Shown: positions 1 to 64,000, counted from the stretch's first letter. The stretch is DNA of 64,000 nucleotides from Marsupella aquatica (GCA_973895155.1 OZ316896.1:4531925-4595924), one strand, 5' to 3'. The notes: generated by a model not told the origin, from the letters alone. Translations and numbers: made by a program.

Positions 1-1292
1 TGGTTCAATAGGATCGCATACGTCTGCCAGCACTCGTTCCAAGAATCTAGGCATTTCATGGATGGTCTTAGAAACAAAAGGTCTAAGTATTAACTTTCCT
101 TGAGAACATGCCATGCATGAATGATTTTGATTCTTTGGACGTGCATTTTGTGGTATTCCGTGGGGTACTCTCTTCATCTTTTGAAACATATTCATGCCAG
201 GGTGTCCAAGCCTAGTATGCCAAAGGTCATATAGATACATTTCATATGTAGTGGAATGAAAAGCATTCAATTGTGTGACATAGAAACCCAATGGATACGC
301 GAAAAGTATTTCTTTTATTTGCATTCCATCGAAAGCATTCTGTAAAATATGAATTACCTCCTGGTTCTTTTTTGTACTGGTGTGAATATGGTATCCGTTA
401 TCTCTAATGTCCTTGAAGCTAATTAAGTTTCTCGTGGCATTAGGTGCATAGATGACGAATTTAATGTGAATAGTGGTGCCCTGAGATAACGTGATGGTAG
501 CGGGTCCATTACCTTCTTCTATTTGGTTACTCCTCATAATAGTGGTCATATTCCTATGGGAGGGAGTAAACTGCGTGAAATAGTCCCTACATTTTAGTAT
601 AGTGTGGGACGTGCCGTTATTTACTATACAGGTCCTAATGTCGTCCAAGGGTAAGGATTCCTGTTGTAGTGTAATCATATGTGTCTCAGGGATGGCCTCA
701 TCATGAGTGTAGTTTTCTAGATATTCATCTTTGAGTTCGTCAGTAGCAACTCTTGATGTCTCTCGGCTAGTAACATGTGAGCTATGAGTTCAGAGTACTT
801 GGTGAACTTTATGTTTTTGAACTGTGAAGACAATATCATGTTACTCAAGTGAAACGTAGATAGTGTCTTCTCTATCTGCTCTTCGTCATTCATTGGTTGG
901 CCGCATAGGGCCAACTGTGACGTGATACGGAAGAGTTCACTATTGTAGTTTACTATGGATGTATGGTCCTGGACTCTAAGGTTAACCTAGTCATGGCAGG
1001 CTTTGGGGAGGTGCATGATCTTGGTATGGTTGAATCTATCCTTTAGTTGTTCCCAAAGGTTTTGAGGGTTTTCTTCGTTTAGGTATTGCAGTTTTAGGGG
1101 TTCTACTAAGTGGTGTCTTATGAGCACCAAAGCTCTCGCTTTTTGCTGGGTTGTGGTTCCTTGATCAATAATGATTGTTTTATGGATATCTTTGGCTATG
1201 AGGTCAATAGCTTTTATGTCCAGGGACCAGGATAGGTAATTCTCCCCCTCAATGGTTAAGGGGAGGAAGTTTAATTTTTGTATCGATGCCAT
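1..1292 (-). pseudogene. Copia gag-protease-integrase (partial, disrupted)
   Basis: ORFs 987-1382 and 717-914 are consecutive gag pieces separated by stops. Protease and integrase motifs follow, and the element runs off the window start. Confidence 0.85.
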
Positions 1293-2499
1293 AGTTCGTG
1301 TTTTAGGGTTAGGTCTCGGGTTGGGTCTTGTGTTTAGGTTTAGGGCTAGGGTTAGGTTTAATGTTGGTGATAATGTATGCAAGAATTTAAGGTAGTTCTG
1401 TTTAATGCCACTGAAGTGTTGAGTTTTGTGTGTCTCGTTTAGTAATGGTTATAGGTTCTGTGCGCTTTCAGGAAATCAAAGGTATATTTTTGCCTTTTCG
1501 TGTTTGGTTTTAGGGTTCCCTTATTAATATAAGGTTCCTTCATGTGGTTTAAGTTTCTATTTAGGTTTAGTGCCATATACAAGGTAAGTGTAAAGGAGGA
1601 GAAAATGCGCTTAAAAGTTTGCACTTAAGTTTGGTTTTTGTGTTTGCTTTGTGGAAATGTGTTTAGGTTTTATCTCCTTTTGGTTACTCTAACCCTCTTT
1701 GAATGCATGGGTTCCTTTGTAAATGGGATTTCTCTTTGTTTCAGTTTGCGTTTGTGGATGGTTTACGGTTATGTGCGCTTCCTTGGTTAAGTGCACAGAT
1801 TCTTTTGTATGCGGAAATGGCTTTGAATGTGTTTGCGCTTGAGGGGGTTTTTTCTACTTATCGGTTTTCCTTTGTGTTTTGTCGTTGTTTTGGTTCCCTT
1901 TGTTGCCGGGTTGCCGTTCTCTCCTCGGCAGTGCTCCCTTTCGCCTCGAGAGTCACCAACTCAGCACGTTCCTTTGCTCTATTCTTTCTGCTCTCATCAC
2001 CTTTTGCTCATTTTTCCTTATGCTTCCATTCCTTCATGCTTTTCTGCCCAGTCGTTGTTTCTGCCCTGTCTATCTTTGCCCAACGTCATGCTGAACGGAT
2101 TTGAGTATCGAGAGCGATAATTTAGATCCCGTTTTCAGGGGGAAGTCCGGAGTCAACCAAGGCACCCGCCGCAATCCTTTCTTATACTCGCTCTCATGAC
2201 TGCTTTCAGTTTTTTGCCTTTGAATGGGCTCCTGGTTGACTTCTTGGTCGTCAACTTGCTGTCTCTCAAAGCAATTGAAACCTTACAATATTTCAAACTC
2301 CTCAGAAGGATGATCGTGAGATGTGTCGTAGTGTTTTCGAAACGAAAACGGCTGGACCTCCTTGTCGCCTCTTTTGTTGAATATCGATTGAGTTTCTCAA
2401 ACCTTAAACCACAACTCGGGGTATATAATGACCCCGAGCCCTGCCCGAGCGCGTGCCACTCTGCCCGCTGGGTCAGCGGCCAGTTCTCCCCCGGAGGAC

Positions 2500-3560
2500 T
2501 AACCCGGCGTCAGTAGGGCCCCCTCCCCACCAGCCCTAGAGCCCTCGGTTGCCCCTGTGAGCTGCTGCCTGCCTCGCCCTCCGCTGCCCCTGCAAGTTGC
2601 TGCCTGCCTGCCTCGCCCTCGGCTGCCACTGCGATCTGCTGCCTGCCTGCCTTGCCCTCCCCTCCTCCTACGAGCTGCTGCATCCTCGGCCTCCTCTTGC
2701 GAGCTGCTGCTCTGCTTCTCTGCTTCTCTGCTGCATGTCTCTCCCTCTACCTTCGAGCTTATGGCTGCCATAGCCAGCCACTGACTGCCGCTGCTTGCTG
2801 CGCCCTTGGCTTCCCCTGCTTGTTGTGCCATCGGCTGCCCTTGCTCGCTTTTGCTCACTCCTCAGCTGTTGCTGAATCGATTTGCTACCGGCTGTTGCTC
2901 GTTGCTTCCTCGGCTGATGCTGCTTCAACTCGCTGCACCTTCAACTCGCTGCTGAAGCTCGCTGCTGCCTCGTTGCTGCCTCGGCTGAAGGTCGCTGCTG
3001 CCTCGCTGCTGCCTTGGCTGTTGCTGCTGAAGCTGAAGGTTGCTGCTTCAACTCACTGCACCCTCCCAGCTGAATGTGTGCCCTCCTCCCTTCGACCTTA
3101 CGGCGCCATAGCCAGCCACTGTCTGCCGCTGCTTGTTGCGCCCTCGGCTGCCCCTGCTTGTTGTGCCATCGGCTACCCTTGCTCGCTTTTGCTCACTCCT
3201 CGGCGTTGCTGAATTGATTTGCTACCGGTTGTTGCTTGTTGCTTCTTCGGCTGATGCTGCTTCAACTCGCTGCACCTTCTACTTGCTGGTAAAGCTCGCT
3301 GCTGCCTCCCTGCTGCCTCAGCTGTTGCTCCCTTGGCTGTTGCTCCCTCGGTTGAAGCTCGCTGCTGCCTCGGCTGTTGCTGCTGAAGCTGAAGCTCGCT
3401 GCTTCAACTCGCATCTTCCTCCCAGCTGAAAGTGTGCCCCGAATTGTTGTTGCCTCGGTCCAAGCTCGCTGATCCTGCTGAAGCTTGCTCGCTGCTGCCT
3501 TGGTTTCCCTCACCAATCTAGATCGCTACTGAAGCTTGCTTGCTGCTGCAGGTGAAGGGT
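2500..3560. repeat. GC-rich low-complexity (GCT/GCTGCCTC) region with an internal ~200-bp duplication, subterminal in the Kolobok
   Basis: Recurrent GCTGCTGCCTCG units; 2755-2960 is repeated at ~3100-3300. Confidence 0.75.
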
Positions 3561-4073
3561 TGCTCGCTCCATTCCTCAAGCTCCTTGTTCATGTCATTGT
3601 GCCCACATTCAACGTTGAGGATAGAGGTGTTTTTCCAGCTTCAGGTTCACCAGGGAAGCTCCAACTCGCTGGTCTTTTCTCCTCCTTGTTTACATTGTAT
3701 AACATTCGATTAGGAGTCTGTTGATCTCGGCCTCATTGTGCTGTTGCGAGTTGGTAGCCCTTTTGCCCGAGTTTGTGTTGGGTTTTTTTGCTGCTGCTGC
3801 AAGCTGAGGCATTTCTACTGGAGTTTCAACTACGATTTTGTTGCTGTTACTCTCAGTCTCACTGTACTCTCAGTCTCCACTGACAGTGATTTTCTGGGCT
3901 CTCGACATCCATTTTGGCTCACAACCACGTTTGAGCGAACTTCCTAATCAAATTTGCTAGCGAATTTCTTCTCTGCTGCCATATTGTGATTGCAATGTCA
4001 AGTTTCGAGCAATATGAGAATGTTGGGCAACAACAGCATATGTGATATGTGACTGTTGCATTTTATCAGGAAC

Positions 4074-4472
4074 ATGGCACCAATTAGAAAGCTGAGAGCC
4101 ACATTGACTGAACGTGACAATGGGAGCTACATCTTGAGTTGGCAGGATCCTACTGATGTTGACAATGCTCCACCCGTTGTCCGGATTGTTACATTGGAAC
4201 AAGTCCAAGCTACATTTCCAGAGTTCTGTACTACAATTTCAGAGTGTCATGTGGATCTCAATCCTGCAGTCCCAATTGAACAGTTTATCATGTGCGCAGC
4301 ATACAGTTATGCTGAAACTGTCATGAGAAGGAAAAGATATCAGGTCTACACTCACTTGGCTTATGTAGCTGGGTTTTCTGATAGAACCAAGTTTCCCGAA
4401 GCTATTGAAGCTTGTGTGAAGGCAACTTGGCATGATGAAGGGGAGGAATTTGTAGGATTTATCCCAAATTAG
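4074..4472 (+). CDS. KolX-like accessory protein (P2X7 C-terminal-like domain)
   Basis: C-terminus RKRYQVYTHLAYVAGFSDRTKFPEAIEACVKATWHDEGEEFVGF fits the KolX pattern R..AY....G...R..lP.Cv...Ir..fP....y.GF. The ORF converges with the transposase. Confidence 0.7.
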   Translation: MAPIRKLRATLTERDNGSYILSWQDPTDVDNAPPVVRIVTLEQVQATFPEFCTTISECHVDLNPAVPIEQFIMCAAYSYAETVMRRKRYQVYTHLAYVAGFSDRTKFPEAIEACVKATWHDEGEEFVGFIPN

Positions 4473-4551
4473 GAGTAGATAGGCTTCTGCTATGTTTCAC
4501 TGTTGTTTGAAATTTTTGTGAAGAGCTACTAATAAAGTTTTTGCAGAGTAT

Positions 4552-4662
4552 AACTCCTGCTGGTTGGCAGCGGAAGGGGTTCAATTCCCCTTGGGAGTAC
4601 ATGCAGTAGAACTCCTGCTGGTTGGCAGCAGAAGGGGTTCAATTCCTCTTGGGAGTACATGC
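4552..4662 (+). repeat. Two tandem copies of a ~57-bp tRNA-like (B-box/T-arm) unit
   Basis: AACTCCTGCTGGTTGGCAGCGGAAGGGGTTCAATTCCCCTTGGGAGTACATGC occurs twice, with minor variants. Confidence 0.7.
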
Positions 4663-4807
4663 GTTACAATACCATAAAAGTTCCCTTGGGATGTGTCCAT
4701 ATTCAATGAAACCAAAATGAACAAGGTTGCCAAAGGGACTCAAATGATTACTACCTCTCAAAGCTGTTTTTTGTTGTCATATGTCATTCAATAACCACAA
4801 ACTTTAC

Positions 4808-5235
4808 TCATTCCCTCACTTGGTTCAAGTCCTAAAGTTTTATCATTCCCTCACTTGGTGGTCAAGTTATAAGATTGTCTGGCCACGGTATGAAAAAACT
4901 TGACAAATTTTTTTTTATAAAAGTGTGAAAAGTTATGAACTTTTCACATTCACTCACTTGGTGCTAAGGTTATACGATTTTTTGGGCCACGGCATGAAAA
5001 AACCAAACTACAAAGATAATCATTCCCTCACTTGGTGCTCAAGTTATAAGAGTTTTTGGGCCACAGCATGAAAAAACAAGACTACAAAGATAATTTATAA
5101 AAGTGTGAAAATTTGGCATAGCATTCCAGGTGTTTGTAATAGTGTACCCCCCCAAGCAGGTTTGCTAACCCTACCCAAAAAGGTTGGAATACAAGTGGTT
5201 TGCTAACCCTATCCAAAAAGGGTGGAATACAAGTC
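4808..5235. repeat. Degenerate tandem repeats between the convergent Kolobok genes
   Basis: CATTCCCTCACTTGGT occurs four times (one variant); GGTTTGCTAACCCTAxCCAAAAAGGxTGGAATACAAGT occurs twice. Confidence 0.75.
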
Positions 5236-5575
5236 ATGCCAGGTCTCAGCCCTCCTCAAGGAATCACCCCTGCAATAGTAAACAATAAATTAGAATTGAG
5301 GTACACAAAATGATAAACTTTCACACTACAATGAATTGTTTCCAAAAAGATTGAGTCACAACTTTTCACTTACCTGAGGTATGTTAGCTGAGGTCATATA
5401 TGGAGGTGTGACTCCATATGTACGCTGACCTTATATAGAGACACTACTTGGGTGGTAATGTTTGAGCAACCAGGATCATCCTGCCAAAAAAACTCATTGT
5501 AATTAGAATTACCATGAGCATAGAGTTTCCTTACATTTTATGTTGGCAATCATATTTATAGAGCAGTGTGTTACC

Positions 5576-8500
5576 TCATGGACGAGTCACACCATAAATG
5601 CGTTCACTTGTTGCTTCCTTCCAACTCATGGTCCGGTCCACCAATACTCGTGTTCGAGGAGGGCGCTCCCTCACAGCAGTGTTCACAGGTGTACGATTGT
5701 ATACCTTCCAGACATGTCTTCTGATATTCTCGTTCCAATCCATGGCAGCACAACTCAAACGGGCCTCATGACTGGCTGAGAAATGAATGCGCTTGGTCGC
5801 ATACTTGCCCATCACGGAATGGTAGGTCTCTGACATGAAATTCTCTCGGGCCATGGTATAAAACCTCATCTTCGCGGGAGTAATATATTTTCTCATGAAC
5901 TTTTGCATGGCCTTATGAGTCTCTCCACCTACATATACAAAAAGTCATAAAATATCAACGATGCTAACCTAAGTTATAACTCACATTAAAATTGCATAAT
6001 TAGTAAAAGATTTACCATTCTCATAGTAATGGTCAACTTGGATGGCTCCAGGCTCCCCAAGATGCTGACAAGGCCGGTCAGATAGTCCTGCACATAATCT
6101 GTGATCCCCGGCCCAATGATCACCACAGTTGCCCAATTCAAAAGCCAAGGATGCAGCATCTCCACCACTGCATAATGAACATTGAAAGTTGTTACTTTTG
6201 TCAAAACTAAATCATCACATCTGCAACAATTACTACACTTGGATATGTAAAAGTCAAGAAGTCACACCATATTAGCACTATGCATACCTGTTCTTACACC
6301 GACGACAACATACGTAGAACCATGTCTTCAGCTTTGTGGCAATGTTGTGCTGAGACAACTCTGGGTACTTGAGGCCACGTGTCGGAATATGTACTAGTTC
6401 TCCAGGAGGCAGCCCACGCATGTCACCTACTTTATGGATGAATGCTTCCTTCCTAAGAGTAGAGTACCCTCTCACTCCCCTACTCTTCAACCAATCCTGT
6501 AACTTCTTAGCTGTGACTGCTTGCAACTCAGAACGAGATGCAGCAGTGTCAATGTCAATGGTCACAGTGTAGGTTGCTCTCACCATCTTCTCCACAAACT
6601 TCTTGATGAGATTTTTGGCCTTATGCCACAAGTCTTTCTGGTTCCTAATCCCCATGTCCTCCACAATATTATCAATAGTGGCTTTGTCATCATGGATAAC
6701 CTCCGTGATAGAGATCCCTCCCTCTCTCAAATTTTCCAATGCTCTTTCAGTACCCTTGTCCTCCATGTGCCAAGCATTTCTCTCCTCCCTCCTAGTAATT
6801 GTCACCATTTCAATTACCCTATTATCGTCAACATTGAGGATAGAGGTGGTACCATGAAAACCGCTCCGAGAAGAATCCCATCGAGTATCTAAGTACACTA
6901 GTAACCCAGGGTCTATCATAAACAAAGCACACACACATGCACTATATATGAGAAACAGATCAACTAAAACTTTGGCTAGAAGAGCATGGTCCTTGAATAC
7001 CCCAAAAAGCTGAAGGACCTAAAACAGATAATTACTTACCAAGCTCAGTTGCTCGCCGCTGCTGAATATCATCCTTCAACTGCTGCCACATGTGCCTTTT
7101 ATTTTCTTCCCATTGTGCCTTCACAGCTGCTATCCATCCACCACGAGGTCGGCCACGACCACTATGAAAATCATGCCAATGAGCTGCAGTAGGAACATGT
7201 AAACCAAGATGTGCAGCAACAGCAGCCAAAGACGTATAGGTGAGGCCAGCGCAAAGGGTGGAATGATACAACTGGGGGGTAATCATAGGAGAACTCCTCC
7301 CAGGCTCATTGTCACCAGTAACAAAAGTCCAGCCATGGCCATCCTCTCCACAACCAATGTGAATCGACCACAACTGATGTAACTCCCTCACTCGTTGAAC
7401 CCTTGGACTCCTAGAACATCCATGTATATGACACCGAGGGAGTAGCCTATCAACAAAAGTAGCCAACAAGTTGCGATCAAAAAATGCTACCCTAGCAGGT
7501 TGACGAGGCGTTGCTCTACGAGTCGGGACAAGGTCCGGAGGCTGTGATGGCTGAGAATCAGGGATATGAGACTCGTGTGAGTCTGTTTGTGCTGGTGGCC
7601 GAGGCCCAATATCTGATGATGGCTGAGAATCAGGTGCAATGAATGGCTCCTGGTAGAAGAAGCCCACATACATATATCAAAAAGTGTTATTCAGAAATTT
7701 GGAATTTGTACAAGGAAAGGCAAGGAGAGTGTCAAAGGGAGGGGGGAGGTCAAACCTGAAAGGTATCCTCATTCCCAACGTTGTTAGCTCCTAAAGCTGT
7801 AAGAGACTCCGGATCATCATCTCGGTAAATGGCATCATCTTCTGCGTCTGATCCGTATTGCTCGGCAATATGCTCCTCCAAAACTACATCCTGCTCAAGA
7901 GGTGAATCCCATCCATCCTAGAAACAATGTGGGGATTATAGAATAATTAGTACCCTCAAATATGATTTTACCTAAACCATAAACTTCAAGGGAGTAAAAA
8001 CAATTGCTGTTGGTCCTTGGGTATTGAAGTTATTTTGTTGAAAGACCCAAAAACCTGAACCCAAAGGCATGACTCACATTATGGAATGCACCATTGTTTG
8101 GTTACTACAATGCTGCATAACATAACAAAATAAAGAAACTATGATTCACACTATTTGTAAGGGGAGAGTACTGTGTGCTTGTTGGTATGGTGGTTTATAA
8201 TGTGTGGACATTGGTAGTCACAGTTTATGCAAGTATTGGACAATGTGTTCTTGTTGCTATTTACCAGGGCCTTTGTTATTGCTTGATATATAGATTATAA
8301 TGTGTGGACAGTACCCTAATTTTGTTTACTATTTCACTTGTGGTTTATTAGGACAAATATTTGAGTACCCTGATATTTGTTACTATAAATAAGAACCTAT
8401 ATATTTTTGTTTCTGCCCATTATGCATAGTTGACATAAGTACCATCAGCGTGAGTAAAAACAAATAATGATAAAATGGGCAAATGCTAAGTGAATGAAAG

Positions 8501-8886
8501 AAGGTATCCACATACCTGACGTGGTGGTCGTGAAGGCTGACCCATGTGCTGCTCACTCGTGGGCGATGGTTGTGCCTCGGGCCCAATTGGAGCTGCCTCT
8601 GACGCTCGCCATACCCGAAGCTCCTGAATTGTCGGTTGCGCACGATCAAGTAACCATGTGACAACAGTGGAGTGTGTGGTATCCTGTCCAAGTAGAGCTC
8701 TAAGGTCCTCCCACTCATCCCACCGATCTAGTGGGACCCGGATTTCGGGCTTGGCATCCGGTCTCCTCCTTTTCTTGTAGTCTATGTCATCACTCGGATA
8801 CCGCTGTCTTGGTGGACCACCTCCCCGGGGGGGGGGCGTTTCCGCCTCCCATCCGGAAGAGGGGGGGGATGGCCCGCCGCACTCAT
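5576..8886 (-). CDS. Kolobok DDE transposase, multi-exon, possibly frameshifted
   Basis: N-terminal IRVPLDRWDEWEDLRALLGQDTTHSTVVTWLLDR; core YLDTRWDS...MEDKGT...IHDD...DLWHKAKNL; HWAGDHRLC...CQH finger exon (~6040-6170); C-terminal SETYHSVMGKYATKRIHF...ARLSCAAMDWNEN. GT-AG introns lie between the pieces. Confidence 0.8.
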
Positions 8887-9274
8887 AGTAACCTACTCTA
8901 AAACCTATGTAAAAAAAACCCTATCTACACTCTAGAACGGAGACCGGATGCCAAGCCCAACCCGGTGAATAATAACAAAGTTGTACAAAAAGAATGCAAA
9001 AACACAAGGAGAAAGAAGAAGTACTAACCCAACAATAGAGAAGTGAAGAGGAATGGCAAATGTGAACCACACATACCCTTTTGCCCCGTTATCACTCCTC
9101 CACCCCTCTTCCCCATTGGGTACATTTGTGACCGTTGGATCATGGAGGTTCGAAAGGGTCTTGTAACTAACCCTAATTGCCTCCCTAAGTGGCGGCTGCA
9201 CTAACTCCCGTAGTTGCCATCCGCATGGGGTACAGAATACAGCAGAAACTGCCAAAAATTGATACTTTACCTGT

Positions 9275-9350
9275 GTCTACGAGAGTGAAGCTTGAACCTG
9301 AGACCTGTGGGATGGAAGGCAATGATTCCAACCAATATGCTATGAGGACT
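9275..9350 (-). other. Degenerate tRNA-Gly(TCC)-derived sequence with A- and B-box-like motifs
   Basis: Minus strand TAGCATATTGGTTGGAATCATTGCCTTCCA...AGGTTCAAGC resembles plant tRNA-Gly (ATAATTGCCTTCCA). The stems are imperfect. Confidence 0.45.
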
Positions 9351-10242
9351 CTTCAAATACAAGGGAACCATAACTAATCATAAAGTAGTAACAGAATCCC
9401 AGCCCCCATGCCGGGTGGAGTGAGCCCTGTCCGTGGGTACCTCCGCAACGTCTGAGGAACCCTTACAAAGGCCGGCGGCTCCCACCCGCCTATATCCCCT
9501 GCAAGGTGTATTTCAGAGGCCAGGTGTCCACTGCCCTGCCTGCCCGAAAATTTGAAATTTGAAATTGTGTAGGCAACCAATCAGAAGAGTCTGTTTCTTT
9601 TTCGGTTGTTTCTCACTTATTTTGGGTCATTTTTTATTGCTGTTTTTTGCTAGGCGTAGATCTCAAAGAGATCTTCAATCTGAGCCATAGATCACCTCAA
9701 ACGGTGAACAAATGAGATGCCTGGGAGGTTCGATCGGAGGGCTGTGGTGAGGCGCGCGTCCGCAAATGCGACACTCGCGTTTCTGGAATGACTACTCCGG
9801 GTGACCCAGAGTACTTAAACCACGATTAGTGGTTTAAAGCTCCCGGCACTATGCAGCAATTGGTAAGAGTCACGTTCTCGGGTGCTCTGCACGTAAATCT
9901 CCCCAACGACGATTTCTAGGCCTCTCTCAGTCTTTCCTGTGGTCCATGTAGTTCACCTTGTCCTTCCCAATTCGATCTCAATTTATCTTGGGTAGTGTTT
10001 CAGGCTCACTTCAAAGCCTCGCTGTTTATTCCATTGCTCAGCTTCTGTTCTCTTCTCTTCTGTTCTCGTCTCGTTTCACCTCGCATTACACTGAAGTTGG
10101 GTGGCAAAGTCTTTCTGTATCTCCTGGTTGTGGCACCAATTTCTGCCTTCAATTTTCCAATATTGCTCTCAAGGTCCTAGTTCCGCTTTCTTCAAGATTT
10201 CAGATCTGATGCACCATGGCCTCTTGCTCCAAGCTAGTCGAA

Positions 10243-10390
10243 CGGTGGCGATAACGTATTATACATAAACTCCAACTGAATCCCAACTTCTCCCTGGGGT
10301 GTTTTATATATAGTGGCAAGGAGTACAAGGTTCCTAACCATAGTTAGGTTGAGACTCAACAACATCTTTAGAGCAACATCATCTATTACA
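10243..10390 (-). repeat. Putative PBS and short 5' LTR of the Bianca-like element
   Basis: Minus strand reads LTR...ACGTTATCGCCACCG (Bianca-type CGTTATC PBS). The ~120-135 bp segment has a TATA-like TATATA and ends in ACA at 10378 or 10390. The 3' LTR is outside the window, so the boundary is uncertain. Confidence 0.5.
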
Positions 10391-12093
10391 CATTGACATC
10401 TTTTGCATAAAAATATATTTCACTGATTCAAAGTACATATTTTGTACAATAATGTCTTTTACTTAAAGAACTCTTTTATGCAATGACATCTTTCTTTTGT
10501 GCAATGCAGTATAACACATGGGGATTGAACTTGTTCAAACATGAGTACACATTGGCCATAATAAAATTCGCTCCTTTAGCAAAATTTGAGAGAGGGTTAG
10601 ACAGTCAATTCCAAAGGGACAGCCTTTATCTACTCTTCAACCCTCTCACAAACTTTGCAATATGTCTGAAAGAGTGTTGCCACGACCCTGGTCATGGGAC
10701 CGATCCTCCCTGATGCCATGCAGGCTTTGCAGGCTTTGCAAACACTACCAATCCACTCTCAAGAGGCGAGAAGGGGGGGGGGGGGGGGGGGGGGGTAGGG
10801 GTGGAGGGCGCACCTCCCATTTACCCCTATTCTGGTCGCCATCTTCAATTCCCCTGTCAAATGGCAAGGCGGGGGATATCAGCCGCTCCTATTTCCTGTG
10901 ACCCACCCCACTTTCAACAATGTAAGGGGGTGAGGCAGGCGAGGAGGAGGGGGGTTCTACTACGATATCTCAAGCGTGAAGGTCCACAAGGGGTAGGACA
11001 AGCTTGTTCAAGCCCACCACTTACGGGAAAATGTGTGACCGTGACCCGAGTCAAAACCTACAGATTTCCTACAGCTCCTATTTCCTGTTCCCAACCCCTT
11101 TTTATGAGCAACAGTGCAGAGGGTGTAAAAATGAGCTCCCCAAAGCTGCTTTTATTAGGAAGAATACTGTGGCCCAGAGATTTGCTTGAAAGCGTTCAAT
11201 ACAACTCAGATTTGTTAGTTGCCACCAAATTCAGGCAAATCAAGATGTTTCTATAGAAAACTCCCCATTATATTGACGAAACCTTTGTGACTGCATCAAA
11301 CCCCAACATGTCATCTCCAGCCTGGTTGGCAGGCCAATTGCTTCAATTCCTACTGGAGGAGTTTCACTTCAAAAATTCTGTCAGAATCGTAGAATCTGTA
11401 ATCTCCATCGATTGACTTCAAGGATTTGCACTTCAAGAATTTAATACGATGTCAAGGGAGTGAATTTAATACGATATCAAGGGCCAAGTAACATTAAAAA
11501 ATGCCATGAATAGTGTTCTTAGAGAGATCATTGTCCCTCAGAAATGTCAATTCGGCGCAAGGTGCTTCTCCAGTTCGCTATTTTGATATAAAATCTAGCT
11601 TTTGGTTGGTTTGTTCTCCTTTTCTCATGATCACCTCGTTCATCACAAGAGCATCCTTCGAAGCTAATCGGCCCCTTCTGCCCAATTGCCCGTGTTATTA
11701 TTAAAACATGCACATCTGAAATCCTCCCCAGGAAGACATCAAATCCAGTCAGGTGAGTAGCCAGAAGAGAAGAGTGAGCTTTGAAAAAACATTATGAACA
11801 AATTGTGCGCAAGGTTCTGAACTCACCCAAAATTCGATTCAGATCGTGATGGTTATGCAGAACACCCCATTCGTATCACGATCGGATTCGCACACCACCC
11901 CAGTAAATCGCCTTTTCGTGGTCGAATCTTGTGGAAAGAAAGCAAATCCAATCGACGTACCACTTGATTCTGGAAGGCCTGACTCAAGTACCCTGGAACC
12001 CTCGAGGTAAGAAAATGAATGTTCAATGGGATAGCTTCCTAAAAAACGTTTGCTTCCCAGCAGAAGCACTTGCGATCCTTAACATGTGTACCA

Positions 12094-15000
12094 CTAAGCA
12101 CCTGACATCAAACCTTGGATGAGAATACGTAGCGAATCCGACGCCTGCATTGAACGCACCACAAGATATTCAGGTAAAGGATATTGCAGTCAACACAAGG
12201 CGACCAGATGGTTTGTCTTAAGACAGGTTAACTGGAATGATTTCACTTACCCAAGGAGATGATTTGTCCCACTCCAAAACACAATTGGCTGCAGTTTGGA
12301 GATGCTTGACGGGATGCGAGGCTAAGGTGGACGAGAACAAGGACAATTCAGAGGCTTCTGCTACCCACCAGTGACAGTTGTGATCCTTAGGTTGCTGAAC
12401 AAGATTGCAGAAGCCAACCTGAGCAGGACATCGACATAATCTGATTAGTCGTCTGCTCAAAACTTTACGAGATATAGGTGTCAGATATAGCACCGACAAG
12501 GTGGTAAATTAAGTACAGGACTCTTGGCTTCCGAACCGCCAAAAAGATTGGCAAATTTACGACAAAGAGTACCTTTCCAGGAGCCCTTGACTGTGAAAGG
12601 AGACCTTGCAAATTATAGATCAGCAACGTAGGCAAATTGCATATCTATTTTGTCGTGAAGAAAGGAAGGGGACGTCAAGAAAGAAACAGAAGCATTGGAG
12701 GAACTGAGGCCCTACCACAGACCCAACGAGTGAACGGTCAACTGGAGCAAATGCCAGGGTTGGCGAGCTCAATTTCACTGCGAGTATTTGTATCTCATCC
12801 CAAGCGTCCCCAGGATTGTTTCTAGTGGTGGATCCATCAGTCATAAACACCCATTGGTTTGTACGGGACCCGCTGGAATAAGGCTCATCGACTACAAGCA
12901 CCTTTGCGGCAACATCGAATTCCCTGAAGGTTAGACACTGACTTTTCATCAGTATCCGTGTCCATTAAATTGGACATCACTCACCGGGTAGTTTCGTTCG
13001 TCAGGGATGAAGTCAAACGTTTACCAAACAAAAGGACCAGAAACATGCTAAGTATATAATTGGCAATAAATTGGACCACGGAGGATTGTCCAAACGTAAT
13101 CTACCAATCCATTGCCGTGGCCACAAATGCTTAGGACTGCAAACATACAAGAAACCGTTCACACGTTTATATCAAATTACAGGCCCGCCTCGTTGCTAAC
13201 TTCCCCCATTTCATTAAAACCAAGCCAGCATGCTCGGTCAGCATCTCACCTGCACACAAACTTCTCGTCCATATCGGACAGCCGCGTTGGTGCACGACAA
13301 GTGTGAGGGAACCTGCAGTCACAAGAAATCAAGACAATCCAAGGGGAAGAAACAAAACCTCAGAAACCATCAGTTGAAACAAGCGAAATTAGAAGCCTGA
13401 CCATACGCCAGCCACAAACAATGAACGCACGTAGAAAATAATTGAAATAATCTAATAGTTGAATGGTTAAGTTCGCTAGCTGTTGCCTCCTTGTCAAATT
13501 GGAATTTGACTATCTGATGTCTGCAGGTTCCCGAAACTTGTCTCGAACCAGTAACAAAGTAGAGAACTAAGCACTTACCAAAAGTGCTTCTCGTAAATAG
13601 CGTCAGGCACATGACGCCAGCTGGTGGAGCGATAAGACTGCAGTAGAAGCTGATTTTGATTGCTAAAGGAACTCCGGGTGACAGGCCTCAGACCGGAAAC
13701 GCAATACACAGAGCCCTCCACTATATGCTGCATAACGATAATTACATGTAGGTGAGAACTGTGCATAGGGCCTGTCACAAACACGAAGGCAAAGATATAT
13801 TCAGGGTTAGTTGACGCTAGTACTTTTCAACGTGATCTACCTGTTCATCATTAATTTCCCATATCGAGATTATTCCCTCTTTCCTTTCTCGGCCTACTTG
13901 TCCGTTTTCTTCTTCTCGACGTTGCAGGCCAGTGACACGGACTTTTAAGATGCGTGTAACATTGCGCGAATGTAGCCCGGCATCCACTAGCGCTTCTTTC
14001 ACAGCATCCTCAATAGTTATTTGCCTCGAGGTCTGCGAATCATAAGATTGATACATTAAAAATTGGAGAAATCTTTCGTATCCAAACCCGAACTCTAGTC
14101 TTTAGAGAGCAGCTCTTAACACCAGCAAGGACGGTTCTGAGCAATAAGTTCCTTACGATTCGACTGAAAACGACAACCTTACGTCTCGTTTGGCCTGATA
14201 AATGGCGAAGGACTTCAGTTGCACTGGGGTCATCTCTGCCATAAGAATGTCAGGCTCGGCGGCCTTTTCCACAGCATCAAACAAATCATAGTCTTCTTCA
14301 TCCTTCTCTTCTTGAGATTTGGAAAGTTCGCAAGAATTTTCGAGTTTCAGTAGAGCTTCCTCCGCTACTTTAGCGCGCCTGATGCACAGAAAAGTTCCAC
14401 AATGATCTTCTTTCTATGATACTAAGGCCTGTGCCTACCAAACCACTTACTAAACGTTTTTACTACTCTGAGCATTTATCAGCTGATCTATAAAATAGTA
14501 CCAACGTGCAGACAAGATTCAAACCTTCGCTCAAACTGGTTCGAAGCTAGTTCTTCCGCACGAACGGACCGGATAATAGAGGTACCGTCAGCAGATCTGG
14601 CCAATTCGATTGAAATAAACGACATTACTTTCCGCAAAACAAGCAGAAACTGCTCGAACAATACAATTACAAATTAATGAAAATTTATCAGGTACAGAAA
14701 CTACGACTACGATTCATAGAGGCCGTGTTTGCATTCCTGAACACGTTACTCACGTTTCTTTAAATAAAATGGGATACACTCGAGCAACTCCGACATATGT
14801 CTTGGGAACAAGACCGCCGTCAGGCTTGATGCACTTGAATGCAAGGGATGGAATTGGTTCCTTACCTGTGGGGATATAAAGAAGCATAATTAGCGTTACA
14901 CTATCATGCAGAGTCAACATAGTAGATAGCATGAAGTTTGCTGACAGTGTCTCGAATACTATATATATATATTGAAACGGCAATTAGAGTCCTAATATGC

Positions 15001-18000
15001 CAGAAGAAGTGGGAAGCAAGCCTGCTTACAGAATCCCAAGCGGTGATTCTGGCGAGCCCTGTGGGTCCCATTCGCGTGCAGCGTCAAGAACGAATCTCGA
15101 AAAGCCTGCAAACAAGCATAAGGTATAGTATTGGGCGTTTGACAACTACATAGAGTGCCTGGCAACTATGCCACTTTCCGAAATCAGATGGATAGCGAAA
15201 ACTGTGCTTAGCGCTAGAAAAACAAAGCTCATTGCAGTCTTCAGATGTCCAATTAGCAAGAAGATAAAGATGAATAACCTCCAAAGGTGGTGTTGAATCT
15301 GGGCAGCAGCACAAAGTTGCTCCACAAACCTGCGAGCAGGTCACACAAAGTCAGCTTCAAGCTCAAACAACTAGCGTTGCAATTCTTAGATCTGAAGTTG
15401 GTTCCTACATCCCACCTGAATTTTTTGGCCTACGTTCAGTTTCCCGTTTCTCAGATATTTCGTCAATGGAGCATCCAACACAGAGTTCAACCGGTACCTG
15501 TAAAACGTTGAAAAAACTAAGATTACTCTCATGACAAGGTTCTTAGAAAGAAAAGACGGCACGAACATATTATCAATTCGAAAATAGTTAGGACCGCTTT
15601 TTACCACCCATCTGTCACTTCTATTTTGGCAGTATCGCCAGATGATGATGAGTTTCCAGTGTGCTCGTTGATGGCTCCATTTTCATCACCATCGTGGCGT
15701 ATCGCTGAGATCAATAGTACCATTGCCCGTGAAGCCGAAGAATCGCCTTCCGTTATTCTTCGAATTGCAGATCGGCGGCCCGACAACTCTGTATCATATC
15801 TGCAAAGTTCAGAAGCAACACAATGATGATGAAGACAATTAAACAAACCATGAATCAGAAAATTGCTGACTTCTGGGGGACCTGAGAACAACAGGTTGAA
15901 TCAAATCACCTGTACTTAAGCTCGTCAAGAACAGTATCCAAAGCGAGACGCTTTCGAGCAGCTTGCTGTGGGTGCTTCCGTTCCGAAGATGCCAGTTTCC
16001 AGGTAATCCACTTGTAATGGTTAGCAACCCATCTGCGACGTCGTCAGTTGAGCTATGTCAGCTCACAGACAAGAATGAAATAATTCAATTCAATTCGAGA
16101 AATACATTAAATTATCAGTCCCATGACAGCCCAATGAAGGGCAAGGGATAGAGTACATGCAGGCAAGAAATTGTGCCACCAGAGAAGAAAAACGAAGGAA
16201 AGATACAAAGCTGTACGAAGAGGAGCTAGACACAGAATACTTACTCTTTGCTTGAATACAGAGGGTCAGCTCCGAGATCTAACAAAAGCTTCCAAATTTC
16301 CGTGCTACCAAGCCTCTCCCGTCTTCCATCTTCCGTGACATGATGGATTCGATAGCTAGAAGCTGCATCTGATGTTATTGTTTTTATATCGGGGAATAGA
16401 GACAAGTCCTGGAATATCAGGTGACAACGAAGGCAAATCCAATAGATTAAACTTTTCAGAGTTCCCAGTGCAATGATCAACAATCCACCTAGGATGTAAC
16501 TACTGCTCTGCTGAAGCCTTGCCCGTAGAAAGACAAGTGACGATTCTCGGATAGCTCCATTGCTTTACGGGGCCAAACAACGTTCTCTGCAAAGCGCACC
16601 TCATTGGCTGGAGCTCCCTCCATGTACTCTTGCAGCCTCATCCATCCGCTCCTGCCATCCTTAAGGTACACGGACCTTAGTGGTCGCAGTCGTTGGTGGC
16701 CATTGGCGACAGTGACTGAATTACCACACGAGTTAGCCCCACATATCGAGGTTGATGTGTTCCTTTGGAATGTGCCGGTATCATCTGACTGCGTCCTGTC
16801 ATGTGTGGTACGATCGTCTATCAGTTACGCTGCTGGTCTACACGAAGATATACACAAAAGAATGACTGGACTGGATTCAACTGCCACTCTCTTTGTTCGC
16901 AATTTACTGATATTCAAAGAACACAACTCGTTGAAAAAACTCGATGGAATCCGAACGGAGCGGCTAGATTGCTAGAAGCAGAGACCGTTACCCTTTCAAA
17001 AATTCAGTACATCTAAACAAATAATGGATAACGACGGCGCTCACCGTATTCTTGGTGGCTTGAAAGCACGTGTATTCCTCTTCTGGCGTTCTCCTCCGGG
17101 AGCGAAAGGTGGTTTAGCACTCAAAAAGCCGGCTGCGCCGGGTTTCTGGTGGTTGAGCTTAGGTGAGGCCTTATTAGTAACTGCACTGGGTTGTCCAAAT
17201 TTGGATTCCGACAAATGGCCTTTAATTTCTAATTCTCTATCATGAGAAGTATCGATTGCAGTCTCTTCGAATTCTTCCCCTAAAAATGCCCTCGCCTTTT
17301 CTAATGCATTGGAAGAAATTGACACAGATTTCCCGCTTCCTGTCACAAAAGAGTTAATCGCAACCGGCCCCTCAAGGCCTTTAGCCGGAGCTGTCTCTTC
17401 AAAATCGTCCCCCAAAACTGCCCTCGCCTTTTCCAAAGCCTTGAAAGAAAGTGACACAGACCTCCCGCTTCCTGTCACAAAAGAGGTAATCGCAACCGGA
17501 TCGCCAAGACCTTTAACCGGAGCCGCCTCTTCGAAATCATCTCCCAAAACTGCCCTCGCCTTTTCCAACGCCTTGGAAGAAATTGACACAGATTTCCCGC
17601 TTCCTGTCTCAAAAGAGGTAATCGCAACCGGATCGTCAAGACCTTTACGAAGAGCTGTCTCTTCGAATTCTTCCCCCAAACATGCTCTCGCCTTTTCCAA
17701 AGCCTTCGAAGAAATTGATACAGATTTTCCGCTTCCTGTCACAAAAGAGGTAATAGCGACTGAACCATGAAGCGCGTCAACCGGAGCATTCTCGTGGGCT
17801 TCTTCCCCCGGAAATGCCCTTACTACTTTGTCCAAAGCATCGGAAGATACTGATACAGATTTTCCGCTTTCTATAACTGAAGAGGTAATCCCATGCGGAT
17901 TTTCAAAAGTTCCAACCGGAGGTAGAAGAGCTCTAGCCCTTGAGAAGGCCTCGCTTGAAATGGCGAACTTGCGGATTGACGGTGTCCGAAAGGTACGATC

Positions 18001-19026
18001 GGGACTGGGACGTTTGGTGGGGGTAGCAAGGTTCCCCGAGTGACAATCAATTGATTCATGGAGAGAAGCTGTTGTTTCTGTACCATCAGCTAATAGAGCC
18101 TTCGCTTTCTCCATAGCCTCTCTCGAGATAGCGACAGTCCGTCCAGATCCAGTCTGGAATGTGAGATTTCCATGAGGATCAACTGTGTTTTGCTCTGCTG
18201 CCTGAGAAGTACTAGTCCTACGCGACTTGGAGGGACGATGAGAGGGGTCTTTGCTAGCTCCAGTCTGTTTAGGTAATTCTGGTAGTACTAACTCTTCAAA
18301 ATTTGTCGATGGAAGCGAAGTTCGTGACAACTTGCAACGGGTAGCCCCCCAAGACTCTTCCGGTGAATCAGGTACAACCAATTCTTCATACTTTCGCGAT
18401 GGTAACACAGGCGGTGGTCTCCTAAATTTACAGGAGCCGCGCCGAGAGGAGTGTTTTGCTCCGGAACGGATTCGTTCTGGGGAGTCTGGTACGAACAATT
18501 CTTCAAATTTTCGCGACGCAGGCGAGACTTCTTCTGGTGAATCTGGTACAAACAATTCTTCAGACTTTCGCGATGCAGGCGGTGTAGATGGTAATTCAGT
18601 CCCATCTGTGCTCTCTCCGAATGCAGAGCCTGACATACAGACGACTTCGTGAATGAAAAACAAATTGAGCCACTGCCTGACATCTGTTGTCCAATGTCGT
18701 ACAATCACATGGTAAACGCATTATTGAGGATAATGATCCTGGTCAAAAGCTGAATGGTCATTCAATAAAACACCAGTTCATCCTCGAAGAGTTAGACCGA
18801 GGCCACCTCGTCCCGCCACTTAGAAAAGTCAAAATACCATAGAACTTATACCTGGCAAAATGTCCCCCTCTGTGGCAAGTTGTGGTTGCTGCCAGCCTTC
18901 AGGCTCAAGCAGACGCGCAAGCTGTAAACGTGACTGTGAATTAATATCGTGGCTGGCCCTCCGTGCACGTATGCGTCTCACTGACCATCTATGTATCTGT
19001 CGTTCCGCCTTGCCACTCTTTCCCAT
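12094..19026 (-). CDS. BRCA2: BRCA2 homolog, multi-exon, with BRC repeats and helical/OB DNA-binding domains
   Basis: About seven BRC repeats (FxTGSGxxVxISxxAxEKAR) and the AFKPPR motif in the large exon. WLTITS/NHY helical region, RSAIRRITEGD, IEVTDGW (OB1), DGGLVP, REFDVAA, QWVFMTDG and VGFCNL (OB3). Inferred last exon ASDSLRILIQGLMSGA* ends at 12094. The start codon is tentative. Confidence 0.93.
17270..17765 (-). repeat. 132-bp (44-aa) tandem repeat encoding four BRC repeats
   Basis: CCTGTC(A/T)CAAAAGAG recurs at ~17339, 17471, 17603 and 17735. Confidence 0.9.
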
Positions 19027-21463
19027 ACTTATCGATCGCTTGCATACATCGATGATATGTCAGTTCAACCTGTGCACAGGTAAACTGCACTTTTAATTCA
19101 AGAATTGCTCAATTACCGGCCGCGCGTCTCTCCTATTCTGATGGAAGAGAACTGACATGTGAAGATCAAAGATGAAACTGCTTGGCGGAGTTGGACAGAT
19201 ATGGACAGCTAAAAAGTTCTCATGGCCACATTCAATAAATGAAAAGCCTGACGACATAACACCTGTTGAAAGTAAATGGACGAAATATAGAACACGATAA
19301 CTTATAAACTCTACAGTCTAGAAACCTACAAAGCTAGAAGAAAAACCTTACCAAGAGGAAGCCTCAACAAGATAGACCAAATCGAAATGGCAAGAGAGAC
19401 AGACACGCAGGAGCAAGGATAGGGGATTCAAAACCTAGCGCAGGGGAGAAGGCCATTCACCAAGGACCAGAGTGACTAAATCTCGAGCGAAGTGTCATCT
19501 CTCACTCACCAAAGCGCTGTCTGTCCGTCCGTCCGCAGGAAGAAATTCATATGAGACAGAGGAAGAAACCGGGAGGAATTCTCAATTTTTGTCAGCTGCT
19601 GTTAAACCTATGATAACCGACAGTCCCAATTGCCGGAGAGATATTCAAATGAGCTGCAGAACCACCATTGAAGAAATCTTAGTACGTCAAATTGGAAGAT
19701 CACTGAATGCTCGAAAAAGCCCGTCCGTGCGTAGACAGAGTGTTTGTAAACAAAGCTAAGATTTCTGTGCTGAGTTTTGCAAAATGCTTATACCTAATGC
19801 AGTAGCGAAGGAAACCGAGACAGAGTGTAAGCACTGAGTAGATCGAGCTTAGATTACTTTGCGGGACGGTCGGACGGAGCTTGTGAACATGCTTCGACTT
19901 GGTTACGAACCACTTGAATGCGACAGATCGTGTCATTTATTACTAGAGCTCAGATTGCTGCGCCGAAATGCTTCAACCTACCATCGTACTTGCAACGCAG
20001 ACACGAATTAAACGAATCAAACGAGCGCTCCAAAAGACAGAATGAGTGAGAGAAGTAGAGAAGCTGACAACGAGAGGCGACGCTCGTGCAGCAGCACAAC
20101 AACGAGAGAAACTGCTGGCTAAGTTAGTTGGCACGGGGGTGCGTGGAACTGAGAGGTCCATTGCTCAATCCCGTGAATTGGAATCCCGTCCCTCGAATGG
20201 TGAACAAATGGCTTTACTCGAATCGAGAGAGGAGCAAGAATGGCGGGAGATATAGCGGGCTCATCCTGGAACTAGTTTGTGTTTTGTCTTGTAGCGGAAA
20301 CATTGTATACGATTGTACACGCTTAGGGCGTATACGAGTTTAAAGGAAATATAAAAGATTAGGGCTGTGAGATGAATGCAGAGAGTTTAGGGAGGCAAGT
20401 GCTGAAACGACCATGACTAATCAGGCTGTGGAGTCGGGTGTGGAGTTTAGGGCTAAAGAGTCCTGGCCAAAATGCTGATCAGGCTCGTTCCTGGCCGAAG
20501 TGCTAATCTCAGGCTCATACTCTCCTTTTGTCGGAGCTCTCTCTCGTGGTGCATCTGTGTTTTGTGTGGTCTCCTCGTGGCTCTCTGCTCGTGCTTGGGG
20601 TGCTGCTCCTCTACTCTCTTTCGGCCTCAGGCTAGCTTGCTCTCGATGTCACTGCTGCCTCTCAATGCTCTCGATTGCTGCTGCCGTCGCTACTGTATCG
20701 TGGTTGCTGTATCGTGAGTTGGGCTTGGGATTGAGCTGCCGTCTCCGCTGTATCGTTGATGCTGTATTGCGAGCTGGGTTTGGGATGCTTGAGTTGCTGC
20801 TATCGTTGGTCGTTGCTGGGTCCAGGCCCGATGCTCAATGTTGGTTGCTGCTGCGCCTCACTACTGCGGACTCAATCTCGATGTCTCCCTGGCTAATTGA
20901 TGCTCTCCCTCTCGATTCTCTTGATGCTGCAGCTCGATGTCGGTTGCTGCTGCGCCTCACTGTTGCGGACTCGATCTCAATACATGTCTCCTTGGCTGAT
21001 CGATGCTCTCTCCCTGGCTGATCGATGCTCTCTCCCTCTCGATGCTGCACTTCTGAGAATGGAGTGATGGTGATGTCCAGAATGTTGCCTGTCTTGATGC
21101 TGCAGCTCGATGTCCAGAAGAAGGAAACTTTTTATGTTCCAGGATGATCAGATCAATGAGAGTGCGGCTCATCGTTGCAGCCGAGTCCGGATGCTTTAGT
21201 GGTCTGCATCGAGACTACACTTTGAAGAAATTGAACTTGTTCGATCTTCTCAGGGACAACTATCGTGCTCTCAATCTCAGTGTATTGTGCTTATTTTTAA
21301 ACTCTTAGCTCTACACATGGACCTCAGTGTGTTGTGCTAGTTTTTTACTCCTGGCTGTGTATTGTCCTTGTCTTCAAGAGGGTGCATAGAGCTCAGCCTC
21401 CGTAAGTGTTGTGGCCAATGATTTATAAATTTGTAGAGAGAGACTGGTGGGTTTAGATGGGTT

Positions 21464-21526
21464 ACTCTGCTTGGAAGGCTGTCCAGTGTTCACTGGACAA
21501 TTCAGGGTTCAATTCCCTGGCAGAGT
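21464..21526 (+). other. tRNA-like mini-structure lacking a D-arm
   Basis: ACTCTGC...GCAGAGT outer stem, TGTCCAGTG-TT-CACTGGACA hairpin, and CAGGG-TTCAATT-CCCTG T-arm. Confidence 0.5.
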
Positions 21527-23420
21527 GTTAAGTGCTTGGGCGTCTTAAAGACTGAAAACAAACTTAAGAAAAGAGCCAACTGCAGCTGGAAGGCTTTGCG
21601 GAAAAAGCAATTGCAATACTTATGTCTCGGAAAAATTTCCCACCATTGCACTGATCTGGTCTGTGTGAAATTGTCTCAGAAAAAATTCACGACATTGTTG
21701 GGAATTGGGGTTATATCTAACCTTACATTTTCCTAAAAGGGGTAAAAAAATTAAATCAAAAGCAAGGATTATTGTTTTGGCAAAAGGGGTTTGAAAATCA
21801 TCCATAGGGTAACTATTCTGATAAGTGTCTTATTGTAAGAGTACATTAAAACTCTAATTTATACCAAAAAAAAATATGGAAAAAAAATGTAACTGTGCTT
21901 CACCATATAGCAATGTCGGAAATTTTTTCTGAGACAAGCTCAAAAGTTTTTTGAATTGAGTCCTGGCTATGTACAATGACAGCCCCTGCAATAGTCTTGG
22001 CAAATATGAGACCGCTAATATATCCCCTACACTAAGCAAATGACACATGGCACAGGGCTTGCTCTAATACCCTTGAAAAAAATACACTTGGAAAAAATAC
22101 CCTTCAACGAGTACTCTGGACTTTTAATTACTGCCTTATTAGAAACATTATAATTATTAGCCTTGTGGAACTAATATTGCCTTTCATTTGTTCACACATG
22201 GTTCTAGTGACCCGATTACTGCTTCCCCAAGGGTTTGGAATGTCTCTTTGGGTAAGCCGACTATTTGAGTTGATGTGAAACTATGAAAGACATGTATTTC
22301 AGACAAGTTAAGGATAACAATGCTGGAACATTTTCATCATTCTAATTCAGGGGGGCATGATGATGGAAAGTAGGTCACTAATGCATAGCTTCATTAGTAA
22401 ACAATGCTGCAAACCGGGTATGAAGGTGCATTCCCACAACTATGCTAGAAAATGCTACACTTGCCAAAGGGACTGCCCTGAGAATAGGAAATCTCCAAGG
22501 TTGTTCCAGCCTCTCACGCACTGCATGTCTTGTAGATGGGGACCATGACACCTTTTACTCTTCAGTCATTGACATCCTTGGTTTTCAAACATCCTTTAAC
22601 ACTTCATCATTGACATCCTTTGGTTTCCAGAACATTTTCAACAGCAAAGTTTGACCTTTAATATCTCCCTTTCTTCTTGGGCTTGTTAGAGCAGTTTGGA
22701 ATGACCTCTCCAATGAATTAAACAACTCTACTTTTAATGCAGGATTGAGAGAATGAAGCATTTTTAAATATCACTCCATGACTTGCTGTCCCCACTGTCC
22801 ACACTTCTGAGCTAACTTTGAGATTTAGTATATACTCTAAATTCAATAGAATCTTACTCTCTTGGTTTACCACATGGGATACAAAACCCAGTTGTCAAGC
22901 AGTAGGAGTCCCAAACCCAAGGTTCAAAAGTAGTCAACTTTTCCCTCTTATGCAGTGCAGTTTTTCCTTTGTTAATTGTGTAAGCTTCACACACTTTGCC
23001 AGTTTTACAAGTTATTTGTCCATTGTGGTGGGAAATGTCAGCATACCCTGGGATTGTCTCACATTGGTGCAAGACTTTCCTCTTTGGTCCAATTCACTGG
23101 ATATATATTGGTAATTTATGTTTGTAAAATCCTCTCTGGTCCAATTCCTTACCTAATACATAGTTAGCATGTTTTTGGTACTTTTGAAGGTAAAATTGAC
23201 GGATGCAAAAAGTGGAACAAAGTCTTAAAAGTAGAGCTCAACCCAAAAGTGAAGCAAATGACGGATAATCTCGTAGGGTTTAGTTTGGACTTAGATGCCT
23301 GGTAATGTGAGAAATTATGAGGATTGTAGCTAGATAGTTGTATTTATCTCCTCCAAATTAGTGGGTGCACCATGTACTGTACTAGGTTCCCCAACCAAAA
23401 TAAAGTTAATATAAATAATA

Positions 23421-23817
23421 CAGTTTTTTACTAAACTACCCCCCAAACTGGTCCTTATTACAAACCTGCCCCCAAAACTAAAAAATTTAGTATACTGACC
23501 CCCAAACCGTATCTGGTTACCTTTAGCCCAACTACACCACAACTGCTGCATTCCCATTGGCTGCCAAGTAACCAGAGTTGACTACCTGACCTGCATCCAC
23601 TTTTCCACAGTCCATCGCCTTCTTGGCACCAAAGGGCACAGCTGCGTCCATCATCCATAGGGCAGGAAGTGCACGGAGGCCATCGATGGACGGGGGGGGG
23701 GGGAGAGGGGGGGGAGAGGGGGGGCTGATCCTAAACTGAAGAACGGGGGACTGGGCACAAATCACAACCATTGGGGCAGTCGCAGCCCTTTCAAACCATT
23801 GGGGCCACAGTCGCAAC
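23421..23817. repeat. Left TIR of the MULE
   Basis: Near-perfect reverse complement of 48814-49196, with CCCCCAAA subrepeats. Confidence 0.93.
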
Positions 23818-24143
23818 CAACTCCTATCTCGCACCCTCATTTTTGTCGGGAAAACAGCTTGAAGATGTTGCATAATTTTTAGCTGTTTCAGTCAGGGTTG
23901 AAGGGTGAACACAAACAGCCAGCGACGAGAGAGAGGGATTGGACGGGGGATCGTGGCGCAACGGATCGGGAGACACCGAGCTTGGGCGCAACGCCGGGGG
24001 GAGGTGTGCGCAGGTCAAGCTAGTTTGGGCGCAGGACGGAGTCCCTTTTGTGTGACGTCTGTATTCTGGGCCTCATTCGTAGCCCCATTATCATCGTTAA
24101 TCAGCTCGCACGTTGTCCCTTGAAACAGGGCATTGAAGCAATC

Positions 24144-24672
24144 ATGGCACGAGCAAGAAGCAGGATTGTCAAGGCACTTGCGATAACAATTTGGGCCTTG
24201 CTATGAGTGATTGGGTACATATTTCGCTGCATTTCTGATGCAATGGAGTTCGGCCGAGATAAATTGCAAATCTGGCTGGAGTCATTTGGGGAGCAACCAG
24301 CCCTTGTACCCGCTGTTGTAGTAGAACCTGCAACTCTGTTAGTGCAATCAAATTCCATGGAAAATCAAGCTTTGCCAACATTGCAGCCCGTGAAGGAACA
24401 TCCTGCTACACAAGGACCTGTGACTGAGATGATGGACCGGGAGCCAAGGCAGCTGCCATATATATGAAAGGATGTCGGGTTTGCATCTTGGACAAAAGTG
24501 GCGATACTATGCGGTTGTGTGCGGCTACACACCGGGCATCTATGACACATGGGAAGCATGCCAGCACCAGGTCCATGGCTTCAGCGGATGCAAGTTTAAG
24601 AGTTTCAAAACTCGGCAGGAAGCTTTGGCATATTTGCAGGATGGATTGATGCGTATCAGGCGTGCAAATTAG
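24144..24672 (+). pseudogene. MULE accessory ORF ending in an RNase H1 N-terminal (hybrid-binding, caulimovirus viroplasmin-like) domain
   Basis: YYAVVCGYTPGIYDTWEACQHQVHGFSGCKFKSFKTRQEALAYL. The upstream part from ATG 24144 has a TGA and a frameshift at an (AT)n run near 24460. Confidence 0.75.
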
Positions 24673-24909
24673 GCATGTAGCCTAGAATGATTACAGGACA
24701 TTCCACTGTTGTGATGTGATGACTCACACATGCTTTACTGCCCAAGTGGCCAATTTTGGAATACAATGCTTTTGTGCACACATGACATTGAATTGCAATG
24801 AAGTGATAACATGGGTGTAATGTGTTCATGAATTATGACACATCACAATAGATTCAGCACAATACAAAACCCTGTATTGAACTACATCTTCAACTAAAAC
24901 TAATCCAAA

Positions 24910-25237
24910 CTAAGGAGTTTTACTGGTGGATGGTTGAGTTTCCATGGTAGCTAGCAACTGAGAGAAACTTCCAATGTTAATGCTCTCTTGTGATTCCCAG
25001 CCTAGTATAGAGTGACCGGCCTGCTCTTCTACAACACAACGAGCATCCACCATGTCCTGCAATTCATTGCCTTCTTCCGCATTTTCCACTGCCCCGTCCA
25101 CTGCTTGCAACTCATTCTGCTCTGGACAATTTCAGCGATCATGGCCTCATGCTCCACAAACCCCACACTTTCGTGGCAACTGACAGACCTCCTCATCATC
25201 AAACCGAGTCCGAATTCGCTTTGTCGAACGACCCTTG
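24910..25237 (-). pseudogene. C-terminal tail of the MuDR transposase, with zinc knuckle
   Basis: Reads KGRSTKRIRTR...RKCGVCGA*GHDR*NCPEQ, a CxxCxxxGHxxxxC knuckle with two TGA stops. It continues in frame from PPLKKRR at 46429 once the insertion is removed. Confidence 0.88.
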
Positions 25238-25505
25238 AACCCCAATTTAAGGAAAACCAAACTTTGGAAATTCCGAAAATCACTAAATATTATTATTTTA
25301 ATAAAAAGGGGGCGACATGACGCGTGGCTGCGCGTGAAACCCTGAAAATGACTGCAACGTCACATTTTAACCAATCCAACTTAACGGGGTCAAGAGACAT
25401 GCTCACGCGAATAATAATAATAGAGAAATAAATCTTTGAGATCCTTTATATATGATAACCAGTATATAAGGAGTTTACAAATGGTTTCTAGAACGACAAG
25501 ACAAA

Positions 25506-26230
25506 TTAATCTGATCTCATGCCGACTATTATTTTGGAAGCGTCCAAAATTGGGCGTCTGTTAAATTGCTCTACTAGATATCTATCTCCATGCCTCTGAA
25601 TCACAGGGTCTTCCCATAGAGTATGATTATAATCATAATCTCTAAAAATAGATTTAACTGACCAATCTGGATAATCTCTTCCATTGGCAATGACAAGCGG
25701 CTCACAAGAGTTTGCTAGCTTGCTAAGATACGGAATCAGCAAGTTAATCAGGAAACTGTCGTCGACCGACCCAAAATATTTGGGCGGAAATAATGATCCA
25801 ACAACAGGATCTAAACAAGCATGAAATGCATAGGATTCAATAAGCATTATATTTTGCTGCAGATACACCTTCGTATAAATTCCAACCTTCTCAAAACACT
25901 TCAAAAATATCCGCTTATTTGATGTCACCCCATCGCATAAGTAACAATGAGACTGGTCCCAAATATACTTAAATGAGGCCATTTCCATCGCAGTAAAAAT
26001 AGATGCTAAAATTTGATCTAAAAGGTTCTTCCCAAGAGAGGACCAGATCCCTACATCAAAATTCTCAAAACAGAATCTCAAGAATTCGTGAAGATGAGGC
26101 CTTGGAAAAATGTATATATTCCCAATCCGAATTCTAGTTGAGACCGCCATCAATCGGGAATGCGGTGCAGTGTAACAGAGTAGATGCTCCACGTCTAAAA
26201 CTATGAGCCCGTTTTCTCTGCTGCAATGAA
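25506..26230 (-). CDS. FCP1/NIF-like HAD phosphatase domain, copy 3 (degenerate motif I)
   Basis: IVLDVEHLL...PRPHLHEFLRFCFENFDVGIWSS...IWDQSHC...LK...NIMLIES. Confidence 0.8.
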
Positions 26231-26320
26231 TCTCCTGTAGAGAAACACAAGAAGATGCATGAGCCCGTATGGATGTAGTCACGCGAATGGTTGCGTCACA
26301 TATTACAGAGAAAACATCCT

Positions 26321-27028
26321 CTACACTCTGGCCATTGATAAGTGATGTCTGTTGAAGTGCTTGATAAGAACTTGATCCGCATGTCTCTGCACGTACAGAT
26401 GCTCCCATATATCCTCGTTCAGATCCCAATCTCGATGTAGATTTCTAATCGACCAGATGGGATAATCGAACTTGTTAGCAAACGCAAGACAAAGCCCTGA
26501 ATTTGATAGCTTTCGTAAATATGGAATGAGGTCATCCCTCAAAAAGACATCATCCAACGATCCTTGAAACGACTTAGCGAACAATAATCCGCATACAGCT
26601 GTCTAGCATGTACGGGAAGGACAGGCATCAATCTGGATTATATTCTCTGGTCGATAATCTTGAAACATATCACATAGTCTCTCGATAGATTTGAAGACAA
26701 TAGTCTTATAATTTTTCTTCACATAACCAAGATTCCAGCAATAATCCCGCGTGAACACATATATCAGCTGCGACAGGTCGGTGCTCGACAACACTTCTGA
26801 AAGTATCTGATAAACCAGTTTATCGTCGAGAATAGACCAGACCATCACATCAAAATGATCATAACAGAATTTTATAAGATCATGAAGATGCGGCCTCGGA
26901 ACGACACATAGAGATCCGATACGAATTCCGGGTGCCGACTTGAGCTGAGGAGTATATTTTGAAACAGAGCACAGGAAGTTTTCCAGTCCTAAAACTAGAA
27001 GTTGACGCGACCTGCTCCACTTAGACAC
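26321..27028 (-). pseudogene. FCP1/NIF-like HAD domain, copy 2 (in-frame TAG, catalytic Asp lost)
   Basis: LVLGLENFL...PRPHLHDLIKFCYDHFDVMVWS...ENIIQIDA. ORFs 26603-27028 and 26321-26584 are in frame across one TAG. Confidence 0.8.
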
Positions 27029-27153
27029 CTGTAAATGAACAATTTGATTCTCATATTATGCAATTGCAAACAACCACGCGACCGGGCGCGTCACTCCCAA
27101 AAGTTCAATTTCAATCAATTTATAAATAATAATTGATAATAAACAATAAACGT

Positions 27154-28063
27154 TTACTTATTGGACTTATCCCGGGCTTCTATAGCACGGTCTTTTTTGG
27201 CAGATAAGTATTTCATAAATTCGTCAAACTTTTCTAAATGGTCTTTATTCCCCTGATTACGAATGATCACGTTTCTCCTCCAAAGATTCGTCTTATCAAT
27301 ATAATCTTTCTCAAGATTTTCTTGAGAGAACGTTGGAATCCCATATCCACTAAGGAGCTCGCGGAATGTCAACTTGTCAATTGACATGTCGCATAGATAT
27401 GGATATAGTTTCTTTCTAAAAAATAGGTCATCATCGAGCCCAGAATATGCATCGGGATACAACGATGAATAGAAGTCATTAAGGCTCGTCTTATATGCAG
27501 CGTCATCGATAAGAATGATATTCTTGATGTTGTAATCTTTAATATCGGCGGCAATGTCCGAGAGACATTTGACAAATAAAGGGATGTCATTATTATTCTT
27601 CCCAATAAGTTGAGTTGATTCTTGTCCCCATATAAATTTAATACGTTTCAAAACTTCGGGTCGAAGTATCAGCCTTACACAAGATAGAATATTCCGTTTG
27701 AACATGCACGACCAGATCGCAATGTCGTATAGATCTGCCACCTTCTCAAGAAATTCCATTAAATCAGGCCTTGGATAGATAACCTTGTGCATCTGTCTCA
27801 CACCCCTTGACCGAATGGGCATCCCAGGGCTGATCTTCTCTGACCAGATAAGTACCCGATTCAGATCAAAAATTACAAGTCTCTTCTGAACCGGTGACTT
27901 CTTTGCCGATGGATTAGGCGCCATCTGTACCTGTGATTTTTGTGCCGCAGGGTTTGGAGAACGTACAGTTAGAACGGTCTGTTTGTTTCCCGCCTCCGGA
28001 CGATCACCGGACTTCCGGACTAGTGCCTTCGATACTCGATCAGGGGGTTTCGGGATAGGCTTC
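27154..28063 (-). CDS. FCP1/NIF-like HAD phosphatase domain, copy 1
   Basis: LVIFDLNRVL...PRPDLMEFL...DIAIWS...FIWGQ...K...NIILIDD. An acceptor at ~28063 joins it in frame to the Ulp1 exon. Confidence 0.85.
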
Positions 28064-28149
28064 TGTAAAACATTAAGAAATGAAAATAAGTTTATAACGC
28101 GAACGGTCGCGTGACTACAAAGAGAGACACTGAAATGAAGTGTATTACC

Positions 28150-28943
28150 TGTACAAGACGGTCGTTCAGTGCTGGAATTCCGCCGGAAATGTCAATCATA
28201 GCAGCACGGATCCCGGTAACTAGGTTACTTGTGGACGTCGGCTTGCGGAAGTCCATGTCAAATAACGACAAGACTATCTCCCTACGGAATTTCTCAATTT
28301 GATCCGCGGCAAAATTAATTCCGTTTCCTTGACACAAGCACTTGGCGTATCTCAAGATAAACACACCACAACTGTGGCCGTCCCTCTGGTGAGGAATATC
28401 ATTCCGATATATCCGTTCCCAACCTGAGAGATCCAAGTTGACACCAGTTCTCCAGCCAATTTCGTCGGCGTAGTACTTCCCAACAATATCTAGCACCCCA
28501 GGATTTTGTCGATTATGAACTAGAGAATCTAGGTACTCCAGCCGTTTCTCCTTCGGATACAAGACTACCAATGACCAATGTTCTTTCACAGCATTGTGTA
28601 CTGGAAAGACCAGTTTCTCGTATTCACTGATTTTTAGCGGAAACTCCTTTGTCCAAGCTGCTCTCTCCTCGTCGAAAATGGTAGGATCCATGGAGAGAAG
28701 CTCAAAATGGTGTGTTTGGAAGAATTTGACAAGGTCTGACTTTCCAACTCTATCGAGAATCAGTTCGAGAAAACTCAAATAAGCGTTAATTATATCATCG
28801 GTGAGCAACTCGCGCGGTCTCAGACACATCATATGTTTCCTCTTGATCGAGTGTTGTAAGAACTTGGTCAATAGCTCTTCCATATCCTTAGAAGGATCAA
28901 GGCATTGATCTATTCGACTAGCCAAATTTTCAAAAAACTGCAA
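28150..28943 (-). CDS. Ulp1/C48 SUMO-protease domain
   Basis: LTDDIINAYL, FPVHN...HWSLVV, YLDSL and PHQRDGHSCGVF give an intact H-D-Q-C catalytic set. Confidence 0.93.
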
Positions 28944-29071
28944 AAAACAGAGATTTCAGAACGCCTTCAAATAACGTACTGAGGTTGTAGCCTAAGGGTT
29001 GTAGCCTCATAAAACAGAAACAATAATAGATCAATAATAAAATAATGACATCTATAATAGAAACTTTAAGC

Positions 29072-31030
29072 TTATAGCTTGCGAATGACCTTTGGATTGG
29101 GTGGATCCGGCCTTTTCGCAGCTGATCTCTTGGGTGCCTCAATTGCAACAACATCCTTCAGCCCTCCTCGAGACCGCAGTGATCGCTCCACTGGACCAGT
29201 TTGCGAAGGTTGGAGCGATGAGGCGGGAAGACCTTCAAATGGTTGTGGCATTTGATTCAAATATTCCACAATCTGGGAATCCGATTCCAAAATATCCAAT
29301 GCCACAATTTCTGCGCGAGTCACCTCTGCAATATATCGGGGTCGAGACCACGAACCCGGTCGCATCAAGTCAGCTGTTAGTCTCTTAACGACTTGAGCCA
29401 AGTCTGGTGCCAAAAACGTTCCCAGGTCTTGCACTCGATTCTCGGAAAAGTGCACATTATTGATGATTGTCTCTATTCTGGATGCAGTGGCAGTCTTCTC
29501 CTCGGTAATCAAAAGACCCTTCCAATATTGCAAAGCAAGGACTGCCTGGACTCGGAGCTGCTCCGGTGAATATTTATTCCAATCATCCAACGAGACCGTA
29601 CTTAAGGGTGGATCGTTAAATTCAAACTCCGGGCGAAGAAAATAGTCTAATATTTTCTTCTTAACTGCAACTGAGGGTGAAGAAGGCTTCTTCAAATTCA
29701 GCCTTATTTTCGGTAGACGTTGTGCCTCAGGAATAAGCGAAAGATCCTTGGCCCTCTCGGCCTCCTTCCTTGCTGCCTCCAGTCTTGCGGAATCCATCTT
29801 TTCTGCCTCCAACTTCTCCGCCTCCACCCTCTCTGGTCTTGCGGTCTCGTCCGCCATCCTCTCGGCCAGAAGCCTCTCAGCCGCCTCACTCTCCGCCTTG
29901 GCCCTATTTTCCTCTGTCACTAAAAGGACACTCGCAGCCTGGGCTTTCTCAGCCTGGGCTTTCTCAGCCTGGGCTTTCTCAGCCTGGGCTTTCTCGGCCT
30001 CCGCTTTCTGAGCCTAGGCTTTCTCGGCCTCCGCTTTCTCAGCCTGGGCTTTCTCGGCCTGGGCTTTCTCGGCCTCCGCTTTCTCAGCCTGGGCTTTCTT
30101 GGCCTCCGCTTTCTGAGCCTGGGCTTTCTCGGCCTCCGCTTTCTCAGCCTGGGCTTTCTCGGCCTGGGCTTTCTCGGCCTCCGCTTTCTCACCCTGGGCT
30201 TTCTGAGCCTCCGCTTTCTCAGCCTGGGCTTTCTCGGCCTCCGCTTTCTCAGCCTGGGCTTTATCAGCCTGGGCTTTCTCAGCCTCCGCTTTCTCAGCCT
30301 GGGCTTTCTCAGCATCCGCTTTCTCCGCCTGAGCTTTCTCGGCCTCCGCTTTCTCAGCCTCGGCTTTCTCCTTCTTCTTCGCGGCAGTTGCTTTTCTAGC
30401 TGTTGCCTTTTTCTTCTTAACCTCGTTCTTTTGAAGCTGCTCTTGCCGGGCCGCCTCTTGTCGGGCCGCCTCCTTCTTTTGAAGCTCCTCTTGCCGGGCC
30501 GCCTCCTGCTGGGCCGCTTCCTTCTTTTGAAGCTCCTCTTGCCGGGCCGCCTCCTGCCGGGCCTCCTCCAGCCTTGCCTCCTCCAGCCTGGCCTCCTCGT
30601 GCCGGGCCGCCTCATGCCGGGCCTCCTCCTACCGGGCCTCCTCCTGCCGGGCCGCCTCCTCCTGCCGGGCCTCCTCCTACCGGGCCTCCTCCTGCCCGGC
30701 CACCTCCTCTCTGGCCTCCTCCTTCTGGGCCGCCTCCTCTTGGTCCACCTCATGTCGAGGCTCATGTGTGGCTTCTTCATCAGAGTCCTCAGTGTCCTCG
30801 AAACCCTCCATCTCCTCGTCCTCTTCATCAGCGTCCTCAGCGTCCTTCATCTCCTCTCCGTCACTCTCTTCATCTCCTCTATTGTCGGAATCTCTGACGT
30901 CGTTCTGCGTATCGGTCATCCACTCTGGATCTTGGTCATTGACATCCCCATCCACGTCACCTTCCCCCTCACCATCCGCATCACCATTGCTCCCTGCATC
31001 CTCAACATTGAAGCCGCAGTCGACTTGATT
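29072..31030 (-). pseudogene. Acidic and charged coiled-coil repeat linker exon (QEEAR and AEKAQ/AEKAE repeats) followed by a unique domain
   Basis: D/E-rich ORF 30677-30955, repeat tracts and ORF 29072-29920. TAG stops at ~30015 and ~30677 sit where neighbouring repeat units have CAG. Confidence 0.75.
29935..30745. repeat. 15-bp minisatellite (GCTTTCTCAGCCTGG / GCTTTCTCGGCCTCC) and 15-18-bp GCCGGGCCTCCTCCT array
   Basis: Directly visible periodicity at 29935-30370 and 30440-30745. Confidence 0.92.
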
Positions 31031-31148
31031 TGAATAAAATCAGATCATTTGATAAGAATGACTCACGCGTGAAAAGAAATGTTATGAATGTCCACGCGCA
31101 TGTTCGCGTGACGCAATAAAAAGTAAGAGGTTTCAAAAGTAACGTACC

Positions 31149-32868
31149 TTGGATTGGCCCACTAGGGTACTCCGTTGGTCGAATGTACAATCGATCGGAA
31201 TCTTCAGAGAGTGCATACTCTTGCAATAATTGATTACAAATATTATCAGGGATATGTTGTTCGTGGAGGACATCCAAAACATCAGCCCTGAGAGCAATTA
31301 CGGATGGACGGTACTTCATTAATTTATCTATACAATTTTCTATACTAGCCCGTACTGGGTCAATCAATGACAGCGTTGTATCAATTGTCGCCGTGGTGTG
31401 TTGCAAGAAACAAGACAACTCCCTATGCGTTGCCACAGGGCAGTAATATTTTACATTGGATCCAGCATCCTGTAAAAAAAGCCGAAAATTAGTTCACAAT
31501 ATTAATTGAGAATATAATAATCTAAATAATCTTAAAATTGAAACCCCAAAATATAAATCTCAAAACTTACCATTAAGCACTGGATCAAGTTCATTCCCTC
31601 ACCGAAGCATATAGCCCATTCCCCACATTGGACGAATTGACTAACAATACTTTCAAAGAATGGAAGTATCTTTTCTGGGGAAGGTGTCGTGAACTCGTCG
31701 CTCTCTTCAAAATTGGATATTTTTTCAATCTGATATTTGGAGACCAATTGGAACTCGAGGGCTTGTGGATCGCCCATTGGCCAAGCTATGAAAAGCGTAG
31801 GTTACAATAAGCTTCTTCTCCTTCGGCCTCCTCTGAATATAATGGCTATCGACAGCAACGTAGTGTGTGTACTTCCCTAATTCCCATTTGATTAAGTAAG
31901 ACTCAACGGGAGAGGCTACAATAATAACCACATGGTGTGGTTTTGCCCCTATCTCGCTAGTAGCACAAAATAACCCCTCATAGAATGAGCAATTTGGCGG
32001 ACACAAATCTCCCATTGATGAGGGATCAAAATAAATCAAGCTCGCAAGGTTCTTGTCTTCACGTATGATATAGTCTGCAAACCCAGCATTTTGTATATCC
32101 TGCAGGGATCGCAATTTCAGCCTCTCACCGACCGGCCGCACTAGTTGGTTTCCTTGACTATCAACTGATTTCTGTATTCCTTCGACCAACCTGTAGAATA
32201 TAGGGTCGATCTCCTTCAACAAATTATCATTACTAATATTTACATTTAAGCACTTCTTCAGATAACCACTCAATGCATCTCTCAACTGCTTCAGCACCAT
32301 CTTGTCGAGCTTAAAGCGATCAATCATTCCTTTGACCCGCAATTTCCGCGCTGAATCTGTCAGACTTTTCAGCTCCGTCCGGGTGGATGTTTCCCCGTTG
32401 AGTTTACTCAATAATAAAATCTCAAACTCAACTTTTATCTTCTTCTTTATACAGAATTGCTCCAAACTCATGCTGGTCGTTGACAACACTGAAGCCTCAG
32501 AGGACTTCCTTGCCTTCCCAGATTTCACTTTGATGCTTCGGTTTTTGAGTATAGACAGTCTTCCGCTCAACATATATTCCGCTGCCTTTCGAAGAACCGA
32601 GTCTGAGCACCCTTGACAAGAACGGAACGTCTTCTTCAGAAGATGATAAGCACACGGATTATCCGCAATTTTGACGGCGTCCCTCTGTAAAATTCCGTTG
32701 TAAATTACAAGCTCTCCTGTCCTTGATCGTTCGTAGACCTCCATCCACTTCTTGAATGTTTCGTCCTCCATTGTAAAGAGAAACGGAGCCAATTCTCCAA
32801 ATTTCATCATTTCGTTCTTCCCCATTTGAGCCTATGGGTAGACAAAACTCGTAGCTCTCATAAATACC
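31149..32868 (-). pseudogene. Helical region plus degenerate beta-class N6/N4 DNA methyltransferase-like fold
   Basis: SLIYFDPSS (DPPY-like) precedes SPEKILPFFESIVSQFVQCGEWAICFGEG...DAGSNVKYY, which resembles HPTxKP...GDxVLDxFxGSG...GRxxIG. One frameshift near 31790 and an intron at ~31472-31570. Confidence 0.5.
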
Positions 32869-32966
32869 TGAAAAACAATGGAAACATGACAATTCTAAGC
32901 TTGACGCGACCGTTCGCGTGACAAAAGTTTATACGATAATGTGATCGAAGAGGGTTATTTATATAC

Positions 32967-34204
32967 CTTCCAATTTGGATGACGATAATGTGATCCAGCC
33001 GCCCAAATGAGTTCCAGATATTACAACACTGTCGTACAATGGTGAGAAACTGTCCTTCTTCCATTGATGTTTGATGATAGTGGTTCAGAGCTTTCGATAA
33101 TCCCATCAAATGAACATTATTGTCGTTGTTGAGCGTTGCCCAAAACATTATAGCTTCTACAATACCGCAAGCGTCTCGTACAACTTGGCTGACTTTGTCG
33201 TCCTCGCTCAGCAATTTGTACGCCATTATTGTGTGCTGGCCTCCGAGTATCCAGAAATGACTGGTCATAATGTCCTCCTCCTTTGGCGATGAATCGCAGG
33301 GCATCCCATTGTAGTCGGGATCTCTGTCGGCCTCCGACTGAACCCACTTCATAGGGACTAAAAAGTAGCATCGCTTCTCGAACTTTATAGCCGAATGAGA
33401 GAGGAGTGAATTCTTTAGCCTATCTGTGTAATCCTGATTCCAGTCTCGGCACTTGATGTGGTCTGGTGCAAGATGACAACGTGATGTCTCAACAAAAAAT
33501 GACTTGCTGTTAAATATATTCACAGCACTATATTCTTTGAGGAAAGAATCGAACAGAGCCCCGACATTCGATGAGGTAATTACTTTCGGAAGATTCTCAG
33601 CCGAGTATACTTCAACCTTGCTCACTGGCGGGGCCTTTTCCAAGCGAAATCCCTGGTTGAAAGGAACTCTCTGGAACTCAAGTACGTCAATAATGTATTG
33701 ACAAATCAAATCTCCCGTTGATGCCTCTGGATCGGAAGGATATCCCACACTAGTAACCTTTTCCAAGGCGTGCCTTGCACCTAGAAGATCATCGATTCTG
33801 GGCTGATTGAAGGTTACATATTGCGTTTGATCCAAATAAATGCTTATTTTGTCTTCCTGCTGGTCGTCGCTGACTAGCAGAACCAATCCCTCTGTACACT
33901 CTTTAACTTTCATGTTCTTCTCAAAGAAACACCCGAGAATTTTTGATCTCTCCAAAACTGTAGCTTTATCATTTCTTGCCACCACAAGACGGACAGCCCC
34001 ATTGCGAACGACTATTCCAAAATCGGATATCTCAGTCGATTCAAAGAGATGGATACTCTTTGTCTCCGTTGTTCTCTCTCTAATTGACTTTCCTCGATAT
34101 GCAAGTATGGATGTCTCCGCGGGAGTCATTTTTGTCTTGGCTTTCTTTCGAGAAGCAGCTTTAGACGAGTCTCTTTTCCGCTTTGAGGTTCCGGTAGGAT
34201 CCAT
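32967..34204 (-). CDS. ParB/sulfiredoxin-like domain protein exon with an N-terminal basic NLS
   Basis: CRDWNQDYTDRLKNSLL...FWILGGQHTIMAYKLL...EAIMF...LSKALN fits the ParB-N pattern R...L..Si...iidGqHr..A. NLS-like KRKR...RKKAK. Confidence 0.65.
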
Positions 34205-34279
34205 TCTGAAACAGACAAATATTGAAAGTTAAACGTTTATTATAAAATACTAACACGCGCATGGTCGCGTCTTGCCGAA

Positions 34280-34810
34280 TTACATTTTAGGAACATTTAT
34301 CCTGACCCAATCTTCTCGCTCATCTTCATCTAACCAAAACCAAAGGTTCCTAAACGTGTCAAGTTCAGATCCTTCAAATCCACCCAGAATGTCCAGCGGC
34401 GGGAGAGTTCTGATGGATTCTGTAAATCTTAATGCTACACTCCGTGAAGTCAAATGCCTTCGAAGCGATTCATATCCTGGTCTATCAGTGAAGTCGTAAG
34501 CTACCAAGGTGACCGTCGCCCATGCACTACTATAAGTAACTATGTGGCACCACTTCTTACTGACTGTTCGAATGGCGATCAAGTCCATGACCCAATTTTT
34601 AATCGCAGTATCCGACAAATTCCCAAGACAATGGAAAAACTCTTTGACTAATGGCCAAATATATTTCTCGACAATATCATCCGGAAGACCGGGTATCAGG
34701 TCTTCAGCTTGACTCCATATCATGTTTCGGTTCATAACCTTTGCACGTGCAATGCGCTCCATCATCATTTGACGATGAGATTTTTGATTCATGTCAAAGG
34801 ACTGCAGCAT
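34280..34810 (-). CDS. F-box-like protein, copy 3
   Basis: LIPGLPDDIVEKYIWPLV...IRTVSKKWCHIV. Confidence 0.75.
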   Translation of the reverse strand: MLQSFDMNQKSHRQMMMERIARAKVMNRNMIWSQAEDLIPGLPDDIVEKYIWPLVKEFFHCLGNLSDTAIKNWVMDLIAIRTVSKKWCHIVTYSSAWATVTLVAYDFTDRPGYESLRRHLTSRSVALRFTESIRTLPPLDILGGFEGSELDTFRNLWFWLDEDEREDWVRINVPKM

Positions 34811-34823
34811 AATATGGAAAAGA

Positions 34824-35411
34824 TTAAGAACAAGAACCTATCCAATAAGAACTGGGACCACCGAGATTCTGAGAAAATCTACCAAACCTTTCGATTAGGA
34901 TATCTCGTTCTTCCTCATCTAAATTCCTATATTTGTTCGTAAACAATGCGATTTCGTCAGAAGTAGTAGTCCCAAGAACAGATATTTCTGGAAGCATAGA
35001 AATATCCTGTCGAATAACTCGACAGACTGAGTCAAACTCCAACTCCTCAATTTCGGGTATGTTGTAAAGAGCATCATTTGCGACATCGACAATCCGGTTT
35101 GCTTGTTTGAGGATAGCCCATAACCTTGTATTTGTAACTAAAAAGTTCCACTTCTTGCTACAAGCTCCAAGCCGAATAAGGTCTCGGACCCTATCGATAA
35201 CCAAATCGTTATCGAGGTATCGATATCCATGCAATCTTTCAATTGAAATAAAGTGTTCGTAGAGTATTGGCCAAATGTTTGAAATGACCAAAATATCTGG
35301 TATTCCTCCAATGAGACTAGAGGAGGTTTCATCCAGCGTATCCCATATTGTTTTCTGTTTCTTTTCATGAGATGAAAGGAAATCTCGAGCCTCATTCAAA
35401 AGTTGGCTCAT
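34824..35411 (-). CDS. F-box-like protein, copy 2
   Basis: LIGGIPDILVISNIWPIL...LGACSKKWNFLV. Confidence 0.72.
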   Translation of the reverse strand: MSQLLNEARDFLSSHEKKQKTIWDTLDETSSSLIGGIPDILVISNIWPILYEHFISIERLHGYRYLDNDLVIDRVRDLIRLGACSKKWNFLVTNTRLWAILKQANRIVDVANDALYNIPEIEELEFDSVCRVIRQDISMLPEISVLGTTTSDEIALFTNKYRNLDEEERDILIERFGRFSQNLGGPSSYWIGSCS

Positions 35412-35476
35412 CCTGCTTTTATCATATCACAAAACATTGTTAGAAGACATACGACGCGCTTCGTCACGTAAGTTAA

Positions 35477-36028
35477 CTAGAATTCCTTAAAAGCGTAGAT
35501 GTCACCCTCAAGGTATCCAACTTTGTGGCATCTGACTGTAAATTTCCATTTTTCAAGAGGGTGAAGAGCATCGTAAGTCTTCGTGAAGAGTTCCCTAAGA
35601 TCTCTGGACATTGACCCCATGAATTTAATTCTTGGGTATTTCTGGAAGAAACTTTGAACTGTCAATGAGAGAGACTTATTTCCGATCGGTTTAGTAGGAT
35701 TTCCTGGGAAAGCCAAATCTAATAAACTCAACTTGATTACACCCAGAAGATAGGTATTCCCAACAAGGTGGCGCCATCTGCGACACACCGAAGATAGTCC
35801 TACAAACTCATCCAATTCCTTTATTGAGAAATTTCCTGCATTAGCCGAGGAATTAAAAGTCTCTTGGATCCGAGGCCATATCAATTCCGCGACAATGAAA
35901 TCTGGAAGCCCAGGTAGTAGTGTTTCAACAAATACAGAATATCCCGCAAGTAGACCATCTTGGCTTCTATCCAAAACGTCAAATATTGGGCATAGATATC
36001 TGAAGCTCTCCAGACCAGGTTTGCCCAT
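35477..36028 (-). CDS. F-box-like protein, copy 1
   Basis: LLPGLPDFIVAELIWPRI...LSSVCRRWRHLV. Confidence 0.75.
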   Translation of the reverse strand: MGKPGLESFRYLCPIFDVLDRSQDGLLAGYSVFVETLLPGLPDFIVAELIWPRIQETFNSSANAGNFSIKELDEFVGLSSVCRRWRHLVGNTYLLGVIKLSLLDLAFPGNPTKPIGNKSLSLTVQSFFQKYPRIKFMGSMSRDLRELFTKTYDALHPLEKWKFTVRCHKVGYLEGDIYAFKEF

Positions 36029-36164
36029 GACTCTTTTCAGCCAAATGATATATCCCAGAGATTATTTTCACGCGACTGGTCGCGTCTACAAATCAGAATG
36101 CATAAACAATTCTTTGAGAGACTGATTTTTTTGGGTCACAATGTGAAATCATAAATGTTTCTTC

Positions 36165-36760
36165 GTCCTCTAACAGAACCAGTCAATGAGAGAGCAACCT
36201 CAGACGCGACTGGTCGCGTCAACTGAACCTAAACAACTATATTCATTGAACCTTCCTTGTGGAGATTTGGATATGGTACGCGCTCAGTAAATCTATCCTG
36301 TTTCCTTCTGACACGCGACTAGTCGCGTCAATTGGTCCTAAAAGGACCCTTACCTCCTCTAACAGAACCAGTCAATGAGAGAGCAACCTCAGACGCGACT
36401 GGTCGCGTCAACTGAACCTAAACAACTATATCCGCTGAACCTTCCTTGTGGAGATTTGGATATGGTACGCGCTCAGTAAATCTATCCAGTTTCCTTCTCA
36501 CACGCGACTGGTCGCGTCAACTGGTCCTAAAAGGAACCCCACCTCCTCTAACAGAACCAGTCAATGAGAGAGCTACCTCAGACGCGACTGGTCGCGTCAA
36601 TTGAACCTAAACAACTATATCCACTGAACCTTCTGTGGAGATTTGGATATGGTACGCGCTCAGTAAATCTATCCAGTTTCTTTCTCACACGCGACTGGTC
36701 GCGTCAACTGGTCCTAAAAGGAACCTCATAGTATTTTCACGCGACTGGTCGCGTCAACAG
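36165..36760. repeat. ~189-bp tandem repeat x3, two ACGCGAC-TG-GTCGCGT palindromes per unit
   Basis: CCTCTAACAGAACCAGTCAATGAGAGAGC at ~36167, 36356 and 36545. Confidence 0.93.
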
Positions 36761-37789
36761 CTGAAACAACTTTTGGACAATAGGATAATACAGTGATACA
36801 ACTGTGATTACTGACCCGTACGGACAAGGAAATCCGAGGAAGCATAATCATTCATTTGTATTCATTCATGAACTTTACAATAATTCAGATGTTTGAGCTC
36901 TGTCATTGTGAAACTATTATATATTAGAAGTTTAGAGAATGATCCAGCTAAGATGATTCAATTTAGCAGTCTACTGGTTGTATTCGTCAATTAAAGGATT
37001 CAGTGTAATGAGATTCACATAACATGAGAGTTTATATGATTAAATTCACAGCGTGCAAGTTTGTAATGACTTACTTAAGACGATTCAGGTTGTATTTTAA
37101 TTAGTGAGTTTGTATGATTCACACATATTTGAGTTTACAAACAAACCGCATTATGAAAATTGTGCTTAACAATCAAGAGAAATTTTAGCAAACCACAATC
37201 AACACCAGCAGAAAATGTAGAAATTACACCTGAATTCTGAAAAATTGATGTAATCGTCTGAGAGATTGACGTCCAAGCACTTGAACACGTTGCTGCGGCA
37301 TTCCAAAAAGTAAATATAAGATTGAAGATATTAATATGCTAAGCAACAACAACACAGCTTCTATACTTCTATACATAGAGCTTCGCTGCCACCAATTGAA
37401 TAACATGTGCTTAATGCTAAGGAGCTCATTATGTCGAGTTAAAAAGACTCTTTCAGAAGTACAATCAAAGCTGTGGATAGGCAAACTTAGCATGAATAAA
37501 AGCGCACTAAACCTGAAGATTCAAAGAGGTGAAACAAACCTGAATGCTGAAACACGTTGATCGAGCTGATATGAGCTTAAAATTGGCTGACACGAGCTGA
37601 TACAAGCACTCCCAAAAAGCTAGCTCCAACGAACTAGCAAACTAGAAGTGAATACGAGCTGTAAATGCAAGCTGCAATGCGCCAACGAGCTCCTGGTCGA
37701 AACGATGGACAACTACTAAGAGCTGCAACACGCCGACAAGCACCTGACCACAACGAACGAGCTGCAACGACAAAAATGAAATCCAGGGC

Positions 37790-37865
37790 AGGAGCGAGAG
37801 CGAGAGCGACGAGAGCGAGAGCGAGAGCGACGAGAGCGAGAGCGAGAAACAACAACAATGAACAA
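37790..37865 (-). promoter_or_regulatory. (GCGAGA)n tract, putative promoter or 5' leader of the leftward cargo transcript
   Basis: The repeat is visible. The role is inferred from its pyrimidine-rich minus strand and from downstream minus-strand splice signals. Confidence 0.35.
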
Positions 37866-39264
37866 TGAACTCGAGACCGTGGGTGCCGACACTAAGGAAG
37901 GACTAATTAGGGTATTGTTTTAGCATAATCCTAATAACAGCCTAGCGACAGGAAGGTTCCAGATGATCTCCGTACACTCCACCATCGACTGAACAAACTA
38001 TGCAATCGTGAAAAAAAGATTACCGGATTCCTTTTGATTTTCTGTACTAAAGGAGATTTCTATTTGATGGCCAATTTGAAATTTAAACCGGTAATTATGC
38101 AACTGCGGATACGGATCTGCCAATTCAAATCCAAAATGTGAACGAACGACAACTTTCTCATGATCGTTCCATCACGTAGTGGAGGCAAACTTCAAAATCA
38201 TTCCATTTTGGTAGTGGAGACCGTTGGATCCGGATCCGTACTCCACTCTCTATCTTGCCAATTCAAACCCTTACTCTAAACAACGTAAAACGATTCTCAT
38301 GGTCGGGGAGAACCGATATTCAAAATCAATCCTGTACAATGATTCTCACGACTGGAGACTCAACCAATTTTCAAAATCAAAATCGAGTCCAGATGAACAC
38401 ATACTCCATGGAGTCAATAGACTGATCTCATTGCTCACGGATCATTCTTCATTTTCAGTTTCTCCTCACCAGGATACTAGTTGGGCTCTCAGCGGAGGCT
38501 GATCCAAGGCACATTTGAGGTGGAGCAGATTGGATCATTCGACTATTCCAGTCGGAGGCGGAGCTCATTCAAGCAATGTTGGCGCAGTTCTTGTTGTATC
38601 ACCTTCAATCTTGGGGAGAGCACATCCGATCAAGCGGGAGAGTTGCGACGAAGCGAGACGACAAACATTTAGAACCTCCATAGTCTGCCTCATTCATCGA
38701 AGCATTCTAGCGGACCAACAAAGAGCGGCTATTCTGAAATCACAGTCTGGTCGAGGATTTTGATCTTGATACGATCAACAAGTTGTCATTCTCTGGTGGT
38801 GGGATTCGATCACGATACTCAAGGAAATTGGAGTTCGAAGGAGGAGGCTTAGTTGGTTGGGACGAGGAGGGTACGCTGGAAGGAAGAGGCTTGGCTGGGA
38901 GGAGGGTTTCCGCCAACATCGGAGGGTTGCCGCCAACATTGCTGAGACCACATGCAACTGAATAACTTGTAAGTATCAATCAGCATTAATTCCACAATAA
39001 ATGAGGAGAGTAGTTGCCTTAAATCACGCATTCAATGCATGAATTGAGTCAATGAAGTTATGGACCAATTTCTCACTTCGAGTTTGATCAATCCATGTTT
39101 CAAGTCCAATACAGAAGCAATGTATCAGAAGTACTAGTAGAGGATCCGAATGAATTCTCTAGTCTATAATTGTATGGCGTACGCGTATAGTTGTCCGTAC
39201 GTTTTGCTATTGTTTATTGTAGTCGACGGCCTAGCAAAATGTAACGTAATCGAGGTCCATTTTT

Positions 39265-40150
39265 CAGATCTTCCTAATCTCAACTTGTTAGTAGGATGAC
39301 CTGTTTTTTGGTTACACATGCAGTTCGTCACGCGCACAGTCGCGTGAACCAATTTATCTCGTGTCTTTTGATATTGTTTATTGTAGTCGACAGCCTAGCG
39401 AATTGGCCAGAAATCTATTTTAAAACCAACGTCTTCGTTTCATCACGCGCACGGTCGCGTTAATGTTTTAGAGGTCAGCGAAAGTTCTGCACTCTTAGAC
39501 GTAATCACCCTTTATTTCAGAGATCTTCCTGATCTCAACTTGTTAGTAGGATGACCTGTTTTTTGGTTACACATGTAGTTCATCACGCGCACAGTCGCGT
39601 GAACCAATTTATCTCGTGTCTTTTGATAATGTTTATTGTAGTCGAAAGCCTAGAGAATTGGCCAGAAATCTATTTTGAAACCGAGTTCTGATTCACGCGA
39701 CCGGTCGCGTTAATGGTTTTGAGGTCAGCGAGAGCTCTGCACTCTTAGACGTAATCGCCCTTTATTTCTCAGATCTTTCTGATCTCAACTTGTTAGTAGG
39801 ATGACCTGTTTTTTGGGTTACACATGTAGTTCGTCACGCGCACAGTCGCGTGAACCAATTTATCTTGATATTGTTTATTGTAGTGGACTGCCCAGCGAAT
39901 TGGCCAGAAATATATTTTAAAACCGAGGTCTTCGTTTTATCACGCGCCCGGTCGCGTTAATGTTTTAGAGGTCAGCGAAAGCTCTGCACTCTTAGACGTA
40001 ATCGCCCTTTATTTCTCAGATCTGCCTGATCTCAACTTGTTAGTAGGATGACCTGTTTTTGGTTACACATGTAGTTCATCACGCGCACAGTCGCGTGAAC
40101 CAATTTATCTCAGGTCTTTCTGATATTGTTTATTGTAGTCGACAGCCTAG
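39265..40150. repeat. ~250-bp tandem repeat x3.5, two ACGCG-N6-CGCGT palindromes per unit
   Basis: TCTCAACTTGTTAGTAGGATGACCTG at ~39277, 39532, 39783 and 40030. Confidence 0.93.
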
Positions 40151-40359
40151 CAAATTGTCAGTTAGAGGAATCTCGATTTTTCCTTGATTGCAAAAATGGT
40201 TACATCGATCCCGAAGGACTTCGGATGTGGAATCCATATCCACTAGCACTATCCAGGAATTTAAGCTACACAGTATCTATAACAAGTTCTAACTTGAACT
40301 ACTCTTGAATCTGTAGTTCTAATCTTTGACTACTCAAAATATTGTTGACTTCGATCGAG

Positions 40360-40902
40360 TCAGTCATTCCAAGATGAAGGCATCCACTCATCGGTGTCTG
40401 GTGTGGATTCCCTTGAATCCAGAAATTCTTCCTTTGCCCAAGTCCTAACGTCCATAGATTTTCTCGGCTTGCTCTTTCTGTAATACAAATCAGAATCTTT
40501 GTTCATCTCTAATTGCCTTTTCTTCGGTGCGTCCACTTTCTTGGCCTCCTTCTTGATTGTCTTAGCGTCTGCTGCTGCTTCCCCCAAAATGGATTCGACG
40601 CATGCTCTGGCCTTCAACTTCTCCCCCCTCAAAACGGATTCCACGAGGGCTTTGCCCTTTAACTTCTCCCCTGATGCCATCTTTGTAGTCATCTCTGTCG
40701 GATTGGTCTCCATCTGATCTTCCATCGACAAATGTGGCAAACAATGTCGTCTCTCACAAAACATCTAACCCGATTTAGTCACCGTAAACATTATATTACA
40801 TCGCTGACACATTCTGTAAGGAGTACCACAAATTCGATACGTCGAACCTTCTGAATCATCCGTCGAAACATCCTCATTCTTTGAGCTCAGCGAAGTAGTC
40901 AT
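40360..40902 (-). pseudogene. Small cargo ORF with a possible Cys4 zinc ribbon and a basic/acidic tail
   Basis: ATG 40902 gives ...MCQRCNIMFTVTKSG*MFCERRHC..., in frame with ORF 40360-40764 across one TAG. Confidence 0.55.
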
Positions 40903-41376
40903 CGCCCTTCAAACAAGAGATGCTGACCGAGACTAAGAATTGGAAATGAGAGAGCTGATGTGCGAATAGATTATCCAGTAGCCAGAAAGTGGAATGCGTG
41001 GGGGAATGAGCAATAGAGATCATCTCAATGCTTTATACTGTTTAGTCTCCACTAGTCATTGTACATAGTGGTTTCTAGAAGAGGGTGCGTGTTTGACTGG
41101 CGCGTATTAGAATTGGCGGGAATTTCAGTTGTCCTCTAATTATGACTGTAATTTCATGTTTGGTGACCGCCCTGGGAATACTGATTGCTAGTGAAGTACT
41201 GAGATTTCTTATGAAGGTCAATAGTTACTGACTGTCCGGTGTCCACTCATTTGTAAACTAGTACTGTCCACTCATTTTTCCTGAGTGGAGTTGAAATGAT
41301 TGTTCGTAATCGATTGTAGTCGTTCTCACACTTGAAATGACTAACGGACCATGCATTATCTTTACCGGTATGTGTG

Positions 41377-41840
41377 ATGCCTTTAGATCCGTAATTTATC
41401 TTCCTGTCACGCGCGCAATCGTATCTTACTTATGAAGTACCAATTACGAGCTAGAGTTTGGGCCTAGCCTTCTAGCTTCTACGTCGTAGACCCTGTACCC
41501 TCTGACTAAGGTCACGCGACATGCCTTTAGATCCGTAATTGTATCTTCCTGTCTCACGCGCAATCGTATCTTACTTATGAAGTACCAATTACGAGCTAGA
41601 GTTTGGGCCTAGCCTTCTAGCTTCTACGTCGTAGACCCTGTTATCCCTACACCCTCTGACTAAGGTCACGCGACATGCCTTTAGATCCGTAATTGTATCT
41701 TCCTGTCTCACGCGCAATCGTATCTTACTTATGAAGTACCAAGTACGAGCTAGAGTTTGGGCCTAGCCTTCTAGCTTCTATGTCGTAGACCCTGTTATCC
41801 CTACACCCTCTGACTAAGGTCACGCGACTAGTCGCGTGCA
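41377..41840. repeat. ~145-155-bp tandem repeat x3 upstream of the transposase, ending in the perfect palindrome CACGCGACTAGTCGCGTG
   Basis: ATGCCTTTAGATCCGTAAT at ~41377, 41521 and 41675; palindrome at 41821-41838. Confidence 0.9.
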
Positions 41841-42204
41841 GGGCAGTGCATTGACTACATTCTGCCTACTTATTGACGGTTGTGACAGGACAATGCAGTT
41901 CACGGACGTTTTACTGGCGCTTATTAGCACTACTGTCCTCAGTAGTTACTGACTGTCCACTCATTTGTTCTGAGTGGATGTGAAATGATTGATCGTAATC
42001 GATTGTGGTCATTCTCATTCATTTGACATCACTGACGGACCATGCATAGTCTGTTGCCGGTATGTGTGGTACCTCTAGGGTCACACGACCAGTCGCGTGC
42101 AGCGCAGTGCATTGACTACATTATGCTTATTGACCGACGTGACAGGACAGTGGAGTGAAATTGACGGACGTGACAGGACTATACGCTTACAGTGATATTC
42201 TCTG

Positions 42205-45200
42205 ATGTGCAGGATCATAATTATTATGGTGACATCGACAGTCTGGATCAGGGAAGGCGGACAAGTAATTATAGGCATATGTGAGAAACAGGTTGAAAAA
42301 GGTCGCGTGATAAGTCTTGATCCTTCCAGGGTTTGTCACAATGTTCCTCTTGGGGCGGACAGAGTTCTTCTTCTATTGGAGGAAGTTTTTGACGAGACCA
42401 TTCTATGCGAAGATGGCAAACTTTTGAAGGACATGATTGGGGGTTACCTTGTATGGGAAAGGAATCAGCTTTTTTGAGCTCCCATGGAATCGGAGGATGT
42501 GTTTGGCACTGTTGGTGATGATCAAGATCTAGTCAATCAAAATTCTGATGGGAACAACCATAATGAGAGTCGGTCTGGTGTGGAAGTAATTTTACCAAAG
42601 GCCTTGTGGATGGGCATGCCTGTAAAGGTGGTGGATGAGAACAAGTTGATATTTGCAGTGGCAACTATACATGTTCTAGATCCTATAGTCAAGCTTGGGG
42701 ATGTCACCCTTGGGAATACACATGTGGGAATTCTGATCAACGATTTTGTCGAGGGAGCTACCATAGATCACCTGAAGCATAGAGATTGCTTAAAATCTGT
42801 GGGAGGGAACACATCTCCAACAAGTGGCAAGCGGTCCTACGTCCATAAAAGTAGGAAAAGAAAGAGTCCATCTTCCCAGACATCTAGAAGAGACACATCT
42901 TTGGCACGTCAAGATGTGTTGTTGATAAACACTAAGGACTGTTGTAGTGAACATTGTTGCCAATATTTGGACCGCAACTTGGCTATGGCAATTAGGCAAA
43001 AGTGGTGGTCAAAATCTTTTGCGGAGCGCAAGGAGGAGGAAATCAAGGCTATTAAAAATACAATACACTTGGGTACTGGAGAAAGGATTCTAGCAGTGGA
43101 GGGCAAAGTATTGTGCTTGGAGGCATGGAGAATCATTCATTCAAGAGGAAAGACTCAATTTTATGCCTTGAAGAAGACTGTGATGGCTGGAATGAACATA
43201 GGTACCCATGGTAATGCTGGAAAAAGGCGTATGTCCGAGAAAGTATCTCAAGCGTTCATGTCAATGAAAGAGATTATTGAGGAGGCAGCTGATCATCATC
43301 CAGCCAAGTTGAGAACCATGGCAGATAATACAAGGATGGTTTTGAGGGAATTGCCAACAAATCTTACTTGGGAGAATATTAGAAACAGGGTTAATGTTGT
43401 CAACCAGGAGGCTGGTCTTCCTCCAATTTCCCAACCCACCTTGAGTCATCTACATCAGATGTATTTCAGGGAGTTCTCACGTCACAAAAAGGGCAACAAC
43501 TTTTCAAAGTGTACAACTTGTAGTGAGTTGCTTCAACGGAAAGCAAACCTTACAGGAGCTAAGGAAGAGTTAGAGGGCCTAAGGCGTGACGAGGAGGAAC
43601 ATCACCAAGACCACACACAACAAAGAATGTGCTATCATACCTGGAGATATGAGTCCATCCATCGTCCAAAGGAAGTGTTATGCCTTATTCATGATAAGAT
43701 GGATCATTCAAAGACAACTCTCCCAAGAATGCCCTTCAATCCTAAGCATGTGGATGGTGCCCAAAAGTTCCCAATTACTGTCACTGGTATCCTTACTCAT
43801 GGTCATGGTCCCAAGGCCATAGCCCAATATCATGTTGGAGTGTGGCCAGGTGATGTCAACATCACTATTGGGTCAATTGATTCAATACTAAGGATGTTGG
43901 AAAACCCAAATCCAATGATCAAATCACTTGTGGAGGGGCCAGACTCGACAAGTCTTTTTAAAGACCTCCTTTTGGGGAGAGCAGATATCTTGGAGGCAAG
44001 TGTCCTTAGAGCATTTGAGGATGACATTGCCTACATCTCAAGCCTAGGTACTTTACTCACAATCCTTTAATTTATTATTATTTAATAATATAAGCTCACA
44101 CACACTGACACTCTACTTTGTGTAGTTGTTGTTCCTCCTAGCCAAGGTTTCATTAATAGGGTTTAAACCCTAAACCCTAAATTGGGGTTTAGGGTCTGAC
44201 TAGGGTTTTATTTAAAAGCATTCTGAGATTGTTACATTGTGATGCAGCACCTGAGGCACCAAAGTTCAGGCCCCTTCCACGAGTATTGAAGCTACAACTG
44301 GATAATTGTGCCTCAGACAACAAGAACAGATATATGATGGCTTATTTGTCATTGTTGACGGCAAGGGAGGTGTTTGAAGAGGTTCATCTTGGTTTTATGG
44401 TGGTTGGGCATACTCATGAGGACGTTGACGGTATGTTCGCGCATTTTTCAGAGTCTATGATGCATAACCCCACATACTCATTGCCTGAGTTAATGTACTT
44501 GTTCATGAGAGCAAGGACACCCAATGCAGTCCCACATTTTCTACAGGAGGTCCCAGATTTCAAAAACTACTTAGCTCCATTCATGTTGAAGGGCCCTGAG
44601 GCATTGGTGGGGCATTTAAAACCCAGGCTGTTTAGGTTCTATGTTCGTCATGATAGTATGCCATGCTTCCAATACAAAATGAAGTCAACTGATCAGGGAT
44701 GGTTACCCAAGGAAGGTATTGAAATGTGGTCATGGAAAGATGACAAAAGTCCTCACATCCCAATTGGGGTGCCCAAACGGCTACCAATGATGGAGTTGAA
44801 AATGCTTCCTGAAGTGCTGACAGGGTTGAAGAAGCATGTGTCATTCTTTGAGTTTATTCTAAAGCGAACAAAAGAGGAAGAACCAAAGCGACATTGGACA
44901 ACTCTCATCAATTATTGGAATGACATTGTAGATACTCTACAGGGTGAGCAGGTGCAACATGAACCTGAAGGTGCACACAACTTGGAATACGGGTTTTGGC
45001 CTTTATCAATATGGAGAGAGCACGTTCCACCAGAATATCGAAATGTGGCATGTGAGTTGGAGGCAATAGTGGATTATGTGGGACCAGCAAAAGATAAACC
45101 TCCTGAGAGTTTTAACCCTAGGGTTGATGTTGTGAAGGGCTGTTATGTGTTGGTACGGCCGGACGACTCAGACCTGGATGTTTATCCCGTCCATATGGGG

Positions 45201-45536
45201 TTAGTTGTTACAAATGTGGTAGAAGGACCAGTGAATGAACAAAACCTTCTTACTCATGTATGTGGCGTTGAGTGGTTTAGACCATTTATGGCAAAGAAGC
45301 AACGTGGTCAATCAGACTGGCAGCCAAGAGAGCGGTGGGCAGATTCTTGGGATAAGAAATGGGAACGTGATCCATCTCCAATATACAAGGAAGCTGAGAC
45401 AATAGATGTTTCCTCTGCCTTGTGGTGTTTCAAAGCACGCAAAGGACCAATGACAGGGCTGGTAGGAATTCCAAAGAATGTTGCTGTCAAGGCAAGAGAC
45501 TATCTCTTGACATGCATAGCAAGTGACAAATCCTAG
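42205..45536 (+). CDS. Sola1/DUF7869-like DDD transposase (spliced, one premature TGA at 42475)
   Basis: DCCSEHCC and CTTC cysteine motifs; acidic triad IHDKMD / LQLDNCASDNKN / GHTHEDVD; intron at ~44048-44247. ORF 42205-42477 is in frame with 42484. The C-terminal beta-barrel-like region GCYVLVRP...CGVEWFRP resembles Tudor/BAH-type domains. Confidence 0.8.
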
Positions 45537-45629
45537 ACAGTAATGAAGCATGTAGTTTAGCATACAGTTTAAAAGGCAACTCAGAATAGTAGTAGCCAGA
45601 GAACTCAAGTTTAGACAAGTCTTATCGTC

Positions 45630-46210
45630 TAAGTTAGTTAGTTGGTTAGTTTATTTAAGATATAATATTAGTTAGTGGGGCCTTAGTTTGGTGATATTAA
45701 GGCATGATATTATTGACATTCAAATGAATGTCCAGTAGACATTGTAATATACAACAATCCTATTAATAAATAATAATTATAGTTACACCCTCAAGTGAAC
45801 TCAACTTTCAATGATTTCTGATTTTATATGGTTCCATGCCTGATTGAGTCAAAGCAATAGAAACTAACTAATTAAAGGGTGATACTATAATTGTAGGTCA
45901 CGCACCCTGGTGCGTGTCAATCTTTTTTGTATTCAACCCTATAGTAATTAAATAGACAAGTTAGTTAGTTGGTTAGTTTATTTAAGATATAATATTAGTT
46001 AGTGGGCCCTTAGTTTGGTGATATTAAGGCATGAAATTATTGACATTCAAATGAATGTCCAGTAGACATTGTAATATACAACAATCCTATTAATTGTTGT
46101 AAAGAAACTAATTAATTAAAGGGTGGTACTTACTATGATTGTAGGTCACACACCCTGGTGCGTGTCAATCTTTTTTGTATTCAACCCTATAATAATTAAA
46201 TAGACAATTG
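45630..46210. repeat. Subterminal ~250-320-bp direct duplication containing CACGCACCCTGGTGCGTG
   Basis: AAGTTAGTTAGTTGGTTAGTTTATTTAAG at ~45631 and ~45958. Confidence 0.88.
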
Positions 46211-46428
46211 AAACAATGAATGATAGTTTAATTAAGGATTTGTGCATGGATCAAGAGGTACTTCATGTCATTTAGTGATGCATTGTTATAAAGATCTTGC
46301 AACAAAACATTCGAAGTTTTTGACTATCCCACCAAATGTTAAAGAGGTTGATCATTCATTAACTAATAATATTTAGATAAAATTGGAATTAATCTAATAC
46401 TTCAGTATTCCTTAAATTGGGGTTCTTG

Positions 46429-48147
46429 CGCCTTTTCTTCAATGGAGGCCCACAATATGGATCATGAATGAGCCCATCTCTTATCAAAGCTGGTAGATGG
46501 GACTCATAAGTTTTTTTGTATGACTCTGTGCTGTAGTAGGGCGAGACAAAATCATAGTGACATTTTCGTAGTCGAGTCATTGCTCGCCATGCATGTATGC
46601 AAGGCAACAATGTATCCTGAAAATCACCACAATTGCATGACCAAGGTAGCTCTAGGTGCACTATGTACTGCCTGTTGGAGTTATCAGTGATTCGGACCTC
46701 AGGATCATGGGAAGGATGTGCAATTAAACGACCAGCTTTTTCTTCCACCTTATTCAATGCTTCCATGATGTTTGGTGGGAAGGGAGTTGTAATACTATCA
46801 GCAAGCTCTCGCTTCTCAAAAAATTTCACCATCATGTAATCCCAGATCTGGCATGACATATTCAATGTCACTTCTTGCTGTCACTTGAGGTTTCAATGCC
46901 CTATTACTACTCTCTGCTTGCTGCGAGGTTTCATGTCCCCACCTACAAGAACATTTCAAGTGCATCCAGTCAAGCAATCATCTGTGTAACACATACAGTC
47001 AAATGAACAAATATGAATTGTATCTCCACAAGAGTCCATTGTGTTAGAGAGATAGTGTGTAAACTGACCTTCTAGATGGGAAGTATGCTCGAGAGTAGAA
47101 CTTTGGCTCAGCTGTTTTTTGAATGTACTTTGCTGCTGCTTTATTCTTCTCCTCGATTTGCTTCAACCGTGCTTCATATTTTTCTGGAGTGACAGCATAT
47201 GGAAGTGCTTCAAACAACTTCCGAACCTCCTTGCCAAAATGCTTGTGTACATTCTCCCCAAGATGCCACGTACAGTAGGCAGGATGTCCACAAGGAAAAA
47301 CTTGTGGCACACCATCAGTAAGTCCTTTCTCTCGATCAGAAATAAAAACTACTCCTGGAAGAGACAAATCTGGAATTGCATCTTTTAGCAAATTTAGAAA
47401 GACCAGCCAATTTGCCTCATTTTCCGAGGGCACCCAAGAATATGCAAGCAAGATGACTGTGCTATTAGCATCCAATGTTGTGGCCAGTAAGAGAATTCCA
47501 GGATACATGCATCTTGTGTGAGTTTCATCTAATGCAATCATGGGCCTACAATGATGAAATGCTTCCCTAGATGCAGAAGGGCACACAAATAACATGTCAA
47601 GATGGCCATTGGGTGCCCTATACTTAGCAACTGCTGTGGGGTCTCTCTCAAGGATATGATGACAATGTGTTGGAATAAGATGAAATGAGTCTGTTTCATC
47701 TCCATCAAGTCGCTTCAAGCATCGATGCTTGGCAGCATACGCTGTGTGGTATTTTATGTTGGGATGCACCCAGGCCTGAGCAGTATCTCGGATGGTGGAA
47801 GGTCGAGTTTGCCAATTTTTGAGAATTATGTCCATGATTTTGTCTGCAAGCCTATCAGAACTGCTATGCATTCTCCTCTTATAATGGTCTGCCCACTCAC
47901 AAGTGTGCTGCAGACATGTTTTGGTGATGGTAATAGTCTCTGTTCTGCATTTTTTGGTAGCTCTCAACCTCCAAGGACAACTATTCTGTTTACATCCGAT
48001 CTTCCATTTATATTCATCCTTCTTGTGGGTGACCAAAAGTCTCTCAGAGGATACACCTTCATCCACAATTAACTTCTTAAGGTCTTTCCAAGTTTCAAAT
48101 GTTCCCCCTGTCTCCAATTCTATGCCTGCCTGAGGTTGAGACATCAT
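46429..48147 (-). pseudogene. MuDR/MULE transposase with SWIM finger, interrupted and frameshifted
   Basis: GCKQNSCPWRLRA...HTC; IALDETH; FISDREKGL; CTWHL; TSQQAESSN after an intron at ~46945-47068; SWIM motif CNCGDFQDTLLPCIH. Confidence 0.93.
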
Positions 48148-48813
48148 AAATAGCCTGCAGACAGCAATTTGTAGACTGAATTTCCAGGCAACACAATATA
48201 TGAAATCAGAATCAAATATCACAACACATGGCAATTGAGAGTTGTGGATTCCAAGTTCACACCTGATAATGTGATGGCTGCCTTCCTTCTTTTGCTGTCG
48301 TTCCACTCTTTGGCCCTCAACCTCAACCGAGCCCTGTATGCATAAACGTTATGAGGGGACAAGAGCTCTTCTATCATGAAAACGGGGCTGCCAATGACCA
48401 CGCACTTCAGCCAAGCAGGATGGACTCTCCCTTGCTCAGCGACTCTCCCTTGCTGAGTAACTCTACCTCGCTCAGCTTTTGCGCCCACACCTGATCCGTC
48501 TATGGCATTCTCCCTCGCATTGTGCCACCATCCATCGCTCTCGTCGCCTACACTTTACCTTTCCCTTCCACATTTGGCACTTGCCTGTACCCTTTGCCTT
48601 TTCCTTCTACATTTGGCAGTCGCCCTCCCTTTGCCTTTCCCTTCCACACTCGGCACTGAACTCGGACAGCGGCTAAAAAAAACCGGCAACAAAGGCGAGC
48701 TAATTCTTCGAGAAAAATGAGGGCTGCGACTGCCCCGATGGTTGTGATTCGTGCCCCAGTCGCGAGTACTTTGGTTTAGGTTCAGGCCCCAGCCCCAGTC
48801 CCGAGTACTTCAG

Positions 48814-49196
48814 TTGCAATTGTGGCCCCGATGGTTTGAGAGGGCTGCGACTGCCCCAATGGTTGTGATTTGTGCCCAGTCCCCCATTCTTCAGTTTAGG
48901 ATCAGCCCCCCCCCTGTCCCCCCCCATCCATCGATGGCCTCCGTGCACTTCCTGCCCTATGGATGATGGACGCAGCAGTGCCCTTTGGTGCCAAGAAGGC
49001 GATGGACTGTGGAAAAGTGGATGCAGGTCAGGTAGTCAACTCTGGTTACTTGGCAGCCAATGGGAATGCAGCAGTTGTGGTGTAGTTGGGCTAAAGGTAA
49101 CCAGATACGGTTTGGGGGTCAGTATACTAATTTTTTTAGTTTTGGGGGCAGGTTTGTAATAAGGACCAGTTTGGGGGGTAGTTTAGTAAAAAGTTG
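48814..49196. repeat. Right TIR of the MULE
   Basis: Near-perfect reverse complement of 23421-23817. Confidence 0.93.
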
Positions 49197-49439
49197 ATAA
49201 ATAATAAGACTGAGGATAGGAGACCTGTGCATATAGTATAGTTGGCCAGTTCTAAGACAAACCTGTTTTAACTTATTCATAATAAAGTATAGTCTACCTT
49301 ATGTAATTAAGTACTAAAAGCAATCTAGAGACTAATCAATGGTACTTAACAATGATTTGCCCGTGCATATGTGCCTGTTGCCTGCTGTACCCGACAACCT
49401 TATTAGAGTACCATATGCAAAAGATCGTGGGCATCACCA

Positions 49440-49515
49440 AGTTATCTAACTTGGTGGTAGAGCACCTGAGTGGGAAGCAACAGGTCGGTCTGGGGTTCAA
49501 ATCCTGATGATGCAT
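49440..49515 (+). other. tRNA-derived SINE-like head (degenerate)
   Basis: A-box-like TAACTTGGTGGTAGAGC and B-box GGTTCAAATCC at tRNA-like spacing. Confidence 0.45.
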
Positions 49516-52500
49516 GTTCTTTTGAACAATCACCCCACCCAAAAGTAGAGTTCATTCAAATGCTAGTGACACTTAGAAAAATAGTGTCACCATTGACAAA
49601 CAGAGGCAGCGGGCAGGAAATGTTGGCATTCCTGTATGGGTGGCTCATTATGAGCCTTGAGATTGCTTTTAGTGGTGAATCTTGGGTAGAGCATTGATTA
49701 AAGGAACTAGTTTATGAAACACAATTTATTGAACAATGCTTCCAAGAAAATGAAGGAAAAAACACATATCATTAAAGTGAAGAGATGTACAATATAGAAC
49801 TCTTTGAGTGAAAGACATGTACATTAAGTTGAATATAGAAGTCAATGTACCTTGTAGGTAAAGTATATTGTGATTGAAAGCTAAGTAAGTTAATTTTGTA
49901 CCTTTCTAATTTTAGGTTCTAGTTTGAGTGGCTCTTTATTTAGGTAGGGGCTCTGTGTTTAGGTGACACCTATTAACCAATAAGCCATAAAAGCATTAAT
50001 TTTTTTTTTGACAATAGACATATAAGTTATAGTGCATCATTGGATCATCTTCTATCTGTAGTTGTCTGGTTCATTTTAGAGAGTTGAACCTTATCAAGGA
50101 ATTATCATAAAATGAAGGAGGAGTGTATATAACATATATAAATCATTCATTAAGAATATCTAATAAAAGTTAGGAATTGAAAAAATTGAAGGGGTTGGAA
50201 GAAATCATTAAGTTCAAAAAAATACAAAGTAAAATCATAGAATAGACTATCTAAAAATATATTCAATTTTATCATAATATCAAAAAATAATATCATTATA
50301 GTATAAATTGACTTGATTTCCAAACTAAGTACCAATTAATATTCTTAGGTCAATGTGGACTCACATAGAATATTGATTGTAATGATTAGTGTGTAACCTT
50401 TTTTTATGATCATAAGTTTTAGTATAGGATAATAAGAGATTAGTTTACATTGTGCTAAAGTAGAACAGCGCTTTACATTTCTTTGTGATCAGAGGTATTA
50501 TCTATTTTTTGTGTACTTAAAAAGTATCTTTGTTTTGTTACGAAACACAAAATTTTATAATGTCTTATAAAATACTAAAAAATCTGACCTGTAAAAGTAA
50601 TTACAAACCATATTTATTATAATATTTTCAAGAAAAATATTTACTTTTATTATGAAGGAAATATGTATCTATTTAAACATGCACACAAAGATGTTTCTTA
50701 TGAGATTAGAATATTAGGGAAAAAGAGGTTTATTTGTGATTCCAAATCTTGTCCATTTTATTATTTCCAAGACTTAGAGTTTGTTCCTAGTATGACAAAA
50801 GTATATGTTTGTTGAAACTTACAAGAAACATTTACATTAAGTTAGTAAAAAAAACATTTAACCTACTCTGTTCACCATAATTAGTGTGAATAATACTAAT
50901 TTGAGAGCACCATGATTAGTGTGACTAACTTTAATTGTAAATATAATTACTCCACTTCCAATTAACAAAAATATGTTTTTTATTCATAAATTAAAATTAA
51001 TTTTTCATCAAAATCAAAACAGAGATTTTTATTCTAATTGTCTTAGATATCATGTCCCTAGAACTAGTTATGAAAGCAATATACATTTCCACAATGATCA
51101 AAATATGTTTTCATTTCACCAAAGAACCATACTTATTTTGGGGTATACGGTAAAAAATAATAATTTGAACTTGTTTTTGTGTTGGATTAAAGTTTTGATT
51201 AACAACAACTAAAAAACATTTGATAACTTTTTGATGTTTTTCCAAAGGTGCATTGTGGTGATGTTTGCGCTATTTGGCTGTCAGTCACATTTGGCAAGAG
51301 TAATGAGTTTTTTCTTTGAATGTTGTGCAAATTGGCTTTAACAACATACTCTGTCTTGCCAATTTAGAGAGCAAAGTCATGATTTTATCCATCCGCAAAA
51401 TAATAGGTAAATGGTTGTGGTTTCTCATCAAGTGTGACATGTTAAAAATTATATAGTTAAATTGCATTCAAGTTTGAGGTAGATAGTTTAGCCTATATGA
51501 TAAATGCTGGAAAATAGAAGTTAATTAAAGTAGCAACAAATGACATGATAAAAAATATCATTCAGGCAAGCACTCAGAAGACAAAGCAAAAAAATCTAAA
51601 CATGAGATGCACATTTACTGGTGGGAGATGGCTAACATGACTAAAAATCCAAATCTAAGAAAAACTCCCTTCCATAAGTATTTGTAATGTCAGAAATAAA
51701 CGGCGGACCAGTGTAGGATCATATTGGGAGATAACATACTCAACACTTTAGACTTGAATGCATTTGGATAATATATGTAAAGCTTTAGCCATTTGCAAGA
51801 AACGATTATATGTATATTAAAATTGTGATTGTTTTTTCATTCTTGGAAAGATCACAAACTACAATACAAACCATGATAAAAACCAATCGTTTGTCAACAT
51901 GGCAGCATCTCATCGATCCGATTGCATCCATCAACGAGCATGTTTAAAATGATTGTAATGTTAAGTTGTGTTAGAAAAACTTATAGATAGCTAAGATTTT
52001 TTGGATTTCCATTGTTTTTACAGTTACAAGGTCTAACTATTTTTCTTTGTCTTTTCTCAAACACAAATAGTCATGTGTTGGCTCTTCATGCATGAATGGT
52101 TGTTGTTTTTTACTAATAATGTTGATGTGGCTGCACATGCTTCCAGGGATTTTGGAAGGAGCCTCCCATTGAGATCAGTAAACATTTATGATTAAAAAGA
52201 AACAAAGTACTGGGTATTGTTTTGCCTTTTATGGCCTCTTGGTTGTCCCACCCGTGAGTTTCATATGGAAAGACATAAAAAACTAGCTTTGTTTTACCCA
52301 ATTATTGTTTGTTCTTCAAAATTTATAAAAATAAAAAATTAAAGCAATGCAACATGTTTTGCAGTGTTTTGCATTGAACAGATTTTGATTAAAAGATTGA
52401 AGAATAATTGATCATTTGTCTTAAGAGTTGGAATGATATTTCTGTATACTTAATGGACCTTCAAACCAAACTATTTCTCTTGATGGACTAAAAGATGGAC

Positions 52501-53409
52501 ATCTTATCCTAGTGGACCTTTGGGCCCACACCAATGTTCTTGCACAAAAGGGTTAACCACACAGTACGTTCAGGGTGACTAAATATGTAGCCTAATAACA
52601 CTGTGGTTGGTTATGTCTTATAATGTCAAAAAATAAATGTGTAGTGCATCGATCACGCAAGGGTTGTCGCCCCTAGTCACAATGAAGCTCCCAAACGTTG
52701 TAGCGTTGTCTGTGATCTCCCTGCTTGGTTGAATGCATTGTGAATATTGTATTCAAACTCAAAATGATAAATTTTATGATCAAATTAGAGCACACAAGCG
52801 TTATAGCATAATCCCCAGCTTGGTTGAATACATTGTGCCTAATGTATTCAAACTACCAAGGTATTTAGAGTTTATGGCTACATTGAAGCACACAAACTTC
52901 GTAGTGTCCCCAACCTCAATGCTATTTTGAAGACAATGTGAATATTCTAAGTCAAAACAATTTTTAAAATTTAAGTGTACGTGTCCACCTCTTATGAAAC
53001 TTACTTGTTGGGAACCTGGTTTAGTTCCCATTGTGTTTAGGTTCATTTCTTGACAGTTTCTTTGCTGCTTGCATGTTCTTACTATTCTTGTTTGTGTTCT
53101 CGCTCATGTTTCTACTATGGCTAACCAAATTGTAATGAAGGAGCGGCCATAAAATATCATTGGGTCAATCTATGTTTATGTTTGCAATTTGGCAGGTCTT
53201 AGACTAAATACATTCAGCATAATATATCCTTTTTTTTAAGATACACGTGTCAATTTTGATTTTACATGCATATATTGGAGTTTGCCTCGACCCTAATCCT
53301 GTAACTATGTGTATACATTGTTATCAATATACATAGAAGTTCTAATTGTGATGCTCTATATTGTAGTGTGTGCGCTACGCAGGGCAAATGGTTCAATTGA
53401 CATGATTAC

Positions 53410-53772
53410 AATTGTGCAGGATCAAAGCAGATAGCATGACGTCTCATATCATCATTCATATAGCACTCGAGTACACCAACACAAAGATAAGTGGTTCACC
53501 CCGTTAGGGCTACATCCACGGCCGCACCGAGAGCTTCACTATGAACACAAAAAGTACATATCACCATAGCTCCATGGTCCAAGCTCTCTCACTCTCACAC
53601 AAAGTTTTCCACTAAATGTTATCTCTCCATGGGATACAAAGAGGGTTATCCTTTCATGAAGAGTCTAGTAAACTAATCTTAACTCCGGTTAACTTACTCT
53701 AGTTAACCTAGCCAAGGTTGAGTCAAAACCCTAACAAATTGTAGACGCACACATTCAGCACGGGATTCAACA
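53410..53772 (-). mobile_element. Possible Copia solo LTR
   Basis: AAGATAAGTGGTTCACCCC...GGCTACATCCACGG...CACTAT resembles a Copia LTR motif, and the segment ends in TCAACA. No TSD identified. Confidence 0.35.
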
Positions 53773-54829
53773 GTGCGATCAGACACTCAACAACCAAAGA
53801 ATATTTTGGGTTTTATAGTGACTTTGTCATGTCATAACAACTAAAATTGTGTTATAAAAACTTTTGACACAAAATGGTACCTTGGGTGGGCCCAAAGGTG
53901 GGGTCCATTGAGACAAAATATCCATGTTTTGGTTAGTTAAGAAACATATTTTGTTTGGAGTTCTACTAAGTATATTTCTTTGATTTCCCAAATCACCTTA
54001 AAGCTTCCACCCTGGGATCTTGCTCTGGAGGGTGTTCTTGACATGGGACAAATTAACTGATCTATTCTTTCTCTTGGGTAGGGGTTTATGCCCTTGGGGA
54101 TCACGTCAAAGTTATGATCACTGCTTATATTACTGGCAAGAACATTGTTGTTTGTGTTTGTGTTGCATACTATTGACATGGTGCAACTGTAGGCCAGGAA
54201 TTTTGGAATAGACTAGTACGTCATCAAGGTCCGTAAAAATTGACATTCTGAGCAGGTCAAATTGGCTTCTGTATATAGTATAGCATGCTCATCATGGAAG
54301 TCATATGTTTCTTCTTTGTCTTATAGTGATGCATAGGTGATCTAATTTCTTTTTGGATATTGCATAGTATTTTTTAAGATTGAGTGGGATAAGATGCACA
54401 CATGCAAGGAAAATAGATTTCACTTAAACTACACCTGCCACTATAAAAGCCCCATTCCATATCTCACTACTCACCATAATAGGTGAAACACTTGCACCTT
54501 TTGTGGAGTACTTGCCAATAAAAGGTTTTGCACTCACCACCTTTTGTGGAGGTCAAAGCCCATTCATGAACCTGTGCTCTTTACAATGAGAGTTACGGGT
54601 TACCTGTAGCCCTTTAGGGAGACAGTTGTGGTTTAATGACCACTAAGGAAAGTGCAAATCTATGGTATAATGATATTGAAGAGTTAAGCACATAAGGTAG
54701 GGATACTCACTTATCTTAGGTAATGAAACTCAAATCAATTACAATCATTAACCTAGGAAACAAAAACCAGGAGGAGAATTTTAAACTCCACATTGTTTCA
54801 CATCAATTTCACAGGTGGACAATGGGTTA

Positions 54830-55015
54830 ATTTGCAGCCAATGGCACCTTGCCACATGGCAAAGAAGGCGTTATGCCAATGTGGATAGAGTTGAGTAATG
54901 TTTACTAAGGCAATACTAACCCATATTCAAAATGGGGGTCAGTTTACTACATAAAATTGTTTGGGGACACCTTAATAAATTCCATTAGTTTGGGGGATAG
55001 GTAAATGAAAAGCTG
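54830..55015. repeat. Orphan remnant of a related MULE right TIR
   Basis: GCAGCCAATGG, GGGGGTCAGT, GTTTGGGG and GTTTGGGGG...AAAAGCTG echo the order of motifs at 49050-49196. Confidence 0.4.
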
Positions 55016-55897
55016 TAAGCTGAAATACTAAAGGTGGATTCTCCATTATAGCCTCAAAATAAGTAGTCAGGTCAGTTGGCTTCTCCATAAGGGCAAGTAC
55101 AAATCAAATTTAAAAAGTTTTAAATGCACACATGTGAAGAAGCAAGTCTATCCATTTGCAATATACATTGAATTTTTTTGTTTTAAAAAAGGAAATCTCA
55201 TTTGGAAACAAAGGTAGAGATAGTTTCATGTTGGGAAATATACAAAGGACAAACCTTAGCCCATAACACTCTAGAGCATTTTTGGGCATATATGGTTGCT
55301 CCAATTTTGAACAATCTCCCCCAATTGGAAATAAAAAGCTTTCAAGACTATCATATTTAGATAAATCATGAGAAAACAAATGCTCTTTAAGGTACCTAAA
55401 AGTGTGAAGATCCCCCCCCCTCAAAAAAAGGTAAAATACTTTATCTTGTAATGTTTCCAGCTCAAAAGTAAAAGGCGCATTGAATTTCTAAATTAGGGAA
55501 AAAGAAAGTACAATGAAAGGAAAGAAAGAAAGAAAGTTCCAAAGAGGACAAACACCTAACCAGAAAATTAAAAGAAAAGCAAGTGTAAACCTAAAATGGA
55601 TTCACATGTTAAGAAGAATAATCAATCATTCCTTTCTAGAGTTTGGATGAATTCCTTTAGTAACCCCTTTAAAGCAAGAATAAATTACTTTTGGTGGCTT
55701 GGTACTTGTGCCTTTGTCACTGCTCATACTTTACAAAGTGTCTTCTCCTCAGTCACCACGTATTCCTTTACACAGTGTTGGCCCACTTCTATCCCCAAAT
55801 GCCATTTTTTTAGTAGACAAGTGTTTAGCTTCTAAACTATTGTGAATCCCTTTCAAAAAAATGGTGGGCCCCCACATGGACTTATGGTCATGGCAGA

Positions 55898-56031
55898 ACA
55901 CCAATCTTACTTATAAAACCCCAACCACAAGCTGGAGTTAGGGTCTAGGCTTCTAGAGTGAAGCACCAATCTTACTTACAAAGCTCCAACCACAAGGTGG
56001 AGTTGGGGTCTAGGCTTCTAGAGTGAAGCAC
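55898..56031. repeat. ~65-bp tandem duplication
   Basis: CACCAATCTTACTTA...GGGTCTAGGCTTCTAGAGTGAAG occurs twice. Confidence 0.8.
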
Positions 56032-56985
56032 TAGACCATATCTCTATGGCCCACCACGTGGATGGGAAAACTCATGGCTATGATGTATGTCAAATGATAA
56101 TCATGCATGCTTTTGGTAATAATTTTTATTTACATTCAAAAATTAGGCTCTAGGGCCCCATAATATATGTACATAGAAAGAGGGATGTGCATACAAAAGA
56201 GGATGATATGTTATGGTGATTTTTTATCATTTCATTAACTTTCAAAGAATGTGAATACTAAATATATTTAACCTTCAAAGAATGTAGTAAATATACTTTG
56301 TTTACACTTTCATTGTAATCTCCACTATTGACATTCAAAAAATGGGTAGTTGGGGCTAGTTGGAAAAGTTATGGATTACAGCTGGCCCATTCTATGACAT
56401 AGCTATTTTGTTTTATTGGAACATTAAAAAAGAGTATTTATTGTATTTTATTGACAAATATTAAATGTGGCATGATTGTTAAAGTGATAAAACAAACCTC
56501 TACAGGAATAGTGACATTAAAATAAAGAAAATTTGGGGGGTTGTAAGAGAATGACAGCATTCAGGTAGTGATCTAATGAGGCACAATAATACTTATGACA
56601 ATGATGAGTTACAATCATATTTATTACACTGAGGACTTATTTAGCTTAGAGGCACTCACAGAAATTTGAATTAAGCTAGTAAATACACTTAATAACCATT
56701 GAATGTCAGCATTAGTCCTCAACCCAATGGGTGAACGAGTATCTGGGAGAGTGAAGGTCGAGGGTGTGAAGCTCGTAGAAGACATAGCCCCTCAATGAGG
56801 AAATGCCAAGGCTCGCCAAGACATTGGGACTGAGGTGAGGGAACTTTACATAATTCAAATAGAAGAACAAAAGGGAAGGAAAAATTTAATGGGGGTTTGT
56901 TTATATTCAAAAGGTCAGGAATTACAAAGCATGGACTACCCTAAAGCAAATTAAAAATGAAATAACTCCAGTATCTATGAAAATG

Positions 56986-57069
56986 GCATTCATGAGCAGG
57001 TCAGGCGAATCAAAATAGCATTCATGAGCAGGTCAGGCGAATCAAAATAGCATTCATGAGCAGGTCAGG
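56986..57069. repeat. 32-bp tandem repeat x2.6
   Basis: GCATTCATGAGCAGGTCAGGCGAATCAAAATA. Confidence 0.85.
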
Positions 57070-58056
57070 TGGATAAGTGGATTCGCCATGTAGCAATGTT
57101 GGAGCATGGACTATCAATTTGGTAGTAGGTGACCTTTCGTATCAATTTGGTAGTAGGTAACCTGTTGTGTGTGTAAAGCAGTAAAGTGCATCAAATTCTG
57201 AGATTTGAGACGCACTATTATTGGTTGACAAGTCCATCACGTGTACATAGTGGTAGAACACCGTCTAAGCACACCCAAGTCAGTCCCCTGTGCATGGACT
57301 TAGTGGGGATTGCAAATTATAGCAATGCTGCAAATCTCAAGGCAAACTCTGTTTAGAGTCTGTTCTGTGCGTCAATCATTTGAGCAACAACCGTCTCGCG
57401 GTTTTGTTACGAGAGACTTGACAACAGACCAGAATTTCGAGTCCTTGATTTGAGCTGCAGAATCCAAAACGTATATCAACTCTTTCATTCAGCTACTGGC
57501 AATCTCGCAGAAATCTCGATCACTTACAGCTCGATAAAATGAATTGATCGATTCATTCGAGGACACATGCCTCGGAATTCTCTAATCGACTAAATGCACT
57601 TACAATCGTCGGTGCGGAAGCGTGGGAAGAAGGAAAGCAAGTTCCTGTCTTCGAGAGTGTGAGAAGCGTCGTGTGCGCCACCATCTTTCTTCAGGAACTT
57701 GATGTATGGAGTATACTTTTTTGACCTGAGTGCTTTCCAAATTCATTGCTCACTTCAGTGAACTGACTGACTCCATTCTTGACTATTTCTTGGGCATTCT
57801 TGAGGATTCTTGAGAAAAGAGGAATTTTAACTGTAACCGCACATGTAATCTAAGCGACAGCGCACAGGTGACCATTTCTTCGTCGCTTTCAGATAATGAA
57901 TGGAAGAGATCCACCGAGGAATATCAGCGTGTGGAGGGGGGACCGCAAAGCTCACGTCTTCCATAATTGGTAGAGCATTTTTTTCTCATGAAGTGTAGAA
58001 GAATTTACTAAATTCAGGCTGCTGGGTGTTGTAGACAGTGGCCGAGAGATCACAAG

Positions 58057-61000
58057 ATGGGGAGGCCGGCGGTGACTATGGAGGTGGGGGACGATGGGGT
58101 AGCTGTCATCACCATGTTCAACCCTCCCGTCAACTCCCTGAGCGAAGCTGGTATGGACTTCACAAGCTGGACTCGTTTGTGTGCCCAAGGGTATCATTTT
58201 CGTTCAGGCAGCAAAGTTTCGAGGTGAAGATAGGCGGGAAGGTGTTTGTTCTCTGACTGGCGACCATAACTGATGGTTTCGGAAGCAATTTTTGAATCCA
58301 TTTTGTCGAGGCGAAGAACTATGAAAATGGTTTTCTTTTATCAGAATATTGATTAAGCAGCAGCTCAGTGTTTCTTTTGGCAAAGTCCTGAAGTTGTCCT
58401 GCGTTTTGCAGTGCTAATTGGTGTGTATGCGAGCTTTAAGGAGGCACATAGCAGAAATGATGTTAAAGCTATCGTGTTAAGTGGTGAGGCTATTTTCCTT
58501 ATTTACAATTGTATTCACCTGAGTCAACATTTCCTCTGCTGGTCAACAAAACACAGAGAGAACTTTTAAAAATCACACAGCCAAGACAGGTCTACTGTGA
58601 AATCCTTTATCGAAACAGAAACAAAGCAAATAAGAGGGCTCAGATTTCTGGATTTGAGAGAGTAGTTGAAAGGAACGAACAAACACATTGTACTAAGTGA
58701 GTGTCACTGAAAATAGGTTCTCCCCAAAATTGATGTTGGAGCTCTGTTCTGTTTGCAGGAGCGGGTGGACAATTTTCTGGTGGAGCTGACATTGGGACAA
58801 TGCAGAAGAAAAAGGCAACAGGTCAGCTAAAACCCTTTTCTACATTCTCACTTTGCTCTGTTGTCATCTTGTACACTCTGTCCCTTGGCCCCATTGGTGG
58901 GTGTAGACTTCACTTCAGACACTAGAGCCTCAGAAATTGATAGCTCATATCGCCTTGCTGGCAGATAGAGTGCGATATACATATCAGGAACTAAATCAGA
59001 TACAATAAGAGTAGATTTCGAGCGGTTCGTCCTCGCTGATTAATTTAAAGAGAAGCTTCACCTGGGAAGATCACATCTAGATTCTACAGGAACTGCAAAC
59101 CAATCACACAGTCACTTGTGAAAAGGGGCCATGACCCCCGCGTCTTCTGATGTAATGGAAGGTGCAGTTGAAGTCGTATTTAATGTCTGGAGATACATTG
59201 CCCTGGAGGTTTTCCTGGACATTTGATGACCGCAAGTCCGAAGACATTAGCATGGCTTTTACTTGGAATCAAATTTCTCGTCTTTGTAACAGATTCAGGA
59301 GCCAACAATAAACGTCCGTTTACAGGAGTCGAACTGATGAATGATATATTTGAAGGTATTTACCCAATTCGTTAGAATGCTGAGCTTTTGTGTTGTCAGT
59401 GGCTCGCAAGAACATTTGCACAGCTTGTCAAGGCTTCTTTCCCATCACAGGGTTTAGGCAAGGGACCTGGTCGAACCGTTTGATAGTGTATCGTAGTCAA
59501 TCTCTGCTCAGTTCCAGCCTTAGTACTTTCTACACTCTCGCAAACCATAGAAACTAATCGCATATGAATTGTAGCCACCTTCTCAATTACTGACATCAGA
59601 CAAAATCAGGCTGCACGATAACTTATTTCTTGGCGTAGATTGCAACGACATGAGAATCGACTTCATTAGAAAACAAATGTTTCGGGAGATTTGTTGAAAT
59701 TGCCTCATGAGATACTGGAACAGGGTTCCACCTTCGTCTCGTCCCTGTTTACAAAACGAGCAATGTGTTTGCTATGACTTTGCTTTGGTTCGACTTTTTT
59801 GTTATTTTTCTTGGTTTGCTCATTCCACATGAAAGTCATTCTTGTTTAGACATCTAATAGGATGACATTAGGATCTGCAGGTAGCTAGGCTTATGGGATC
59901 ACAGGTCAAGGCGTTTTCAACTGCTAGCATGTCAGAGTACGATTAGAAGACAATGATGATCCTTCTTTCTTGGTTTTTATTCAGGTGGGCCAAAACCAGT
60001 GGTAGCAGCCATTGAAAAATTTGCACTAGGGGGAGGATTAGAGCTGGCCATGGTAATAGCAGCACCCCACCTGTACTCTTATGATGTATTTCATCAAAAC
60101 GATACCTCTCCTTGATTCATGTTGCAGTCTTCAGCAGTAGGGCATATCACAATTCATCATGAAAAGTCATGTAGGTCATCATGTGCGTACCTCAGCGAAA
60201 GGAGGGTCCTGATACTGATGCTTAACATCGAGCAATGTGTCTTATAACAGAGCTGTCATGCCCGCCTTGCTGCTCCAAAGACAAGGCTGGGTTTGCCTGA
60301 ACTGCAGCTTGGCATCATTCCAGGGCTTGGAGGTAAATTGAAGCTTATGAAGTGAACTGTTAAAGTTGCAACATCATACGCTATAAGCTCCGCATCACTG
60401 TTCACGTTTGACTTGTAATTCTCGATCTAATATTTACTATGCAAAAAATTATCTGTTTCGCTGAAGGCACTCAAAGACTTCCCCGACTTGTTGGAGTGAA
60501 AATGGCAATCGATATGATGCTGGTAGGTCTACTGTATTTTGTCGTCCCTCAGCCATTTGCATAAACATGTTCTTGCACCATCGCCTTTTCTGTATTCAAT
60601 CTAGAGATTGAAATTCGTTTTAGATGTTGAATGTGAGGATAGTGTGTAATTCACTTTCCTCATTTAAGAACCTTCACAGAGCACTGGAAAAGGCAAGAAG
60701 TATCAGATAACTTTGAAGATCGAACATGTGGAGAATCTGAATCATGTAAATCTACTTCAGTTTCAAATTTTCGAAATACCCAGAATCATTGTCTCGAATA
60801 AGGACTTAGCCAGTTTCGTCTACATGGTGATCTACCTCGTTAAATGGATTTTTACACCATTGCTGGCCAGGCGCATAATGTGTTGTCTCAGACTCTCAGA
60901 CTCTACATTTTGACCGACTTTTCCCGATTATTTGCAAGTTAGGTTGATTAATCTGAAATACCCGACATTAGTAAGGCAATCTGAGGTAATGTCTTCAGTA

Positions 61001-64000
61001 TGAATCCTCTGACCTGAGCCCAGTATGTTAACAGATCTTCAAAACAACATGATGTTGCTCCTGCTGTGTAAGGTCTAGGTTATGATTTGCGTGATGTGGC
61101 AGACTTCGAAGTTCATCCAAGAAGAGGAGGCCTTGAAAGCTGGGCTGGTTGATGCAGTTGTACCAGCTGAGAAACTTCTGACCGAGGCACGCAGATGGGC
61201 TGTCGATATTTCCACAGGTCGAAAGCCTTGGAATAGATCCCTGGAACGGACAGATCATTTAGGGTCGGACGATGAAACTTTCAAACTAATCAAGGAGGGG
61301 AGGGTCAAAGTCAAAAGGATGTCTCCAAATGTACCTCATCCATCAGCATGCTTGGATGCAGTTGAAGCTGGGTTTTCAAAAGACCCATACTTTGGAACTG
61401 TTGAGGTGAGGTGCTCTCAGGATGTGAACGAATGTTTGTCGACGTTCCCTGTCTTGATACCTGGGTTGAGAGTCTTTGACGCAGATTAAACAGACTAGCT
61501 GCTCAACCAATCAGGTGGTGGTATCTGGCAAATATTTGTGAGCCGATCATAGTTGGTTGTGACTGTTTCAGTGGCTTCTTGATTCTGCAAAAAATGGCGT
61601 CAGCAGTCTCCTTATCACCTTTGTGTGGTGCGGTGCTCGTAATGCACTTTCTTGTTTTCAAATCTGGGTGCTGTTACGGGAGGAAACCTGATGGACAAAA
61701 TCTCTGTTAGCAATCTAGCGGGCATTTTCAGTACATTAGTTTGTGGTTGTTCAGTATGACTCCAACCAGTGGATGGTTACCAAAAAATTATCCTGATGAT
61801 TTCTTGGCAGGAGGGAAAAATATCTTTAGATCTTCAAATTACTCCCACAGCAAAGGGATTAATTCATGCCTTCTTTTCTGAGCGAGCAGTTCTCAAGGTG
61901 TGTAAACAAGCTCAATCGTATCCACCTTTGTGCCCTTGCATCAAGAAAGTTCGAGTGGTGTGAGAAGAATACTCTTCCAGATATGGCACTTGATACAAAC
62001 GAACAACGTTCAGAATCACTTGGGGTGCGACTTGTGCATAACACTTAAAAAAGCGGGAACCCTATCATGGTTATTTTTGTGCCCTCATCAGAATGAGCCA
62101 AATCCAATCCTGTTAAAAAATCTCTCTGACGGTCTCTGGCTCCTAATTCTTCCATTGTCCTCTTCAAAAACCTATTTGATTTATTAGCATAGGGTATTGC
62201 AAATTAGAAGAACAAATATAGCAGCTGAATTGTCATGGATCTATAGAGCATCTGAGGAAAGCCTGCTAAGGTTGCTTGATAGTCGTCTTTGCAATTGACT
62301 TAGTAAGCCTCAATACTACCTAACAGTTGATGCCACCTATAGTTCATTTAAAGGACATATTAAGTGGAACAATCTGTGGAATCTGTTCTCCATTTGTGTA
62401 TGAGAATGTAAATCCAGTATCTGGATTCCATTATTAGATCTGCTTTGTGTGAATATCTTTGCATATAATTTCGAATGCTGTGTCAAGGAAATGTCTTCCA
62501 TGTATTAATTACAAGTCACCTTCCAGGTTCCGGGGGTTACAGATCAAGGTTTGAAAGCACGACCAATGCGAAGTGCTGGGGTGGTAGGAGGCGGCTTGAT
62601 GGGGTCTGGCATCGTCACAGCAATGGTTCTCCAGAAAATCCCTGTAGTTCTCAAGGAAGTCAATTCAAAAGCTCTGGAGTATGGAATGAATATGATAAAA
62701 GGTTGCTTTCTTGTGGGAAAGTATGCTCCAAGTGATTGATGTGAAGTGGTGTGTTTTTGCATTCAGAGTTGCACGTGTCTTATTGCTAACATGCCAAACT
62801 TGCCAATTCTGGGTAATGTGCAAAAGTGGCCTCTCCATCTGATATCTTCTTTACTTGACTTTGACTTCAGCCAACGTTGAAAATCGGGCAGCAAGAGGTG
62901 GTTTTTCTGCACAGAAACTGCAAAGCACTCTAGCCCTTGTCAAAGGCACTCTAGACTTCAGAGACTTCAAAGACGTCGATATTGTCATCGAAGTAAGTTG
63001 GGCACTGAAACCAGGCCGTTTAGAAGTATTGGTGGGCCTGCACAATTTCATTTGTATTTCTCTGAAGGCAAATTTCTCTGAAGGCAAATTTGATCTGTTC
63101 TTGATAGCTGTGACTTTGGTTGAAACTCCATTAGTGATAATTCCTTGGTAATTGAGTGCTGATTTCTCTGGAACGTTGAGACCATTTCGGTTGCGGTGAA
63201 TGAACCGCTGGAACCGAAACTAACAAAAAATCTGTGGCGCACTCATCATGGAAATTTTAGCGTATATTTCTTAACTGGACCTGGTAGATAGATATACTCC
63301 CGTAGTATACAACCTATGAATAACATAGTGAATACATTAATCCAAAGTTTTATTACGCACAGGGGTGTAGCTAGAGAACCTTCCAGTCTATCAGAGAAGA
63401 ACTGAGATAGTCAATCACAAAGGGTCATTGACAATTCAAGTTTCAACTGGCTAATTTGACCAGTACTGGCTCCATGAAAGTGGAGGAAGACATTTTGAGG
63501 GAACGCATGAAATAGTAACTTTGGGTATGTGGGAATCAATGTTCAGGCTGTATTCGAGAGTGCGGAACTAAAGCAGAGTATATTTCAAAACCTCGAGAAG
63601 CATTGCAAACCTGATTGCATCTTGGCAACAAACACGTCTATGATCCTTCTCAGTGATGTTGGGGCAACGACCCCCAACAGCAATCACCGGATGGCTGGCA
63701 CTCATTTTTTCAGGTATTGCTTGCTAGATTGTTCAATCTGATCACAGAATTGTCAAACTTAGGTGTTCTTCTTATTAAAGATTAGCACTCGGCCTCTTGA
63801 CTGAAAATTCACTATTTGTGTTTCTTATCATTAGACAACTCAGGAACTTTGGGTAACCAGTTGTTTTGTTGACCAATGTGTTTGTTTCTGGGTGGGCAGT
63901 CCTGCACATGTGATGCCGCTGCTGGAGCTTGTGAGATCTCAAAAAACATCCCCTCAAGTCTTGTTGGACCTTATCAATTTCGGAAAAGTTCTCGGGAAAA
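58057..64000 (+). CDS. AIM1: Peroxisomal fatty-acid beta-oxidation multifunctional protein (AIM1/MFP-like), 5' part
   Basis: Exons encode VTMEVGDDGVAVITMFNPPVNSL, FSGGADI, ALGGGLELAM, LGLPELQLGIIPGLG, TQRLPRLVG, VVGGGLMGSGI, DIVIE|AVFE, ILATNTS and THFF|SPAHVMPLLE. The gene runs off the window end. Confidence 0.93.

What the first reader, a model, noticed from the sequence alone, without database searches (positions are those of the whole stretch)
25320..46165. A 16-bp palindrome ACGCG-N6-CGCGT placed in cargo introns, spacers and arrays: a parS-like site?
Seen: copies with a constant 6-nt spacer at ~25320, 27076, 28097, 31094, 32904, 34255, 35454 (degenerate), 36070, 36204, 36313, 36393, 36503, 36582, 36688, 36739, 39329, 39445, 39584, 39694, 39836, 39942, 40081 and 41822 (perfect 18-bp), with variants at 42083, 45900 and 46148. 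In the cargo region they fall in short introns or spacers rather than inferred exons, usually one per intron. I noticed none outside this element. Established: bacterial ParB loads at 16-bp palindromic parS sites and spreads along DNA, and Arabidopsis VANC proteins bind short motifs in non-coding tandem repeats of VANDAL elements to remove silencing. Inference: these are binding sites for an element-encoded protein, plausibly the ParB-like one, marking the whole element. Each site holds four CpGs, so binding could be methylation-sensitive.
Basis: partly seen in the sequence, partly recalled or inferred. Interest (0 to 1): 0.9.

Follow-up and report, generated by a model that had tools for sequence, protein, structure and literature searches.

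The report
ParB-like docking palindromes in plant transposon
A 21-kb, multi-copy jumping gene, probably from a liverwort-like plant, carries about two dozen copies of one 16-letter palindrome in its likely introns, spacers and repeat arrays and encodes a protein predicted to share the fold of bacterial ParB clamps, and because the palindrome-bearing part has kept its CpG letters while the transposase end has lost them, it likely marks its own DNA to keep it from being methylated.

Summary
There are 22 exact ACGCG-N6-CGCGT sites at 25320-41837, none in shuffles, no other spacer length, and none outside one element. The element is a 21,187-bp DUF7869 DDE transposon (25238-46424; 4-bp duplication CTTG; tens of copies) inserted into a MULE transposase gene. 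The sites lie in inferred introns, spacers and unrelated arrays. The half-site sequence is conserved, with no excess pairing between arms, which points to a dimeric protein reading double-stranded DNA. The cargo encodes a predicted ParB/Srx nucleotide-binding fold (Z 9.2-9.8 against CTP-binding ParBs). It lacks the GERR motif, and no helix-turn-helix or ParA was found. New here: CpG is undepleted across the site-bearing 17 kb (o/e 0.71-1.33) and drops to 0.16-0.40 beyond the last site. Best reading (0.5): docking sites for the element's own ParB-like protein that keep the cargo arm unmethylated, VANC-style. Binding is untested, and the CpG step also coincides with the transposase start. A ParB-like gene beside inverted repeats is already proposed, untested, for red-algal Plavaka transposons, so this is a new variant, not a new kind.

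The parts
25238..46424 (.). Whole inner DNA transposon, 21,187 bp, termini AACCCC...GGGGTT, imperfect terminal inverted repeat (17 bp perfect, similarity out to about 60 bp)
   Evidence: End alignment; loose ends at 46424 in 6 contigs each of X1 and X2 with unlike flanks, and depth step; depth step near 25240-25300; coordinates
25234..25237 (+). Left target-site duplication CTTG (right copy at 46425-46428)
   Evidence: the right end fixed decides between the 2-bp and 4-bp readings
25320..25335 (.). Palindrome site 82 bp inside the left end
25509..28066 (-). Three NIF/FCP1-like phosphatase-fold exons (NIF1 and NIF3 29% identical; catalytic DxDxT not kept), each preceded in transcript order by a gap holding one site (26281, 27076, 28097)
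   Evidence: Pfam PF03031; translations
28151..28937 (-). Ulp1/C48 SUMO-protease exon; catalytic H, D and Q-C residues present by eye
   Evidence: Pfam PF02902 E 4.9e-18
29075..31020 (-). Acidic, repeat-rich (15-bp units) coiled-coil exon with an unassigned C-terminal domain; site 31094 lies in the inferred intron before it
31149..32868 (-). Downstream exons of the ParB-like gene: a helical region, then a region that by eye follows the motif order of a degenerate beta-class amino-methyltransferase (not supported statistically)
   Evidence: Homolog P0003 54%; joined to the ParB exon in Calypogeia fissa gene models P0072, P0077, P0087
32869..32968 (-). Best-supported intron, holding site 32904; a 35-bp duplication containing the site occurs in some copies
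   Evidence: Homolog ORFs end and C. fissa models splice at this point; joint 32925 to 32891
32969..34209 (-). ParB-like exon: beta-rich N-terminal part plus ParB/Srx nucleotide-binding fold with a WILGGQHT motif (about 32999-33640)
   Evidence: Model pLDDT 83; Foldseek and VIA; family alignment
34285..36028 (-). Three diverged F-box-like repeats; sites 34255, 35454 and 36070 lie in the gaps around them
   Evidence: Weak Pfam F-box hits; mutual alignment 23-25%
36166..36754 (.). 189-bp tandem array with two sites per unit, plus site 36739 (seven sites in all)
39259..40157 (.). 255-bp tandem array with two sites per unit (seven sites); unrelated to the 189-bp array except at the motif
41377..42098 (.). 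154-bp array of half-sites ending in the perfect 18-bp site 41822, with its duplicate 42083
42484..45533 (+). DUF7869 DDE transposase, two exons, divergent from the cargo; no sites; CpG-depleted
   Evidence: Pfam PF25273 E 1.6e-36; nearest named homologs from Calypogeia fissa, 57-65%
45900..46163 (.). Two duplicated, decayed sites (45900, 46148) in the right end; every mismatch is a CpG transition
23425..49192 (-). Outer low-copy MULE (long TIRs 23425-23817 and 48813-49192; transposase 47044-48348, SWIM 46389-46880) into whose transposase gene the element inserted; carries no sites
   Evidence: empty-site paralogue in X4 (table 7)

Best explanation
The palindromes are likely the docking sites of the element's own protein, which is predicted to have a ParB-type fold, and they would let it mark the cargo arm of the transposon as self and likely keep it free of CG methylation. 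Shown: the sites, their confinement to this element, the element's ends, the conserved half-site, and the step in CpG content after the last site. Predicted: the ParB/Srx fold. Inferred: the sites sit in introns and spacers because coding DNA cannot hold them, and they were kept or regained there over long times. A dimer would read the two half-sites TSACGCG(A/C)(C/A)Y across a central pyrimidine-purine step. By analogy with ParB, Noc and KorB it would close as a nucleotide-gated clamp and slide the 1-3 kb to the next site. The coated DNA would then exclude or undo host CG methylation, directly or through the fused C-terminal domains and the Ulp1 and F-box cargo. This copy is damaged (stops, frameshifts), so protein would come in trans from intact copies. 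My odds: about 0.7 that the ParB-like protein is the binder, and about 0.5 that it binds and the result is protection from methylation.
For: Site real and element-specific. About 16 sequence contexts, mostly with unrelated flanks (median 30% identity over 120 pairs; duplicates 41822/42083 and 45900/46148); the site is kept before exons that are only 29% identical, so it is under selection. 7 of 7 cargo sites fall in inferred non-coding gaps that make up 8% of positions (map drawn by me); with a homology-only mask, 6 of 7 against 38%. Watson-Crick pairing between arms at six variable positions is no higher than for independent arms (4/5.0, 8/8.2, 5/7.0, 9/9.8, 8/8.2, 7/6.8 of 16); the centre is a pyrimidine-purine step in 13 of 15 contexts. 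ParB/Srx fold: the top 8 of 48,161 chains are all of that superfamily, Z 5.3-8.2, next row 3.3; Z 9.2-9.8 and rmsd 2.3-3.0 A over 92-97 residues to ParB and Noc. CpG o/e is 0.71-1.33 in all 17 one-kb bins of the site-bearing part and 0.16-0.40 in the 5 bins beyond. The change point is at 42408 (support 42184-42974; log-likelihood gain 19.4, maximum 7.5 in 300 permutations) with sites and arrays masked. Third-to-first codon CpG is 0.90 in cargo, 0.28 in the transposase, 0.07 in the MULE and 0.96 in the host BRCA2-like exon. Site-bearing arrays vary in length, and one intronic site is duplicated in some copies, as described for VANC targets (PMC5735166 passages). Precedent as a hypothesis: PAG3 (10.1101/2025.02.11.637652 passages).
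Against: No binding data of any kind. The arginine motif GERRxRA of canonical ParB (PMC7333895 passage) is replaced by GGQH(T/S). The fold match covers only the N-terminal domain, which is shared with enzymes such as sulfiredoxin, SerK and SbnI. No helix-turn-helix was detected. The CpG step coincides with the start of the transposase gene as much as with the last site, and cargo captured from unmethylated host genes would also be CpG-rich (host BRCA2-like region 0.84). This copy's private C-to-T changes are enriched at CG/CHG (16 of 25 against 34% background, p 0.002; only 42 best-supported listed differences were used), so resident copies do get methylated in the cargo arm. No related element with cargo could be fetched, so co-variation of protein and motif is untested.
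Confidence: 0.5

Rival explanations
1. The same ParB-like protein binds the sites for another purpose: KorB-like repression or timing of the cargo genes, or compacting and bridging the 21-kb element for transposition. The CpG richness would then come from the cargo's origin or its expression, not from the sites.
For: KorB is among the top fold matches (Z 8.1). ParB spreading silences neighbouring genes on plasmids (PMC7333895 passage). One site lies in the ParB-like gene's own intron and arrays lie between the divergent genes. The CpG step cannot be separated from the transposase start.
Against: The transposase end, which would need bridging, has only decayed sites. CpG is kept at silent codon junctions and in non-coding DNA throughout the site-bearing arm, including the ParB-like gene, an old family with relatives at 26-58% identity.
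Confidence: 0.2
2. The sites recruit a host factor (a CGCG-box or CAMTA-type or other CpG-reading transcription factor) that keeps the cargo open; the ParB-like gene is a bystander.
For: Each arm has a CGCG core. Host genes here are CpG-rich, and the cargo arm looks like them.
Against: No site in 43 kb of host and MULE DNA in the window, including an intron-rich host gene. 24 of 32 arms read ACGCGA, which does not fit the CGCG-box consensus as I recall it (consensus from memory). A fixed 6-bp dyad is not known to me for CAMTA.
Confidence: 0.12
3. The sites are binding sites of the DUF7869 transposase, which would act as its own transcriptional activator as AtMu1 transposase and TnpA do.
For: Transposases and TnpA bind cognate motifs and demethylate their own copies (10.64898/2026.08.24.746577, sections 4 and 7). 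One site is 82 bp from the left end and two decayed ones are near the right end.
Against: In that paper binding is at the termini and TIRs. Here the TIR has no motif, almost all sites are 1-17 kb inside, and the transposase-proximal end has only decayed sites.
Confidence: 0.08
4. The palindrome works in RNA, as a hairpin or protein site just upstream of the branch point that steers splicing of a long cargo transcript.
For: In 7 of 8 gaps the site ends 30-45 nt before my inferred 3' boundary. The arms pair in the lowest-energy fold of 4 of 7 gaps.
Against: Gaps of 75-130 nt leave few other places. There is no excess pairing at variable positions. The site-bearing gaps fold no better than shuffles (z -1.96 to +1.76). 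The motif is symmetric on both strands, and most copies sit in arrays far from exons. No Rfam match.
Confidence: 0.06
5. The sites are neutral relics of old duplications of an intron-exon unit or of a small inserted repeat.
For: NIF and F-box exons are triplicated, and 14 exact sites are array copies.
Against: Flanks are unrelated and exons 23-30% identical, while ten CpG-rich bases stay fixed in a genome where CpG decays.
Confidence: 0.04

Closest known systems
PAG3 of red-algal Plavaka (EnSpm) giant transposons, Bostrychia (bioRxiv 10.1101/2025.02.11.637652; passages read)
   Same: Giant DDE transposon (17-19 kb) with an accessory gene bearing a ParB-like domain (their best hit 7BNR, also among mine) and tandem inverted repeats nearby; the authors propose, untested, that it binds and modifies its own element.
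   Different: PAG3 is fused to a putative 2OG oxygenase and travels with a PF01555-SET gene. Here the transposase is DUF7869, the host is a land plant, the cargo is Ulp1, NIF and F-box, single sites are spread through introns over 17 kb, and a CpG step gives indirect evidence on methylation. Their supplement, which may show the repeats, was not seen.
VANC-VANDAL anti-silencing of Arabidopsis (PMC5735166, PMC10398659; passages read)
   Same: Short family-specific motif in introns, spacers and dynamic tandem repeats of a cargo-bearing DNA transposon, tied to loss of methylation.
   Different: VANC motifs are 8-9-bp non-palindromic sites arrayed in one orientation in MULEs. No VANC-type domain was found here; the site is a CpG-rich 16-20-bp dyad and the candidate binder has a ParB fold.
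Bacterial ParB-parS, Noc-NBS and plasmid KorB (PMC7333895 passages; structures 7bnk, 6sdk, 7ng0, 8qa8)
   Same: ParB/Srx N-terminal fold; many copies of a palindromic site of about 16 bp near the gene.
   Different: No ParA, no GERRxRA, no helix-turn-helix shown, an extra N-terminal beta-rich part and long C-terminal exons, a spliced gene, and an unrelated site sequence (parS recalled).
DUF3723 cargo of fungal Starships (10.1101/2021.12.13.472469 passages)
   Same: Conserved accessory gene of giant eukaryotic elements; the language-model search ranked DUF3723 clusters first at 0.95.
   Different: No Pfam DUF3723 hit here; Starships use a tyrosine recombinase; no palindrome system was seen in the passages read.
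Spm TnpA and AtMu1 transposase self-activation (10.64898/2026.08.24.746577, sections 4 and 7 read)
   Same: An element-encoded protein binds clustered CpG-containing motifs and demethylates cognate copies.
   Different: Binding there is at the termini and the proteins are transposase-derived.

Membership tests
ParB-parS (ParABS) | ParB/Srx N-terminal nucleotide-binding fold | tested here: met
   Model pLDDT 83; Z 9.2-9.8, rmsd 2.3-3.0 A, 92-97 residues to ParB and Noc; Foldseek E 2.5e-3 at best
ParB-parS (ParABS) | Arginine-rich GERRxRA motif | tested here: not met
   Family has (G/D)GQH(T/S) at this place; motif as stated in PMC7333895
ParB-parS (ParABS) | Central helix-turn-helix that reads the site | tested here: inconclusive
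   The region after the fold was not modelled with confidence; no HTH hit by profile
ParB-parS (ParABS) | Partner ParA ATPase encoded nearby | tested here: not met
   No ParA family among the 14 ORFs of the inner element scanned with Pfam
ParB-parS (ParABS) | Repeated palindromic site of about 16 bp near the gene | tested here: met
ParB-parS (ParABS) | CTP-dependent loading and sliding from the site | not testable with these tools
   Needs biochemistry
VANC-VANDAL | Family-specific motif in introns, spacers and tandem repeats | tested here: met
   exon map inferred
VANC-VANDAL | Element is a MULE and encodes a VANC-family protein | tested here: not met
   Inner transposase is DUF7869; the MULE is only the insertion target; no VANC-type Pfam hit
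VANC-VANDAL | Protein causes loss of methylation on cognate copies | not testable with these tools
   Only the indirect CpG footprint
Plavaka PAG3 module | ParB-like domain beside tandem inverted repeats in a giant DDE transposon | tested here: met
Plavaka PAG3 module | Fused 2OG-dependent oxygenase domain | tested here: inconclusive
   No Pfam, NCBIfam, PHROG or PDB-sequence hit on the downstream exons; no fold could be run on them
Plavaka PAG3 module | Plavaka/EnSpm transposase | not tested
   Transposase is Pfam DUF7869; no tree against EnSpm or Plavaka was built
Sola superfamily (features recalled; defining paper not held) | 4-bp target-site duplication with TIRs | tested here: met
   CTTG on both sides; one insertion only
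Sola superfamily (features recalled; defining paper not held) | Transposase groups with Sola1-3 | not tested
   No reference Sola sequences at hand; the link of DUF7869 to Sola is recalled, and DUF7869 is in no paper of the library
Beta-class N4/N6 DNA methyltransferase (downstream exons) | Profile match with DPPY and FxGxG motifs | tested here: inconclusive
   Motif order collinear but degenerate; hhalign probability 0.4, E 0.14, below the best shuffles

The most novel reading that the evidence does not exclude
Eukaryotic giant transposons have turned the bacterial ParB clamp into an anti-silencing machine. The element plants dyad loading sites in its introns, its ParB-fold protein loads there and slides along the cargo arm carrying a fused reader or writer domain and SUMO-protease and F-box partners, and so it builds a private, self-maintained CpG island of 17 kb whose border can be read in the sequence. 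It would be the first nucleotide-gated DNA clamp acting on chromatin in a land plant.
Probability: 0.3. Interest if true: 0.92.

Novelty: new variant of a known kind. Interest (0 to 1): 0.68.

Why it matters
[quoted passage not shown], the VANDALs, and how VANC's effect spreads over kilobases is open (PMC10398659 passage). A ParB clamp offers a ready mechanism for spreading from discrete sites. This element gives a defined site, a candidate protein, tens of near-identical copies and a predicted methylation border at about 42.2-43.0 kb. That makes the untested PAG3 idea directly testable in a land plant, and it could yield a site-loaded tool for keeping long plant transgenes unmethylated.

Tried and rejected
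No whole genome is held, so the genome-wide motif scan could not be run. No RNA holder was listed, so introns are inferred; this is no evidence on expression. Related loci with cargo were not found: the ParB query in metagenomes gave none; the transposase query gave one 1,449-bp locus, L001, inside the gene and without the motif; viral and prokaryote collections gave none. A double-site pattern in viral contigs gave one phage locus, L002, with an unrelated operator-like pair, set aside as unrelated. The first fold, with a 2-sequence alignment, failed (pLDDT 32) and was not searched. P0063, one of the 23 representative hits, is a repeat-protein artefact; it, P0002 (diverging C-terminal half), P0072, P0073 and P0077 were left out of alignment A6. 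Homodimer prediction of the ParB-like domain: no answer (score 0.00, alignment not used). My idea of a methyltransferase in the downstream exons was not supported above shuffles; the Atlas gave no usable hit. Sequence searches of the PDB gave nothing useful. Rfam: none. The bacterial promoter scan is not meaningful for a plant. An integron-like reading (sites as recombination cassettes) was dropped: there is no recombinase among the ORFs, and the listed joints do not cross over within the sites. One search timed out with no output. Literature searches for this system: ParB+transposon+methyltransferase+moss, 3 unrelated papers; DUF3723+ParB, 0; DUF7869, 0; giant DNA transposon/Ulp1/F-box/liverwort/cargo, 0; ParB+CTPase+eukaryot+transposon, 17 papers, 15 listed, none on this by title or abstract; ParB+Marchantia, 3 papers, one being the Bostrychia precedent. 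Subscription papers and bioRxiv supplements are not covered.

Full report
Observation. ACGCG-N6-CGCGT occurs 22 times exactly, all at 25320-41837, against none in 100 shuffles, and 25 times within one mismatch against 0.20 expected. Of spacers 0-15 only 6 occurs. No site within one mismatch lies in the other 43 kb.

The element. Long inverted repeats at 23425-23817 and 48813-49192 with a MuDR transposase and SWIM finger define an outer MULE. Inside its transposase gene sits a second element with ends AACCCC...GGGGTT and a 4-bp duplication, CTTG. Contigs of public runs break away at 46424 into unlike flanks (6 contigs each in X1 and X2), and a contig in X4 reads from left-flank-like sequence straight into the right flank, i.e. 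an empty paralogous site. Contig depth in X1 is about 470-2,500 over the element against 11.5-22 on unique flanking contigs. That means tens of copies, though the tool warns that summed depth is no copy number. Cargo and transposase have similar depth, so they are one 21,187-bp unit. It carries a plus-strand DUF7869 transposase and, divergently, three F-box-like repeats, a ParB-like gene, an acidic coiled-coil exon, a Ulp1 protease and three NIF-fold exons. The nearest named relatives of both the transposase and the ParB-like gene are from the liverwort Calypogeia fissa, so the host is probably a bryophyte. This copy has stops and frameshifts, some of which other copies lack.

Where the sites lie. 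On my splice-signal and homology map, 7 of 7 sites in the cargo block lie in gaps that make up 8% of positions; 3 of 10 cargo gaps and the transposase intron have none. That map is partly circular. With only homology-supported coding DNA masked, 6 of 7 sites are free against 38% of positions; the exception is one alignment running on through an open intron (binomial about 0.014, worked by hand). The intron holding 32904 is the best supported: homolog ORFs end there and three C. fissa gene models join the two exons. No RNA run was listed. Fourteen exact sites lie in or at the edge of two tandem arrays that share nothing but the motif. Array length varies between copies, and some copies have a 35-bp duplication of the 32904 site.

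What kind of site. Across 16 contexts the half-site is TSACGCG(A/C)(C/A)Y, the flanks are mostly unrelated (median 30% identity over 120 pairs), and the arms pair at six variable positions no more often than independent arms would. The centre is a pyrimidine-purine step in 13 of 15 contexts. The site is kept before NIF exons that are only 29% identical. Site-bearing gaps fold no better than shuffles, although the arms pair in 4 of 7 lowest-energy folds. This fits a dimeric protein reading double-stranded DNA better than a hairpin; the sample is small.

The candidate binder. A profile-free search found 23 representatives; 20 sequences, including the window's, gave a model at pLDDT 83. Foldseek's best rows are ParB and Noc (E 2.5e-3 and weaker). 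Against 48,161 chains the top 8 are all ParB/Srx-fold (Z 5.3-8.2, next 3.3), and the second look gives Z 9.2-9.8 with rmsd 2.3-3.0 A over 92-97 residues. The match covers the nucleotide-binding domain only. GERRxRA (PMC7333895 passage) is replaced by GGQHT, no helix-turn-helix was detected, and there is no ParA. It is therefore ParB-like, not a ParABS member. The language-model search links it to DUF3723, a conserved Starship cargo gene; this is a lead only. The downstream exons resemble a degenerate amino-methyltransferase by eye, but the profile test was no better than shuffles.

A methylation footprint. CpG o/e is 0.71-1.33 in all 17 one-kb bins from the left end to 42237 and 0.16-0.40 in the 5 bins after; in coding DNA the CG:GC ratio is 338:332 in cargo against 41:110 in the transposase (p 2e-7). 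With sites and arrays masked, the change point is 42408 (support 42184-42974), about 300 bp past the last near-perfect site. CpG at third-to-first codon junctions is 0.90 in cargo, 0.28 in the transposase, 0.07 in the MULE and 0.96 in the host BRCA2-like exon. All 8 mismatches of the 5 variant sites are CpG transitions, and the two most decayed sites lie in the depleted end. Against a simple reading: the step also coincides with the transposase start (42484); captured host genes would be CpG-rich anyway; and this copy's private C-to-T changes are enriched at CG/CHG (16 of 25 against 34%, from 42 listed differences only), so resident copies do become methylated. The pattern suits lineages whose cargo arm was unmethylated while they multiplied, but it does not prove that the sites caused this.

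Mechanism. Most likely (0.5) the ParB-like protein docks on the dyads, spreads between them as ParB-type clamps do, and keeps the cargo arm free of CG methylation. The sites, ends and CpG step are shown; the fold is predicted; binding, nucleotide use, spreading and protection are inferred. Rivals: the same protein used for repression or compaction (0.2), a host factor (0.12), the transposase (0.08), an RNA signal (0.06), neutral relics (0.04).

What is known. Petroll et al. (bioRxiv 10.1101/2025.02.11.637652; passages; supplement not seen) report a ParB-like accessory gene beside tandem inverted repeats in red-algal Plavaka elements and suggest self-binding. VANC motifs lie in introns and tandem repeats and cause demethylation (PMC5735166, PMC10398659; passages). 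TnpA and AtMu1 transposase bind termini (abstract and sections 4 and 7). Iyer et al. (PMC4738411; passages) mention ParB-type HTH fusions to methyltransferases in algae and fungi, not this family. My searches found no description of this element or motif. Earlier unchecked AI notes from this scan describe the same pairing of a ParB-like gene and palindromes in fungal, protist and mussel transposons; these are leads, not support. Sola and CAMTA features and the parS consensus are recalled. Verdict: real, a new variant of a proposed but untested kind, interest 0.68.

Noticed in passing
window 25509-28937 (-): The three NIF exons have phase-0 acceptors and no start codon of their own, and the Ulp1 exon ends in a phase-0 donor, so alternative Ulp1-NIF fusions are possible (by eye). 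All three NIF copies lack the catalytic DxDxT, while Ulp1 keeps its catalytic residues.
   Followed up: partly
window 34210-34284 (-): The third F-box-like exon could splice in frame to the ParB-like exon (phase-2 donor and acceptor, by eye), which would make an F-box-ParB fusion.
   Followed up: no
window 31149-32868 (-): The downstream exons follow the motif order of a beta-class N4/N6 methyltransferase with degenerate catalytic motifs; profile support is not above shuffles.
   Followed up: yes
window 23425-49192: Low-copy MULE with roughly 400-bp TIRs, interrupted by the insertion; an empty paralogue exists in run X4.
   Followed up: partly
window about 12000-19500 (-): Host BRCA2-like gene with six BRC repeats in a 132-bp array (17261-17890); CpG-rich, unlike the surrounding repeats.
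   Followed up: no
window 46370-46424: Contigs of run X6 (a different coded organism) match only the terminal 55 bases at about 87%, which suggests related elements or non-autonomous derivatives sharing the end.
   Followed up: no
window 27047-28117: A joint in run X2 goes back from just beside one site to just beside the next, with 16 other letters between, which suggests copies with a duplicated NIF unit (table 5c).
   Followed up: no
window 21666-21942: 32-bp inverted repeat 213 bp apart, possibly a small MITE.
   Followed up: no
L002 3001-3080: A phage contig has two copies of a perfect CG-rich palindrome of the same outer pattern, 64 bp apart, upstream of a gene: operator-like and apparently unrelated.
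   Followed up: partly
window 40363-40764 (-): 134-aa lysine-rich ORF of no family between the arrays and the transposase.
   Followed up: no
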